Origin: a virus
Reading direction: 5' to 3' (one strand)
DNA length: 64,000 bases
Virus record (IMG/VR): IMGVR_UViG_3300043399_000587
Coordinates: 32,001 to 96,000 of that record
The position numbers were made by a program, and so were the translations under genes. Positions 1 to 64,000 of the stretch are shown here, one piece after another (within the stretch, counting starts at the first letter, position 1; every line of letters starts with the position of its first letter). The notes under the pieces were generated by a model. The model had not been told where the DNA came from. It made no database searches and saw only the letters and a list, made by a program, of their open reading frames with translations.

Positions 1-7
1 AATAATC

Positions 8-316
8 ATGACGGCTGTTCCTATTAAAACGCAGAAAACTGAAACTGATATCGCAGTCCTACAAGTTAAAGTTGAAACTATTGAAGATAAATTGGGTGAC
101 CTAAAATCTGATATAAAGGACGTGCGTGAAGCTTTGGATAAACATTCTCAAGATCACAGCCTTATGATTAAAAATATGCAGGATTCCAATTCAAGTGCCC
201 ACAAGTCAATGGCCGAAAAAATCTCTAGTTTAGAAAAATGGCGTTGGATGATGATGGGAGCAGGAATAGTGATAGGTTCGTTAGGGTACGATACAATTGC
301 AAAACTACTAAAATAA
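8..316 (+). CDS. Coiled-coil protein with C-terminal transmembrane segment (holin/hemolysin XhlA-like hypothetical)
   Basis: Heptad-rich N-terminus followed by LEKWRWMMMGAGIVIGSLG hydrophobic helix. Confidence 0.5.
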   Translation: MTAVPIKTQKTETDIAVLQVKVETIEDKLGDLKSDIKDVREALDKHSQDHSLMIKNMQDSNSSAHKSMAEKISSLEKWRWMMMGAGIVIGSLGYDTIAKLLK

Positions 317-338
317 AAGGGGCTTAGGCCCCTTTTTT
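315..338. terminator. Bidirectional intrinsic terminator between convergent genes
   Basis: AAAAGGGGC-TTAG-GCCCCTTTT hairpin with A/T tracts on both sides. Confidence 0.8.
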
Positions 339-737
339 AATCAGTGATTTGATCTTTTCTTGAACTACGTCAAAATTGATAGTGTTAAATAAACCCGGAT
401 GTAGTGGCTTAGGATACACCGAACTATCGATCCAAGAATAACCTAAATGTTCATCATTTAATATAGGAATAAATTCTTCTTTTACTGTACAAAAAAATGT
501 ATGATACACGAAAGAATTATTTACAAACTTCTGAATGGGTATCAGCTTGGCATCAGTGGGAAAGAATCCTATTTCTTCTGTACATTCTCTGTATAGACCT
601 TCTAACAAGGTTTCTTCTTTCTCTATTTTCCCACCCGGAATACCCCAAGAACCAAAATTCTTTTCATCACTACGTAATAGGTACAAGAATCTTTTGGTGT
701 TTTCTGTATAAAAGAATATGCCGGCTGAAACACTCAT
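324..737 (-). CDS. NUDIX hydrolase
   Basis: Nudix box GGKIEKEETLLEGLYRECTEEIG. Confidence 0.9.
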   Translation of the reverse strand: MSVSAGIFFYTENTKRFLYLLRSDEKNFGSWGIPGGKIEKEETLLEGLYRECTEEIGFFPTDAKLIPIQKFVNNSFVYHTFFCTVKEEFIPILNDEHLGYSWIDSSVYPKPLHPGLFNTINFDVVQEKIKSLIKKGA

Positions 738-761
738 GATGAAATAATATAGGAATTTGAA

Positions 762-2129
762 TCAAATGACAATACTATAGTCACCCTGTTCGTACCATCC
801 TTCATATGACTTCATCCAAGCACCTTCTTCATTGGCGTATCTGTATTGTACATTTGTAGTAAGGTTGGTAACATATTCCACTGTTGTTGCTTCCGATGCG
901 TCAAATGCTACTTCCCATTCTGTTCCATTGAATTCTATAATATCATTTGCTTTGGCTACTAGACTGCCCCATGCTACAGTAGGTGCTGTTCCTCCTATGC
1001 TTTCTGCGATTAGATATCTACGACCAGTGACTGGTGGAGGCAATCCATAATTAGGAGCAGACGTTAACGGATTAATAACACTGTCTACAGGGTCTAGCGT
1101 GTTCTGTGGAAGTGTGTCAGGATCAATGTTATAAATTAGTATCCTATCGTCTAATGGATCTATAACAATAGTTCCTACGATTTCAGTATCCATATATGGA
1201 TTCTGCAACCAAATCTGAGAGACGCCAGGTTTATATGCACCATATGCATTCAACAATGCAGACCAATACAATGATGTGTTAGGAGGATTTGGTAGATTTA
1301 ATTCTGAATTAGGTGGTTGAAATGTTTGATTAGCAGGTAATAATTGCAAGGTGTTATTCAACAACAATAATTTGTATCCATATGGAGTAATTTTTTGCCT
1401 AGTGCCTAGTAATAAATCATCGTTTGCAGTTGATTGTAGCGATACCTCAGTGAAAATACTAGAAATAATTTTTTGAATGACACCATATTTCTTTAATTTA
1501 CTTGCCGTACTTAACCATATAGGCATATAGAATTTCCATGTCATAACATCAATAGGATTACCTGTACCTTGTGGAATACTTCTACTGCTGAATGTCAATC
1601 CATCTTGATATACTACTGACAGGCTAGTCCAATCGATAAAGTTATCTGTACTTTGAATTTCTAGTGCAGGATTAAAAAGCGTACCCAACTGTTCAATTAA
1701 TTCTAATTTTTGATTATAGTTTGTAGTCCAAAAATCTACTGTAATTCTCAACGTGTAAGGAACAGGCATTAATCGCTCGACAGTAAATGCTTGTCCTTGA
1801 GTCGTTTCATAACTTTGAGTAGATGCATTGTAAGCTCGCTGTCTTACATTTAATTTGTCAACGAAGGTTGGATCTTGTGTTCTCTGTTGATTATATTCTA
1901 ACCCACTAATGTAATACGTGATTAATGGTGCACTTGGTAAATTACTCGCACTATTGTTTGCAATGATTGTACTTGCTTGTCTGGAACTGTCACCATACAT
2001 GATAGGAACACGTACTAAAATTTCGTTACCTGCAGGGTCTTTGCCCTTTGTAACATACCAATTACTAAAAATCTTTGCGAACTGTAACAGAAATCTACGT
2101 ATCTGTCCGTCATAAAAAAATTGTGCCAT
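762..2129 (-). CDS. Tail sheath stabilizer/tail terminator, T4 gp15-like, with C-terminal extension
   Basis: N-terminal FFYDGQIRRF..FSN..RVPIMYG and PVPY motifs characteristic of gp15. Confidence 0.75.
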   Translation of the reverse strand: MAQFFYDGQIRRFLLQFAKIFSNWYVTKGKDPAGNEILVRVPIMYGDSSRQASTIIANNSASNLPSAPLITYYISGLEYNQQRTQDPTFVDKLNVRQRAYNASTQSYETTQGQAFTVERLMPVPYTLRITVDFWTTNYNQKLELIEQLGTLFNPALEIQSTDNFIDWTSLSVVYQDGLTFSSRSIPQGTGNPIDVMTWKFYMPIWLSTASKLKKYGVIQKIISSIFTEVSLQSTANDDLLLGTRQKITPYGYKLLLLNNTLQLLPANQTFQPPNSELNLPNPPNTSLYWSALLNAYGAYKPGVSQIWLQNPYMDTEIVGTIVIDPLDDRILIYNIDPDTLPQNTLDPVDSVINPLTSAPNYGLPPPVTGRRYLIAESIGGTAPTVAWGSLVAKANDIIEFNGTEWEVAFDASEATTVEYVTNLTTNVQYRYANEEGAWMKSYEGWYEQGDYSIVI

Positions 2130-2131
2130 AA

Positions 2132-4249
2132 TTATTCAACCGGTGGTAAAGAATCTGGTTCTATCGTTAATATTTTTGATAGTGGTTGTGCTTCGGGAAT
2201 CAATTCGCCCTGAGCCTCGCTATAAATTTCATTAGTATCATTGATGAACGTCGATAATAATGATTTATCATTTTCTGTATACCCCGTTTCCGTTCTTACA
2301 TTTTCTGATATTTTAACCCAAATTTCTCCGTCCCAACGGAATAAAATTTGCGGTGAATAGTCAGTTCTCAAAAAGAAATTACCTACTTCAGGTGTAAGCG
2401 GGAATGAAATACCTGCTGCTGCTGGGAATCCATTTGGTGCCGTGCCATCACCAGTCATGTAACCATTAGTATAACTAGTGCTTCTAGGTGTGTATGCCGG
2501 GATGTAGATGTATTCAGTATCTCCTTCGACAGTGATAACTTGTTGGTGTACTAATCCTACAGAAATAGTTCCAGGTTCTAAATCTAAAATACTAGATAAA
2601 GGCTGAGATTCTGGTACTAATTTATTCTCTTGCTGCAAGAATATTTCTTGTTTATCATTAATAAAACTTGACAACAAAGACTTGTTATCTTCGCCGAATC
2701 CAGTATCTGTTCTAACATCAGATGACATGCGAACCCAAATAGTTCCGTCCCAGCGAAATAAAACATTAGGGAGATAATCTATGCGTAAAAAATAATCACC
2801 AACTTGTGGGTTTTGTGGAAAGGCTATTCCCGTCCCAGTTGGTAATCCATTTGGTGCTGTACCATCTCCTGTTAAATAACCATTTGTATATGAAAAACTT
2901 CTAGGGGTGTATCTTCGGATATATTGGAATCTAGGATCACAATCTGCACGATAGTCCATTTGTGGTGTTATCGTACCTGTAAATCCAGATTGTTCTGGGT
3001 CTTGATCCGCAGTAGCATACGTATTATCTGCTGTTCCATATGGCCCGGTGATTACTCCTAAATTTTTTATCGTTAATATTGTGTCACCTTTAACAGGACC
3101 TGAATTGGTTGCAGTTCGTTGTGGGGCAGTTTCTATAAGCTGTAAGCTAGCTTGTACGAATTTATCTAACAATGTATGATCTGCATCTATTGTAGTGTCC
3201 CATATACTTTGTACAGAAGCTTTAGGAATACGAATATATGGGCTAGAATTTTTATATTTCTTATCTCGTAACATGCCGACACTACCGGGTAATCCACTGC
3301 TAGAAATAATGATATTTTCAGGCGGCGCCGGCTGATCTATCTTGTTAGACAATACACCGTTTTCTTCCCAAACTCCATACGTTGGAACAACATATAAATT
3401 ACTAGTGTCATACCCTGATTTAGGTACAATACGTTTTGCTTCTTGTAACTGTGCATCATTGATTTGAATATTTTTATTGTACGTTGCAAGAATATCCTTA
3501 AGATTATCAGCAGTATCCAATTCCCAGTATGTTTCATTGGGAGGAGTTGTTCCTATAGGTACATCTGTCTTAGCAACATAATTTTTATCACCATAAGTAA
3601 TTACGTATCCTGCAGGATACGTTTTATCTTTATCCCAAAAGCCAAGATAGGTATCTTTGTTAATTGGTTCTTGTAATATCTGACTGAATTCTTCACTATC
3701 TACTAGTGGTTCGCACTTAATACGCCACAGATGCGGGAACCAAGTTTGACTGAACCCTTCACTTGCATAGTTTGCATCAGTAATTTGCATAAACCTTTTT
3801 AATGCAACAGGAATAGTTTCTTTCAATGGGTTATAATCTAATAAGTGCGGTAATTCAATAACGTCACCGACCATCAATTTTCTTCCCAAAATTTCAATCA
3901 TGTCATTATAGTGAACTGTTATAAAAACAATATCGTTGTTTAAGAACAATCCAAACTGACTCAAATCAAAATCTAGATTCTGTACGTTGTAATGTCCCCT
4001 CAATCGATAAATATTAGGATCGTATGTCCTATCTCTGTTTTCTAAAAACAGTAAATCCTGTATATTCGTAGGATCTAATTTATCATACTGAGGTTGTGTG
4101 TAATCAATACTTGGACCCTGATCAGTTGGACCTAAATATTTGTGAATATACAAATCAGTACCGCCTACCGTCAATTGTTCAGAAATGGTTCTGTCCAAAA
4201 ATCGGTAGTCGTTTTGCTTATTTTCTCGGTAAAGGCTTAATCTTGGCAT
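2132..4249 (-). CDS. Neck protein, T4 gp14-like, with duplicated C-terminal domain
   Basis: Likely start ATG 4249 (MPRLSLY) just after TAAATA; LSQFGL and GDVIELP motifs; adjacent to gp15-like gene. Confidence 0.65.
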   Translation of the reverse strand: MPRLSLYRENKQNDYRFLDRTISEQLTVGGTDLYIHKYLGPTDQGPSIDYTQPQYDKLDPTNIQDLLFLENRDRTYDPNIYRLRGHYNVQNLDFDLSQFGLFLNNDIVFITVHYNDMIEILGRKLMVGDVIELPHLLDYNPLKETIPVALKRFMQITDANYASEGFSQTWFPHLWRIKCEPLVDSEEFSQILQEPINKDTYLGFWDKDKTYPAGYVITYGDKNYVAKTDVPIGTTPPNETYWELDTADNLKDILATYNKNIQINDAQLQEAKRIVPKSGYDTSNLYVVPTYGVWEENGVLSNKIDQPAPPENIIISSSGLPGSVGMLRDKKYKNSSPYIRIPKASVQSIWDTTIDADHTLLDKFVQASLQLIETAPQRTATNSGPVKGDTILTIKNLGVITGPYGTADNTYATADQDPEQSGFTGTITPQMDYRADCDPRFQYIRRYTPRSFSYTNGYLTGDGTAPNGLPTGTGIAFPQNPQVGDYFLRIDYLPNVLFRWDGTIWVRMSSDVRTDTGFGEDNKSLLSSFINDKQEIFLQQENKLVPESQPLSSILDLEPGTISVGLVHQQVITVEGDTEYIYIPAYTPRSTSYTNGYMTGDGTAPNGFPAAAGISFPLTPEVGNFFLRTDYSPQILFRWDGEIWVKISENVRTETGYTENDKSLLSTFINDTNEIYSEAQGELIPEAQPLSKILTIEPDSLPPVE

Positions 4250-4272
4250 AAAGTATTTATCGTGGATGAGGC

Positions 4273-4301
4273 TTGACATTAAATGGTTTTTAATATAGAA
4301 T
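4273..4301 (+). promoter_or_regulatory. Sigma70-type (early) promoter
   Basis: TTGACA-17 nt-TAGAAT, back-to-back with a minus-strand late TAAATA (4254-4259). Confidence 0.8.
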
Positions 4302-4332
4302 GTGCATTCTCGTTACTTTAAGGATTGGATCA

Positions 4333-4512
4333 ATGCTGTTCGACGTCGGAAACATCTTTCTGTCTATGATCAACGAACTTGAGCGTCGGGTGAAGATCGA
4401 GAAGCAGGGCGACTTGTTCGCAGTCATCATCGACGGGGAAACTGTCACTTGGTCAGTGTCTGACCAGCGTGCCCGTGAAGTTGCGATCAAGCTTATTGAC
4501 GCAGGATTTTAA
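4333..4512 (+). CDS. Small hypothetical early protein
   Basis: ATG 4333 after AAGGA; directly downstream of the sigma70 promoter. Confidence 0.55.
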   Translation: MLFDVGNIFLSMINELERRVKIEKQGDLFAVIIDGETVTWSVSDQRAREVAIKLIDAGF

Positions 4513-4525
4513 AAAGGATAAGTAT

Positions 4526-5731
4526 ATGGTGACTCGTAAATCTTCTAAAACGGCTAAATCGAAGAATCTTGTTGATACTTCTATGGTCAAAGCACTTGAC
4601 CCTCGGGACATTGATACTAAATATGTCGGTCCCGAGCCACTTTTTATGGAAGAGTCTAAGAATCGAAATTCGGACATGATTGCTGCCTTTAACTGGTACA
4701 GTCGATTTTATGGACGAAAAAAAGCCAAAGAGATGATGATCCAATATTTGGATCTGTCTGGAAATCAGGGACTAGCTAAAGTTATTCGTAAGGTTGAGGA
4801 AAGCAACCTCAACCCAACTATGTGCTGGCTCGCACGTATGACCCTACGTGGGTTCAAACTGAATCCAACTGAACAAAAGCGATTGACTGACGAAATTAAT
4901 CGTTTGGTTATGACTGTTCAAAACCCCAAAATTAAAGAATCTACTACGGGTAAGAAAGCCGTGGTCAAGAAAGAAACGAACCGCCCCAACGTGCAAGAAA
5001 TCATGAAGGAAAAAGCACGTGAGGCTGCAGGTGAAATTGAAGGTATGTACGATGACTACATACTAGCAGGTGCCAAATCTTCGTTCAATTTCAAACCTGT
5101 TGATTTGCTTGCAAAATATAACGTTTTGCCACAACATATTAACATCGTCACCGATGCATGGAAACGCAAACGTAATGAAATTGAGGAAGTTATTAAAGGT
5201 AAAGATGCCCAGCTTGTTCAGAGTTACAACCATTACACCAAAACTCAACTCAAGAACATCCTTAAATTTATTGATCAATTCCTCAGCGACTTTAATAGCT
5301 ATGTAAGTGTCAAGAAAGCAACCAAGGCACCCCGCAAGCGTAAGGTTGTTCCTGTAGAAAAGCAGGTTGCTAAAATGAAGTTCCTGAAGGAATTTAAAGA
5401 TACTGCAACAAAGTTGGATCTTGTTAGTTTGCATCCTGTCAAACTTCATGGGGCCAGTGAATGTTATCTGTACGATACGGCTAAGCGTAAATTGATTTAC
5501 ATGGTAGCAGATGAGTACAGCAAAACCTTTTCAGTTAAAGGCACTACATTGCTTGGCTTCGACAACGTTAAAAGTCAGACCAAAACGCTTCGCAAGCCTG
5601 CTGAGCAGATTGCTCAAATTTTGAAATTGGGTAAACCAGCTGGAAGAAAATACTTCAACGAGATTCGTGCAGTAGCAACTACGCCAAATGGACGAACTAA
5701 TGACAATATGATTATCCTTAAAGCTTGGTAA
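4526..5731 (+). CDS. Basic hypothetical phage protein
   Basis: Long Lys-rich ORF; ATG 4526 after AAGGA. Confidence 0.7.
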   Translation: MVTRKSSKTAKSKNLVDTSMVKALDPRDIDTKYVGPEPLFMEESKNRNSDMIAAFNWYSRFYGRKKAKEMMIQYLDLSGNQGLAKVIRKVEESNLNPTMCWLARMTLRGFKLNPTEQKRLTDEINRLVMTVQNPKIKESTTGKKAVVKKETNRPNVQEIMKEKAREAAGEIEGMYDDYILAGAKSSFNFKPVDLLAKYNVLPQHINIVTDAWKRKRNEIEEVIKGKDAQLVQSYNHYTKTQLKNILKFIDQFLSDFNSYVSVKKATKAPRKRKVVPVEKQVAKMKFLKEFKDTATKLDLVSLHPVKLHGASECYLYDTAKRKLIYMVADEYSKTFSVKGTTLLGFDNVKSQTKTLRKPAEQIAQILKLGKPAGRKYFNEIRAVATTPNGRTNDNMIILKAW

Positions 5732-5737
5732 TCATTA

Positions 5738-5772
5738 AACCCCTATAGTAAAATATAGGGGTTAATTTTTTT
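5738..5772 (+). terminator. Intrinsic terminator
   Basis: AACCCCTATA-GTAAAA-TATAGGGGTT followed by a T7 run. Confidence 0.75.
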
Positions 5773-5783
5773 ATGGAGAAAAT

Positions 5784-6218
5784 ATGCAAATTGACTTAAA
5801 TAAGTACCAATCTTTTGTAAAGGCAGTAACTAGTGAACCTAGCAACGATTTAACAACATTTATAAATCGCTGTGATACATTAGACGGCAACTATGATTTC
5901 ACAAACAATCAGCATGGGCCTGATATTAACGTTCCATTATTGCTTACTGCATGTCTGGGACTTGCCGCAGAAAGCGGGGAATTCATTGAGATACCCAAGA
6001 AGATTTTCTTTCAGGGTAAGCCTCTTAATGAAGAAAATCGTTTCCATATGAAGCGTGAGTTGGGTGACATTATTTGGTATTGGATCAATGCTTGTAGGGC
6101 ACTTGGATACGATCCAAATGATGTCATTGCCGAGAATGTTAAAAAGTTAGAATCAAGGTATCCGGGAGGTCACTTTGATCCTCACTATTCAGAGAATCGT
6201 AAAGTAGGGGACCTCTGA
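5784..6218 (+). CDS. MazG-like nucleotide pyrophosphohydrolase
   Basis: LGLAAESGEFIEIPKK and KRELGDIIWY, NVKKLESRYP motifs. Confidence 0.85.
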   Translation: MQIDLNKYQSFVKAVTSEPSNDLTTFINRCDTLDGNYDFTNNQHGPDINVPLLLTACLGLAAESGEFIEIPKKIFFQGKPLNEENRFHMKRELGDIIWYWINACRALGYDPNDVIAENVKKLESRYPGGHFDPHYSENRKVGDL

Positions 6219-6219
6219 T

Positions 6220-6438
6220 ATGGTTTTTTGGGAAGACGGACTTTATTTGTTTACTCCCGAAGAGTTTGATCAGCTTCCCGATGGGATAGAGTTATTTTCT
6301 ATTAATGGACATTCTGCAATTAAGGGAAAAGACTACATTGATCAAGATGTTAGATATGGGCATCTTGCTTTTGGGGTAAAAGATCCCTGGAATCATGAAT
6401 TAAAAAACCTGTTCTTGCTTTTCAAACTAAAGCAGTAA
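6220..6438 (+). CDS. Hypothetical protein
   Basis: ORF coupled to MazG gene. Confidence 0.6.
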   Translation: MVFWEDGLYLFTPEEFDQLPDGIELFSINGHSAIKGKDYIDQDVRYGHLAFGVKDPWNHELKNLFLLFKLKQ

Positions 6439-6478
6439 GAACAGATTCCTGATAAATACTCGATATTAGGAATTAATC

Positions 6479-7276
6479 ATGACTGTCAGTTCAATAGCAA
6501 CCCCAATGAGTACTCCTTCTAGTCTAACACTAGATGAGTTAAAAGAAGCACTATTCAATAATATTCGCCTACGTTTAGGTGGCGATATTATTGACCTAGA
6601 ACTTGACCCCCAGCACTATGAAGCAGCGTTTAATTATGCAATAAAAATTTATCGCCAAAGAGCGCAAAATGCTACAGTCGAATCGTATACGTTGATGACA
6701 GTTAATAAAAACGTAGATACTTATACGTTACCTAGCGAATTTATCAATGTTAGATGTCTGTATCGTAGAACAGTTGGATTAGAAACAGGTCCTAGTTCTA
6801 CCTCATTTGATCCATTTAGTAGTGCTATTCTTAATACCTATTTGTTGAACTATAATTATACTGGTGGTATGGCTACATACGATTTCTACGCAGGGTATGT
6901 AGAATTAGCAGCACGTATGTTTGGTGGATATGTCAATTATACATTTAATCCAGTAACCAAAGTACTAAGAGTTGTTCGTGATTTTAAGGGTAGCGGAGAA
7001 CGAATATTAATTTGGGCAGACGTTCAAAGACCTATAGAAGAATTGTTGCAGGATCCAGGCGCTGGCGTTTGGATTGGTGATTTCACATTAGCAGTACTTA
7101 AAGGTATCATTGGTGAAGCGCGTGAAAAGTTTGGTAGTATTGCAGGCCCGGGCGGAGGTACCACATTAAATGGCACTGCTATGAAGAATGAATCAAAAAC
7201 ACTACAAGACGCACTTATAGAAGATTTACGAAGATATCAGGATTATTCACAACCATTGACATGGATACAAGGTTAA
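6479..7276 (+). CDS. Neck protein, T4 gp13-like
   Basis: RLRLGG..IDLELD, REKF..IAGPGGGTTLNG motifs; late promoter upstream. Confidence 0.8.
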   Translation: MTVSSIATPMSTPSSLTLDELKEALFNNIRLRLGGDIIDLELDPQHYEAAFNYAIKIYRQRAQNATVESYTLMTVNKNVDTYTLPSEFINVRCLYRRTVGLETGPSSTSFDPFSSAILNTYLLNYNYTGGMATYDFYAGYVELAARMFGGYVNYTFNPVTKVLRVVRDFKGSGERILIWADVQRPIEELLQDPGAGVWIGDFTLAVLKGIIGEAREKFGSIAGPGGGTTLNGTAMKNESKTLQDALIEDLRRYQDYSQPLTWIQG

Positions 7277-7288
7277 TTTAAGAGGATT

Positions 7289-7900
7289 ATGATAATAGGT
7301 TTATCTGGAAGAATAGGTTCCGGCAAAGACACTGTTGCTGATTACTTAGAAAAACAACACGGCTTTAACCGATACAGTTATGCAAATGCAGTAAAAGATT
7401 GCCTTTCATTATTATTTGGATGGGACCGTGAATTATTAAATGGGTACACAAAAGAAAGTAGAACTTTTAGAGAACAACCTGATGTATGGTGGTCTAAACG
7501 TCTGGGCATAGAAAATTTTTCACCTAGATTTGCAATGCAATATATTGCCACTGATGTATTTAGGAAACATTTTCATGATCAAATTTGGGTAGCCAGCTTA
7601 GAAAAGAAACTTCAAAGCGAAACAAAAAACTGTGTTGTTACTGATTGTAGGTTTGTAAATGAATTTTATAGCATCAAAAGTTTGAATGGATTGACAATTA
7701 GAATTGAACGCGGTGAAAATCCAGACTGGTATCAATATGCCAAAGATTTAACAAATTCATATAATTTAGAAAAGCTACGTGAATTTAATGTACATGCTAG
7801 TGAATATGAAAGTGTTTATTTACCTTATGATCATATTATTAATAATGACGAAACACTTGAAGATTTGTATAAAAAAATAGAATCAGTGATCAACAATTAA
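7289..7900 (+). CDS. Deoxynucleoside monophosphate kinase (T4 gp1-like)
   Basis: P-loop GRIGSGKDT, SPR..MQ, DCRFVNE, HASE motifs. Confidence 0.9.
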   Translation: MIIGLSGRIGSGKDTVADYLEKQHGFNRYSYANAVKDCLSLLFGWDRELLNGYTKESRTFREQPDVWWSKRLGIENFSPRFAMQYIATDVFRKHFHDQIWVASLEKKLQSETKNCVVTDCRFVNEFYSIKSLNGLTIRIERGENPDWYQYAKDLTNSYNLEKLREFNVHASEYESVYLPYDHIINNDETLEDLYKKIESVINN

Positions 7901-8236
7901 ATCACCACGTTTCCAAGTAACCTCATTTTTCTTAACGACTTCTACACAATTGAGGCATATGCTACGAAGATTACTTGGAGCTATGTTTTCTAATTGCCCA
8001 TCTACATGAAAAACTATTATTTGTGATTGCAGTAAACTTCTGAAACCGCACAAATCACAGTTAGTTTTCTTTTTATAGCCCCCTTTCGACCACAAGGATT
8101 TACGGGGCTTTAATTTTTTTTTCTTACGGCCGCACTCATCACAGATACTTCTGTAATGAGTAACTCCTTCACGGATGTAGTTTATTGCTTTGTAATTTTT
8201 ATTACATTCGTTGCACATAGGACGTTTGGTAGGCAT
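7883..8236 (-). CDS. Zn-binding HNH-like protein
   Basis: Several CxxC pairs; HVDG..N..NLRSICLNC; ATG 8236 follows TATAAATA on the minus strand. Confidence 0.7.
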   Translation of the reverse strand: MPTKRPMCNECNKNYKAINYIREGVTHYRSICDECGRKKKKLKPRKSLWSKGGYKKKTNCDLCGFRSLLQSQIIVFHVDGQLENIAPSNLRSICLNCVEVVKKNEVTWKRGDLIVDH

Positions 8237-8357
8237 ATAGTATTTATAGCAGCTAACCTTCGAAGGTACATCAACTCCATATTTTTTTGTTTTTTTCATA
8301 AATAATAGTATGCATTTTAGGTGGTAAACCTCATAATTTTACATAAAGGAAAACAAA

Positions 8358-11300
8358 ATGGCATTAACATCTCCAGGCGTAGAAGTTACAGTAATTGATC
8401 AGAGTCAGTATCTTCCAGCCGCACCAGGTTCCGTACCGTTCGTTCTATTAGCTACAGCACAAAATAAAGCCGATCCAAATGGCGCAGGCATAGCTCAAGG
8501 AACGACCGCAGCAAACGCAAATAAATTATACCAAGTTACAAGTCAACGTGATCTTGTAACTCTATTTGGAAATCCAACGTTCTATACTACCAGTAATGGT
8601 ACACCTATTCAAGGATATGAACTCAATGAATATGGTCTTTTAGCTGCTTACTCTGTATTAGGCGTTACAAATCGTTGCTATGTATTAAGAGCAGATATTG
8701 ATTTAGCAAGTCTTGTTGGACAAACAGGTCGTCCAGTTGGATCTCCTACAAATGGCACATATTGGTTAGACACTACCTCATCTCAATGGGGCATTTATGA
8801 ATTCAATGCTACTACTGGAAACTTCACACTACAAGATCCTATCGTCATTACAGATGCTGCAGATTTATCCGGTGGTGTTCCTTTAGCATCAATTGGAAAC
8901 ATAGGCGATTATGCAGTAGTTGCAAGTTCATTATATAACTTAACCCCTTTAGCTGCACAACAATTTTTTTATAAAACAACCAACAATGGTTGGGTAGAAA
9001 TAGGAACCGCTAATTGGAGAGATGATTGGCCTACAGCACAAGGAACAGAATCTAATCCAACATTGACAGCAGGTGATTCCTTCGACTTGAACATAACAGG
9101 ACAAGCAACAGTAACAATTACTGTTCCTGACGCTGGTGGAGGTGTTGGTACTGTTGCTGGAGTAGCCAACGAAATAAATTCTTTGAGTTGGGGATATTTA
9201 TCTGCTGCAGTGCGCGATGGCAAATTATGTATCTTCTTAGATTTTCCAGAAGGACAGGCTGCACCACCGAGGTATGTTGGTTTAACTAACAACACTAATT
9301 CTCCATTGGATGACATGGGAATCGACGAGGGTAATTATTACCAACCAATACTTGTTTGGGGAACAGGTGCTCAACAACCAACATGGCAGCAAGGTCAGAC
9401 TTTTCCTAGACCTACTGGTTCTGTTTGGATGAAAGCAGGTGGCACAGGGTTGGCTCCTGTAGTAGAAGAATGGGATAGCACACTGCAAGATTGGGTAACT
9501 AAAGAAGTACAGCTCTACACTTCTGATGCTGCTGCAAATGCGGGATTAGATCCAACCGGTGGGCAAGCAATACCTGCAGGCACAATTTATGGACAGTACA
9601 ATTTTAACAATAACTTAAGAAATTCTCCTGTGTATTTATGGAAACGTGCAGCTACTGGACCTACAGTAGTAACTGGAACTAACACAAGCCCAGATTTTTC
9701 AAGTTTAGCTCCATTAGGAACAGGGCCATATACATTGCGAGTTTCAGTAACCCAGCCAAACTCACCTACGTTATCACCTGCATATACGGTGACAATTCCT
9801 GAAGGTTCGGATGCAACAGATTTTGTTACGGCATGGATCGGAGCAGGTATTCCTTATACTTCGGCTTCAGTGGCTTCGTCTGGTGCTATACAATTGACTC
9901 ATAATTTAGGTGGATCAATTTTAATAACAGATCAGATACAATCAGGACCTAATTTTGGATATTCTAATGGGGTATTAGTAGAAGCAGGATTCATTGCCGG
10001 AACAACTGAAGGTGTAAAATATTATAACTCTTTGTTAACTAATTTTACAGGTATTGCACAGTCTTCAACTTCAGGCAGTGGAACAGGATGCACTTTTTCT
10101 GTAACTACTTCATACGATGTATACGTACCAGTACAAACATTCGGTGGAGGAGGTGGCTCAGGTTATGCAGTGGGCGACGTCGTAACTATTGATGGTACAG
10201 ATTTGGGCGGTGCATCCCCAGCTAATGATTTAGAATTAATAGTTGCTCAAGTTGGTGTGGGTGGCGCAATTCAGGCTGTGCAATACAGCACAGGTGTATC
10301 AAGCACTTTATATTTGATTGAATTGAGTAACTGGAGAGAGTTTGATTATACTGCAAACGAAGGTGCACCAGTAGCAAATCCAGCAAATAACACCAATTGG
10401 TTCTATAGCGTTGTCGATGAAGTTGATATTATGGTCAACTACAATGGTAACTGGAAAGGTTATAAGAATCAGAATTATGACTTAAATGGATTCCCAACAC
10501 CAAGTGGTGTTAACGCAACTGATCCTAATGGTCCTATCGTAAGTGCTAGTGCTCCGGAAACTCAAAGTGATGGTACTGCATTAGTATATGGTGACTTATG
10601 GATTGATACAAGCAACCTAGAAAATTATCCTGTGATTTACCGTTGGCAATCAGTAAATGGTGAAAATCAGTGGGTATTAATTGATAATTCAGATCAATTA
10701 AATCCAAATGGTGTTGTGTTTGCAGATGCACGCTGGGCTACAAATGGAACAACCAGTGTTACAAATGATCCTATCCCAACAATTCAAAGCCTACTAACAA
10801 GTAATTATCTAGATTTAGATGCTCCAGAATCAAGCTTATATCCAACTGGCATGTTGTTATTCAACACACGCCGTTCAGGGTACAATGTCAAGCAATTCAA
10901 ACAGAATTACTTCAACAGTACTAATTTCCCAGGTGCATCTCTACCAACAGAAAGAAATGCTTGGGTATCAGTAAGTGGTCTACAAAGCAACGGTGCACCA
11001 TATATGGGTCGTAAGGCACAACGTGCAATGGTAGTAGAAGCATTGCGTAGTGCAATTGACACTAACACAGACATCCGTGATGAAGATAACTTCTTCAACC
11101 TAATGGCAACTCCTAACTATCCAGAACTACAACCTAACATGGTTGTATTGAATGCAGATCGTGGCGAAACTGGATATATCTTAGGTGACACTCCAATGGG
11201 TCTAAGTGATAGTGCTACTGCAATTCAAGCATGGGCTACTAACGCAGCAGGTGCAGCAAGCACTGGTGAAGATGGGTGTGTTACACGTAACACATACTTA

Positions 11301-11945
11301 GGTCTATTCTATCCAAGTGGAATTACAAATGACTTAAGTGGAAACTTAGTTGCAGTTCCTGCGTCACACATGATGCTAAGAACATTCATTAGAAACGATA
11401 CAATCGCTTATCCTTGGTTAGCTGCTGCTGGTACTCGTCGTGGTATCATCGACAATGCTGCAAACATTGGTTATGTAAATCGTCAAACTGGTGAATTCCA
11501 AGTTATCAAAACACGTATAGGCATTCGTGATGTGTTGTATGTAAACTTCATTAACCCATTAGTGTTCTTCACTGGTCAGGGTCTATTGAACTACGGTAAC
11601 AAGACTAGCTTCAACTCTCAAAGTGCGTTAGACAGAACTAACGTTGCACGTTTAGTTGCTTACATTCGTAGACAATTAACTCTTGCCGGCAGACCATACG
11701 TCTTTGAACCTAACGATGCATTTACACGTGGTCAGATTAAGAATACATGTGAATCTCTAATGTTAGATTTGGTTGCTAAACGCGGTGTTTATGACTTCTT
11801 GGTAGTTTGTGATGAGAGTAATAACACCCCTGCTAGAATTGACAGAAATGAACTTTGGGTTGATATTGCAATTGAACCTGTTAAGGCAGTTGAATTTATC
11901 TACATCCCAGTTCGTATCTTGAACACAGGAGAACTAGGAGCCTAA
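8358..11945 (+). CDS. Contractile tail sheath protein (gp18-like), 1195 aa with insertion domains
   Basis: MALTSPGVEV N-terminus; C-terminal FEPND..TR, VCDESNNTP..IDRN, P.KAVEFIYI. Confidence 0.95.
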   Translation: MALTSPGVEVTVIDQSQYLPAAPGSVPFVLLATAQNKADPNGAGIAQGTTAANANKLYQVTSQRDLVTLFGNPTFYTTSNGTPIQGYELNEYGLLAAYSVLGVTNRCYVLRADIDLASLVGQTGRPVGSPTNGTYWLDTTSSQWGIYEFNATTGNFTLQDPIVITDAADLSGGVPLASIGNIGDYAVVASSLYNLTPLAAQQFFYKTTNNGWVEIGTANWRDDWPTAQGTESNPTLTAGDSFDLNITGQATVTITVPDAGGGVGTVAGVANEINSLSWGYLSAAVRDGKLCIFLDFPEGQAAPPRYVGLTNNTNSPLDDMGIDEGNYYQPILVWGTGAQQPTWQQGQTFPRPTGSVWMKAGGTGLAPVVEEWDSTLQDWVTKEVQLYTSDAAANAGLDPTGGQAIPAGTIYGQYNFNNNLRNSPVYLWKRAATGPTVVTGTNTSPDFSSLAPLGTGPYTLRVSVTQPNSPTLSPAYTVTIPEGSDATDFVTAWIGAGIPYTSASVASSGAIQLTHNLGGSILITDQIQSGPNFGYSNGVLVEAGFIAGTTEGVKYYNSLLTNFTGIAQSSTSGSGTGCTFSVTTSYDVYVPVQTFGGGGGSGYAVGDVVTIDGTDLGGASPANDLELIVAQVGVGGAIQAVQYSTGVSSTLYLIELSNWREFDYTANEGAPVANPANNTNWFYSVVDEVDIMVNYNGNWKGYKNQNYDLNGFPTPSGVNATDPNGPIVSASAPETQSDGTALVYGDLWIDTSNLENYPVIYRWQSVNGENQWVLIDNSDQLNPNGVVFADARWATNGTTSVTNDPIPTIQSLLTSNYLDLDAPESSLYPTGMLLFNTRRSGYNVKQFKQNYFNSTNFPGASLPTERNAWVSVSGLQSNGAPYMGRKAQRAMVVEALRSAIDTNTDIRDEDNFFNLMATPNYPELQPNMVVLNADRGETGYILGDTPMGLSDSATAIQAWATNAAGAASTGEDGCVTRNTYLGLFYPSGITNDLSGNLVAVPASHMMLRTFIRNDTIAYPWLAAAGTRRGIIDNAANIGYVNRQTGEFQVIKTRIGIRDVLYVNFINPLVFFTGQGLLNYGNKTSFNSQSALDRTNVARLVAYIRRQLTLAGRPYVFEPNDAFTRGQIKNTCESLMLDLVAKRGVYDFLVVCDESNNTPARIDRNELWVDIAIEPVKAVEFIYIPVRILNTGELGA

Positions 11946-11947
11946 TT

Positions 11948-11971
11948 TAGAAGGGGATTCTTCCCCTTCTA
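11948..11971 (+). terminator. Hairpin/terminator after sheath gene
   Basis: TAGAAGGGGA-TTCT-TCCCCTTCTA. Confidence 0.6.
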
Positions 11972-12017
11972 TCTTAACTTTAGTTAGAGATAAATAATAT
12001 AAACAGGAGAAATAAAA

Positions 12018-12710
12018 ATGGCAGCAGCCTCATATTCATTAAGTAACTTATCGGTAAAGCCAGATGGTCAAGAGAACCAAGGCTTATTGATGCCGAAGTT
12101 ACAATTCAGATTTAGAATGACATTTTTTAACTTTGGTTTGGGTGATAATGACTTGCAACTAACAAGACAAGTCATCGATCTTTCTCGTCCAAACTTGTCA
12201 TTTGCTAAAATCACATTACCTGTATACAACTCAACATTGTATATGGCTGGTAAACACACATGGCAACCGATGACAGTTAACTTACGTGATGACGCGGGTG
12301 GCAACGTTTCTAGATTGGTTGGCGAACAACTACAAAAACAATTAGACTTCGTAGAACAAGCAAGCGCATCAGCAGCAAGTGATTATAAGTTTTCTGCTTA
12401 TATTGACATTCTTGACGGTGGAAACGGTGCATATGAAGCAAACATCCTAGAACGTTGGGAACTATATGGATGCTACCTTGAATCCGTAAACTGGAATACA
12501 TTGAACTACGGCACTTCAGAAGATGTAAGAATTGCATTAACAATTCAATTTGATAATGCTGTTCAATCCGATGGTTCTGATGGATTAGATGGAGCTCCAG
12601 CAGGTGTTGGTATCGGTGCAGGTGGAATTAATGGTCGTCAACCTACAGTAGGTGACGTTGGTTTGACAACTGGCGTGGGTGAAGGCGGCACAGCCGGCGC
12701 ACTAGGATAA
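12018..12710 (+). CDS. Tail tube protein (gp19-like)
   Basis: Follows sheath; PKLQFRFR, AGKHTW, WELYGC motifs; late promoter and AGGAG. Confidence 0.85.
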   Translation: MAAASYSLSNLSVKPDGQENQGLLMPKLQFRFRMTFFNFGLGDNDLQLTRQVIDLSRPNLSFAKITLPVYNSTLYMAGKHTWQPMTVNLRDDAGGNVSRLVGEQLQKQLDFVEQASASAASDYKFSAYIDILDGGNGAYEANILERWELYGCYLESVNWNTLNYGTSEDVRIALTIQFDNAVQSDGSDGLDGAPAGVGIGAGGINGRQPTVGDVGLTTGVGEGGTAGALG

Positions 12711-12743
12711 TTTCAGGTTGATAATCGGCCGAGTTTATAATCA

Positions 12744-13706
12744 ATGGCATATTACGGTGACAATATTCAAAAGCCGAACTTAGGTTCGGCTTATTTGAGA
12801 GACTTTACACATGCTGCTAAGATATTTAGGCCAGGGTCGTATGACGTTGCGCCTAAATTTAAATTCCTGTTTCATACGTTTTTTGATATAAATCCCGTAG
12901 CTTATAATCGAAATGCTAACACCGGAGATAACTTCGGTGTGTTAGTTAAGAGTGTTAGGTTACCTTCTTTTAGTATAAAAACTCAAGAGTTAAATCAATA
13001 CAATCGAAAACGAATTATTCAAACTAAAATAAATTACGAACCCATAAACATCACGTTTCATGATGACAACATTAACATGATTACGAAATTATGGGATGCA
13101 TATTATACATATTATTACAAAGATGCTACCAATTTTAATGGATTAATTAATGGAAGCAGAACTAACAATACAGAAAATGCACAAGTTAATAATAATGCCA
13201 ATTGGAATACTCGAAATATATATGATGGTGATTTGACTGGGGAAAACAATTGGGGTTACATTGGTGAAAATTTTGGCGCCGGTGGTATTACCAAAGCACC
13301 TTTTTTTAGAAACATTACGATATTCGGATTTAATAGGCATAACTTTACTGCATACACTTTGATTAATCCTATGATTACAAAAATGGATCATGATACATAT
13401 AATTATAGTGAAGCGGCAGGAACTATGGAAATTAAAATGGATATAAACTATGAAACCGTAGTTTATAATGAAGGTGCTATGGATGGTAAAACACCAGATA
13501 ATATTGTTCAAAGTTTCGGATTAGATGCATTCTATGATAAAACACTAAGTACTATAACTCCAGCTGGTGCCAATTCCGCAGAAACAGGTCCTGGTGGGTA
13601 TAAAGATGCAAACGGTGGTTCTATTAGAACTATGAATCCTAGAAATCAAAATAGATCAGGTAACCTACCAAGTAATTATCCTTATAGCATATACGGAAGG
13701 GGATGA
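12744..13706 (+). CDS. Tail tube-fold protein (tube initiator/baseplate gp48/gp54-like)
   Basis: PKFKFLF, KSVRLPSF..YNRKRIIQTKINYEPINITFHDD tube-like pattern. Confidence 0.6.
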   Translation: MAYYGDNIQKPNLGSAYLRDFTHAAKIFRPGSYDVAPKFKFLFHTFFDINPVAYNRNANTGDNFGVLVKSVRLPSFSIKTQELNQYNRKRIIQTKINYEPINITFHDDNINMITKLWDAYYTYYYKDATNFNGLINGSRTNNTENAQVNNNANWNTRNIYDGDLTGENNWGYIGENFGAGGITKAPFFRNITIFGFNRHNFTAYTLINPMITKMDHDTYNYSEAAGTMEIKMDINYETVVYNEGAMDGKTPDNIVQSFGLDAFYDKTLSTITPAGANSAETGPGGYKDANGGSIRTMNPRNQNRSGNLPSNYPYSIYGRG

Positions 13707-13707
13707 T

Positions 13708-13980
13708 ATGTCATCAATCAATACAGCCAACAATCCTAACGTATCATATAACTATCAAAAGAATCCTAATTTAACTGCATCAAATTTTGCACAATCACAA
13801 GCAGGATTGATTATATCTAATAGAGATAGACCTAATGTAAATAGAAATGCAAGATTCATTTTTCCAGCAAACATGAGTACTCCTAATTATGGTGCAGGTT
13901 CACCGACTCTTTTAGCAAGAACAGGCCCCGCTACAATTGATGGAGAATTTTTATACGCAGGACGTCAGGTGACAGCATAA
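13708..13980 (+). CDS. Hypothetical protein
   Basis: Tightly packed ORF in structural operon. Confidence 0.55.
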   Translation: MSSINTANNPNVSYNYQKNPNLTASNFAQSQAGLIISNRDRPNVNRNARFIFPANMSTPNYGAGSPTLLARTGPATIDGEFLYAGRQVTA

Positions 13981-13981
13981 T

Positions 13982-14350
13982 ATGGCAAGAATTATTGATG
14001 ATCGATCAACCTCACTAGATAGAACTGTACAAATCTTTGATTCATTCTATCAAACCGATTTAAAAGTTGGCGCAAGCCAATTTGACATTGTGCATGGCTA
14101 CTTTACTAGTGTATGTGGCACAAAAAACATAGCGGATAACTTTACTACCGTATTATTTAGAATATCTACGCAAACGGGTGTTGATGTCTTAACTCTACTT
14201 GATGAGTTAAAAGGCAAAAACACAAACAAATTACAAATGAATCAGCAAATTTGTTACTGGTTGAACAGTTTAAAATCTAAAACTTCATTATACGGAATCG
14301 CAGTGATTCCTCAGCCAGTAGTTCCTGTTGCAAGAAACGTAGTTTTATGA
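13982..14350 (+). CDS. Hypothetical virion-associated protein
   Basis: Tightly packed ORF in structural operon. Confidence 0.6.
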   Translation: MARIIDDRSTSLDRTVQIFDSFYQTDLKVGASQFDIVHGYFTSVCGTKNIADNFTTVLFRISTQTGVDVLTLLDELKGKNTNKLQMNQQICYWLNSLKSKTSLYGIAVIPQPVVPVARNVVL

Positions 14351-14351
14351 T

Positions 14352-14789
14352 ATGGCAAAATGGGCGCAAGGCATCTACACTCCCAAAAACCCTCAAAAAT
14401 ATATAGGGAATCATAATCCCAAATATAGATCGGGTTGGGAACTTACGTTTATGACGTTTTGTGATAGTCATAAAAATGTGTTGTATTGGGCCAGTGAAGC
14501 ATTAAGAATCCCCTACAAAAATCCCCTAACAGGAAAACAAACTATATATGTTCCTGATTTCTTCGTTGTTTATCAAAACAAGTACGGCAAGCAAATTGCT
14601 GAAGTCGTAGAAATAAAACCTAAAAAACAAAGTCTAATTGAAAGTAAAGTTTCTAACGCCAAAGATAGAGCGATTGTAGCTATTAATCATGCTAAGTGGG
14701 CTTCGGCTATGGCATATTGTAAAAGTCAAGGTTATACTTTTAGAGTAATTACAGAAGACGACCTTTTCTATAATGGACGCAACCGTTAA
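14352..14789 (+). CDS. Head completion nuclease (T4 gp4-like, TnsA/PD-(D/E)xK fold)
   Basis: PKNPQKYIG, YRSGWE, WASE, YVPDF, EIKP, N.AKW motifs. Confidence 0.9.
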   Translation: MAKWAQGIYTPKNPQKYIGNHNPKYRSGWELTFMTFCDSHKNVLYWASEALRIPYKNPLTGKQTIYVPDFFVVYQNKYGKQIAEVVEIKPKKQSLIESKVSNAKDRAIVAINHAKWASAMAYCKSQGYTFRVITEDDLFYNGRNR

Positions 14790-14800
14790 TAAATACGGGT

Positions 14801-15283
14801 ATGACTAAGAAACTTGAAGAACTGTTTGAATTTCCTTCTGACGATAAGGAAGCCAACGAATCTATATTAGAAAAGGTAGCTGCTGATTCTATAACTCAGG
14901 ATGCACTTTCAAACATTGAGAAGATAGAAAACGCATTACCTCAGGTCCGCGGTTTAGAAGCCACAGATACTGAGATGGATGATCTAGCTGAATTAGCAAA
15001 GAATAGTTATAAAGATTTGATGGATTTGGGTATGCAAGTCGATAGCAGGTTTAGTGCTGAAATTTTTGGAATAGCTGGCAACATGTTAGGTCATGCTATA
15101 ACTGCTAAGACAGCAAAAGTCAATAAAAAGCTTAAAATGATTGAGCTACAACTTAAAAAAGCAGCATTAGATCACAAGCTAGCAGTTAAGAATGAAGAAG
15201 TAGAAGCTACACCATTAGGCGACGGACAACTTTTAGACCGAAACGAACTGCTTAAAATATTGGCTAACAAAAAAGACAAATAA
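14801..15283 (+). CDS. Probable terminase small subunit (gp16-like)
   Basis: Helical protein ending DRNELLK; position after gp4; late promoter. Confidence 0.5.
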   Translation: MTKKLEELFEFPSDDKEANESILEKVAADSITQDALSNIEKIENALPQVRGLEATDTEMDDLAELAKNSYKDLMDLGMQVDSRFSAEIFGIAGNMLGHAITAKTAKVNKKLKMIELQLKKAALDHKLAVKNEEVEATPLGDGQLLDRNELLKILANKKDK

Positions 15284-15312
15284 TGATAAATATAAGATAA
15301 TTGAGGAATAAT

Positions 15313-15948
15313 ATGATCAAGCATAGTTTAAAACACTATATAACCGAAAGTGTAAAGCTTTACGATTATACTATCAAAATCGCCGGAGAAGTAGATAAAA
15401 ACTTCTGTGATTTGTTTTGTCATAATCTTAAAGAGAAATTTGATGCGGTTGAAATAAGTAAACCTGTAACTACACCTATACAAAAAGATCCATATGGATT
15501 TCCTGATTTGCGTAATCAATCTATAACTATAATCAAAGCAAATTTCAGATACCCTGCTACTGAACCAATGATTCAACAAATCGCACAATTGTTAGGTTAT
15601 AACGTAAATTTGGTTCGTGCTGTGCAAACTAATTACAACGACAGCATCAATAGCGAGGCAGAAGGTTATGCTAATGAAGGTAGCCACAGTCCTCTATTAA
15701 ATCATACTGAACTAGAAGAACAGCCAGGCGCTAAAGAAGCAAATAAAGCATACGGCGACTCATATCGCCAAAGCATCAAAGATCAAATGAAGGGTAATGA
15801 AATACAAATGCAATATGCAGGTAAGCAAACACCCAATGCATTTGATCCTTTCAAGGCTATTCCACAAGATCCAAAAGGTGGCAATAGCCCTATGAGTAAA
15901 ATTACAAGACCAGCCAAACCAAAAACTGGGGCTGCTTTTAACAAATAA
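15313..15948 (+). CDS. Hypothetical late (probable head) protein
   Basis: ATG 15313 after GAGGA; N-terminus SLKHYITE resembles a capsid-targeting/cleavage leader. Confidence 0.6.
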   Translation: MIKHSLKHYITESVKLYDYTIKIAGEVDKNFCDLFCHNLKEKFDAVEISKPVTTPIQKDPYGFPDLRNQSITIIKANFRYPATEPMIQQIAQLLGYNVNLVRAVQTNYNDSINSEAEGYANEGSHSPLLNHTELEEQPGAKEANKAYGDSYRQSIKDQMKGNEIQMQYAGKQTPNAFDPFKAIPQDPKGGNSPMSKITRPAKPKTGAAFNK

Positions 15949-15962
15949 TAAGGAAATAAAAA

Positions 15963-18902
15963 ATGGATTTCAAATCAATGTTACAACAGTTGAGCCAGTT
16001 AAGTGAGGCTACTAAAGAAACTGAAAAAGGTCGCATACACAAAGCTGATCCAGGTGGGTACGGTCGTAAGTTTGACACTGATGAAGAAGGTGATGAAAAT
16101 AAAGACGACAAGAAAAAAGAACCAGCAGTAAAGCGTGGGCGCGGTCGTCCTAAAAAGGGTGCTGATAGCGAAACTGGTCAAGTTGCAAAATATGATAATG
16201 CAAAGGCATTGCAAAGTTTTATGGTTGGTAATTTACCTAAAGGTAAATTGCCGGGTAAGCCAGGTAAAAAACACACGTTAAAGGACTGGGTCGAACAAAT
16301 AGAAGCAGAGTATGTTGCTGAAGCAGCTCCTGGACAGCAATTAACAGTTAAGCCAATGCCAGGAGCTGCTCAACTAGTAGATCCTTCAACACAAAGAGTT
16401 ATGGCAACAGGTGATGCGGCAGCCGTTAAGAATATACAAGGTGCAGTAGCACAGGGTAAAGTTCAAATGCGAGGCCCCGGTCCACAAGAAATGGCTGAAG
16501 AAGGTGATTATTCTGCTAAAAAAGCAAGAGCAGGAAAAGATATCGGTAAGCCAGGTAAGCAATTCAGTAAGATCGCTAAAAGCGCAGGTGAACGTTATGG
16601 TTCAAAGGCAGCAGGCGAACGTGTTGCAGGCGCTGTTCTTAAAAATCTAAGAAAAGCGGATGAAGGCGTTTCAGAAGCCTCAAAGAAGATTCCGGCAAGC
16701 AACAAACCAGTTAAGCCAGAAGATTTATATGTTTCACTAAAAGATATTCCAGCCAAAAAGCCGCGTGGACATACCCAATATGATCCCGCTAAAGAGTTTC
16801 CTGGGGTAAAAGCATTTAAAAAGCAAGGTGTGGCTGAAGGCTATTCACTGAAGAAAACTAATGTTGAAAAAACATTTCATCCAGGTGACCCAGAGGATTA
16901 CGGCAGTGTTGATATGACACGAAAAGATACGGATTACGAAATTATCAACAACAAAACAGGTCAAGTAGTAGGTACTGCGAGTTGGACTACTAATGATTAT
17001 TTTGGTCCAGGCGCACTAAAGATTACTATGAAGAATGGTGCCACACGCTGGATAGATATTTGGGAGCGTGAAAAAGGCAACCCACAAAGTGCTTTCAATC
17101 GCTTTGTGAAAGACCCAAAAACAGCCAAAAAATATAAAGAGCAAGGTGTGGCGGAAGCATCAAATGGTTTATATCAAAAAGCCATTCGCAAGTATGCCCA
17201 ACAAGTAGCAAATGATTATCTAGGCGGCGGAGACGAACATCTTTATGGTGCCAACAAGTTTGATGCTGAAATGTTTGGTGTAAGCCGAGAACAAGCAAAT
17301 AAAGACTTTAAGACATTGTTTAACATAATTGTACGTGCTCAAGCAGTAAAACAACGACAAGGTATGAAAGAGTCAGACACGGCAGAAAAAAAGAAAAATC
17401 CATGGAATGAAGGATATTGGGCAGGACATAGACAGGAAGATAGAGATTGCCCATATCCACCTGAGTCATCTGCCGCAGAATTCTGGGAACTTGGTTATTA
17501 TCAAGGCAACAAAGACAGAAAAGATGAGATGACAGGTCGTGTGATAGAAGCTGATATTCCATCTGATCAAATGGACATGGGTGCAGGCCTAGGTGCTGGA
17601 CGTAGTTCTAAAACTTTCGAAAGTACAAAAGCAAAACCAGATTTCTTAGATTTAGATAAAGATAAGAATAGAAAAGAGTCTATGAAAGATGCTGCTGCTC
17701 ACGCAAAACAAGGAAAGAAAAAGAAAATGAATGAAAGTTCACATAGACATTCTGCTGCTAGACTTATGGGCAAATCACATGCACTAGCAAAAGAAGGATA
17801 TAATTGCCGTTATGAAGATATGGATGAGGCAAGAGAATATCATGAAGGTTTCAAAGAAGGTTTGGACGAATGCTATGGACAAGGTGTGTATGAAATGGCA
17901 CCTTCGACCCCACCCATGACTATGGGCGGAATGGCAAATCAAGCTATGCCTGCAATGGAAGATGACATGGAAGAAGGTAATGCATTTACTGCTGCACTTG
18001 CAAGAACACCACGTGGCGGTGAGTTCAGTGTAGGCGGTAGATCATTTACTGATAGATCAGGATATGATGCAAAATTAGATGAATTAGCATTTGAAAGTTT
18101 AGATAACCAATTGAATGCATTATTAAATGAAGATGCTGTAGCAGAAGGCATGACTGTTTCTATAAGTAAAGGTCAACAAGGAATGCCTGATAGTGTTACA
18201 GTGTCAGCACAAGATAATGAAGCAGATGCATTGTTAGGTTTAATTAAACAAGCTGGTTTGGGTTTGTTCGGGGACGACCAACCCAATGGATATGAAGCTT
18301 CAGACGGGGATCAAGTTACATCTCATGGAGACATAAAAGTTGTAGGTGATCATGATGGTATGATGTCTTTGATTAAGAAAGTATCAGGTGGATCACAAGG
18401 TGATAGTGAAGACTATGCTGATGAAGAAGGTCACGAAGGTCATGATCACGCAGAAGATGAAGTATGCGATGACTGTGGTTCCGCAGACTGCCAATGTGAT
18501 GAAAAGGTAGATGAGGTTGAATCTTACGATCAAGAAGAAGAACAAGTAGCTGAAAATAATCCACCGGACAGTGACGCAGCCGAAACTACTGCAGATGAAA
18601 ATGCTGAAGCAGAAGAAGATATGGCTCTTGCCGCTACCAATGAAGGTGGTGATGGAAGTGAAGCCAGTGAAGAGGGCGAAGAACAAGTAACTGAATGGGC
18701 AAATGATGCAGGGAAAAGAGCAGAAGACTTTGATGATGAATCATTTAACACTGATATAGATTTTATTACAAAGGTAATTTCTGGTGGTTTAAACAAGCCA
18801 AAATCAACTGGTCAAACGACAGTACCCGTGGTTGCTAGTCAACATGATAGAATGGTAACACACGAATCTATTGCTGATTGGAAAAAATTAGCAGGATTGT
18901 GA
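15963..18902 (+). CDS. Large modular internal head/scaffold-like polyprotein
   Basis: AT-hook KRGRGRPKK; many (V/L/M)-x-E junctions including GVSE/QGVAE; acidic C-terminus ending LAGL. Confidence 0.6.
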   Translation: MDFKSMLQQLSQLSEATKETEKGRIHKADPGGYGRKFDTDEEGDENKDDKKKEPAVKRGRGRPKKGADSETGQVAKYDNAKALQSFMVGNLPKGKLPGKPGKKHTLKDWVEQIEAEYVAEAAPGQQLTVKPMPGAAQLVDPSTQRVMATGDAAAVKNIQGAVAQGKVQMRGPGPQEMAEEGDYSAKKARAGKDIGKPGKQFSKIAKSAGERYGSKAAGERVAGAVLKNLRKADEGVSEASKKIPASNKPVKPEDLYVSLKDIPAKKPRGHTQYDPAKEFPGVKAFKKQGVAEGYSLKKTNVEKTFHPGDPEDYGSVDMTRKDTDYEIINNKTGQVVGTASWTTNDYFGPGALKITMKNGATRWIDIWEREKGNPQSAFNRFVKDPKTAKKYKEQGVAEASNGLYQKAIRKYAQQVANDYLGGGDEHLYGANKFDAEMFGVSREQANKDFKTLFNIIVRAQAVKQRQGMKESDTAEKKKNPWNEGYWAGHRQEDRDCPYPPESSAAEFWELGYYQGNKDRKDEMTGRVIEADIPSDQMDMGAGLGAGRSSKTFESTKAKPDFLDLDKDKNRKESMKDAAAHAKQGKKKKMNESSHRHSAARLMGKSHALAKEGYNCRYEDMDEAREYHEGFKEGLDECYGQGVYEMAPSTPPMTMGGMANQAMPAMEDDMEEGNAFTAALARTPRGGEFSVGGRSFTDRSGYDAKLDELAFESLDNQLNALLNEDAVAEGMTVSISKGQQGMPDSVTVSAQDNEADALLGLIKQAGLGLFGDDQPNGYEASDGDQVTSHGDIKVVGDHDGMMSLIKKVSGGSQGDSEDYADEEGHEGHDHAEDEVCDDCGSADCQCDEKVDEVESYDQEEEQVAENNPPDSDAAETTADENAEAEEDMALAATNEGGDGSEASEEGEEQVTEWANDAGKRAEDFDDESFNTDIDFITKVISGGLNKPKSTGQTTVPVVASQHDRMVTHESIADWKKLAGL
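16824..17159 (+). repeat. Direct-repeat pair CAAGGTGTGGC(T/G)GAAG flanking a 106-codon in-frame cassette
   Basis: caaggtgtggctgaag at 16824 and caaggtgtggcggaag at 17142. Confidence 0.8.
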
Positions 18903-18918
18903 TATTCTAATATCATTT

Positions 18919-18947
18919 TAGCCCGACTATAGTCGGGCTATTTTTTT
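18919..18947 (+). terminator. Intrinsic terminator
   Basis: Perfect inverted repeat TAGCCCGACT/AGTCGGGCTA followed by T7. Confidence 0.85.
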
Positions 18948-18999
18948 GGCTATATCGTTTACGTTAAAACGATAAATACTTAATAAGGTGACATAAAAC

Positions 19000-21723
19000 A
19001 TGGCGCAACAAAATATAGACTTCGGTACCTTTCCTGATGATCCAGATGCAGATGCGATACGAACGGCATTTCAGAAAGTACAACAAAACTTTACAGAAAT
19101 TTATAATGGTTTCGCCGGGGGATCCGTCGTATCTGTTAACAGGACTCCGGGCGCAGGCATAACGGTAAGTTCACCAACCGGTAACGTTATCATTACAGCA
19201 AATATAGCTTGTGTTCAAGTGCACACAAGTACGTTAAGTATTGGCCGTGATTCTAATGGATCACAAGATACATCTATTACTTCTAGCTCACAAACACTTT
19301 GGATAGATTTACCAGCTACAATTGCAAACGTCACAAATATTAATATAACCGGACAATTAGCCGCATCCGGTATTTCAGGGTACACCGGTGTATTAGGTAA
19401 TTTAACAGTTTCAGGTACTATTAATACAGGTAATCTAAGCGCCACAAGTAATATTAGTGGCGGTAGTGGAGTATTTGGTAATTTAACAATAACAGGTAAT
19501 GTAACATCATCTGGTAATCTTGTTGTAACAGGTGTTGCAAACTTAATCAACGCCAGCAACGTTTCATTAGGTGCTGTAGGTAACGTGCGTATTACTGGTG
19601 GTTCTGCCAATCAATTCTTAAAAACAAATGGTGCAGGTACTTTAGTTTGGGATGATCCAGGAAACTTTTCGGGATTTAGCGGATATAGTGGTTGGAGTGG
19701 TATATCGGGATTCACCGGCGTAAGTGGATTTAGTGGAACATCAGGAGTAAGTGGTTGGAGTGGTGCAAGTGGTAGGTCAGGATGGAGTGGCACTAGTGGT
19801 TGGAGTGGTACTTCAGGTATATCCGGATGGAGTGGTGTTACTGGTGTAAGTGGATTCAGCGGTACAACAGGTATATCAGGTACTACTGGTGTAAGTGGTT
19901 TTAGTGGCATAAGCGGATGGAGTGGTGTTACTGGTGTAAGTGGCTTTAGTGGCACAACTGGTGTTTCTGGAACTACCGGTGTAAGTGGCTTTAGTGGCAT
20001 AAGCGGATGGAGTGGTGTTACTGGTAGATCAGGATGGAGCGGTACTTCAGGATTCACCGGTGTAAGTGGATTTAGTGGCACTTCAGGATGGTCAGGTACC
20101 ACTGGTGTAAGTGGTTTAAGCGGCACATCGGGTATTAGTGGTTGGAGTGGTGTATCAGGTATCAGTGGAACTTCCGGTACCACAGGGGTGAGTGGATTTA
20201 GTGGTATATCAGGTACAAGTGGTATATCAGGTACATCTGGATTCACCGGGGTATCAGGTTGGAGCGGTATATCAGGTATATCAGGTACTACTGGAGTATC
20301 CGGAACTTCTGGCTGGAGCGGTATAAGTGGACAATCAGGCACATCAGGATGGTCAGGTGCTACAGGTATATCAGGATGGAGTGGTACAACTGGTATAAGT
20401 GGTACTACAGGTGTAAGTGGTAGATCAGGATGGAGTGGCTTTAGTGGCTTTAGTGGTATTAGCGGATTCAGTGGTATTAGCGGATTTAGTGGTATATCAG
20501 GAACAACAGGTATTAGTGGATTTAGTGGTACTAGTGGCCGTTCAGGATATTCAGGTCAGTCAGTATTACTTTCGGGCTCTGTTGCTAATTCAACCTTATT
20601 ACCAACAGGTACTCCGTCAGGTACGTTATATCTCGTATTAAATGCAGGTGGTGGATATAATGCAGGAGACGGAGCTATCTCAGATGGTGCAAATAACTGG
20701 ACTAACGTAGGACCTATTCAAGGGCCATCTGGATTTAGCGGAGCCTCAGGAAGTTCAGGTGTAAGCGGATGGTCGGGTACTAGTGGAACATCAGGTACTA
20801 CAGGCGTAAGTGGATTCAGTGGTACTTCAGGCACAACCGGTGTAAGTGGATTTAGTGGTAGATCAGGATTTAGCGGTTCAGGAGTAAGTGGTTGGAGTGG
20901 CTTTAGTGGTTGGAGTGGCAGTGGTATAAGTGGATTTAGTGGCACTTCAGGATGGTCAGGTACTACAGGCGTAAGTGGATTTAGTGGCACTTTAGGCACA
21001 ACCGGTGTAAGTGGATTTAGTGGTACTTCAGGTACTACTGGTGTAAGTGGCTTTAGTGGCACAACTGGTGTTTCTGGAACTACTGGTGTAAGTGGATTTA
21101 GTGGCACAACTGGTGTTTCTGGAACTACTGGTGTAAGTGGATTTAGTGGTTCAAGTGGTACTACAGGTGTAAGCGGATTTAGTGGTAGATCAGGATTTAG
21201 CGGTTCAGGAGTAAGTGGTTGGAGTGGCTTTAGTGGTTGGAGTGGCTGGTCTGGAACTAGTGGTGCTTCAGGAGCAAGCCCAACTAGTATAAGTAACGGT
21301 ACAAGTAATGTATCAGTCGCACTGAATAGTATTGTTACCGTTGGTATTAGTGGCATCGCTAATGTAACTTCATTTGGACCTAGTGGTTTAACGATTAACG
21401 AATATGTCATGTACTCTGTACAAACAGGTATATCAGCAGCAGGCACAACACAAGGCACAGCCACACCATTAGGAAACATAATGAATATTGTTAATACTGT
21501 ATCCTCAGGAGCCAATGGAGTTGTGTTGCCAGCAGCTTCAGCAGGTATGATACTATATATTACGAACTCTAGTGCCAACACATTAAATGTATTCCCTGCT
21601 AGCGGCGCAGCAATTAATTCTGGAGCAACTAATTCTGCCCTATCACAGGGTCCCGGCGCAACTCTACAATTTATAGCACCAACTACAACACAATGGTACT
21701 CAGTTGGTGCTACATATGCATAA
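19000..21723 (+). CDS. Collagen-like tail/capsid fibre protein with Gly-X-Ser/Thr repeats
   Basis: QNIDFGTFPDD..AD.IRTAFQKV N-terminus typical of fibre/baseplate attachment; long Gly-every-third-residue tract. Confidence 0.75.
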   Translation: MAQQNIDFGTFPDDPDADAIRTAFQKVQQNFTEIYNGFAGGSVVSVNRTPGAGITVSSPTGNVIITANIACVQVHTSTLSIGRDSNGSQDTSITSSSQTLWIDLPATIANVTNINITGQLAASGISGYTGVLGNLTVSGTINTGNLSATSNISGGSGVFGNLTITGNVTSSGNLVVTGVANLINASNVSLGAVGNVRITGGSANQFLKTNGAGTLVWDDPGNFSGFSGYSGWSGISGFTGVSGFSGTSGVSGWSGASGRSGWSGTSGWSGTSGISGWSGVTGVSGFSGTTGISGTTGVSGFSGISGWSGVTGVSGFSGTTGVSGTTGVSGFSGISGWSGVTGRSGWSGTSGFTGVSGFSGTSGWSGTTGVSGLSGTSGISGWSGVSGISGTSGTTGVSGFSGISGTSGISGTSGFTGVSGWSGISGISGTTGVSGTSGWSGISGQSGTSGWSGATGISGWSGTTGISGTTGVSGRSGWSGFSGFSGISGFSGISGFSGISGTTGISGFSGTSGRSGYSGQSVLLSGSVANSTLLPTGTPSGTLYLVLNAGGGYNAGDGAISDGANNWTNVGPIQGPSGFSGASGSSGVSGWSGTSGTSGTTGVSGFSGTSGTTGVSGFSGRSGFSGSGVSGWSGFSGWSGSGISGFSGTSGWSGTTGVSGFSGTLGTTGVSGFSGTSGTTGVSGFSGTTGVSGTTGVSGFSGTTGVSGTTGVSGFSGSSGTTGVSGFSGRSGFSGSGVSGWSGFSGWSGWSGTSGASGASPTSISNGTSNVSVALNSIVTVGISGIANVTSFGPSGLTINEYVMYSVQTGISAAGTTQGTATPLGNIMNIVNTVSSGANGVVLPAASAGMILYITNSSANTLNVFPASGAAINSGATNSALSQGPGATLQFIAPTTTQWYSVGATYA
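19666..21275 (+). repeat. 9-bp-period coding repeat (G-X-S/T)n in two blocks
   Basis: Repeated agtggt/tcagga/ggattt units; non-repeat spacer at ~20560-20720. Confidence 0.9.
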
Positions 21724-21735
21724 GAAAGGTGATAT

Positions 21736-22359
21736 ATGGTAACATTAGAATTATTACAAACAATATGCCCTAAAACTAAGAAAACAATCTTAGAAGGGTA
21801 TGTAGAACCATTAAACACAGTGGGACGATATTATGAAATGTTTGACAATCCTAAACGAATTGCAGGTTTTTTGGCACAAATAGCACATGAGTCAGGTGGT
21901 TTCAACGCAACTATCGAAAATTTAAATTACAGTGCTAAAGGACTAATGACGACATTTAGAAAATATTTCCCTACAGAAGAACTAGCAAAACAGTATGAGC
22001 GTAAACCGCAAATGATTGCTAATCGAGTATACGCAAACCGTATGAAAAACGGAGATGAAGCTAGCGGAGATGGGTGGAAGTTTCGTGGTCGAGGATTAAT
22101 ACAATTGACCGGGCGTGATAATTATACAAAATTTGCTGCCTCACTTGATATGGATATAGAAAGTACTATTGCATATTTAGAAACACCAAACGGTGCAGTT
22201 GCAAGTGCTGGCTGGTTTTGGGACAACAACAAGTTAAACCAATACTGTGATCGTGATGATTTTGTAACATTAACAAAAAGAATTAATGGTGGTACAATTG
22301 GATTGGCAGACAGACAACATCATTATCATTTAGCATTGAAACATTTGGGCATACATTAA
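21736..22359 (+). CDS. Endolysin, glycoside hydrolase family 19 (chitinase-like)
   Basis: FLAQIAHESGG, ENLNYS, RGRGLIQLTGRDNY, TKRINGG. Confidence 0.92.
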   Translation: MVTLELLQTICPKTKKTILEGYVEPLNTVGRYYEMFDNPKRIAGFLAQIAHESGGFNATIENLNYSAKGLMTTFRKYFPTEELAKQYERKPQMIANRVYANRMKNGDEASGDGWKFRGRGLIQLTGRDNYTKFAASLDMDIESTIAYLETPNGAVASAGWFWDNNKLNQYCDRDDFVTLTKRINGGTIGLADRQHHYHLALKHLGIH

Positions 22360-22360
22360 C

Positions 22361-24874
22361 ATGGCGCAACCTATATGGAATACCCCTGCAGGTTCTATAG
22401 GCACCTTTCCATCAGAAGTGCCTGTGTTGTTTGCTTTATCTGCTACAGCAGTTTTACCGGCCGTATCACTAACATATGCTATTATTAGTGGTAATCTACC
22501 AGCCGGTTTACTAATGAATGAAAATGGTATTATAAATGGAACTCCTTTGTTAGTAACTGGGGAAACCAATTCAACGTTTGTGGTTCGTATTACTGATAAT
22601 TATGGTAACATACGGGATAGAACATTTAGTATGACTGTAACAGGGTATGCAATCCCTTCATTTACTACATCTCCGGGAACTATATTAAGTACAAACGATA
22701 GTGTTTGGGTGAGTACACAAATAGCATATGACAATCCTAGTCCTAATAATCCCGTTACTATAACAGTATTAGAAGGATCATTACCTCCTGGATTAGAAAT
22801 AAATGAAAATGGATTAATCAGAGGATATGCTGACCCACCTACAGTAACTGTAACAGTTCCTGCAGTATCTACTGCAGCTACTGTCACAGAAACAACCAAT
22901 ATTATAACTTGCTTAAGCACTACCGGGTTTACGGTAGGTCGTCCTGTTACATTTAGCGGTACTGTTATGTTTGGTGGATTAGAAGAAAATGTAACATATT
23001 ACATAAAATCTGTAATTAACAGCACTAGTTTTACGATAAGTTCTACCCCCAATGGTTCTACATTTATATTAAGCAGTGGTACTGGATTTATGACTATTAA
23101 TTTACCCGCAATTTCTACGGGTCAACCAACAATAAGAACGTATAATTTCACACTACAACTCAATAGCCCATTAGGAGGAGGAATCGGCACATATTCAATA
23201 ACCGTAATAAATCAAAATACTCCCGCAAGTCAAGGTGGACCTGGTTTTCCAGCAAATACTAGGGTACCCGCAATATTGAATACACGTCCTGAAACTTTTA
23301 CTATTAACAACGATAATTCATATTATGGATATTATGTGCTACCACCTAATGATAGTAATTATAACACATATCCACCATCAATTCCAGCATTCATAGGAAC
23401 AATTCAAAGTGATAATTATTTTGCTTTTAAAATAATAGGTAAAGATTTTGACAATAACGGACTAACATATCAATATGCCGGACTGCCATTAGGTTTAACA
23501 GGTGATCCTTCGACAGGTTGGATAACTGGGACACCTTTTATATCTACTGAAGGTATAAATCAATATTCGTTCAGTGCATCAGTGTATAAAACTGCTAACC
23601 CATCTATAGCATCTCCGTTTATCAATTTTTCATTTAATTTGGCTAATACCATTACAGGCTTAATCACTTGGGTTACCCCTAACAATTTAGGTACACTTTT
23701 CAACGGTACTATAAGTACTAAAAGCGTTTTAGCCACATCTGATGTTTCACTACGTTATAGGGTAACTAGTGGTTTATTACCTCCCAATTTAACATTGTTA
23801 GATAGTGGTGAAATAACAGGATATGTTGCCAATCAACCCACATCAGAGCTTTTACCGCTGAATGCAGAAACAACCTTCAAATTTACAATTCAAGCGTACT
23901 CTCCTGAGTATCCCATTATTGTTTCAGAAAAAGAATTTACACTTACTATAATTCAAGCCTATACACAACCAACTGACATTTTGTATATCAAAGCAACTCC
24001 TAGTATTGCTGATAGAGAAATTATTAATACTTTGTTAAATAACGAAACATTAATACCTTATAATTATCTATATAGACCAAACGATGTTTATTTCGGTAAA
24101 GCAACCGAAGTAATTTACGAACACGCATTTGGAATATATGCAAGTGATATTGATGAATATATCGCAGCAGTGACAAAAAATCATTACTGGAGAAATATTA
24201 CTTTAGGTGAGTTAAAAACAGCACAAGCAAGAGATGAAAATGGTCAAATTATCTATGAAGTTGTTTACAGTCAAGTAATTGACAATTTACAGAATCCCCA
24301 AGGAGTCAGTGTAGCTCAAGAAATCACTTGGCCAAGACCGATTAATTTGTTTTTAGGTCCATGGTATACGAGTGTAACCAATATCTATACAAGTTATGAA
24401 GACATATTAGGACAAGAATATTATACTAGTTTATCTTCTGGCTTTGTAAGACAACTATATCCTAACAGTCTATTCAATATGCGTAAAAGAGTAGGTCAAG
24501 TATTGGGGCAAGAGTTTGATAGTACACTATTACCAAAATGGATGACTAGCCAACAAGAAAACGGTAGTACCTTAGGATATACTCAGGCTTGGGTAATTTG
24601 TTATACTAAACCAGGATATGCGGAAATTATTAAAAACAACATAAACACATTATGGTTAAAACCAGAAGGTACACCGTATACACTCAATCAAATTAACTTT
24701 AAGATTGATAGGTTTTCAGTTAACAAGAGTATTACATATAACTATGATAAAAATACAAGTCCTCCTGCTTGGACAGGGTTACCTAGTGCTACACCCGTGC
24801 CAAATCCGTTAGATAGTAAAAATTTCTATGTACTGTTTCCTAGAAAAACTATTTTGCCCAATGAAACAGAATAA
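22361..24874 (+). CDS. Virion structural protein with putative Ig (He_PIG-like) domains
   Basis: Repeated G.LP.GL.L...G.I.G.P motifs. Confidence 0.7.
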   Translation: MAQPIWNTPAGSIGTFPSEVPVLFALSATAVLPAVSLTYAIISGNLPAGLLMNENGIINGTPLLVTGETNSTFVVRITDNYGNIRDRTFSMTVTGYAIPSFTTSPGTILSTNDSVWVSTQIAYDNPSPNNPVTITVLEGSLPPGLEINENGLIRGYADPPTVTVTVPAVSTAATVTETTNIITCLSTTGFTVGRPVTFSGTVMFGGLEENVTYYIKSVINSTSFTISSTPNGSTFILSSGTGFMTINLPAISTGQPTIRTYNFTLQLNSPLGGGIGTYSITVINQNTPASQGGPGFPANTRVPAILNTRPETFTINNDNSYYGYYVLPPNDSNYNTYPPSIPAFIGTIQSDNYFAFKIIGKDFDNNGLTYQYAGLPLGLTGDPSTGWITGTPFISTEGINQYSFSASVYKTANPSIASPFINFSFNLANTITGLITWVTPNNLGTLFNGTISTKSVLATSDVSLRYRVTSGLLPPNLTLLDSGEITGYVANQPTSELLPLNAETTFKFTIQAYSPEYPIIVSEKEFTLTIIQAYTQPTDILYIKATPSIADREIINTLLNNETLIPYNYLYRPNDVYFGKATEVIYEHAFGIYASDIDEYIAAVTKNHYWRNITLGELKTAQARDENGQIIYEVVYSQVIDNLQNPQGVSVAQEITWPRPINLFLGPWYTSVTNIYTSYEDILGQEYYTSLSSGFVRQLYPNSLFNMRKRVGQVLGQEFDSTLLPKWMTSQQENGSTLGYTQAWVICYTKPGYAEIIKNNINTLWLKPEGTPYTLNQINFKIDRFSVNKSITYNYDKNTSPPAWTGLPSATPVPNPLDSKNFYVLFPRKTILPNETE

Positions 24875-24898
24875 TAAATACTATATGGAAATTAATTT

Positions 24899-26182
24899 AT
24901 GAGCGCAATTAATACTAACGGAATAGATGTCAATTATCCTATCCCAGGACAAAATAACAGTTCGCAGGGATTTAGAGATAATTTTGCCAGTATAAAAACA
25001 AATTTGAATACTGCCGGCGACGAAATCTCTGACCTTCAAAATAAAGTAGTTGTCAAATCAGCACTAGATAACACAGTCATTAATAATGACATGGGAAATA
25101 CTTTAATTAGCAACTGTGCTACTAGAAGTTTCAGAGCAACAACATACAATCTTGGAAATGCACTTTCTGGCACTGTTGCGGTCGACGTAAGTTTAGGTGA
25201 TGTGCAATATGGCACTGTTGCGGGAAATGTTCAATTTACATTTGGTAATTGGGCACCTTACGGAACTCAAAGTAATGTCGAGTTACAGTTAGCAGTTAGT
25301 AATTCATCAGCAGTTGTTAGTTGGCCTGCAGAAGTTGTATCTTCCAATAATAATTTTGGATTGACCACTTTAGAAAATTATGGAGGATCAGCTGGGTCTG
25401 GTAATATAAGTGTACCATATGGTGTCACGCAACTAAATTATAGACTCAGTTCTACAGACTGTGGAAACACTATTATCATAGAGCCCATCAACAGGCCTAG
25501 ACAATCAACTCAACTACAACAACGCAATCCTGCTCCTACCGGCTATCAAGGTGATGTGGCAGGAACTGTAGCGTTAGGTGATACGTATGCTCAATTAGAT
25601 ATATCTAGTACAAATTCATCTGATTATTTTACTACAGGAAATACCTCACAGTTATACACTGATTTACCTATAGTATTTACAGGTGTGAGTATGGAAGCCA
25701 ACATTACTATTGGCACTACTTATTACGTTCGTAACGTGGTTTCTAGTACAAATTTTACAGTTTCATCTACCTTAGGCGGAGCCAACGTTAATTTAGCCGG
25801 CAATTCTAGCCCAACAAGTTCAATGTATGGAAATCCAGTATCATATGCGTATGTATGCACAGACACATATAACTCCACAGCATACAGTAAAACTGTTACT
25901 GATACTACAACAAGTACTAATGTAATAACCCTTAATAATACTACGAGTTTGACATTAAATTCTCCTATCGTATTTTCAGGAACTACGTTTGGTGGAATTG
26001 TTGCAGGGGTAGTTTATTACATAAAATCTATTCCAAGCGGTACTACAATAACTGTTAGTCGTTCTAGAACAAATGGTGTTGCAGATTCCACAGTACTCTT
26101 GACTACTGCTAGTGGTAGTTGTTCAGCTACATCATATGTTGGTTCGGACATATGGAAAAGACTAACACTAAATGCATGGTGA
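24899..26182 (+). CDS. Baseplate/tail-fibre-associated structural protein
   Basis: YPIPGQNNSSQGFRDNF N-terminus, beta-rich body, WKR..L..W C-terminus. Confidence 0.65.
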   Translation: MSAINTNGIDVNYPIPGQNNSSQGFRDNFASIKTNLNTAGDEISDLQNKVVVKSALDNTVINNDMGNTLISNCATRSFRATTYNLGNALSGTVAVDVSLGDVQYGTVAGNVQFTFGNWAPYGTQSNVELQLAVSNSSAVVSWPAEVVSSNNNFGLTTLENYGGSAGSGNISVPYGVTQLNYRLSSTDCGNTIIIEPINRPRQSTQLQQRNPAPTGYQGDVAGTVALGDTYAQLDISSTNSSDYFTTGNTSQLYTDLPIVFTGVSMEANITIGTTYYVRNVVSSTNFTVSSTLGGANVNLAGNSSPTSSMYGNPVSYAYVCTDTYNSTAYSKTVTDTTTSTNVITLNNTTSLTLNSPIVFSGTTFGGIVAGVVYYIKSIPSGTTITVSRSRTNGVADSTVLLTTASGSCSATSYVGSDIWKRLTLNAW

Positions 26183-26193
26183 TAAATATTTAG

Positions 26194-26424
26194 GTGCAAC
26201 ATCCATTTATATCAAACTTATCAGATAAGAGTTTAGAAGAACTTCAAAAAACTTTATCTGAACTTACAACCAAATTAAATTTTGCCTATCGTATGGGCAA
26301 TGGGCCTCTAATCCACCAAATCAATATGGTTATTGAAAGCTATAGGGACGCATATAACAAAAAAATGGATGAAATGGTTAAAGCACAAAAAATAAACACC
26401 AAAATAAACATAGACAAAAAATGA
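26194..26424 (+). CDS. Hypothetical protein
   Basis: GTG start 5 nt after TAAATA. Confidence 0.6.
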   Translation: MQHPFISNLSDKSLEELQKTLSELTTKLNFAYRMGNGPLIHQINMVIESYRDAYNKKMDEMVKAQKINTKINIDKK

Positions 26425-27011
26425 GTGCTAGGATCTCTAAAAAATTCTTTTTTCAAGCTGCCGTACATCACGAAAAAATATTTTTGATAAATGACTATGA
26501 AGTAGAATTGCATATGACAGTTCAAACAGATGATATGTATGAACAAAATATAGCAATGGATAGAATCAAATATCTATTTGAATTCAAATTTGACAATGCG
26601 TTATTTATAAATGCTAATGAACACAAGTCGTTGGATTTGTATTCAAAAGCAAATATCAGAGTATGTCCACTACCAGAAGATCCTTATGATCAAATCATAG
26701 GGATTCTTATTATGAATAAATGCAATGTCATTACTGAAAATAGATTAGCGATAACATCAGTACAAATTAAATCAAAACTATGTGATGATGTTATTTTTGA
26801 TATTTTTGCCGATGAGGAAACCGAGTTCCTACGACAAACAAACGTTTGGTGGAATGAAAATAATCTAAATATTGGAAATAAAACACATAAAAAAGAAAAA
26901 ATCGTAGAACTCAAAAAAGAACATAAGGATTGGAATAGTGTTGGATTGAGTTGGAAAAAAGAAAAAAAATGTGATACGGGAGAAATTCTTTTTATTCCTA
27001 TTGACAAATGA
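26421..27011 (+). CDS. Hypothetical protein
   Basis: ATGA overlap with upstream gene. Confidence 0.65.
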   Translation: MSARISKKFFFQAAVHHEKIFLINDYEVELHMTVQTDDMYEQNIAMDRIKYLFEFKFDNALFINANEHKSLDLYSKANIRVCPLPEDPYDQIIGILIMNKCNVITENRLAITSVQIKSKLCDDVIFDIFADEETEFLRQTNVWWNENNLNIGNKTHKKEKIVELKKEHKDWNSVGLSWKKEKKCDTGEILFIPIDK

Positions 27012-27029
27012 CAACGTTTGTACTATCAT
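27001..27029 (+). promoter_or_regulatory. Sigma70-type promoter
   Basis: TTGACA-17 nt-TATCAT; ATG at 27036. Confidence 0.7.
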
Positions 27030-27035
27030 GTCGTT

Positions 27036-27542
27036 ATGAAGATAGATAATTATGGACAACATATATATTCAGAAGACGACATCTGTGGACTTTATATGTC
27101 CGATACTAACATCAAACTTAAAAAGGTCATTGTTGACCGAGAGATAAAAATATCGGATATAATTGACACTAGTTCTCTCCCAAAATTTATATTGAATACC
27201 CATAATGGTTGTTCTATAAAAGAATTTGATAGCAATTTACAATCAAAATGGTTTTTGCCTGAATCTTACAAAAACTTTGATATTGCCAAATACATATTAG
27301 ACAAGTGCAACACTGATGCTGAACTGCAGCGCGCCGGAGAAGAACTTTTACTCTTTCAAGAAAGAGATATGTTTCCGTTACTAATATATTTAAAATTTTT
27401 GGTAGATACATTACGGAATAACAATATTGTTTGGGGTGTAGGAAGAGGAAGTTCTGTGGCGAGCTTTGTGCTTTTTCTTTTGGGAGTACATAAAATTAAT
27501 TCGTTGTATTATGATCTAAATATTGATGAATTCTTGAAATAA
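27036..27542 (+). CDS. Stand-alone fragment of DNA polymerase III alpha (DnaE-like)
   Basis: R..EEL, VWGVGRGSSVASFVLFLLGVHKIN..YDL....FL motif of family C polymerases. Confidence 0.75.
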   Translation: MKIDNYGQHIYSEDDICGLYMSDTNIKLKKVIVDREIKISDIIDTSSLPKFILNTHNGCSIKEFDSNLQSKWFLPESYKNFDIAKYILDKCNTDAELQRAGEELLLFQERDMFPLLIYLKFLVDTLRNNNIVWGVGRGSSVASFVLFLLGVHKINSLYYDLNIDEFLK

Positions 27543-27556
27543 TTAAGGAGAAGAAT

Positions 27557-27955
27557 ATGGGAAAATACCGCACTGCAATGGGCAGGACTGTAGATATGAC
27601 AGAACTTATGGCTAAGAATGAACGAACTAGAGCTGTAGGTAATATGAAGGTAAATGCACGTGGAGATACTATTGATGCTCACGGAAAAATTATAGAACCA
27701 ATAACAAGTAAAGTTAATAACCAATATGCAAAAACTGTCGGGAATAAAACAGCGCAACCTATTAAAGGTCAACGAGTAGTCAAACCACCTAGAAAAGGAA
27801 ATGATCCTTTACCTGAAGTGCAAAAACAAGCATCAGTAAAAACACCTACACCTGAACCAGAACTTACTAAATACGAACGTGAATTAGAAGAAGACATGCA
27901 GGATGATTTAGAAATAGAACAAATTAAAGCAAAGGGAAACAAAAATGGAATCTAA
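27557..27955 (+). CDS. Hypothetical protein
   Basis: Strong AAGGAG RBS; AVGNMKVNARGD motif. Confidence 0.7.
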   Translation: MGKYRTAMGRTVDMTELMAKNERTRAVGNMKVNARGDTIDAHGKIIEPITSKVNNQYAKTVGNKTAQPIKGQRVVKPPRKGNDPLPEVQKQASVKTPTPEPELTKYERELEEDMQDDLEIEQIKAKGNKNGI

Positions 27956-28310
27956 AGCAGCTTTTGCTCCTTATAAAATAAAAGGGTTACATCCATTACG
28001 TGATACTATCATTGTTTCTGATATGTTGTTTGATGAACGTATCAGCAGTGGCGGAATAGTTCTTATTAATGACGATATGAAAAGTTCTGGAATTCGTCCA
28101 CGTTGGGCAAAAGTATTTGCAGTAGGACCTGAACAAAAGGACGTAAAGGTAGGGCAATATATCCTAATTAGTCACGGTCGTTGGACTAGAGGCATTAGAA
28201 TAGAAGACGAACACGGTGAACACACAATACGTAAAGTTGACAACAATGATGTATTGATGGTAAGTGATGAACCTGTTAACGATCAAACAATGAGTGATAA
28301 AGTATATTAA
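27945..28310 (+). CDS. groES: Co-chaperonin GroES-like protein
   Basis: LHPLRDTIIV, SSGGIVL, V.AVGP, VKVGQ motifs. Confidence 0.8.
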   Translation: MESKAAFAPYKIKGLHPLRDTIIVSDMLFDERISSGGIVLINDDMKSSGIRPRWAKVFAVGPEQKDVKVGQYILISHGRWTRGIRIEDEHGEHTIRKVDNNDVLMVSDEPVNDQTMSDKVY

Positions 28311-28319
28311 GGTAAAAAA

Positions 28320-28610
28320 ATGAAATGGTTTAATAAATGGTTTGCTAAGAAATGCAAACAAGCATGGGAAGATTCACGTGCGGAGGAGCCAATTAGAGAT
28401 CCTTCTTCATCACTAGGTTCAACTAAGGTTATTCACAGCCATGGCATGAATTTTACAATCTATCGTGCAAACGGTGGTTATGTAATTGAGACTAGAACAT
28501 ATGATAAGAAGCGTGATTCTATTGATCACAATCTTCACATCATCACTGACGATAAAGAGTTAGGTGAGGAACTGGGTAAAATAATCGCATATCAATCATT
28601 AAGGAGTTAA
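28320..28610 (+). CDS. Hypothetical protein
   Basis: ORF in operon. Confidence 0.65.
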   Translation: MKWFNKWFAKKCKQAWEDSRAEEPIRDPSSSLGSTKVIHSHGMNFTIYRANGGYVIETRTYDKKRDSIDHNLHIITDDKELGEELGKIIAYQSLRS

Positions 28611-28613
28611 TAT

Positions 28614-29297
28614 ATGGAAGCAACAATCAACACATATCGAAGTGCAAGTGCCATTAACACTAGTATGGCAAGGGTGTATAAACATACCGGGCTAGCAATT
28701 TTAGTCAGTATGCTAGTTAGTTATTTTGTAGGTAATAGTCCAGAACTACTACGATTTTTCTTTACTGGTATTACTAAATGGATTGTAATTTTTGCCCCAT
28801 TAGTAGCAGTATTTGGAATTTCAATGGCATTGAATGCAAATCCTCCAAAGTCTATTGCGCAATTGATGTTATATGGATTTGCGGCACTTATGGGTTTAAG
28901 TTTTTCTACTATCTTTGCGGTATACCAACTAGGTAGTATTTTTACAGCATTTATGGGTGCAGCCGTTTTATTTGGCGTAATGAGCATTTACGGATACTTT
29001 ACTAAAACTAGTTTGGATAGTATTGGTAAATTCATGTTTGTAGGTCTTATTGCTATAATCATTGCAAGTATTATCAACATTTTTATCGGCAGTAGCGTAT
29101 TTGCTATGGTAATTAGCGCATTGGCTATTATCATTTTCTTGGGATTAACTGCATATGACACACAAAGGATTCGTGAAATGGTTAGTATAGATAGAGAATC
29201 CGGGTCAATTGAAATCCAAGGTGCCTTGTCATTGTATATTAATTTCATTAATATATTCCTATCTCTACTACAACTATTTGGTGATAAAAAAGAATGA
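28614..29297 (+). CDS. Bax inhibitor-1/YccA family membrane protein
   Basis: Seven hydrophobic segments; TAYDTQRI and GALSLY.NFINIF motifs. Confidence 0.9.
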   Translation: MEATINTYRSASAINTSMARVYKHTGLAILVSMLVSYFVGNSPELLRFFFTGITKWIVIFAPLVAVFGISMALNANPPKSIAQLMLYGFAALMGLSFSTIFAVYQLGSIFTAFMGAAVLFGVMSIYGYFTKTSLDSIGKFMFVGLIAIIIASIINIFIGSSVFAMVISALAIIIFLGLTAYDTQRIREMVSIDRESGSIEIQGALSLYINFINIFLSLLQLFGDKKE

Positions 29298-30220
29298 AGA
29301 ACACACTTTGGGTTGAATCGTACCGTCCGAAAACAATAGATGAATATGTTTTCGTGGATGAACGTCAAAAGCAACAAGTCCAACAATGGATTCGTGATGA
29401 AAGTATCCCGCATCTATTACTCAGTGGTGACCCGGGTACGGGAAAAACAACTTTGGCTAAAGTTCTTATCAATGAACTTAAAGTTGAAGATTACGATGTA
29501 CTTGAAATTAATGCGTCACGTGAAAACGGCATTGATAATTTGCGTGAAAAAATCAATGGATTCGTGCAAACTATGCCGTTTGGGCAATTCAAGATTGTAT
29601 TGTTGGACGAGGCTGATTATCTAACTCAACCTGCACAAGCAGCATTGCGTAATGATATGGAAGCATATCATCAGACAGTTAGGTACATTCTTACTTGTAA
29701 TTATCAATACAAGATTATCCCTGCACTTAAGAGTCGTTGTCATGAATTCCATATCAGTAAAACAGATATGACAGAATTTACAGCACGTGCAGCTACAGTA
29801 TTGGTAAGTGAGAATGTAGAGTTTGATTTAGATACATTGGATACATATGTTCGTGGAACATATCCCGATTTACGTAAATGTTTGAACCAACTACAAGTAA
29901 ACAGTAATACTGGTAAACTATTGCCACCAAAAACGCAAGAATCAGGTGAGAATTCGTTCTTGCTAGATGCGACTGCATTATTCAAACAAGGTAAAATCCT
30001 AGAAGGTCGTCAGCAATTGATGCAATATCTGTCACTATATCCAACACGTATTGAAGAAGTGTATCGTTGGATGTATGACAATCTAGACCTTTGGGGTAAA
30101 GAACAAGAAAAGAAAGATGCAGCTATCATTACTATTAGAAATGGTTTAGCGAATCTACCATTGGTAGGTATTCCTGAAATCTGTTTGGCAGCAACATTGT
30201 GTGAACTCACTACACCTTAA
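29294..30220 (+). CDS. Clamp loader AAA+ subunit (T4 gp44/RFC-like)
   Basis: WVESYRP, GDPGTGKT, EINAS, LDEAD, SRC motifs. Confidence 0.92.
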   Translation: MKNTLWVESYRPKTIDEYVFVDERQKQQVQQWIRDESIPHLLLSGDPGTGKTTLAKVLINELKVEDYDVLEINASRENGIDNLREKINGFVQTMPFGQFKIVLLDEADYLTQPAQAALRNDMEAYHQTVRYILTCNYQYKIIPALKSRCHEFHISKTDMTEFTARAATVLVSENVEFDLDTLDTYVRGTYPDLRKCLNQLQVNSNTGKLLPPKTQESGENSFLLDATALFKQGKILEGRQQLMQYLSLYPTRIEEVYRWMYDNLDLWGKEQEKKDAAIITIRNGLANLPLVGIPEICLAATLCELTTP

Positions 30221-30230
30221 CTGCTACTTT

Positions 30231-30356
30231 TCAGTGGAAACTATGTCCATACTAGAAAATTTACAAATAATGCCTTGGAAAGACAACTTGCACAAGTCCA
30301 ATAAACATTCAGAAAATGAAGAAATATTAAACATGTTACTAGAAGGAAATAAATAA
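30231..30356 (+). pseudogene. Probable remnant (C-terminus) of an HNH homing endonuclease
   Basis: Translates SVETMSILENLQIMPWKDNLHKSNK..., like the NLQ.xPW.xN..K end of HNH nucleases; no upstream His-Asp half. Confidence 0.45.
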
Positions 30357-30360
30357 ACGC

Positions 30361-30612
30361 ATGAGATATTTATTAATAACTTTTTTAAGAAAGCCTGGCG
30401 GGCAGATTGATGAGCAAGTGCAAGTATCTAAACGTGTCAGAGCTAGTGACAATCAAATGTGTAATGTCATTTTAGATTTTGCAAACAAAAAAGTAGAAAA
30501 GTGTGTTATTGAGGGTAAAGTAGTAGAAACTGATTTTTATCGAATGGTAGAATATTACAAAAAGATTTATCCTAACTTGGTAGCACAGTTAGAACAAGAA
30601 AACAACAAATAA
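30361..30612 (+). CDS. Hypothetical protein
   Basis: ATG 5 nt after TAAATA. Confidence 0.65.
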   Translation: MRYLLITFLRKPGGQIDEQVQVSKRVRASDNQMCNVILDFANKKVEKCVIEGKVVETDFYRMVEYYKKIYPNLVAQLEQENNK

Positions 30613-30633
30613 ATGGGGCTTAAGCCCCATTTA
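30610..30633. terminator. Bidirectional terminator between convergent genes
   Basis: TAAATGGGGCTTAAGCCCCATTTA palindrome. Confidence 0.75.
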
Positions 30634-31416
30634 TTAGCCATACAATTTTAGTATGTGTTCAATGATCTTATGTCTTTGGACATCTTTTACCTCAAATTTG
30701 CATAGGCTTAGCCCCGGAACTTGATAATGATTTAATTTCTCTATAAGATCCATTAAACCGTTTTGTGCAGTTTTTCTATCTGTTTGTTCGATATCCCCTG
30801 TAATAATTAATTTACTACCCTCACCTATCCTAGTCATGATCATTTTTAGTTGACTTGGGGTGCAGTTTTGTGACTCATCAAGAATAATCCAGCTATGCTT
30901 GAAATTCCTTCCTCGGCAAAATGCTAGGGGTGCAATTTCAATAATTTGTTCTTCTAGCATTGTTTGTATTTCTTTAACTGAGTAATATTCTTTGAGTACA
31001 TCTAATAATGGACGAGTCCATGGTTCCATTTTGGCATTTAAATCGCCAGGTAAAAATCCATGCTTCTCATCATCGACACCCACTGCAGGTCTGGTCAAAA
31101 TAATCTGATTACATTCTCCTGTTCTTAGAGCCTTAATAGCGGCCTGCATAGCCAAATACGTTTTTCCCGTACCTGCAGGCCCTGAAACTACGACAATATC
31201 GGTTTCATCGTCTAGAAGGGAAATAATGTATTTTTCTTGGTTGATCGATTTAGGAATAAGTTCGATCGGCTTTCTCAATTTTTTCGGCTGTGCTTGGCTG
31301 AAATCTATTGTTTTCGACTGATTAATATAGAAGGTTTTCGCTTCATTTCTCGGGAACTCTGTATATCTAGATGAATTTTCTTTACTGCGTAATGCGCCGG
31401 TTTTACGTTTGCTCAA
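30634..31416 (-). CDS. phoH: PhoH-family ATPase
   Basis: GPAGTGKT, LTRPAV, GFLPG, RGRNF, DESQN, TRIG, GD..QTD; likely TTG start 31416 after AAGGAG. Confidence 0.92.
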   Translation of the reverse strand: MSKRKTGALRSKENSSRYTEFPRNEAKTFYINQSKTIDFSQAQPKKLRKPIELIPKSINQEKYIISLLDDETDIVVVSGPAGTGKTYLAMQAAIKALRTGECNQIILTRPAVGVDDEKHGFLPGDLNAKMEPWTRPLLDVLKEYYSVKEIQTMLEEQIIEIAPLAFCRGRNFKHSWIILDESQNCTPSQLKMIMTRIGEGSKLIITGDIEQTDRKTAQNGLMDLIEKLNHYQVPGLSLCKFEVKDVQRHKIIEHILKLYG

Positions 31417-31583
31417 GTTGTTCTCCTTTTCTAGAGCTATGAATGCTTTGCATTCAAAAATATTTAAACTACTTGTAGTGCAGGATACTAGCATACTTAA
31501 AACGCAACGATCATAGATAAATATTAGGCTATCCTCTAATTTTTTTGATTTCAACAAATAATCTCTTTAGTGATAAATACTAG

Positions 31584-32213
31584 ATGAAGAATAAAACCGC
31601 AGACAATTTTTTTGACGATATTGACTTTGTAAGTATTATAAGCAACGTCAAGGGTATCATGACCAGTGATGGTTCTATGTCTACATTATTGGATTTTGAG
31701 CGTGTGCTAGACGAAGCAGATTTATACGCTTTTAAGAATTGGATCTATGGGGAACTAGTTCAAGGTCCGGATTCAGGTAGATATTCAGTAACATGCACAT
31801 TCATGTGGCCATATAAATTAATGCCTGATCCTAGTGGTGTGAAACGTCTAGCATCAATTGGATGTAGCATATCTTTTGCTAAAGGTAAAATAAAAGTTCC
31901 CATTGAAGTTAAAAACTATGATGACTTTGTGCAAGGAACTAGATATCCTAAAGGTGTTGAGAAAAAAGTTTGGTTTGTACAGATTGAAGTGCCCAAGGCA
32001 TTAATGAACGAAATCAAAGAAGGTTCTATCGATTTAGCTGATCAAACTATCGACTTAGATGATATTGAAACAGCATACGAAGAAGATTTAGATAAAGAAA
32101 ATACTCAGCAATCTGAACAAGATAATCAACAAGGAGCAGGAATGGCTCCAATGGATATGAGTGCGGGTATGCCTGCACTGCCAGCAGCACCGGGGGCGGC
32201 ACCGCCGATGTAA
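31584..32213 (+). CDS. Hypothetical late protein
   Basis: LDFERVLDE..YAFKNW motif; late promoter. Confidence 0.7.
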   Translation: MKNKTADNFFDDIDFVSIISNVKGIMTSDGSMSTLLDFERVLDEADLYAFKNWIYGELVQGPDSGRYSVTCTFMWPYKLMPDPSGVKRLASIGCSISFAKGKIKVPIEVKNYDDFVQGTRYPKGVEKKVWFVQIEVPKALMNEIKEGSIDLADQTIDLDDIETAYEEDLDKENTQQSEQDNQQGAGMAPMDMSAGMPALPAAPGAAPPM

Positions 32214-32214
32214 T

Positions 32215-32754
32215 ATGAAAAAATTATACGAAGGTTTAGACTATCATGACATGGAGGGGCAAATAGAACCACGCGTGTCTGTTGACGAATATTCTGCTAA
32301 AATGGGGAAAGATAAAGATATTGTAACACTAGCTTTTATTGTGAAATCTAAAGAAGCAGGAAATGATTTAGAAGAATGGTTTGAAAAGGGATATGACTAT
32401 GTATTAGACGCTAGCTTAAGCGATGGAGAAGTAGTCTCTGGCAAATGGCTAGTATTCGTAGAATTAAGTCGCAGATCAACTGTACCAGAAAGAATTGTAG
32501 AACTTATAAATGACCTTAAAACTTTAACTAATTTAAAATTGTCAGAATGGACAGTTCAAGTGGAAGATGAAGATCATGAACCTGAAGAACAAATACTTAA
32601 ACAGGTTATCATATGCAATCCTAACGAATATAAAATGAAACGAGAACAAGAAGATGAACTAAACGAAATGCGCAGTATTGCTGGTTTAGAGGTTAAAAAT
32701 CTGTTTGAAAAGGACAAAGAGCTAAAAGATTTCATTAGCAAAGCGGGATTATAA
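32215..32754 (+). CDS. Hypothetical late protein
   Basis: Likely start ATG 32215 (MKKLYE); ends KAGL. Confidence 0.7.
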   Translation: MKKLYEGLDYHDMEGQIEPRVSVDEYSAKMGKDKDIVTLAFIVKSKEAGNDLEEWFEKGYDYVLDASLSDGEVVSGKWLVFVELSRRSTVPERIVELINDLKTLTNLKLSEWTVQVEDEDHEPEEQILKQVIICNPNEYKMKREQEDELNEMRSIAGLEVKNLFEKDKELKDFISKAGL

Positions 32755-32764
32755 GGGAGTAACA

Positions 32765-33367
32765 ATGGCTACAACAATATTACCTAAAAAAGCCGGACAA
32801 GAAAGGCCAATGGCAACAGATGACGAACAATACGCACAACTTGCAGAAGATCCAACAATACACCAGTTCCCGCAGGGAACTACGTATGAATCCTCACCAT
32901 TTAATGGGTCTGCAACATTTAGCCCACCTTCGTCAGGAAGATTCAATCCTACCGACAATTTTGATTCACCAGCATTTAACCAACAATCAACATCAAATTT
33001 TGGAAACACCACAAATACAAATCAATCAAATGGAACAATACCGGTATTAACTGGTGCCGCCCCCACTAATGCTGCTAGTGGTGCAGATATATTAGTAGGA
33101 CATGATAAAGACAGTAATGACTGGATAAACAAAAAGTGGCGCCCGGCAATGGGTTGGAGTTACATGCTTACGTGTATTACTGATTTTGTCATTTTTCCAA
33201 TATTGTGGTCTGTATTACAAGCAGTTAGTAAAGGGCAAGTTACAAGTCAATGGCAACCATTGACTTTGCAGGGAGCAGGATTATATCACATTGCTATGGG
33301 TGCTGTATTAGGTATCGCTGCATATGGTAGAACTAAGGAAAAAATAGAGTCGGCAACCAAGAATTAA
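32765..33367 (+). CDS. Holin-like membrane protein (3TM/GTA-holin-like C-terminus)
   Basis: WRPAMGW.Y..., hydrophobic helices, LG..AYGRT.EK ending. Confidence 0.6.
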   Translation: MATTILPKKAGQERPMATDDEQYAQLAEDPTIHQFPQGTTYESSPFNGSATFSPPSSGRFNPTDNFDSPAFNQQSTSNFGNTTNTNQSNGTIPVLTGAAPTNAASGADILVGHDKDSNDWINKKWRPAMGWSYMLTCITDFVIFPILWSVLQAVSKGQVTSQWQPLTLQGAGLYHIAMGAVLGIAAYGRTKEKIESATKN

Positions 33368-33370
33368 ATA

Positions 33371-33399
33371 TTGACATGAGCACATAGTTGTGCTAATAT
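33371..33399 (+). promoter_or_regulatory. Sigma70-type promoter
   Basis: TTGACA-17 nt-TAATAT; ATG at 33406. Confidence 0.7.
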
Positions 33400-33405
33400 C
33401 AATAT

Positions 33406-34206
33406 ATGGACCACTATACAACGTTGGGCGTAGCTAAAAACGCTACACCCGATGAAATCAAAAAAGCATATAGAAAATTAGCAAGTAAGCACCACCCAGA
33501 CAAGGGTGGTGATACTTCCATGTTCCAAAAAATAGAAGAAGCATATCGCATTTTAAGTGATCCAGAAAAAAAAGCCCATTATGACAACCCAAATTCACAT
33601 GGGTTGCCGCCCAATTTCGGTGACATGTTTACTGGAGAGTTTGATGCTAGAGATATATTTTCTCATATCTTTTCTCAGCGCAGTGGTAACCCATTTCAAA
33701 ATAAATCTAGTAGACAAATTTTTAGGACACAAATGTCTGTGTCTTTAGAAGATGTATACAACGGAGCTACGCATGTTCTAAAATTACAAACTCCAATGGG
33801 TTTGAAGATGATGAATATTGATATTCCTAAAGGTTTGCCCGATGGATCACACTTGCGTTTCGACAATGTGTTAGATAATAATACTTCCTTAATTGTTGAA
33901 TTTAAAGTGATGCCAAACCTTAGATTTGAACGCAGAGGAAATGATTTATATTGCAATCAAAAGATATCTGTGTTGGATCTTATAGTAGGCACTAAGATTA
34001 ATTTTCAAACGATATCGGGAAAAACATTTGAAGTTTCTGTTCCACCTAAAACACAACCGTATATACAGCTAAAAATTACTGGGCAAGGAATGCCAATACC
34101 TAATTCTAATCTATACGGAGACCAAATACTTTTACTTAAACCGTTCATGCCTGATACAATAGCAAACGAAATAACTGAAAGTATTTTGCGTTCCAGAACT
34201 AATTAA
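33406..34206 (+). CDS. dnaJ: DnaJ/CbpA-type co-chaperone (no Zn finger)
   Basis: J-domain with HPD (KHHPDKGG) plus DnaJ C-terminal domain. Confidence 0.88.
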   Translation: MDHYTTLGVAKNATPDEIKKAYRKLASKHHPDKGGDTSMFQKIEEAYRILSDPEKKAHYDNPNSHGLPPNFGDMFTGEFDARDIFSHIFSQRSGNPFQNKSSRQIFRTQMSVSLEDVYNGATHVLKLQTPMGLKMMNIDIPKGLPDGSHLRFDNVLDNNTSLIVEFKVMPNLRFERRGNDLYCNQKISVLDLIVGTKINFQTISGKTFEVSVPPKTQPYIQLKITGQGMPIPNSNLYGDQILLLKPFMPDTIANEITESILRSRTN

Positions 34207-34226
34207 ATACCTAAAAGGAAATATAA

Positions 34227-36491
34227 GTGACTAATTCACCGGAAATTGAAAGCATCATTGAACAAGCTATTGCAGAGGCAAGGCAAAGAAAACATCAGTA
34301 CTGTACAGTAGAACATTTGCTACTGGCACTTATCAATCATAAACCTTTTAAGAAGTGTTTAGTAAGTTTTGGAGCTGATGTTTCTACCTTCATTGATGAA
34401 GTTGCAGCGTACTTAAATGGGCTTCACGCAATTGAAAGTAAAGATCCCGAAGCTATACCGCGCAAAACTAATTCACTAGAACGTGTAATGAATCGCAGCA
34501 TTACGCAAGTACTGTTTACCGGTCGCAGGCAAGTAACTACGATTGATTTGTATCTTAGTATTGCTGCTGAGGGCAACAGCCATGCACATTACTTTTTACT
34601 TAAGTATGGAATACACAAAACTGAATTCGTTCAGCATTGGCAAAAAAATTATAAAGGTCAAGAATATACAGGTACTCTAACTGAAAACCAAGCAGATGAT
34701 ATTCTTGAAGAATTTACAACCAATCTTACTAAACTAGCAGAGAATAATAAATTAGAACCTGTAATTGGGCGTAGTAAAGAACTAGAAGATATAATTAACA
34801 TACTTGCTAAACGATTCAAATCAAACGTACTGATGGTGGGTGACCCGGGTGTTGGTAAAACTGCCATTGTAGAAGGTCTAGCACAAGCTATTAACAATGG
34901 AGAAGTACCTGAATTTCTAAATGGCTATCAATTATTTTCATTAGAAATTGGTAGCTTACTTGCGGGTAGTAAATACCGTGGCGATTTTGAAGAAAAGGTC
35001 AAGGCAGTATTAGAAGCATTGAATACAAAAAAGAAAGCAATATTATTTATTGATGAAGCGCACACCATGCAAGGTGCAGGTGGTTCTACCAATGGAAGTG
35101 TTGATTTTGCTAATATGATTAAACCCGCGATTACTAAGGGTACACTCAAGGTTATTGCCAGCACTACTTGGGAAGAGTTTTATGAAAGTTTTGAAAAGGA
35201 TCGTGCATTGATGCGTCGATTCTATCGTATTGGTATTGATGAACCTAGTCATGATTCTACTATTCGTATTCTAAGTGGACTAGCTGCACGATTGAATGAA
35301 TTTCATGAAGTCAATATTACGGATGAAGCAATTAAGGCTGCAGTAGAAAGTTCTAATAGATACATTCATGATAGGAAAAATCCTGATAAGAGTATTGATT
35401 TGTTGGACGCAGCATGTGCAAAGCAACGTGTTGCAATGAATAAAGATGCTATCATTACTAAAGAACTTATCTATGAACAAGTTGAAAAATATACCGGTGT
35501 TCCTGCTGACAAGTTGAAGGGTGATAACTTAGAACGAATCAGTACACTTGATGTTAATATCAATGGTAAATTATATGGTCAAGATGAAACTGTACAGCAA
35601 GTGTTAGACCGAGTGTATGTTAGCTTTGCTGGAATCGGGAATGAAACTAAGCCAATGGCTAGCTTCTTGTTCTTGGGCCCCACAGGTACAGGTAAAACAG
35701 AATTGGCTAAGTTGTTAAGTAAGAATCTCGACATGCCACTGCTCAAGTATGATATGAGTGAATATAGTGAAAAACACAGCGTATCAAGCTTGATCGGCCC
35801 GCCCCCTGGTTATGTAGGATTCGGTGATAGCCAAGTTCAGGGTGGTCGCTTGATTAGTGACTTGAGTAAGAACCCTCATAGTATCATGTTGTTCGATGAA
35901 GTTGAAAAGGCCCATCCTGATATCTTCAACATCTTTTTACAAATGCTTGACGAGGGAACTATCACTGGTAGTAATGGTAAAAAAGTTAACTGTAAGAACA
36001 CTATCATTATCATGACTAGCAATTTGGGTAGTAGTGATAGTGAAAAAAATAATATTGGATTCGGTGCTCAAGAAAAGACCGGAGAAGATGACAAGGCATT
36101 AAAAGAATTTTTCAAACCAGAGTTTAGAAACCGACTAGATTTAGTTTGTAAGTTCAATAAACTCGACATGCTTTCTATTAAAAAGATTGTTATCAAGTTT
36201 ACAGAAGACCTCAAGAAATCATTATTGGATAAGCATAATATTACATTAACATTATCCGAACCAGTAATCGAATACTTAGCAGAAAAGGGTTATGATAACA
36301 AAATGGGCGCAAGGCCATTGTCTAGGAAAATAGATGAATTGATTAGGGTTCCATTAAGCAAACGTATCCTTTTTGAGCAAATCAAGAATGCCAATATTCT
36401 TGCAACTCTCAACGAAAATATGATAGAATTTGTCGTTACAAACAAGGTATCTGCAAAGGTAAACCAAAATGGGATTATTGAAGTCAGTTGA
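34227..36491 (+). CDS. clpA: ATP-dependent Clp protease ATPase subunit ClpA-like
   Basis: Clp-N (EHLLLAL); two AAA modules GDPGVGKT and GPTGTGKT; IGF loop; GARP. Confidence 0.9.
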   Translation: MTNSPEIESIIEQAIAEARQRKHQYCTVEHLLLALINHKPFKKCLVSFGADVSTFIDEVAAYLNGLHAIESKDPEAIPRKTNSLERVMNRSITQVLFTGRRQVTTIDLYLSIAAEGNSHAHYFLLKYGIHKTEFVQHWQKNYKGQEYTGTLTENQADDILEEFTTNLTKLAENNKLEPVIGRSKELEDIINILAKRFKSNVLMVGDPGVGKTAIVEGLAQAINNGEVPEFLNGYQLFSLEIGSLLAGSKYRGDFEEKVKAVLEALNTKKKAILFIDEAHTMQGAGGSTNGSVDFANMIKPAITKGTLKVIASTTWEEFYESFEKDRALMRRFYRIGIDEPSHDSTIRILSGLAARLNEFHEVNITDEAIKAAVESSNRYIHDRKNPDKSIDLLDAACAKQRVAMNKDAIITKELIYEQVEKYTGVPADKLKGDNLERISTLDVNINGKLYGQDETVQQVLDRVYVSFAGIGNETKPMASFLFLGPTGTGKTELAKLLSKNLDMPLLKYDMSEYSEKHSVSSLIGPPPGYVGFGDSQVQGGRLISDLSKNPHSIMLFDEVEKAHPDIFNIFLQMLDEGTITGSNGKKVNCKNTIIIMTSNLGSSDSEKNNIGFGAQEKTGEDDKALKEFFKPEFRNRLDLVCKFNKLDMLSIKKIVIKFTEDLKKSLLDKHNITLTLSEPVIEYLAEKGYDNKMGARPLSRKIDELIRVPLSKRILFEQIKNANILATLNENMIEFVVTNKVSAKVNQNGIIEVS

Positions 36492-37206
36492 CAACGTGCC
36501 TGGAATCAATTATATTGAATTCCGCGAAAGAAATTATTGGGATAAATTCAAGTATCGAGCTAGACTAACAGTGCCCGGTGCAAGATATACCCATAACTTG
36601 AAGTCGGTTGATGATTGGTTAAAACGTGCTAAAAATTTTAGACACATTAGACACGAAATGTTGGATTCTAAGACTATATTAGAAAATACACCGATCATTG
36701 AAAAGTTCTTGAAATTTAAACGTAAAGTTAAGGCTTCCAAAGAAATAATTGTGCGAGTAGAGGGCGATGTAATTGCAATCTTCTCAAATGATTTATCCGA
36801 GTTGCACAACTTGCAATCTTGGGGAAACATAGACATTGATTTTACCGAAATACAAATTACCAAAACACAAATTTCGCCATCTGGACATTTTGCAGGTGTC
36901 AAATACTTTGTACGTAAACCTAAAAGGCAATATAGGGTTTATCTAACGTCTAAACGTGTAGATGTTAAGGTTATGGAAGAACTTGTTGATCTGTTTAAGA
37001 GGTCTAAGCAATTTTATCCTAGTCCAGGTTTAACTTCTTGGTTGGAATTTAGACATAAATCTACTGTTTATAGAGGTAGGTATTGTAGCTCAGCTTATTT
37101 TATTGAGTATGACGAGGAATCGTATATTACATTACTGGCATTAACACACGGAGAATTGCTTGGTCGTAGATTCAAACTTGAAAAACGACCAGATACTACT
37201 GAATAA
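36469..37206 (+). CDS. Hypothetical protein
   Basis: 245-aa ORF overlapping clpA end. Confidence 0.65.
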   Translation: MGLLKSVDNVPGINYIEFRERNYWDKFKYRARLTVPGARYTHNLKSVDDWLKRAKNFRHIRHEMLDSKTILENTPIIEKFLKFKRKVKASKEIIVRVEGDVIAIFSNDLSELHNLQSWGNIDIDFTEIQITKTQISPSGHFAGVKYFVRKPKRQYRVYLTSKRVDVKVMEELVDLFKRSKQFYPSPGLTSWLEFRHKSTVYRGRYCSSAYFIEYDEESYITLLALTHGELLGRRFKLEKRPDTTE

Positions 37207-37236
37207 AGATAAATACTCTATTAATGGAGTATTTTC

Positions 37237-37407
37237 ATGGCAAAAATTGTCGAAGATGTATTAGTAGTAAAATTTAGCAAGATAGTTAAGGATAGTGAGA
37301 GCGAGAAACAAGTCCTCGCTAGTCACGAAATTCAACAAGCGCTGGAACAAGTAGCCCAAGAATTAGTGGGTGAAAGTGTGATAGTAGAGGTTATGGGGGC
37401 AGAATAA
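37237..37407 (+). CDS. Small hypothetical late protein (56 aa, MAKIVEDVLVVKFSK...)
   Basis: Not in ORF track; late promoter, GGAG RBS, TAATG overlap with next gene. Confidence 0.7.
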   Translation: MAKIVEDVLVVKFSKIVKDSESEKQVLASHEIQQALEQVAQELVGESVIVEVMGAE

Positions 37408-37793
37408 TGTCTCAAACCACAACACTAATAATGTTGCCACAAACTACCTATCTTAATCCAGGCAACTCAGCACCTTATACAGTAACAGGTAATAGTCAAC
37501 CTGCTGCCGCCTATTATTTAGGTAATCAAGATTTACAAACAGTCAACATTAAAGTTACAAATTGCACTGGTAATATTGTGTTGGAAGCTAGTTTAGCTAC
37601 TAATCCTACATCAAATGATTGGTTTAAAGTCTATCAATTAGAAGCAAACGCAAACGCAGTAGCCAACACCGCGCCCCAAATAGCTAGTAATGCTAGTGTT
37701 TACACTAATGTACAAGGTAATTTTGTTTTCATGCGAGCTAAGGTAGAAAATTTCCAAGGTGGCACTGTTCAGTTTGTTAAGTTAAGTTATTGA
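37407..37793 (+). CDS. Hypothetical beta-rich (structural?) protein
   Basis: ORF in late operon. Confidence 0.65.
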   Translation: MSQTTTLIMLPQTTYLNPGNSAPYTVTGNSQPAAAYYLGNQDLQTVNIKVTNCTGNIVLEASLATNPTSNDWFKVYQLEANANAVANTAPQIASNASVYTNVQGNFVFMRAKVENFQGGTVQFVKLSY

Positions 37794-37851
37794 GTTGTAG
37801 TTTTATCGGACCTCAACTGACACTTGCCTGTCACCGTGACTAAATAATTAT

Positions 37852-38709
37852 ATGAGTAAAACAATTGTAATACAACCGGGCGGCTATCACCCATTTCATG
37901 CAGGTCATTATGCATTATACAAGTCTGCATTAGAAGCCTTTCCCAATGCCGATGTTTATGTAGCTGCAACTAATGATCAAAAAGCTAGACCGTTTCCATT
38001 TAGTATTAAAGAAAAATTAGCTAAACTAGCAGGTGTGGCACCTGGTCGTTTTATTCAAGTTAAGAGTCCTTTTAAAGCGGAAGAAATCACTAGTCAATAC
38101 AATCCAAATGAAGATGTATTGATATTTGTACGTAGCGAAAAAGATCGCAACGAACAACCAAAGCCAGGTGGAATAAAGAAAGACGGCAGCCCGGCATATT
38201 TTCAGCCATGGACAGGTAAAAATTTAAAACCATTTAGTCAACACGCATATATTTATTATCTACCTACAGTAGAATTTGGTCCTGGTATTAAGAGTGCTAC
38301 TGAAATTCGTAATGCATGGCCTAATTTAGACGATAGACAAAAAACCGCAATGGTTATGAGTCTTTATCCAAAGACTCAAAAGAATCCTACACTTGCAAAA
38401 AACGTTGTTGAGTTGTTGAATGTCGGTATGAGTGGTGAACTAGCTGAGTCTATGAACAGCCAAGATCAGGTCAATTTCATAGACCAAGAAACAGAAAAAA
38501 TTCTTAAGTATGCTAAGGCACACTACCCACAGTCTGCATCAAAACAACAAGCGTTCGTCATGTATGTATTACGTGCATTAAAACATAGCGAAGAAGATGA
38601 TGACGATCAGGACAAAAAAATCAATAATCTTCAACGGGCTGTTAAAGATTTAGAAGCTAAAGTAAATTCACCATTGCATGAAAATAAAGACTATTTAGAT
38701 GAAGTATAA
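37852..38709 (+). CDS. HxGH nucleotidyltransferase (cytidylyltransferase-like) with C-terminal extension
   Basis: PGGYHPFHAGH and SATEIR motifs. Confidence 0.75.
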   Translation: MSKTIVIQPGGYHPFHAGHYALYKSALEAFPNADVYVAATNDQKARPFPFSIKEKLAKLAGVAPGRFIQVKSPFKAEEITSQYNPNEDVLIFVRSEKDRNEQPKPGGIKKDGSPAYFQPWTGKNLKPFSQHAYIYYLPTVEFGPGIKSATEIRNAWPNLDDRQKTAMVMSLYPKTQKNPTLAKNVVELLNVGMSGELAESMNSQDQVNFIDQETEKILKYAKAHYPQSASKQQAFVMYVLRALKHSEEDDDDQDKKINNLQRAVKDLEAKVNSPLHENKDYLDEV

Positions 38710-38762
38710 TTTTTTGGTAACAAAAATATCATCTAAATAATTTTAACTTTATTGAGGAATGC

Positions 38763-39629
38763 ATGTCAGAAGATAACCAAGAAAAAACTGTTCCAGTGGA
38801 ACAATTACAAGAGATTGCTGAACAACAGCAACAACAAGCACAACCTGGCCAGGTGCAAGTAAATGTAGATTTTCTAAGAACCACACGTGTTCACATAGCA
38901 ATGCCCTGTTATGGTGGTATGCTAACTGAATCTACCTTTATGAGTTTTATCAAATGGGCTAATACAGCAAGACAACTAGGTATCGATTGGACGTTGGAAA
39001 CAATGGTCAACGAAAGCTTGATTAGTAGGGCACGCAATACATTAACAGCTAAGTTTTTAGATATGCCCGATGCTACTCATTTGTTCTTTGTCGATGCTGA
39101 TATTGGTTGGGAACCATGGCATTTATTGGTACTTATAAACCGTGATGTTGATGTTATCGGTGGACTTTATCCCATGAAGACTATGCCTATTAAGTGGGTT
39201 GTTAACGGATTTGAAGGGGCAGAAGAAGGACCTGATGGATTACAAGAAGTAAGCAAAGCCGGTACAGGATTTTTGCTAATGAAAAAACATGTCTTTCACA
39301 AATTGAACAGTCACCCTGCCGTGAAGCAGTATAAAAATGACATAGGACTTGATCCTAAATTTGACCAGTATTTGAAAACATATTTTGACACTGCAGTACG
39401 TCAAAATCGTTATTATTCAGAAGATTGGACCTTCTGTGAGAACTGGCGTGATCTAGGAGGAAAAATTTATGTTGATAAACGTGTTCTACTACGTCACTCG
39501 GGAAGCTATGTATTCTGTATGGAGAATCAACAACATCTATTCAATACAATAGGACCCATGTACGTACAAGAAAGACGCAATCAAGGTTGCAAACTTCTTG
39601 ACAAAGATGGCAACGAAGTAGCACAATAA
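38763..39629 (+). CDS. Glycosyltransferase-like protein (GT-A fold)
   Basis: IAMPCYGG, ESLISRARN, FFVDADI (DxD), GTGFLL, SEDW.FC. Confidence 0.75.
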   Translation: MSEDNQEKTVPVEQLQEIAEQQQQQAQPGQVQVNVDFLRTTRVHIAMPCYGGMLTESTFMSFIKWANTARQLGIDWTLETMVNESLISRARNTLTAKFLDMPDATHLFFVDADIGWEPWHLLVLINRDVDVIGGLYPMKTMPIKWVVNGFEGAEEGPDGLQEVSKAGTGFLLMKKHVFHKLNSHPAVKQYKNDIGLDPKFDQYLKTYFDTAVRQNRYYSEDWTFCENWRDLGGKIYVDKRVLLRHSGSYVFCMENQQHLFNTIGPMYVQERRNQGCKLLDKDGNEVAQ

Positions 39630-39632
39630 ATC

Positions 39633-48079: not shown

Positions 48080-48655
48080 ATGAAAGCAAATGATTTTGTT
48101 AATGAAACTGCTGCTATTGAACTAGCTAAAAAATTGCCTAGTTTAGAAAAGCATGACTATAATACTATTGATAAACTCATGCAGAAAATTGCCAAAAAAC
48201 ACAGAATTACAGGTAAAATTTTGCATGACTTGTTTATCAAAAAGTATCGTTCTACTCCGGATAATTGGATCAAAAATAAATTGGATGAAACAGATGTTCA
48301 ATCCGATTTACAACAGGAAGTTGATAAGTTCGCAGATTGGGCTAGCAAAAGACTACATTTAAAAACAAGACCAGTTATAGAACTAAGTCAAGATACCGAA
48401 GAAGCACAAACAGGACATCATACAGGTAGACACACTGAAGGTGACAACAAAGTTTGGGTCTATGTTAAAAATAGAAACTTAGTTGATATATTGCGCACTG
48501 TATTTCATGAATTGGTTCACGTAAGACAAGGTGAACTAAGTATGATTAAGCCTGGTTCAAGCTATCCCGGTAGTCCAATAGAAGCCATGGCTGACATGCT
48601 GGCTGGAAAATATATCAAAATTTACGGCGAAAAAAATAGGCATATTTTTCAATGA
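48080..48655 (+). CDS. Zinc metallopeptidase-like protein (HExxH)
   Basis: RTVFHELVHVRQ..E..A; N-terminus MKANDFVNE. Confidence 0.7.
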   Translation: MKANDFVNETAAIELAKKLPSLEKHDYNTIDKLMQKIAKKHRITGKILHDLFIKKYRSTPDNWIKNKLDETDVQSDLQQEVDKFADWASKRLHLKTRPVIELSQDTEEAQTGHHTGRHTEGDNKVWVYVKNRNLVDILRTVFHELVHVRQGELSMIKPGSSYPGSPIEAMADMLAGKYIKIYGEKNRHIFQ

Positions 48656-49773
48656 CATACTACATCAAACCGATTAATATTTATGGATATCTCACAGATG
48701 ATCCTACTGCTCTAAAAAATTTAGAAACTATTGTAGTTCAAGTTAAGAATACTTCCGAAAATATTAATGCGGTTCCTTATCTATTATTGGTAGATGTAGT
48801 AGAAGGTAGGATATACAATGAAACTCATGATGCATATATCGAAAATATTAGGAGCATCTTAAAAAATCAAGGTGTTGAATATCAATTTATCTTAGATGGA
48901 GATTTTGAATCCGAAAGTAAAATATCAAAGCTACACAAAGACATTGTATATGTTAATTTTTTTGCAGCAGCATGTTATGCACACACATTATTATCACCGA
49001 ATCAACGAGTAAATCAAAAATGGAATAACAAAAGTTCTATGGGATTATACTTGCCAGGACAGCCAGATAGGCCACACAGGATAAAATTAATTGCTATGAT
49101 GTGGGAAAAAAAGTTACTGAACAAGTTAAATTATTCATTCTTTATTACCGATCTTGAAAAAAATAGCGTGTTCAATCAGAATCTGTTATCCTATGATAAA
49201 GAAAAATTTGATAGATTCCTAAATGAAACTCTTTGTAGTTTAGATATAATAGCTGGATCTGAAGATAGTTTTAATTACACCGGTTATCCATTTGATCACA
49301 GACTATACTCTAACACGTTATTTTCTGTCATATCAGAATCAGACTTCAAAAATGAATCAAACTGGAAACCTAAGTTAACTGAAAAAACATACAGAGCAAT
49401 GGTGAATAAACATCCATTTATTTGTGCTTGGTTTCCTGGTATGACAACTCACATAGAAAATTTAGGGTTTAAATCTTTCAAAGAATACATGTATTATCCA
49501 AATTACAACGATGAACCAGATTTAATTAGACGACTGAAGCATACAATTAAAAACATAGAAACATTCAGTAATCAAGTAATCACACACGTTGATAAAATAC
49601 GGGATGATGTAGAATTCAACTACAACCATTTTGTTTCATTAGCCAAATCAAATGCCCGAAAAATAGAATTACTGTTAGACAAACCACAACTACCGCAATA
49701 CAGTGTTACATTGACTGATATAGTTTCTTACTTTTTTCCATTAATGGCTAACTTAGTCAAAAAAATAAATTGA
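48652..49773 (+). CDS. Hypothetical protein, glycosyltransferase-like (GT-B-type C-terminus)
   Basis: R.HR, SVISES, LTEKTYRAM..KHPF, GFKSF motifs. Confidence 0.5.
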   Translation: MTYYIKPINIYGYLTDDPTALKNLETIVVQVKNTSENINAVPYLLLVDVVEGRIYNETHDAYIENIRSILKNQGVEYQFILDGDFESESKISKLHKDIVYVNFFAAACYAHTLLSPNQRVNQKWNNKSSMGLYLPGQPDRPHRIKLIAMMWEKKLLNKLNYSFFITDLEKNSVFNQNLLSYDKEKFDRFLNETLCSLDIIAGSEDSFNYTGYPFDHRLYSNTLFSVISESDFKNESNWKPKLTEKTYRAMVNKHPFICAWFPGMTTHIENLGFKSFKEYMYYPNYNDEPDLIRRLKHTIKNIETFSNQVITHVDKIRDDVEFNYNHFVSLAKSNARKIELLLDKPQLPQYSVTLTDIVSYFFPLMANLVKKIN

Positions 49774-49798
49774 CTCTAATTAAGTTTTGTGTTAGTAT
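49770..49798 (+). promoter_or_regulatory. Sigma70-type promoter
   Basis: TTGACT-17 nt-TAGTAT. Confidence 0.55.
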
Positions 49799-49808
49799 CA
49801 TTGATACT

Positions 49809-50399
49809 ATGATTAAACTTCTGTTTCCATTACCTCGGCATGTAACCGTTGCTTTCAGTGGCGGTGTCGATAGTGTTGCTGTTGTTGATTTTTTATCTAA
49901 AAATCACGATGTAACCTGTGCCTTTTATCATCACGGTACAAACAATAGTTACAGTGCATTTAAATTTGTAACTGAGTTTTGTACAGAAAGAAAGCTACCA
50001 CTATTAGTGGGAGTTTTGAATAAAGACAAACCCAAAAAAATGAGCTACGAAGAATTTTGGCGTGAGGAACGTTATAATTTTTTGTCTACATTAGGACCGG
50101 TTATTACAGCACATCATTTAGATGATGCAGTAGAAACATATCTATGGTCATCAATGCACGGTAACCCAAAAGTTCCTAAATTAATTCGTGGCAATGTTAT
50201 TCGTCCTTTTCTATGTACTCCCAAAAGTGAATTTATCAGTTGGTGCCATAGAAAAGAGCTGACATGGTGCGAAGACTTGAGCAATGAAGATCAACAATAC
50301 ACTCGCAATTACATCCGTAAAAATCTTGTACCACATGCAATGCATGTGAATCCCGGATTGCGTAAAACGGTGAAAAAAATTATTGAAAAACAGATGTAA
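49809..50399 (+). CDS. tilS: tRNA(Ile)-lysidine synthetase-like PP-loop ATPase (N-terminal domain only)
   Basis: SGGVDS, REERY, TAHHLDD.VET, IRP, D.SN....TRN.IR. Confidence 0.8.
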   Translation: MIKLLFPLPRHVTVAFSGGVDSVAVVDFLSKNHDVTCAFYHHGTNNSYSAFKFVTEFCTERKLPLLVGVLNKDKPKKMSYEEFWREERYNFLSTLGPVITAHHLDDAVETYLWSSMHGNPKVPKLIRGNVIRPFLCTPKSEFISWCHRKELTWCEDLSNEDQQYTRNYIRKNLVPHAMHVNPGLRKTVKKIIEKQM

Positions 50400-50432
50400 T
50401 TCATATACAATTAACACTTTAAAGGAGAACAC

Positions 50433-50696
50433 ATGTCCACAACTAAGACTTTTTCAGGCGATCAGAAAATCAAACTAACACAACTTATCAACGAGGGTAT
50501 GGCAGTCATGCACGAAATTGATACATTGCAGGGCGGACTTACCGATACAGTTAAAGCTGTAGCAGAAGAATTGGAAGTAAAACCTAGCGTATTAAAAAAG
50601 GCGATACGTATTGCACATAAAGCAAGCCTTACCCAGGCAAATCAAGAACATGAAGACCTAAACACTATTCTTGAAGCAGTTGGAAAGACACTATAA
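50433..50696 (+). CDS. Small dsDNA-binding protein (T4 DsbA/GapR-like)
   Basis: Helical 87-aa protein with VAEELEVKPSVLKKAIRIAHK; precedes polymerase. Confidence 0.55.
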   Translation: MSTTKTFSGDQKIKLTQLINEGMAVMHEIDTLQGGLTDTVKAVAEELEVKPSVLKKAIRIAHKASLTQANQEHEDLNTILEAVGKTL

Positions 50697-50956
50697 TGGG
50701 TTGCAGTTTAAAAGCCGTTTACGAAGACGAAGAAGATTGGGAGCGTCTTCAAAAAGAAAACAATCTACCCTTAGAGTGGAAAGTATATAGTCGTGAGCAT
50801 CATTTTGCCCGACAAATGTATAGTAAAGGGTACAAAAATATACGACTAAAATTGGCAGTTAATCATGCTATTGAATTAGAAAAACTTCAACTGCGCCACG
50901 CAAAAGAATGGCAGGAGTTGGAACAATTAGTAGAATTAGAATTAAAATATAAATGA
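50696..50956 (+). CDS. Hypothetical protein
   Basis: Overlapping start/stop with neighbours. Confidence 0.55.
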   Translation: MGCSLKAVYEDEEDWERLQKENNLPLEWKVYSREHHFARQMYSKGYKNIRLKLAVNHAIELEKLQLRHAKEWQELEQLVELELKYK

Positions 50957-53658
50957 GCTACATTGATGCTATCCATGACCGCGAAAGTGATAGAATCTTC
51001 GTAGTAGAACGTGACACCAACGGTAATAGAACTTATAAAGAATATCCGTGCAATTATACGTTTTACTATAGCGATCCTAAAGGAAAGCAACGTAGCATTT
51101 ACGGCGATCCTGTAAGCAAGTTCAGTAGTCGTAAACGTCAAGAATTTGAAAAAGAAAAACGAATTCATGCAAACAAGAAATTGTTTGAAAGTGATATTAA
51201 CGTTGTATTCCGTTGCCTCAGTGAGAATTATCTAGGAGTTGAGCCTCCTAAACTTCATACATGTTTCTTTGACATTGAAGTTGACTTTGATCCTGAAAAG
51301 GGGTTTAGTCCAACTAGTGATCCATTTAATCCAGTTACTGCTATCAGTTGTTATTTGGATTGGCTTGATCAACTAATTACATTGGTCATTGCTCCTCGAC
51401 ACATGAGTCCTGAATCTGCACGTGAGATATGCAACCAGTTTGATAATTGTTTGCTATTTGAAAATGAGAAGGAAATGTTTGAAGCATTCTTCCAACTCAT
51501 TGAAGATGCTGACGTATTGACAGGTTGGAACTCAGAGGGATACGATATTCCATATATGGTTAATCGTGTAACACGTGTATTGAGTAAGGATGACACTCGT
51601 AAATTCTGTTTACTTGGGCAAATGCCTAAGTCCAGAACTTATGAGCGTTTCGGTAAAGAAGAAACTACATATGATTTAGTGGGTCGTGTTCATATGGACT
51701 ATTTACAGTTGTACAAAAAGTACAACTACGAAAGTCGTCATAGCTATTCACTTGATGCAATCGGTGAAATGGAAGTTAATGAACGCAAAACACAGTATGA
51801 AGGAACTCTTGACCAGTTGTATAATAAAGACTTTAAGACATTTATCCAGTATAATAGACAGGATACAATGTTGATGGTCAAGATTCACAATAAACTTAAG
51901 TTTTTAGATTTAGCTAATGCACTAGCACATGAAAATACCGTGCTATTGCCAACTGTCATGGGGTCTGTTGCAATGATTGAAATGGCAATCATGAATGAGG
52001 CTCATGAACGTGGTATGGTAGTACCCGATAAAAAACGAAAGGAAATGCATAATGATGAACAAAAAGCGGCAGGTGCCTATGTTGCTACTCCCAAAAGGGG
52101 CATCCACGAATGGGTCGGGGCAGTTGATATCAACTCGCTCTATCCCTCGGTTATTAGAGCCCTCAACATGGCTCCAGAAACAATCATTGCACAAGTCCGG
52201 CAGTCTCTCACAGGACAATACATGCAAGATAAAGGAAGAAAATTAGCCAGTGAAAAGAAAAACTATAAAGAAGATGATGATGCTGTAACTGGTAGTATTT
52301 TATGGGAAGGTTTGTTTGGTAGTTTAGAATACACTGCCATAATGAACTGTGAGCGTGGTACTATGCTTACACTAGACTATGAAGATGGTCGAAGTGAAGA
52401 AATGAGTGCTGCTGAAATCTGGAAACTTATCTTTGATAGTCATAAACCATATATGATTAGTGCCAATGGTACTATTTTTACTTATGAAAAAGAAGGTGTG
52501 ATTCCAGGACTACTCACACGTTGGTATACAGAACGTAAAGCAACTCAAAAGCAAGCTAAAGAAGCAAAAGATAAAGCAGAGTTTGAATATTACGACAAGC
52601 GACAACTTGTTCGTAAGATTTTGCTTAACAGTGCTTATGGCGCACTATTGAATGAGCATTGTCGCTTTTATGACAAGCGTATAGGACAAAGTGTAACATT
52701 GTCGGGACGACAAATTGTTAAACACATGATGAGTCAAATTAATTTGATTGTAGCAGGTGAATACAATCACGAAGGTCCTGCAATTGTATATGGTGATACT
52801 GATAGCTGCTACTTCAGTGCGTATCCAATCTTCAAAGAACAAATCGATAAAGGTGAGTTTAAATGGAGTAAAGAAGCCTGTATACAAATTTACGATGCAA
52901 TAGCTGACGAAGCTAACTCTAGCTTCCCTACATTTATGGAACGTGCGTTTCATGCACCTCGAAAGAATGGTGAAATCATTAAAGCAGGTCGTGAACTGAT
53001 CGGTGATCGTAGTATTTTTATCACTAAGAAGCATTACGCTATCAACATCTATGATAAAGAAGGCAAGCGTAAAGATAAAGATGGTAAGTTAGGTGATATC
53101 AAGGCTATGGGTCTTGACTTAAAACGTGCCGACACTCCTAAGTACGTACAAGAGTTTTTGATGAACGTATTGAAGATGGTTATTCAAGAAGGTAAAGGTC
53201 GTAATGAAGTGATTGATGCAATCAAGGATTTCAAAAAGATTTTATCTGCACAAGATTCATGGACTAAAGGTTCACCTAAATCAGTAAATAACTTGACTAG
53301 GCATACTGAAAACTGGGAAAAGACTGGCAAGTGTAGTGTTGGTCATGCTATGGCAGCTATTAATTATAACTATCTGCGTAGAGTTAACGGTGATAACTAT
53401 TCTATGAAGATTGTTGATGGAATGAAGGTTATTGTTTGTAAACTTAAACCCAATCCATTGAACTTTACTAGTATTGCTTATCCAACTGATGAACTTAGAC
53501 TGCCACGATGGTTCTGTGAATTACCATTTGATGACAATAAAATGGAACGCACCCTAGTAGACGAAAAAATTGAGAACTTATTGGGCGTTCTTAATTGGGA
53601 TCTACGTAGCAATACTAATACGAATAGCACGTTCGATCAACTATTCAGCTTCGGATAA
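50953..53658 (+). CDS. DNA polymerase family B (gp43-like)
   Basis: Exo FDIE, GWNS..YD, YN..D; pol DINSLYPS, KILLNSAYG, YGDTDS; uninterrupted. Confidence 0.97.
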   Translation: MSYIDAIHDRESDRIFVVERDTNGNRTYKEYPCNYTFYYSDPKGKQRSIYGDPVSKFSSRKRQEFEKEKRIHANKKLFESDINVVFRCLSENYLGVEPPKLHTCFFDIEVDFDPEKGFSPTSDPFNPVTAISCYLDWLDQLITLVIAPRHMSPESAREICNQFDNCLLFENEKEMFEAFFQLIEDADVLTGWNSEGYDIPYMVNRVTRVLSKDDTRKFCLLGQMPKSRTYERFGKEETTYDLVGRVHMDYLQLYKKYNYESRHSYSLDAIGEMEVNERKTQYEGTLDQLYNKDFKTFIQYNRQDTMLMVKIHNKLKFLDLANALAHENTVLLPTVMGSVAMIEMAIMNEAHERGMVVPDKKRKEMHNDEQKAAGAYVATPKRGIHEWVGAVDINSLYPSVIRALNMAPETIIAQVRQSLTGQYMQDKGRKLASEKKNYKEDDDAVTGSILWEGLFGSLEYTAIMNCERGTMLTLDYEDGRSEEMSAAEIWKLIFDSHKPYMISANGTIFTYEKEGVIPGLLTRWYTERKATQKQAKEAKDKAEFEYYDKRQLVRKILLNSAYGALLNEHCRFYDKRIGQSVTLSGRQIVKHMMSQINLIVAGEYNHEGPAIVYGDTDSCYFSAYPIFKEQIDKGEFKWSKEACIQIYDAIADEANSSFPTFMERAFHAPRKNGEIIKAGRELIGDRSIFITKKHYAINIYDKEGKRKDKDGKLGDIKAMGLDLKRADTPKYVQEFLMNVLKMVIQEGKGRNEVIDAIKDFKKILSAQDSWTKGSPKSVNNLTRHTENWEKTGKCSVGHAMAAINYNYLRRVNGDNYSMKIVDGMKVIVCKLKPNPLNFTSIAYPTDELRLPRWFCELPFDDNKMERTLVDEKIENLLGVLNWDLRSNTNTNSTFDQLFSFG

Positions 53659-53739
53659 ATTGCAGCTTGACGTTTGCAATAAATTCCACTATATTACACA
53701 ATGATACAGCCTAAATAAATTAACACATAAAGGATAAAC

Positions 53740-54471
53740 ATGAAAGACTATTTACTTGACCTCATTCAACACACTCATGGTCTGGGCGAGATTGACCTCG
53801 TTAAAATCACCGGCACTGACAAAGAAACGCAGATTAATGCCGTAGCAGAAAACAAATCTGTTGTTGTTAGTGGAACTTTTAAAACTCCAATCGCAGATTT
53901 TATCGGTATATTTGGTATGCCCAATCTTGGCAAACTAAAGACTATTCTGAGTTTTGATGAGTATGATGACACCTCTAAAATTAATGTGACACGCACTAAG
54001 CGTGACAATGAAGATGTTCCTACTACAATTCACTTTGAAACAAAATCAGGTGACTTTATTAATGATTATAGGCTCATGTCTAAGACTATCGTAGAAGAAA
54101 AGGTTCGCACACTTATGTTTAAGGGTGCAAATTGGAACGTTGAATTTGAGCCCAGTGTTGCAGGTATCCTTCGCTTGAAAAAACAAGCAAGTGCCAACCA
54201 CGAAGAACAACATTTTACCATGACTACTGTTGGTACTGACTTGAAAATCAACTTCGGTGATCCTAGTACTCATAGCGGTAACTTTGTATTTTATGCAGGT
54301 GTTAGTGGCAAGCTTTCCCAACCTTGGAAGTGGCCTGTTAGAGTATTTCAATCTATCATGGATCTTCCAGGTGACAAGAAAGTAAAGATTGCTGATCAGG
54401 GCGCCACGGAAATTACAGTTGATAGTCCGTTTGCGACTTACAAGTATCTATTGCCTGCACAATCAAAATGA
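53740..54471 (+). CDS. Probable sliding clamp (gp45-like)
   Basis: 243 aa immediately after polB; clamp-like beta/alpha pattern ending YKYLLPA. Confidence 0.6.
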   Translation: MKDYLLDLIQHTHGLGEIDLVKITGTDKETQINAVAENKSVVVSGTFKTPIADFIGIFGMPNLGKLKTILSFDEYDDTSKINVTRTKRDNEDVPTTIHFETKSGDFINDYRLMSKTIVEEKVRTLMFKGANWNVEFEPSVAGILRLKKQASANHEEQHFTMTTVGTDLKINFGDPSTHSGNFVFYAGVSGKLSQPWKWPVRVFQSIMDLPGDKKVKIADQGATEITVDSPFATYKYLLPAQSK

Positions 54472-54848
54472 TTAAAGGAATATCCGCCGGTCAAGGTATA
54501 ATAGTACAGGGAGGCGGTGTTCCGCACATATCTAAATCATATAGCAGTTCAACTACGTATCTAGTAGGTTCTGTCATGTTTGATTTAGATCAGCAGTGTC
54601 TTAAAGTATACGATGGCTCTGCATGGCAAACATGTTCTGGTGGCTTTGTTCAAATATCATTTGATAATGAAACAAAAAGTTTGTTAGAGTGGGCTAAGCA
54701 AAAGAGGCAAGAAGAACATGAACTCGATGCTCTTGCTCAGACTAATCCTACTATCAAAGACCTTATCAGACAAATAAAAGAAAAAGAAGAACAAATTTTG
54801 ATTGTACAACAATTAATTAAAGAAGAAGTCAAAGTTGAAGCAAATTAA
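54468..54848 (+). CDS. Hypothetical protein
   Basis: ATGA overlap; KVYDGSAW motif. Confidence 0.6.
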   Translation: MIKGISAGQGIIVQGGGVPHISKSYSSSTTYLVGSVMFDLDQQCLKVYDGSAWQTCSGGFVQISFDNETKSLLEWAKQKRQEEHELDALAQTNPTIKDLIRQIKEKEEQILIVQQLIKEEVKVEAN

Positions 54849-56373
54849 TTTATCAAATCAACAAAATCCCGACTGGGCACTGTTTTTGCCGGCAGTGTCT
54901 AGTTTCTTTATTACTGGTTTGGGTAAACAGCGTGAAGGTGAAAATTATTTTGAAGCTAACCGTATACCTGCAGGTTTTAACGGTGATGTTGAATGCTTGA
55001 ATTTCTTAAACAGTAAGCAAGGACTATTCACATACAAGTGGGGTTTGTACTCTGCTGGCCATGCTAACTTAGATCCAACTAAAAACGATAACGCAGAATC
55101 TATCATTCGTAAACGTGAAAGTGGTACGTTTATGTTAGGTGATAGCGGTGGCTTTCAAATTCTTAAAGGTCAATGGCCCGCTGACTGGAAAGATCCTAAT
55201 TGTCCTAAGGCATTGGCAAAGCGTAAAGAAGTACTACTATGGATGGACACATACATGGATTACGGCATGTGTTTGGACGTACCCAGTGAGAGCTATAGAA
55301 ACACAAAAGCATTCGAACAACACAAAATTCGTAATCTTGCTGATGCTGTAAAAGCCACACATATAAATAACGAATACTTTATCAAAAATCGTAACGGTAA
55401 TTGCAAATTCTTAAACGTCATGCAAGGACTAACGCATGAAGATAGTGATAGCTGGTACGAAGAAATGAAAAAGTACTGTGATCCAAAAGTATACCCTGAT
55501 AATCATTTCAATGGCTGGGCATTTGGTGGTCAGAATAAGATTGACGTAGACTTGATGTTGCGTAGGCTTGTTGGTATTATTCATGATGGTTTACTACAAG
55601 AAGGTAAGCACGATTTACTTCACTGCTTGGGTGTAAGTATCATGGAGTACGCTGTACTCTTTAGTGACATACAACGAGCCATACGAAAATATCATAATCC
55701 CAAATTTCAAATTACTTTTGACTGTGCTAGTCCATTTTTTAGTGCGGCTAAAGGTCTTGCTTATTTCAATACTAGCATTGAGCACAACAAGAAGTGGTCT
55801 TACAGTATGGAAAAGACCGCAGAAAATAAAGATTATGCCAACGATAACCGTAAGTTTATCGACGCTGTTTTACAAGACGGCATCCATAAGTTATTTGCAG
55901 ATAGTCCAGTTACTGATAGAATGTTAGTTCGTGACTTGTGTTATCGTGGTCATGGATTTATAAACAATCAAGGTAAAGAAACAAAAACAAGTTGGGACAC
56001 ATTAAGTTATACGTTGTTACAAGCACATAATGTTTATCAACATATTGTAGCAGTACAAGAAGCTAATCGTAGATATGGACAAGGTATAATGCCTAAGATG
56101 CTAATAAACAAATTTGAAGATATGCATTTTGGAGATGTCATTGACGAAATTTTTAAACTTAACAACAAAGATAAAAGTTTAGCATTAATTAAACAACATG
56201 AGAATCTATGGACTCAAATGCAAAGTGGTAGCCAAGGATTGAGTGGTAAAAAAACAATTAACGCAATCACTATGTTTAATAAGCTATTTGAAGATCAACC
56301 TAATTTTGAATCGGAATTAGTTGATAACGAAGATGACGGAAACGAAATTATTAATTCGGCATTAGGAGAATGA
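54835..56373 (+). CDS. tRNA-guanine transglycosylase-fold protein, DpdA-like (7-deazaguanine insertion into DNA)
   Basis: TGT signatures DSGGFQ, LD.P, V.QG, GWAFGG, H.LG, FDCAS; cluster with queD and folE. Confidence 0.7.
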   Translation: MKQINLSNQQNPDWALFLPAVSSFFITGLGKQREGENYFEANRIPAGFNGDVECLNFLNSKQGLFTYKWGLYSAGHANLDPTKNDNAESIIRKRESGTFMLGDSGGFQILKGQWPADWKDPNCPKALAKRKEVLLWMDTYMDYGMCLDVPSESYRNTKAFEQHKIRNLADAVKATHINNEYFIKNRNGNCKFLNVMQGLTHEDSDSWYEEMKKYCDPKVYPDNHFNGWAFGGQNKIDVDLMLRRLVGIIHDGLLQEGKHDLLHCLGVSIMEYAVLFSDIQRAIRKYHNPKFQITFDCASPFFSAAKGLAYFNTSIEHNKKWSYSMEKTAENKDYANDNRKFIDAVLQDGIHKLFADSPVTDRMLVRDLCYRGHGFINNQGKETKTSWDTLSYTLLQAHNVYQHIVAVQEANRRYGQGIMPKMLINKFEDMHFGDVIDEIFKLNNKDKSLALIKQHENLWTQMQSGSQGLSGKKTINAITMFNKLFEDQPNFESELVDNEDDGNEIINSALGE

Positions 56374-56374
56374 T

Positions 56375-56578
56375 ATGTATAGTGAAAAAATTCGTAGACT
56401 TGAAAACGTGTTCGCGGATCAAACAACAAAGATTGATCTTTTAAAAAATGATGCTAGTAAAGCAATGGAATTAAAAACGTTAATAGAACAACGATCAAAC
56501 ACGTTAACTGAATTGAGCAAGTTGAGACGTTTACAATATGAAGAACATGAAAGAGTTAGATTTGATGATGACCGCTGA
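56375..56578 (+). CDS. Hypothetical coiled-coil protein
   Basis: GGAG RBS; short ORF. Confidence 0.55.
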   Translation: MYSEKIRRLENVFADQTTKIDLLKNDASKAMELKTLIEQRSNTLTELSKLRRLQYEEHERVRFDDDR

Positions 56579-56674
56579 AATTAAAATATACGGAAAGTCT
56601 AAACATAAACTTAATCCTTTATAATTGCTTTTCGTGTTTCAATAACTTAAAATACATGTCAAGAAAGAAATAAT

Positions 56675-57130
56675 ATGAACATGCAACGTGATACCGAGCT
56701 TCAACTGAAGCGTGAAAGAATTCGTAATAAAGCTAATAGAATGATCTGGGTTACCTTTAGAAAAGAAGGTGTTCATAAATATCCGGCGGCAGCCAGCGAT
56801 CCGAAACTTAAAACAGAAGATATGTATGATGTTTCTTTTTTGGGTTATCCTCATAGACATATTTTTCATTTTAATGTTGCTATTCAAGTTTGGCATAACG
56901 ATAGGGATATAGAATTCATCCAATTTAAGCGTTGGCTTGAACAATTGTGTGACCAAGGTTTATTGTCTCTAGACTTTAAAAGCTGCGAAATGATTAGTGA
57001 TGACTTGTATGAACTAATTGCTAATCGTTATCCAGGACGTGACATTGAAATTACCGTCAGTGAAGATGGTGAAAACGGTGCCACAATTCATTATAAAACT
57101 CATCAACCTATTCAACAACTAGCCATATAA
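56675..57130 (+). CDS. QueD-like (T-fold, 6-pyruvoyltetrahydropterin synthase-like) protein
   Basis: EGVH, GYPHRHIFHF, DRDIEFI.FK, SCEM, VSEDGENG. Confidence 0.65.
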   Translation: MNMQRDTELQLKRERIRNKANRMIWVTFRKEGVHKYPAAASDPKLKTEDMYDVSFLGYPHRHIFHFNVAIQVWHNDRDIEFIQFKRWLEQLCDQGLLSLDFKSCEMISDDLYELIANRYPGRDIEITVSEDGENGATIHYKTHQPIQQLAI

Positions 57131-57141
57131 GGAGAAACGTA

Positions 57142-57351
57142 ATGGCAAAACCTGATATTAAACCTAATCCTCGTGTTAATCAAATTTTTGAGGACTTAGA
57201 AAAGTATCTTGAATTCTGTAAGACTTATGGTTATAAGTTTGACGAAGCCGAGATATACAATAATAAAAGTTTTATATATCGACAGTTTACTAAATATCTT
57301 ACAGGAAAACCTGTAAAAGATATGTGGGAAACTGATGCTAAAACCGAATAA
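57142..57351 (+). CDS. Hypothetical protein
   Basis: AAGGAG RBS. Confidence 0.65.
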   Translation: MAKPDIKPNPRVNQIFEDLEKYLEFCKTYGYKFDEAEIYNNKSFIYRQFTKYLTGKPVKDMWETDAKTE

Positions 57352-58105
57352 AGTTGTACTGGTGACCGGAGGATTTGATCCTATTCACTCCGGTCACATC
57401 GAGTATTTCAAAGCAGCAAAAGAATTGGGAGACATTCTAGTAGTAGGACTTAATTCTGATGCATGGTTGGCCCGTAAAAAGGGCCAACCTTTTATGCCAT
57501 TTATAGAACGACACAGTATTATCGAACATTTGTATATGGTAGATCATTGTATCATTTTCAATGATAATGACGACTCTAGTATTGAGGCGATTAAAAATGT
57601 AAGAATGCTATATCCAGACTGTGAAATAGTTTTTGCCAACGGCGGTGATCGAACTAAAGAAAACATACTCGAAATGCAACACCAAGATTCAAATCTAACG
57701 TTTGAATTTGAAGTGGGTGGAGCTATTAAAAAAAATAGTTCTAGTTGGCTGTTACAAGAATGGAAAAATCCTAAATACAAACGGCCATGGGGATGGTATC
57801 GGGTACTAGATGACAAACCTGGTTATAAAGTAAAAGAATTAGTTATAGAACCGGGTGAAAAACTAAGTATGCAACGTCACCTTTTACGATCGGAGCATTG
57901 GTATGTTCTTAAGGGCAAATGCGATGTTGCAACTATATACAATAATGTTAAAATGACAATCACAAAGGAAGTAAACGAAACCTACATCATTGGGCAAGGT
58001 GTTTGGCATCAAGGTCAAAATAATTACGCTGACCCGTGTCATATACTAGAAGTTCAATATGGTCTACGTTGTGTAGAAGAAGATATAGAGAGAAAAGATG
58101 CGTAA
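57335..58105 (+). CDS. Cytidylyltransferase fused to mannose-6-phosphate isomerase-type cupin
   Basis: TGGFDPIHSGH, GLNSD, ANGGDR, SSS; RPWG.Y, LSMQRH..RSEHW, EVQYG..EEDIER. Confidence 0.85.
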   Translation: MLKPNKVVLVTGGFDPIHSGHIEYFKAAKELGDILVVGLNSDAWLARKKGQPFMPFIERHSIIEHLYMVDHCIIFNDNDDSSIEAIKNVRMLYPDCEIVFANGGDRTKENILEMQHQDSNLTFEFEVGGAIKKNSSSWLLQEWKNPKYKRPWGWYRVLDDKPGYKVKELVIEPGEKLSMQRHLLRSEHWYVLKGKCDVATIYNNVKMTITKEVNETYIIGQGVWHQGQNNYADPCHILEVQYGLRCVEEDIERKDA

Positions 58106-59276
58106 ATTATTTTATATGGGACTTGAGCCCTACAAAGCTAGATATACACTACAATTGCAAGATTGGAACGTAGAAGTTTTTAAACGTAGAAAAATTAACT
58201 ACGTTGTTGTACCCGGTGAAACACTTAGCAATGACAAGGCTATCGTGACTGGCCAAGTATTAGATGCACATGGGCGTACCTATTTCGGTATGAGCCAACT
58301 AATGAATTTAGTAAAAATGATGAAGCACGGGGAAGTTACTAATGAAGATGTTATCTACTTTGAGGACATGTTTCAGCCCGGTATCGAAAGCTTACCTTAT
58401 ATACTCAATCAAGTTCCTAGTGATTCATGTCCCCGTATCTATGTTCGCTGTCTTGCTCAGTCCATTGATCCTGATGATTTTGTGCATGTATGGGGTATGG
58501 CGAAGTGGATGGGACACTACGAAAAAATGGTTAATGAGTTCGTGGACGGAGTTCTCGCCACGAACGAAGAAATGGTTGCTCATATGCGTATTGCTGGATG
58601 GACTGCTCCTATTTACAATATTAGCGGTTTAGCATTCGGTAAAAATGAAGTTGTTAGTCGTGTAGAAAAGTATGTACCTTTTCATGAACGTAGGAATCGA
58701 GTAGTTTTTTCTGCACGTTGGGATCAAGAAAAACAACCAGATTTTTACATGGATCTTATTGAAGCTTGGCACAAGCGTCACCCTAATCAAAATATTACGT
58801 TTGCTGTATGTAGTGGCGGAAAATTAAAAAGCAACAACGATAGTTACATGAAGCGAACTAGAAAATTACAAGATGAAGGTAAGCTTTTCGTATACGAAGA
58901 TTTAGAAAAAAATGATTACTATGATATTGTCAACAACAGTAAGGTAGTGTTCAATTGTGCGTTACAAGATTGGGTTAGTAATACAGTAAGCGAAGCCGAT
59001 GCACTTGGTTGCAATGTATTATATCCTGCATATCGTAGTTTTCCCGAAACATTCGCCAATGATCATGAGCGCATGTATATTCCATGGTCTATAGATGACG
59101 CATTAAACAAGTTAGAGCAATTGATCAAGAGGCCACATCCTAACATTGGAAAGATCAGCTCTTATAACAATAGTACTATAGATAGGATATGTGATATCCT
59201 TGAAGGTAAAGGGGACAAATATCTTAGAATGTCGTCAGATTATAGAAAACACACACGAGAATCAAAATATGCTTGA
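58098..59276 (+). CDS. Glycosyltransferase (GT-B/GT4-like)
   Basis: [21 protein letters not shown]. Confidence 0.7.
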
Positions 59277-59293
59277 CAATTGTAGGAAAAATA

Positions 59294-60400
59294 ATGCTCA
59301 TAGAAAATGAACCAAAGTTAGATTTCAAAGATGTTCTTATTAGGCCAAAGCGTAGTACGCTTAGCAGTCGCAAAGAGGTTGATTTAAACCGCACGTATAA
59401 ATTTAAACATAGTGGATGGGAATGGACTGGTGTCCCAATCATGGCTGCTAACATGGATGGAGTAGGAACTTTTAATATGGCAGAAGCATTACAAGAACAT
59501 AAAATGTTTACTTGTCTTGTTAAAAGTTATGTGCTGAATGATTTTATCTATATGCAAGAACTTATCAATGGCAAGCATTTTGCTGTTAGTACAGGGACCA
59601 GCGATCACGATTGGTCTAAATTACAACAAATTCTAAATGCATTTCCAGAATTTCATTTTATTTGCATTGACGTAGCAAATGGATACAGTGAACACTTTGG
59701 AGATTTTGTTGCTAAAGTTCGTGCTAGATATCCCAAACATACAATCATTGCTGGTAATGTTGTTACGGCAGATATGACACAGGAGTTAATTTTACGTGGC
59801 GCAGATATTATTAAAGTTGGTATTGGGCCTGGTAGTGTTTGTACTACTCGTATTCAAACTGGGGTGGGCTACCCACAACTTAGTGCTATTATTGAATGTG
59901 CCGATGCTGCTCACGGTCTTGGTGGTCATATTGTGGCTGACGGTGGATGTACTTGTCCTGGTGATGTTGCTAAAGCTTTTGGTGCGGGTGCTGACTTCGT
60001 AATGCTAGGTGGTATGCTAGCTGGGCATGACGAGGGCGGTGGAGAAGTAATTACAAATCATTTTAAAACCAATGAAGTCCTAACCAAAGAAGTTGATAAA
60101 GATGGTATTATGCTAATTCATAACTATAAAGTTGAAGAAAAAAAGTTTGTTCAATTTTACGGTATGAGTAGTGATACTGCAATGGAAAAACATCACGGTG
60201 GTGTAGCAAGTTATCGTAGTAGCGAAGGACGCACTGTAAAAATTCCTTACCGAGGCAAAGTAAATGATACTGTATTAGATTTGCTAGGTGGATTGCGTAG
60301 TGCTTGTACTTATGTGGGTGCCCCTACACTAAAACAACTTAGTAAATGTACCACTTTCATTAAAGTCAACAGACAAATTAATGATGTTTTCTTAAAGTGA
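59294..60400 (+). CDS. guaC: GMP reductase
   Basis: [52 protein letters not shown]. Confidence 0.93.
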
Positions 60401-60481
60401 TAAATACATATGTTGCATAAAGGCAACTAATTAGACTTAGGTCTCGTTGAGCATTAACGTTAGATGCTTTGAAAGGAACAT

Positions 60482-61159
60482 ATGTATAAACTTTATCAAA
60501 TAACCAATACGATTAACGGAAAATCGTACATAGGTATCACAAAACTCTCAATACATGAAAGATGGAATGTTCATGTATCCAATTCAAGAAAGCCCAAATA
60601 TCCAATACATCATGCTATAGCAAAATATGGGCATGAAGTATTTATTATTAAATTGCTTGAAGAAAGTGAAGACCGCAACCTTATTTCTTCTTTAGAAGAA
60701 TCAACTATTCGGCAATTAAAAACGCATATAACACAACAAGGGTATAATATTGCTAAAGGTGGCTTCGGCGGAGATTTAGGTCTAGTTGTAAATCATAAAA
60801 GAAAAGAAACAATAAAAAATCTAAGCCCAGAGAAGAAACAAGAATGGACTAAGAATCTTAGCATGGTAAGAATAGGAAAGAAACATTCTACCCAAACTAA
60901 GGAAAAAATGTCTAAGTTACAAAAAGATCGAGGCGGGTACGGTCCTGAAAAACATTCAGCCTCAACTAAAGAAAAAATCTCAAAGGGTAATAGAGGAAAA
61001 ACTCGTTCAGAAATCTCTAGACAACACTATAGAGAATCTGCTAAAATAAGAGGAACTGGCCCTCAATTACAAGGTAAAAAAGTTAGTTGCCTTTGCTGTA
61101 ATAGAGCATGGGATTTAGGTAATTTCGCACAGCACATAAGGAAAATAAATGAGTTTTAA
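60482..61159 (+). CDS. Free-standing GIY-YIG homing endonuclease with NUMOD3-type repeats
   Basis: LYQITN..NGKSYIG; GYN; GKKHSTQTKEKMS and KHSASTKEKIS. Confidence 0.85.
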   Translation: MYKLYQITNTINGKSYIGITKLSIHERWNVHVSNSRKPKYPIHHAIAKYGHEVFIIKLLEESEDRNLISSLEESTIRQLKTHITQQGYNIAKGGFGGDLGLVVNHKRKETIKNLSPEKKQEWTKNLSMVRIGKKHSTQTKEKMSKLQKDRGGYGPEKHSASTKEKISKGNRGKTRSEISRQHYRESAKIRGTGPQLQGKKVSCLCCNRAWDLGNFAQHIRKINEF

Positions 61160-61829
61160 CAAACAAAAAACAGACCCTGCACTAGGATTAAAAGTACATG
61201 AACATTTGGTTAAAATGGGAGTAGAAACGCCAACTGTTGTTAATGGATTGAGCCGAACAGACAAAATAGATATTATTGAAGCAAAATTTACAGACATTAT
61301 GAAGGCATTAGGTCTTGATTTGACTGATGACAGCCTAATTGAAACTCCTAAGCGAGTGGCAAAAATGATGGTAACCGAAACAATGTGGGGATTAGACTAC
61401 GAGGCTTTTCCTAAGTGCACAACAGTAAATAATAAGATGAAGTATAACGAAATGGTGGTAGAAAGAAATGTCTCAGTTCAAAGCAATTGTGAGCACCATT
61501 TTGTTGTTATTGATGGTCTTGCTACTGTGGCATATGTCCCTAAGGATAAAGTTCTGGGACTATCTAAAATCAATCGTATCGTAGAATACTTTAGTAAGCG
61601 CCCACAAATTCAAGAGCGGCTAACCGAGCAGATTTTTCACACATTGCAGTTTATTCTTGAAACTGAAGATGTTGCTGTTATGATTGACGCGCAACATTAT
61701 TGTGTCAAGAGCCGAGGCGTAGAAGATACTGGAAGTTCTACTGTCACAAGTAGATTGGGCGGTGGTTTCAAAACAGATCAAGCAGCCCGAGCAGAGTTTC
61801 TTAATATTGCTATGAAGGGCTGCAAGTAA
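61149..61829 (+). CDS. folE: GTP cyclohydrolase I
   Basis: ETPKRVAKM, CEHH, GLSKINR, RPQIQERLT, HYCV..RG. Confidence 0.95.
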   Translation: MSFNKQKTDPALGLKVHEHLVKMGVETPTVVNGLSRTDKIDIIEAKFTDIMKALGLDLTDDSLIETPKRVAKMMVTETMWGLDYEAFPKCTTVNNKMKYNEMVVERNVSVQSNCEHHFVVIDGLATVAYVPKDKVLGLSKINRIVEYFSKRPQIQERLTEQIFHTLQFILETEDVAVMIDAQHYCVKSRGVEDTGSSTVTSRLGGGFKTDQAARAEFLNIAMKGCK

Positions 61830-61984
61830 TGGAGTACTTTATTTTTGGTATGGTAGTAGGATATTATATACTTTATCCTATTCAACAAGCTATCAACAAA
61901 GGTTTTTCTGAATCCCACAAATCAACATGTTGTGCTGGCAACTGTAATCAAGGTCGTAAGTGTACCTGTGTACCGAAGGATTAA
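61829..61984 (+). CDS. Small membrane-anchored Cys-rich protein (51 aa)
   Basis: Not in ORF track; TAATG overlap; hydrophobic N-terminus then CCAGNCNQGRKCTC. Confidence 0.55.
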   Translation: MEYFIFGMVVGYYILYPIQQAINKGFSESHKSTCCAGNCNQGRKCTCVPKD

Positions 61985-61986
61985 AA

Positions 61987-62223
61987 GTGGGATTTATAAA
62001 ACCAATGGATTACAATGATGTACATCATCAAGTTTACATGGCGGGAATAGAACTTCATAGTCCATATAACGATGGCTACAATCAATGGATGATTAAACAA
62101 GAGTTATATCGTATCAAATGGTTAGTAGATAACATTCTTAAGGATAGTCCTACTTTTTCAGGAGAGGAAGAATTCTTAAAAGAACATGAGCAAGTAGTAA
62201 TGTGGCGTAAACTCAAAAATTAA
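61987..62223 (+). CDS. Hypothetical protein
   Basis: Likely GTG start 61987 after AAGGA. Confidence 0.55.
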   Translation: MGFIKPMDYNDVHHQVYMAGIELHSPYNDGYNQWMIKQELYRIKWLVDNILKDSPTFSGEEEFLKEHEQVVMWRKLKN

Positions 62224-62252
62224 AAATATAGAGTAAAGAAAGTTTTATATAA

Positions 62253-62720
62253 ATGATTTTCAACAGAGTTAAAGACCTTAAGGATCAAGGTAAAAGAATT
62301 GGTATAACGTTTAGCCAATTTGATTTGCTTCATGCAGGGCATATTGCTATGTTGGCTGAAGCTAAAAACCACTGTGATTATCTTATTGCAGGATTACAAA
62401 ACAATGCAAATTGGGATCGCCCTGAAAAGAATGCACCCATTCAAAGTATTGTTGAAAGGCAAATACAATTAGCTGCGGTTAAGTTTGTAGATGAAATTGT
62501 CGTGTATAATACGGAAAAAGACTTAGAAGATATACTATTGACATTACCCGTAGATGTGCGTATACTAGGTGTTGAGTACATGGAGAAAGATTTTACAGGA
62601 CGAGCGATATGCGAGAAGCGAAAAATAGAACTTATATTCAATGGTCGTGATCATAGTTTCAGTAGTTCTAACCTACGCAAACGTGTTGCAGAAGCTGAAC
62701 AAAATAAAAACAGTAAATAA
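62253..62720 (+). CDS. Cytidylyltransferase (TagD/glycerol-3-phosphate CT-like)
   Basis: FDLLHAGH, LIAGL, ER..QL....VDE, R.HSFSSS. Confidence 0.85.
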   Translation: MIFNRVKDLKDQGKRIGITFSQFDLLHAGHIAMLAEAKNHCDYLIAGLQNNANWDRPEKNAPIQSIVERQIQLAAVKFVDEIVVYNTEKDLEDILLTLPVDVRILGVEYMEKDFTGRAICEKRKIELIFNGRDHSFSSSNLRKRVAEAEQNKNSK

Positions 62721-62724
62721 AGAT

Positions 62725-62767
62725 AGCGGTCTAGGGCATTCATCCCGCTTTACAAATTCTGCATGTC
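62725..62767 (+). promoter_or_regulatory. Candidate preQ1-I-like riboswitch / structured leader of queD
   Basis: Stem AGCGG/CCGCT, loop TCTAGGGCATTCATC, tail TTACAAA; directly upstream of queD. Confidence 0.4.
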
Positions 62768-62799
62768 ATCAAACTTGCTACTTTTAAAGGAGACTAGAG

Positions 62800-63315
62800 A
62801 TGGCAAACTTACAACCAATAGCTTACAAATATGTGAGCACAAAAGAATATCACGATGCGTTTCCGTGTGCATATCGCCAATGGCGTGCTAATAGTCATTG
62901 TAATCTTATACACGGTTATAGTTTCAGTATGAAATTCTATTTTGGTACAAATGAGTTAGATGTTCGTAACTGGGCTATGGACTACGGTGGATTAAAAGAA
63001 TTAAAGAAAATTCTTGAGGATCAATTTGATCATACACTACTAGTTGCAGAAGACGATCCGGAATTAGAAACATTTAAGATGTTACAAGAAAAGAAGTTGG
63101 CTAAACTTACCATACTTCCTAGATTGGGATGTGAGGGCTTAGCTGATATGCTTTACAAATACGTAAACAGTGTATACATCCCAGACATGTTGGGTGAGCA
63201 TGAAGCAACTAGATTGTGGTGCTACCGTGTAGAGGTTCGTGAGACACAAAGCAATATGGCTTTCCGTGAAGGTCACCGCGAATGGAATGAGGACTTGTCT
63301 GAAGGATTTGAGTAA
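62800..63315 (+). CDS. queD: 6-carboxytetrahydropterin synthase QueD / PTPS family
   Basis: C..IHGY, DYG.LK, FDHT, E..A, VEVRET. Confidence 0.85.
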   Translation: MANLQPIAYKYVSTKEYHDAFPCAYRQWRANSHCNLIHGYSFSMKFYFGTNELDVRNWAMDYGGLKELKKILEDQFDHTLLVAEDDPELETFKMLQEKKLAKLTILPRLGCEGLADMLYKYVNSVYIPDMLGEHEATRLWCYRVEVRETQSNMAFREGHREWNEDLSEGFE

Positions 63316-63339
63316 AAATATGAAGGTTTGAACTTGTAA

Positions 63340-64000
63340 ATGCATTACGTATTGAAATCTCAATCTGAGTATGCGTTATCCGAATCAGTGTTAAAAAACT
63401 ACGGCTGCACAAAACTTTCAAATTATTTTGAAATTCACACTAATGGAAATATTAGTTTGTGTTGTTATACCTGGCTTCCTGTTTTTTGCGGTAACATTCT
63501 AGAAAATTCACCTGAAGAAATATTAAACAATACAAAAAGGTTGAAATTGATTGACGACATGAGTAAAGGAGAGTATACCGAGTGTAATGATCATTGCCCT
63601 TATATTAGTGCTACGTTAAACGGCAGTAGATATCCATCTGAATGGGTAGTTCCAATAAATAGTTTTAATCAAGAAAAAAACATCAAACCTTATGTCATAG
63701 GATTAAGCTATGATACATCGTGTAATTTACAATGTCCAAGTTGTCGAAATAGCCTACAATTTTTTCAACTCGATGAAAATAAAAAATTATCCGAGATTCA
63801 TGAGAAAACAAAACAGTTTATTGATTTCTTATTGGCAAAGGGTATAAGCCTGATAATCGTTATTAGTGGTAGTTCTGATCCTTTTGCAGGACCCACATTT
63901 TGGAATTACTTGAAAGAGTTGTCTTTAAATCCTGAATCGGATATTAGATTACAATTAATAACCAATGGCACTTTAATGACACAAACTAAGCTACTAGAAA
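63340..64000 (+). CDS. Radical SAM protein with N-terminal SPASM/twitch-like Cys cluster (partial, runs off window)
   Basis: Not in ORF track; translates MHYVLK..C..NG.ISLCC..GNI..C...CP..CNLQCPSC (CxxxCxxC)..SGSSDPF..TNG. Confidence 0.85.
   Translation, partial: MHYVLKSQSEYALSESVLKNYGCTKLSNYFEIHTNGNISLCCYTWLPVFCGNILENSPEEILNNTKRLKLIDDMSKGEYTECNDHCPYISATLNGSRYPSEWVVPINSFNQEKNIKPYVIGLSYDTSCNLQCPSCRNSLQFFQLDENKKLSEIHEKTKQFIDFLLAKGISLIIVISGSSDPFAGPTFWNYLKELSLNPESDIRLQLITNGTLMTQTKLLE

Follow-up and report, generated by a model that had tools for sequence, protein, structure and literature searches.

An in-frame DNA linker as exchange point and probable cutting site between putative cargo modules of a T4-related lake phage

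Here we describe a short DNA sequence that recurs in three genes of an uncultured giant (jumbo) freshwater phage, from a lake, that is related to T4. The window, that is, the whole stretch of 64,000 nucleotides that was analysed, is part of a 124,789-bp contig. Scanned with the pattern AGGWGTGDCKGAR, it gives exactly six matches, all on the plus strand and all in frame, which confirms the core observation of an earlier note on this DNA. About 0.01 matches would be expected in the window, and six copies were reached in 0 of 100 shuffles; since the pattern was built post hoc from the sites, the fixed core GGTGTGGCGGAA is the fairer test, and it has five copies in the contig against none for the reversed control. 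Valine is encoded by GTG at all six sites, while the third codon is NCG at five of them (GCG, ACG, GCG, ACG and TCG) and GCT at one, just as had been reported. Both choices are rare contig-wide, where GTG makes up 12.6% of Val codons and the NCG codons 5-10% of theirs (GCG 7.6% of Ala, ACG 9.9% of Thr, TCG 4.9% of Ser). The six sites had been taken for three private pairs of direct repeats, spaced 318, 216 and 345 bp; the spacings stand, but the pairs do not. Three further perfect copies lie in an open-ended ORF at the 5′ end of the contig, outside the window, and the three carrier genes contain decayed junctions as well (Table 1), so that the apparent pairs are neighbouring joints of cassette arrays, built with copies of one linker, rather than private brackets.

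Table 1. Carrier genes, modules, linker copies and neighbouring leader genes, in window coordinates
Feature	Position	Strand	Description
Carrier gene 1	15963-18902	+	979 aa; conserved N- and C-terminal backbone, variable centre with four cassettes; holds two linker copies
Decayed junction GVSE	16665-16676	+	GGC GTT TCA GAA; left edge of cassette block, common to L164
Cassette A	16677-16838	+	54 aa; ends in linker copy
Linker copy	16826-16838	+	GVAE, GCT variant
Cassette B	16839-17156	+	106 aa; ends in linker copy
Linker copy	17144-17156	+	
Cassette C1	17157-17372	+	72 aa; ends in decayed junction
Decayed junction GMKE	17361	+	
Cassette C2	17373-17549	+	59 aa; ends RVIE, then backbone (ADIPSDQ)
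Decayed junction RVIE	17538	+	
Carrier gene 2	41183-42106	+	307 aa from ATG 41183 (ORF 41150/41183-42106); leader MKINQIIINE, conserved N-domain to GGVGE, cassette, tail; holds two linker copies
Decayed junction GVGE	41687	+	
Linker copy	41698-41710	+	GVTE, ACG GAG variant
Orphan cassette	41711-41926	+	72 aa; ends in linker copy
Linker copy	41914-41926	+	
C-terminal basic tail module	41927-42103	+	59 aa
Carrier gene 3	42111-43670	+	519 aa; leader MSNILRGLKE, modules X, M1, GNAT-like, M3/M2, tail; holds two linker copies
Module M1	42552-42821	+	90 aa, KWFKEKWVRFGPDGK...; ends in linker copy
Linker copy	42809-42821	+	GVTE
GNAT-like cassette	42822-43166	+	115 aa; ends in linker copy
Linker copy	43154-43166	+	GVSE
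Modules M3/M2	43167-43460	+	Zinc-ribbon-like, then ...KVWPSAYASGALV...
Leader-gene run	44134-47463	+	Short leaders ending [LI]-x-E; context for reading the products as cargo packed into the head
Leader gene	44134	+	MKIVELLNE
Leader gene	44796	+	MRALEFITE
Alt-like ADP-ribosyltransferase gene	45709-46323	+	PF03496, E 1e-13
Leader gene	46345	+	MRATEFITE

Carrier gene 1, whose product starts MDFKSMLQQLSQLSE and carries GRGRPKKG, is placed between the tail tube and head-closure genes and a collagen-like fibre gene. Its cassettes recur elsewhere, as the earlier note had thought they might: cassette A has a 96% identical counterpart in L164 and also turns up in carriers of another type in L025 and L026; a different carrier, in L085, has a version of cassette B at 89.5% identity as its final cassette, and L159 has one at 83%. 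Cassette B had been described as beta-rich, and its predicted model does contain five strands, but two helices are modelled as well; a fold search against the PDB gave no match at E <= 0.001. Cassette C1 has counterparts with 79% identity in L085, L086 and L087, and these end in RRGVAE. Cassette C2 resembles ribosome modulation factor (PF04957, E 4.2e-5, 24 bits, below the cut-off of 27.9), and its homologues in L085-L087 end in RVAE; in L164 the backbone restarts at the same point as it does after C2, but behind GVAE.

L005 shares the N-domain of carrier 2 at 91% identity, and the polyproteins of L085 and L087 (1145-1339 aa) have a homologous N-domain. At the place of the first linker copy of this gene, L005 has GVAE followed by two different cassettes, and contigs of the sequencing runs X3 and X4 cease to match carrier 2 at 41709. 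The 72-aa orphan cassette (Atlas scores <=0.82) has no relative in the loci, in IMG/VR or, itself aside, among the longer proteins of a 5.8-billion set, and it therefore stands outside the evidence for module mobility. The tail module behind it matches phrog_16759 (E 3.2e-9) and phrog_25121, a "virion structural protein" (E 2e-7), and in run X5 it follows a different sequence, the change falling at 41914. Carrier 3 belongs to a family with a common leader, MS-x-I-(L/I/F)-K-G-(L/I), behind which a repertoire of modules is shuffled; one of them, M1 (phrog_23735, phrog_727), is present in 94 loci at >=70% cover. The 115-aa unit of this gene, which the earlier note had called a GNAT domain, has a fold-level likeness to that family: all PDB matches listed through rank 50 are GNAT acetyltransferases, the best at E 3.4e-4 with a TM of ~0.5-0.57, from an AlphaFold model with disordered ends and a mean pLDDT of 69.4. 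Its best Pfam match, to Acetyltransf_7 (E 0.004, 17.9 bits), stays below the cut-off of 27. Modules homologous to M3/M2 are found in cultured cyanomyoviruses, there without GVAE linkers.

The leaders of carriers 2 and 3 are about 10 residues long and end in L/I-x-E, and carrier 1 has L-S-E at residues 13-15. A leader pattern ending in L/I-x-E is common in the contig, where 17 of the 127 ORFs of >=100 aa have it.

The linker consensus, A-G-CAA-GGT-GTG-GCG-GAA-GG, encodes the peptide Q-G-V-A-E-G and is found in at least 120 IMG/VR stretches. Among 100 distinct GVAE sites, taken from 87 loci that were fetched through protein similarity alone, 69 carry GGTGTGGCGGAA exactly, where codon usage predicts 0.57%. 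Codon diversity at the five Q-G-V-A-E positions of the QGVAEG linker is 0-0.21, compared with 0.4-0.7 at Gly, Val and Ala residues in other conserved peptides of these genes, and two V-x-E sites that are kept in 6/6 carrier 1 orthologues use ordinary codons. Synonymous positions of the linker are thus kept beyond codon-usage expectation, which bears out the suggestion of the earlier note that the constraint acts at the level of nucleotides. Comparison of homologous junctions in pairs finds differences in 11-14% of motif codons as against 25-29% of identical-residue flank codons, silent divergence in the linker being lower by only about twofold. Conservation spans about -5 to +14, with no second arm, no palindrome or dyad symmetry and no conserved flanks. 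The core is read as G-V-A-E in 330/330 copies (207 loci), and the frame is open for 15 codons on each side in 323 of these, the other seven adjoining the end or start of an ORF. At P3, the variants of GVAE have Met or an aliphatic residue (GMAE, GLAE, GIAE), with Glu invariant by the definition of a junction, and several ORFs end directly behind a linker. In the literature searched, the motif and related terms turned up no description.

As comparison of the loci shows, the linker appears to be a point at which modules come in, drop out or give way to others, both from gene to gene and from phage to phage. The GNAT-like cassette recurs in L004, ~98.5% identical in DNA (five mismatches between the linkers by manual count), inside an unrelated ORF, and the identity begins and ends within the two linkers, with unrelated sequence outside both. 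The same site is empty in the close relative L005, which reads M1-GVAE-M3, and holds another cassette in L001; independent public runs contain both right-hand contexts of the cassette, the change lying at 43167. L164, a close orthologue of carrier 1, is ~95% identical in DNA up to the linker and then unrelated until the backbone returns after the next junction, with one different cassette where the 979-aa protein of the window has three. Gain, loss and replacement of cassettes thus map exactly to the motif, and the same cassettes (A, B and C1, for example) sit in different host genes in the L025 and L085-L087 carriers. A set of 437 distinct junctions from 149 loci, which are not phylogenetically independent, comprises 328 downstream and 346 upstream families; of the recurrent upstream families 58/62 join at least two downstream families, and 59/61 do so in the reverse direction. 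Pairs of junctions have one flank in common in 132 + 153 cases and both flanks in 5. The only homology common to otherwise unrelated neighbouring modules is the linker itself, with its 14-18 GC-rich bases. The true carrier 1 orthologues L081-L084 (671-791 aa, as stop-to-stop frames) are without the block at ~aa 232-545 and lack a linker at the "empty" place, so that the exchange account does not explain how cassettes first entered carrier 1. No circular or excised form turned up, and the contigs of the likely source run, in which rare variants are dropped, contained no joint.

The exchange is most likely carried out by the phage's own homologous recombination machinery, which would act on the short homology of the linker inside reading frames. 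A RecA/UvsX-type recombinase gene is present in 5/5 records, this contig included. Cassettes with the exact linker DNA would remain exchangeable, and this would explain the frozen silent positions. It counts against such a mechanism that 14-18 bp is short for homologous recombination. For the PeSL elements of T4-type phages, gene shuffling by homologous recombination is described as needing <50 bp of homology (PMC2839356). The earlier note had thought of an integron-like site, with a recombinase to be sought elsewhere in the genome. A search that covered the known families Phage_integrase and Resolvase found a tyrosine recombinase (PF00589) in 0/5 records, three of them >=97% complete, and a serine recombinase (PF00239) in 0/5, while the control genomes were positive in 14/14 and 12/14 cases, respectively; mismatch profiles of junction pairs that share one flank reveal no fixed crossover point inside the core. 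With no integrase or resolvase, a RecA/UvsX-type gene, no palindrome and unconserved flanks, the comparison to integrons is unsupported, and short-homology recombination is the likelier mechanism. The earlier interpretation as a whole is thus partly upheld, in its nucleotide-level constraint and its exchange at the motif.

As a peptide, the linker may mark a processing site. For T4, cleavage by gp21 is described as following L/I-x-E, and the first 10 residues of IPIII are given as the capsid targeting sequence (PMC9026906). In the phage studied here, V-A-E would probably be cut after Glu by a gp21-type prohead protease, a plausible reading of the sequence, and each module, released within the head, would be carried into the host along with the DNA, like T4 internal proteins after removal of the capsid targeting sequence. 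The term "head polyproteins", used in the earlier note, assumes a location that the gene context suggests. A gp21-type protease (Peptidase_S77) lies beside a gp23-type capsid gene in 4/5 large related records; record G003 has both genes but no core copy, and record G004 has a single 17-mer copy and neither gene. P3 of the linker is Val in 400/437 junctions, while the printed T4 rule has L/I. The likely capsid-protein cleavage sites of relatives, placed by the position of the T4 site, use Leu. Eighty genes have a leader M-R/K-A-x-E-F-x-x-E, in which P3 is mostly occupied by I (52 genes), L (14) or V (12). The bodies of 22/79 leader genes are homologous to a post-linker cassette, and 17 of these 22 matches start <=12 residues from both boundaries, two of the 17 being trivial self cases. 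The disordered ends of the GNAT-like cassette model would fit cutting as well, as would the neighbouring genes with such leaders and the Alt-like ADP-ribosyltransferase gene among them.

Taken together, these observations make it likely that the six sites are copies of one in-frame linker between small modules, each with a fold of its own, in cargo polyproteins, and that this linker serves as an exchange point and as a probable cutting site. A rather unlikely alternative is that the linker is an uncut flexible spacer and that the polyproteins act whole as multidomain proteins, possibly virion-associated. The Val at P3, where T4 has Leu or Ile, would suit a spacer, as would the cultured cyanophage homologues that string the same modules together without GVAE and the fact that this contig, which is 36% complete, carries neither a Peptidase_S77 protease nor a capsid gene. 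However, the same modules start right behind an [ILV]-x-E leader in stand-alone genes, Val itself stands at P3 in 12/80 leaders, Glu is invariant (by junction definition) with aliphatic residues or Met as the P3 variants, and a mere spacer does not explain why several ORFs finish just past a linker. That the matches are due to chance, or to assemblers joining unrelated contigs at a common word, has practically no probability. The 17-mer does occur in 120 bacterial stretches (mean GC 62%), a background of the kind expected in 596 billion bases, but always once each, whereas the viral loci (mean GC 41%) hold 2-4 copies in 32 of the 120 compared, against 0/120 for the bacterial stretches, and have an open frame for 150/155 copies; the window has its six copies against the 0.01 expected. 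The common core is also shorter than usual assembly words, independent Logan contigs of run X1, the likely source sample, reproduce carrier 2 across both linkers with 0 differences, and contigs of run X3, from another study, bridge both GNAT-like junctions.

Two further accounts concern the frozen silent positions. A dedicated, sequence-specific enzyme (a site-specific recombinase, a nicking or homing-type nuclease or another protein) might recognise the linker DNA and excise and insert cassettes as a true in-ORF integron, which we consider improbable. Conservation of 14-18 bases in at least 120 viral stretches, 32 of them multi-copy, is stronger than homology-driven exchange needs, copies within a gene are all direct repeats, and a helper protein was left open for the PeSL elements by their authors, in the account of PMC2839356. 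Yet the two recombinase families give no match in any of the five records, and the linker has neither dyad symmetry, conserved flanks nor a fixed crossover in its core. Of equally low probability is the extension by which such recognition sites would move in-frame cassettes between genes and co-infecting phages, each cassette gaining a head-protease site, to yield a combinatorial library of >300 injected mini-proteins. We also think it improbable that the silent positions are fixed for a reason of RNA or translation, with swapping as a by-product of the resulting identity: a ribosome might pause at the rare GTG-GCG, or at the Shine-Dalgarno-like AAGGUG or GGAAGG, and so give the module before it time to fold or to be cleaved. 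The rare codons, the single frame of all 330 copies and the AAGG(U)G-like purine runs fit such a pause. But many rare codons could cause it, and one exact string is kept; no start codon lies at initiation distance downstream as the sequence is read, the window has no tRNA genes, and codon diversity is normal in the N-terminal leaders as well as in the other junction type of these proteins, I-L/M-K-G-L-x-x-E.

The joining of modules by one linker has partial likenesses in known systems. Integrons depend on IntI and on structured attC sites, and the units that they mobilise are whole, promoterless genes; in shufflons Rci inverts segments between inverted repeats. Like both, the present case has cassettes bounded by repeats, and its payload varies at a site of fixed type; unlike them, it has no IntI-type or serine recombinase that we could find, its repeats are direct, short and unstructured, and what moves is an in-frame protein module. 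In T4, the internal proteins are described as small, fast-evolving cargo, tagged by a leader, cut after Glu by the head protease and ejected with the DNA (PMC9026906). As in IPI, IPII, IPIII and Alt, a leader of about 10 residues ends here in aliphatic-x-Glu (MKINQIIINE, MSNILRGLKE, MRA-x-EF-I-x-E), and an Alt-like ADP-ribosyltransferase gene adjoins the carriers; but T4 cargo consists of separate genes with their own leaders, whereas here the modules share one frame, with a frozen internal site, and their cutting and packaging are putative. PeSL elements resemble the linker in that variable modules are bounded by a short conserved DNA motif, in that the stretches where close relatives differ stop within this motif, and in that exchange is ascribed to phage recombination on short homology, no integrase being known for either; mini-circles have been demonstrated for them (PMC2839356). 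They differ in being intergenic, with a promoter and terminator hairpin, and in moving whole genes (PMC2839356), whereas the linker is coding, always inside an ORF, 14-18 bases long and without a hairpin, and moves intragenic protein modules. Polyvalent proteins, which occur in phages and conjugative elements (Iyer et al. 2017), also combine several unrelated domains in one polypeptide, as the carriers do in a virion or late-gene context. The domains of polyvalent proteins are many and of effector type; packaging and delivery together with the DNA, followed by proteolytic release, are predicted for them, and they are said to include an embedded processing peptidase, MPTase (PMC5512222). The three carrier proteins and their cassettes, unlike these, match no peptidase family. 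The text of PMC5512222 does not use the word "linker" and hence describes no conserved DNA linker for polyvalent proteins, whereas the joints here are one frozen sequence.

If the exchange and cutting reading is true, a single 18-base element would be read at two levels. As DNA, it would be a portable docking point at which phages trade modules with their reading frames intact, and, as a peptide, it would mark where the head protease separates the modules. This would account for the large and fast-changing stock of proteins that giant T4-related phages deliver together with their DNA, and would give Botstein-type, linker-mediated modular evolution an intragenic example. It would also offer a natural design rule for loading several cargo proteins into T4-type heads.

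The joints between protein modules in three genes of the window, carriers 1 to 3, are made by a linker that reads Q-G-V-A-E-G. The earlier note had reported six copies of it, and all six are present on the + strand, with the Gly codon at 16827, 17145, 41699, 41915, 42810 and 43155 and spacings of 318, 216 and 345 bp, in frame within three ORFs. Their codons are as unusual as was claimed, GTG making up 12.6% of Val, GCG 7.6% of Ala, ACG 9.9% of Thr and TCG 4.9% of Ser codons in the contig. The reading of these sites as three direct-repeat pairs that bracket single domains did not hold, although sites and spacings are real. Three further perfect copies lie on the same contig, in an ORF cut short by its 5′ end, and the three window genes contain decayed junctions (GVSE, GMKE, RVIE and GVGE); what were taken for pairs are thus adjacent joints in arrays of cassettes. 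The modules of that truncated ORF, a fourth polyprotein, have no relative among the fetched related viral loci (L001-L207). Linker-like DNA also occurs in the conserved backbone of carrier 1, at aa 640-644 (17881-17895), where CAA GGT GTG TAT GAA encodes QGVYE; it is shared with locus L164, no cassette boundary lies there, and it may be a decayed linker, a nascent linker or chance.

Features of the window and of its viral contig, G000 (window positions unless G000 is named)
Feature	Position	Basis or remark
Carrier 1	15963-18902	
RMF-like cassette C2, 59 aa	17373-17549	PF04957, E 4.2e-5, 24 bits, under cut-off of 27.9
Carrier 2	41183-42106	
Carrier 3	42111-43670	
Genes with leader M-R/K-A-x-E-F-[ILV]-x-E	44796, 46345	sequence
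ADP-ribosyltransferase gene	45709-46323	PF03496, E 1e-13, 51.5 bits; neighbouring genes have short leaders ending [LI]-x-E
Fourth polyprotein, truncated by contig end	G000:C1:2-886, upstream of window	three perfect QGVAEG linkers
RecA/UvsX-type gene	G000:C1:3079-3840	follows fourth polyprotein

Beyond the window, at least 120 IMG/VR stretches contain the exact 17-mer of the linker; among the matches listed, 32 of 120 loci carry 2-4 copies, and 150 of 155 copies have an open frame. The same 17-mer gave 120 matches in bacterial genomes, and since these are all single and lie in GC-rich genomes (mean GC 62%), we take them as background. The 12-base core is present in 330 copies in the 207 fetched loci (1.66 Mb), every one of them read as G-V-A-E, and the seven copies outside a long open stretch stand just 5′ of a stop or 3′ of a start. 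Across these loci only positions from about -5 to +14 are conserved; the sequences on either side are unrelated. The unbiased codon test is confined to the 87 loci that were fetched by protein similarity, in which GGTGTGGCGGAA stands exactly at 69 of 100 distinct GVAE sites, against 0.57% predicted by codon usage, with GTG used 84 times and GCG 86 times. Codon diversity at the Q-G-V-A-E positions is 0-0.21, compared with 0.4-0.7 at the G, V and A of strongly conserved peptides in the same genes, for junctions that are not phylogenetically independent. Two controls, a second junction type (I-L/M-K-G-L-x-x-E) and two V-x-E sites kept in six of six carrier 1 orthologues, show normal codon diversity and ordinary codons, respectively, and between homologous junction pairs the motif codons differ in 11-14% of cases, against 25-29% of the identical-residue codons in the flanks. 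The nucleotide-level constraint that had been proposed is thus borne out by the excess of exact sites and by the control peptides, and we consider it well supported that the constraint acts at the DNA level. A candidate second linker "dialect", D-V-S/T/A-E, was rejected as scattered one-base variants without fixed DNA of their own.

That modules are exchanged at the linker is also well supported, for when orthologues of the three carriers are aligned, cassettes are gained, lost and replaced there. Carrier 1 has orthologues (L081-L084) without the block at about aa 232-545 and without GVAE, while its close orthologue in L164 keeps ~95% DNA identity through cassette A as far as the linker and then has one unrelated 113-aa cassette in place of the window's B, C1 and C2, before the backbone restarts at ADIPSDQ in both. 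Cassettes B, C1 and C2 recur, reordered, in the 1145-1339-aa polyproteins of L085-L087, whose N-domain is homologous to that of carrier 2, not carrier 1, so that the same cassettes do appear in different host genes, as the earlier note had proposed to check. At carrier 2, the N-domain in L005 is 91% identical up to GGVGE-GVAE and is followed by two different cassettes, and L020 and L003 have yet others at that position. At carrier 3, L005 reads M1-GVAE-M3 and so is empty at the place of the window's GNAT-like cassette, where L001 has a different 57-aa cassette. The GNAT-like cassette itself lies in L004 within an unrelated 416-aa ORF, with 5 mismatches between the linkers (manual count) and unrelated DNA outside both. 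Over 437 distinct junctions from 149 loci, 58 of 62 recurrent upstream families join at least two downstream families, and 59 of 61 recurrent downstream families join at least two upstream families. Some ORFs stop 0-6 codons past a linker, or have a leader running directly into one (L160, L113, L122, L142, L190, L206 and L111); they resemble docking sites that are terminal or "empty".

The integron-like recombinase system suggested earlier is not supported, as searches for tyrosine and serine recombinases in this contig and four large related records found none and the motif has no symmetry; all five do have a RecA/UvsX-type gene. Linkage of the variable core positions to either flank places no crossover point within the core, mismatch rates being equal in both classes of junction pair. 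Of the mechanisms described, the PeSL-mediated shuffling of T4-type phages comes closest; the text of PMC2839356 ascribes it to homologous recombination over short stretches of homology, with mini-circles as intermediates, and linker exchange would occur by the same kind of process, aided by the GC-rich core. Public sequencing runs were compared as assembled contigs only, in which rare forms cannot appear. With that limit, no excision joint was seen in X1, the likely source run, whose uncovered parts of the stretch carry no evidential weight. In X3, from another study, both GNAT-like junctions are bridged as in the window; in X4, from a third study, an L004-type continuation begins at 43167, and X5 has other sequence ahead of 41914. 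A joint 41709 -> 41909 in X3 is present in a single contig, which extends for 21 letters to one side of it, and we take this for the replacement of a cassette rather than its excision. Most other loose contig ends lie away from linkers.

Cutting at the linker by a protease is predicted and is likely. The text of PMC9026906 gives L/I-x-E as the rule for T4 gp21, the prohead protease, and places the capsid targeting sequence in the first 10 residues of IPIII. A gp21-type protease gene next to genes of gp22 and gp23 type is encoded in four of five large related records, and carriers 2 and 3 have 10-residue leaders ending I-N-E and L-K-E. Against cutting stand the mostly Val residue at P3 of the linker, rather than Leu or Ile; record G003, which has the protease yet no core copy; and the lack of any match to PF03420 and PF07068 (protease and capsid) in the window's own contig, which at 36% completeness carries little weight. 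A leader M-R/K-A-x-E-F-[ILV]-x-E begins 80-90 distinct genes in the 207 loci, for diverse proteins of 66-626 aa, and in 80 of them P3 is I 52, L 14 and V 12 times, with ordinary codon diversity. It appears to be a capsid targeting sequence used by this phage group, and it resembles the T4 targeting peptide, a string found in one paper. For 22 of 79 leader genes the body is homologous to a post-linker cassette, and in 17 of those (two of them trivial) the match begins at most 12 residues from both boundaries, so that the same modules can have either the end of a leader or the end of a linker as their N-terminal boundary. The modelled GNAT-like cassette is disordered at both ends. Leader-bearing genes and an ADP-ribosyltransferase gene reminiscent of T4 Alt adjoin carriers 2 and 3. 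That gene's match as "head maturation protease" (phrog_595, E 2.9e-6) covers only profile positions 390-497 of 513, and its Pfam match is to an ADP-ribosyltransferase rather than a peptidase. A junction (E)-S-x-I-L/M-K-G-L-x-x-E, whose codons are not frozen, recurs internally in carrier 3 and its homologues; its likeness to the same family's N-terminal leader, MS-x-I-L-K-G-L-x-E, points to an origin of some modules as separate genes with their own leader, joined by in-frame fusion. A twin-arginine-like signal (RRGFLKG and an Ala/Gly-rich stretch) directly follows a linker or leader in L022 (about 6020), L003 (a carrier 3 homologue) and L103 (about 6043).

The contig that encodes this system is 124,789 bp long with a GC content of 37.6%, the window being its bases 32001-96000. 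The window encodes a long tail sheath, whose best identities, 46-47%, are to the sheaths of the jumbo phages Phosso, PA5oct and Atu_ph07. Its other products include tail tube and head-closure proteins, a collagen-like fibre, a family B DNA polymerase of T4 type, a Clp-like ATPase and a ferritin/Dps-like protein, and public runs in which the stretch occurs carry the label freshwater, lake or aquatic metagenome. Carrier 1 had no match among GenBank phages (tblastn), and no tRNA genes, sought as a reason for the rare codons, were found in the window. The T4 late-promoter motif TATAAATA is not informative, with 3 occurrences against 9.7 expected and none near the three carrier genes. Carrier 1 has an AT-hook-like KRGRGRPKKG at aa 57-66 (16131-16160 region), kept in orthologues L081, L082 and L164 and as KRGRGRPAKTG in L084, and is otherwise very acidic toward its C-terminus.

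As for the cassettes, the 115-aa unit that had been called a GNAT domain is GNAT-like by its modelled fold and falls below the Pfam cut-off. The 106-aa cassette B is modelled as five strands and two helices, and nothing in the PDB matches that fold at E <= 0.001. The 72-aa cassette is an orphan, with no relatives in the loci or in IMG/VR and, among longer proteins, none other than itself; its atlas scores of 0.82 are leads only. Cultured cyanomyoviruses have modules M1, M2 and M3 too; there they belong to genes that lie between those for the terminase subunits, and GVAE linkers are absent. The RMF-like cassette has homologues within the L085-L087 polyproteins and no match among PDB sequences; it would be unusual for a phage to deliver such a ribosome-hibernation-like module.

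Literature searches found no phage work with "GVAEG" and none on topic by title and abstract with "GVAE", supplementary files lying outside the search. The word "linker" is absent from the text of the polyvalent-protein paper PMC5512222, and the supplements of that paper and of PMC2839356 could hold relevant architectures. We class the system as a combination of linker-mediated modular shuffling with predicted head cargo that would be processed in the T4 manner; no description of the motif was found in that literature.
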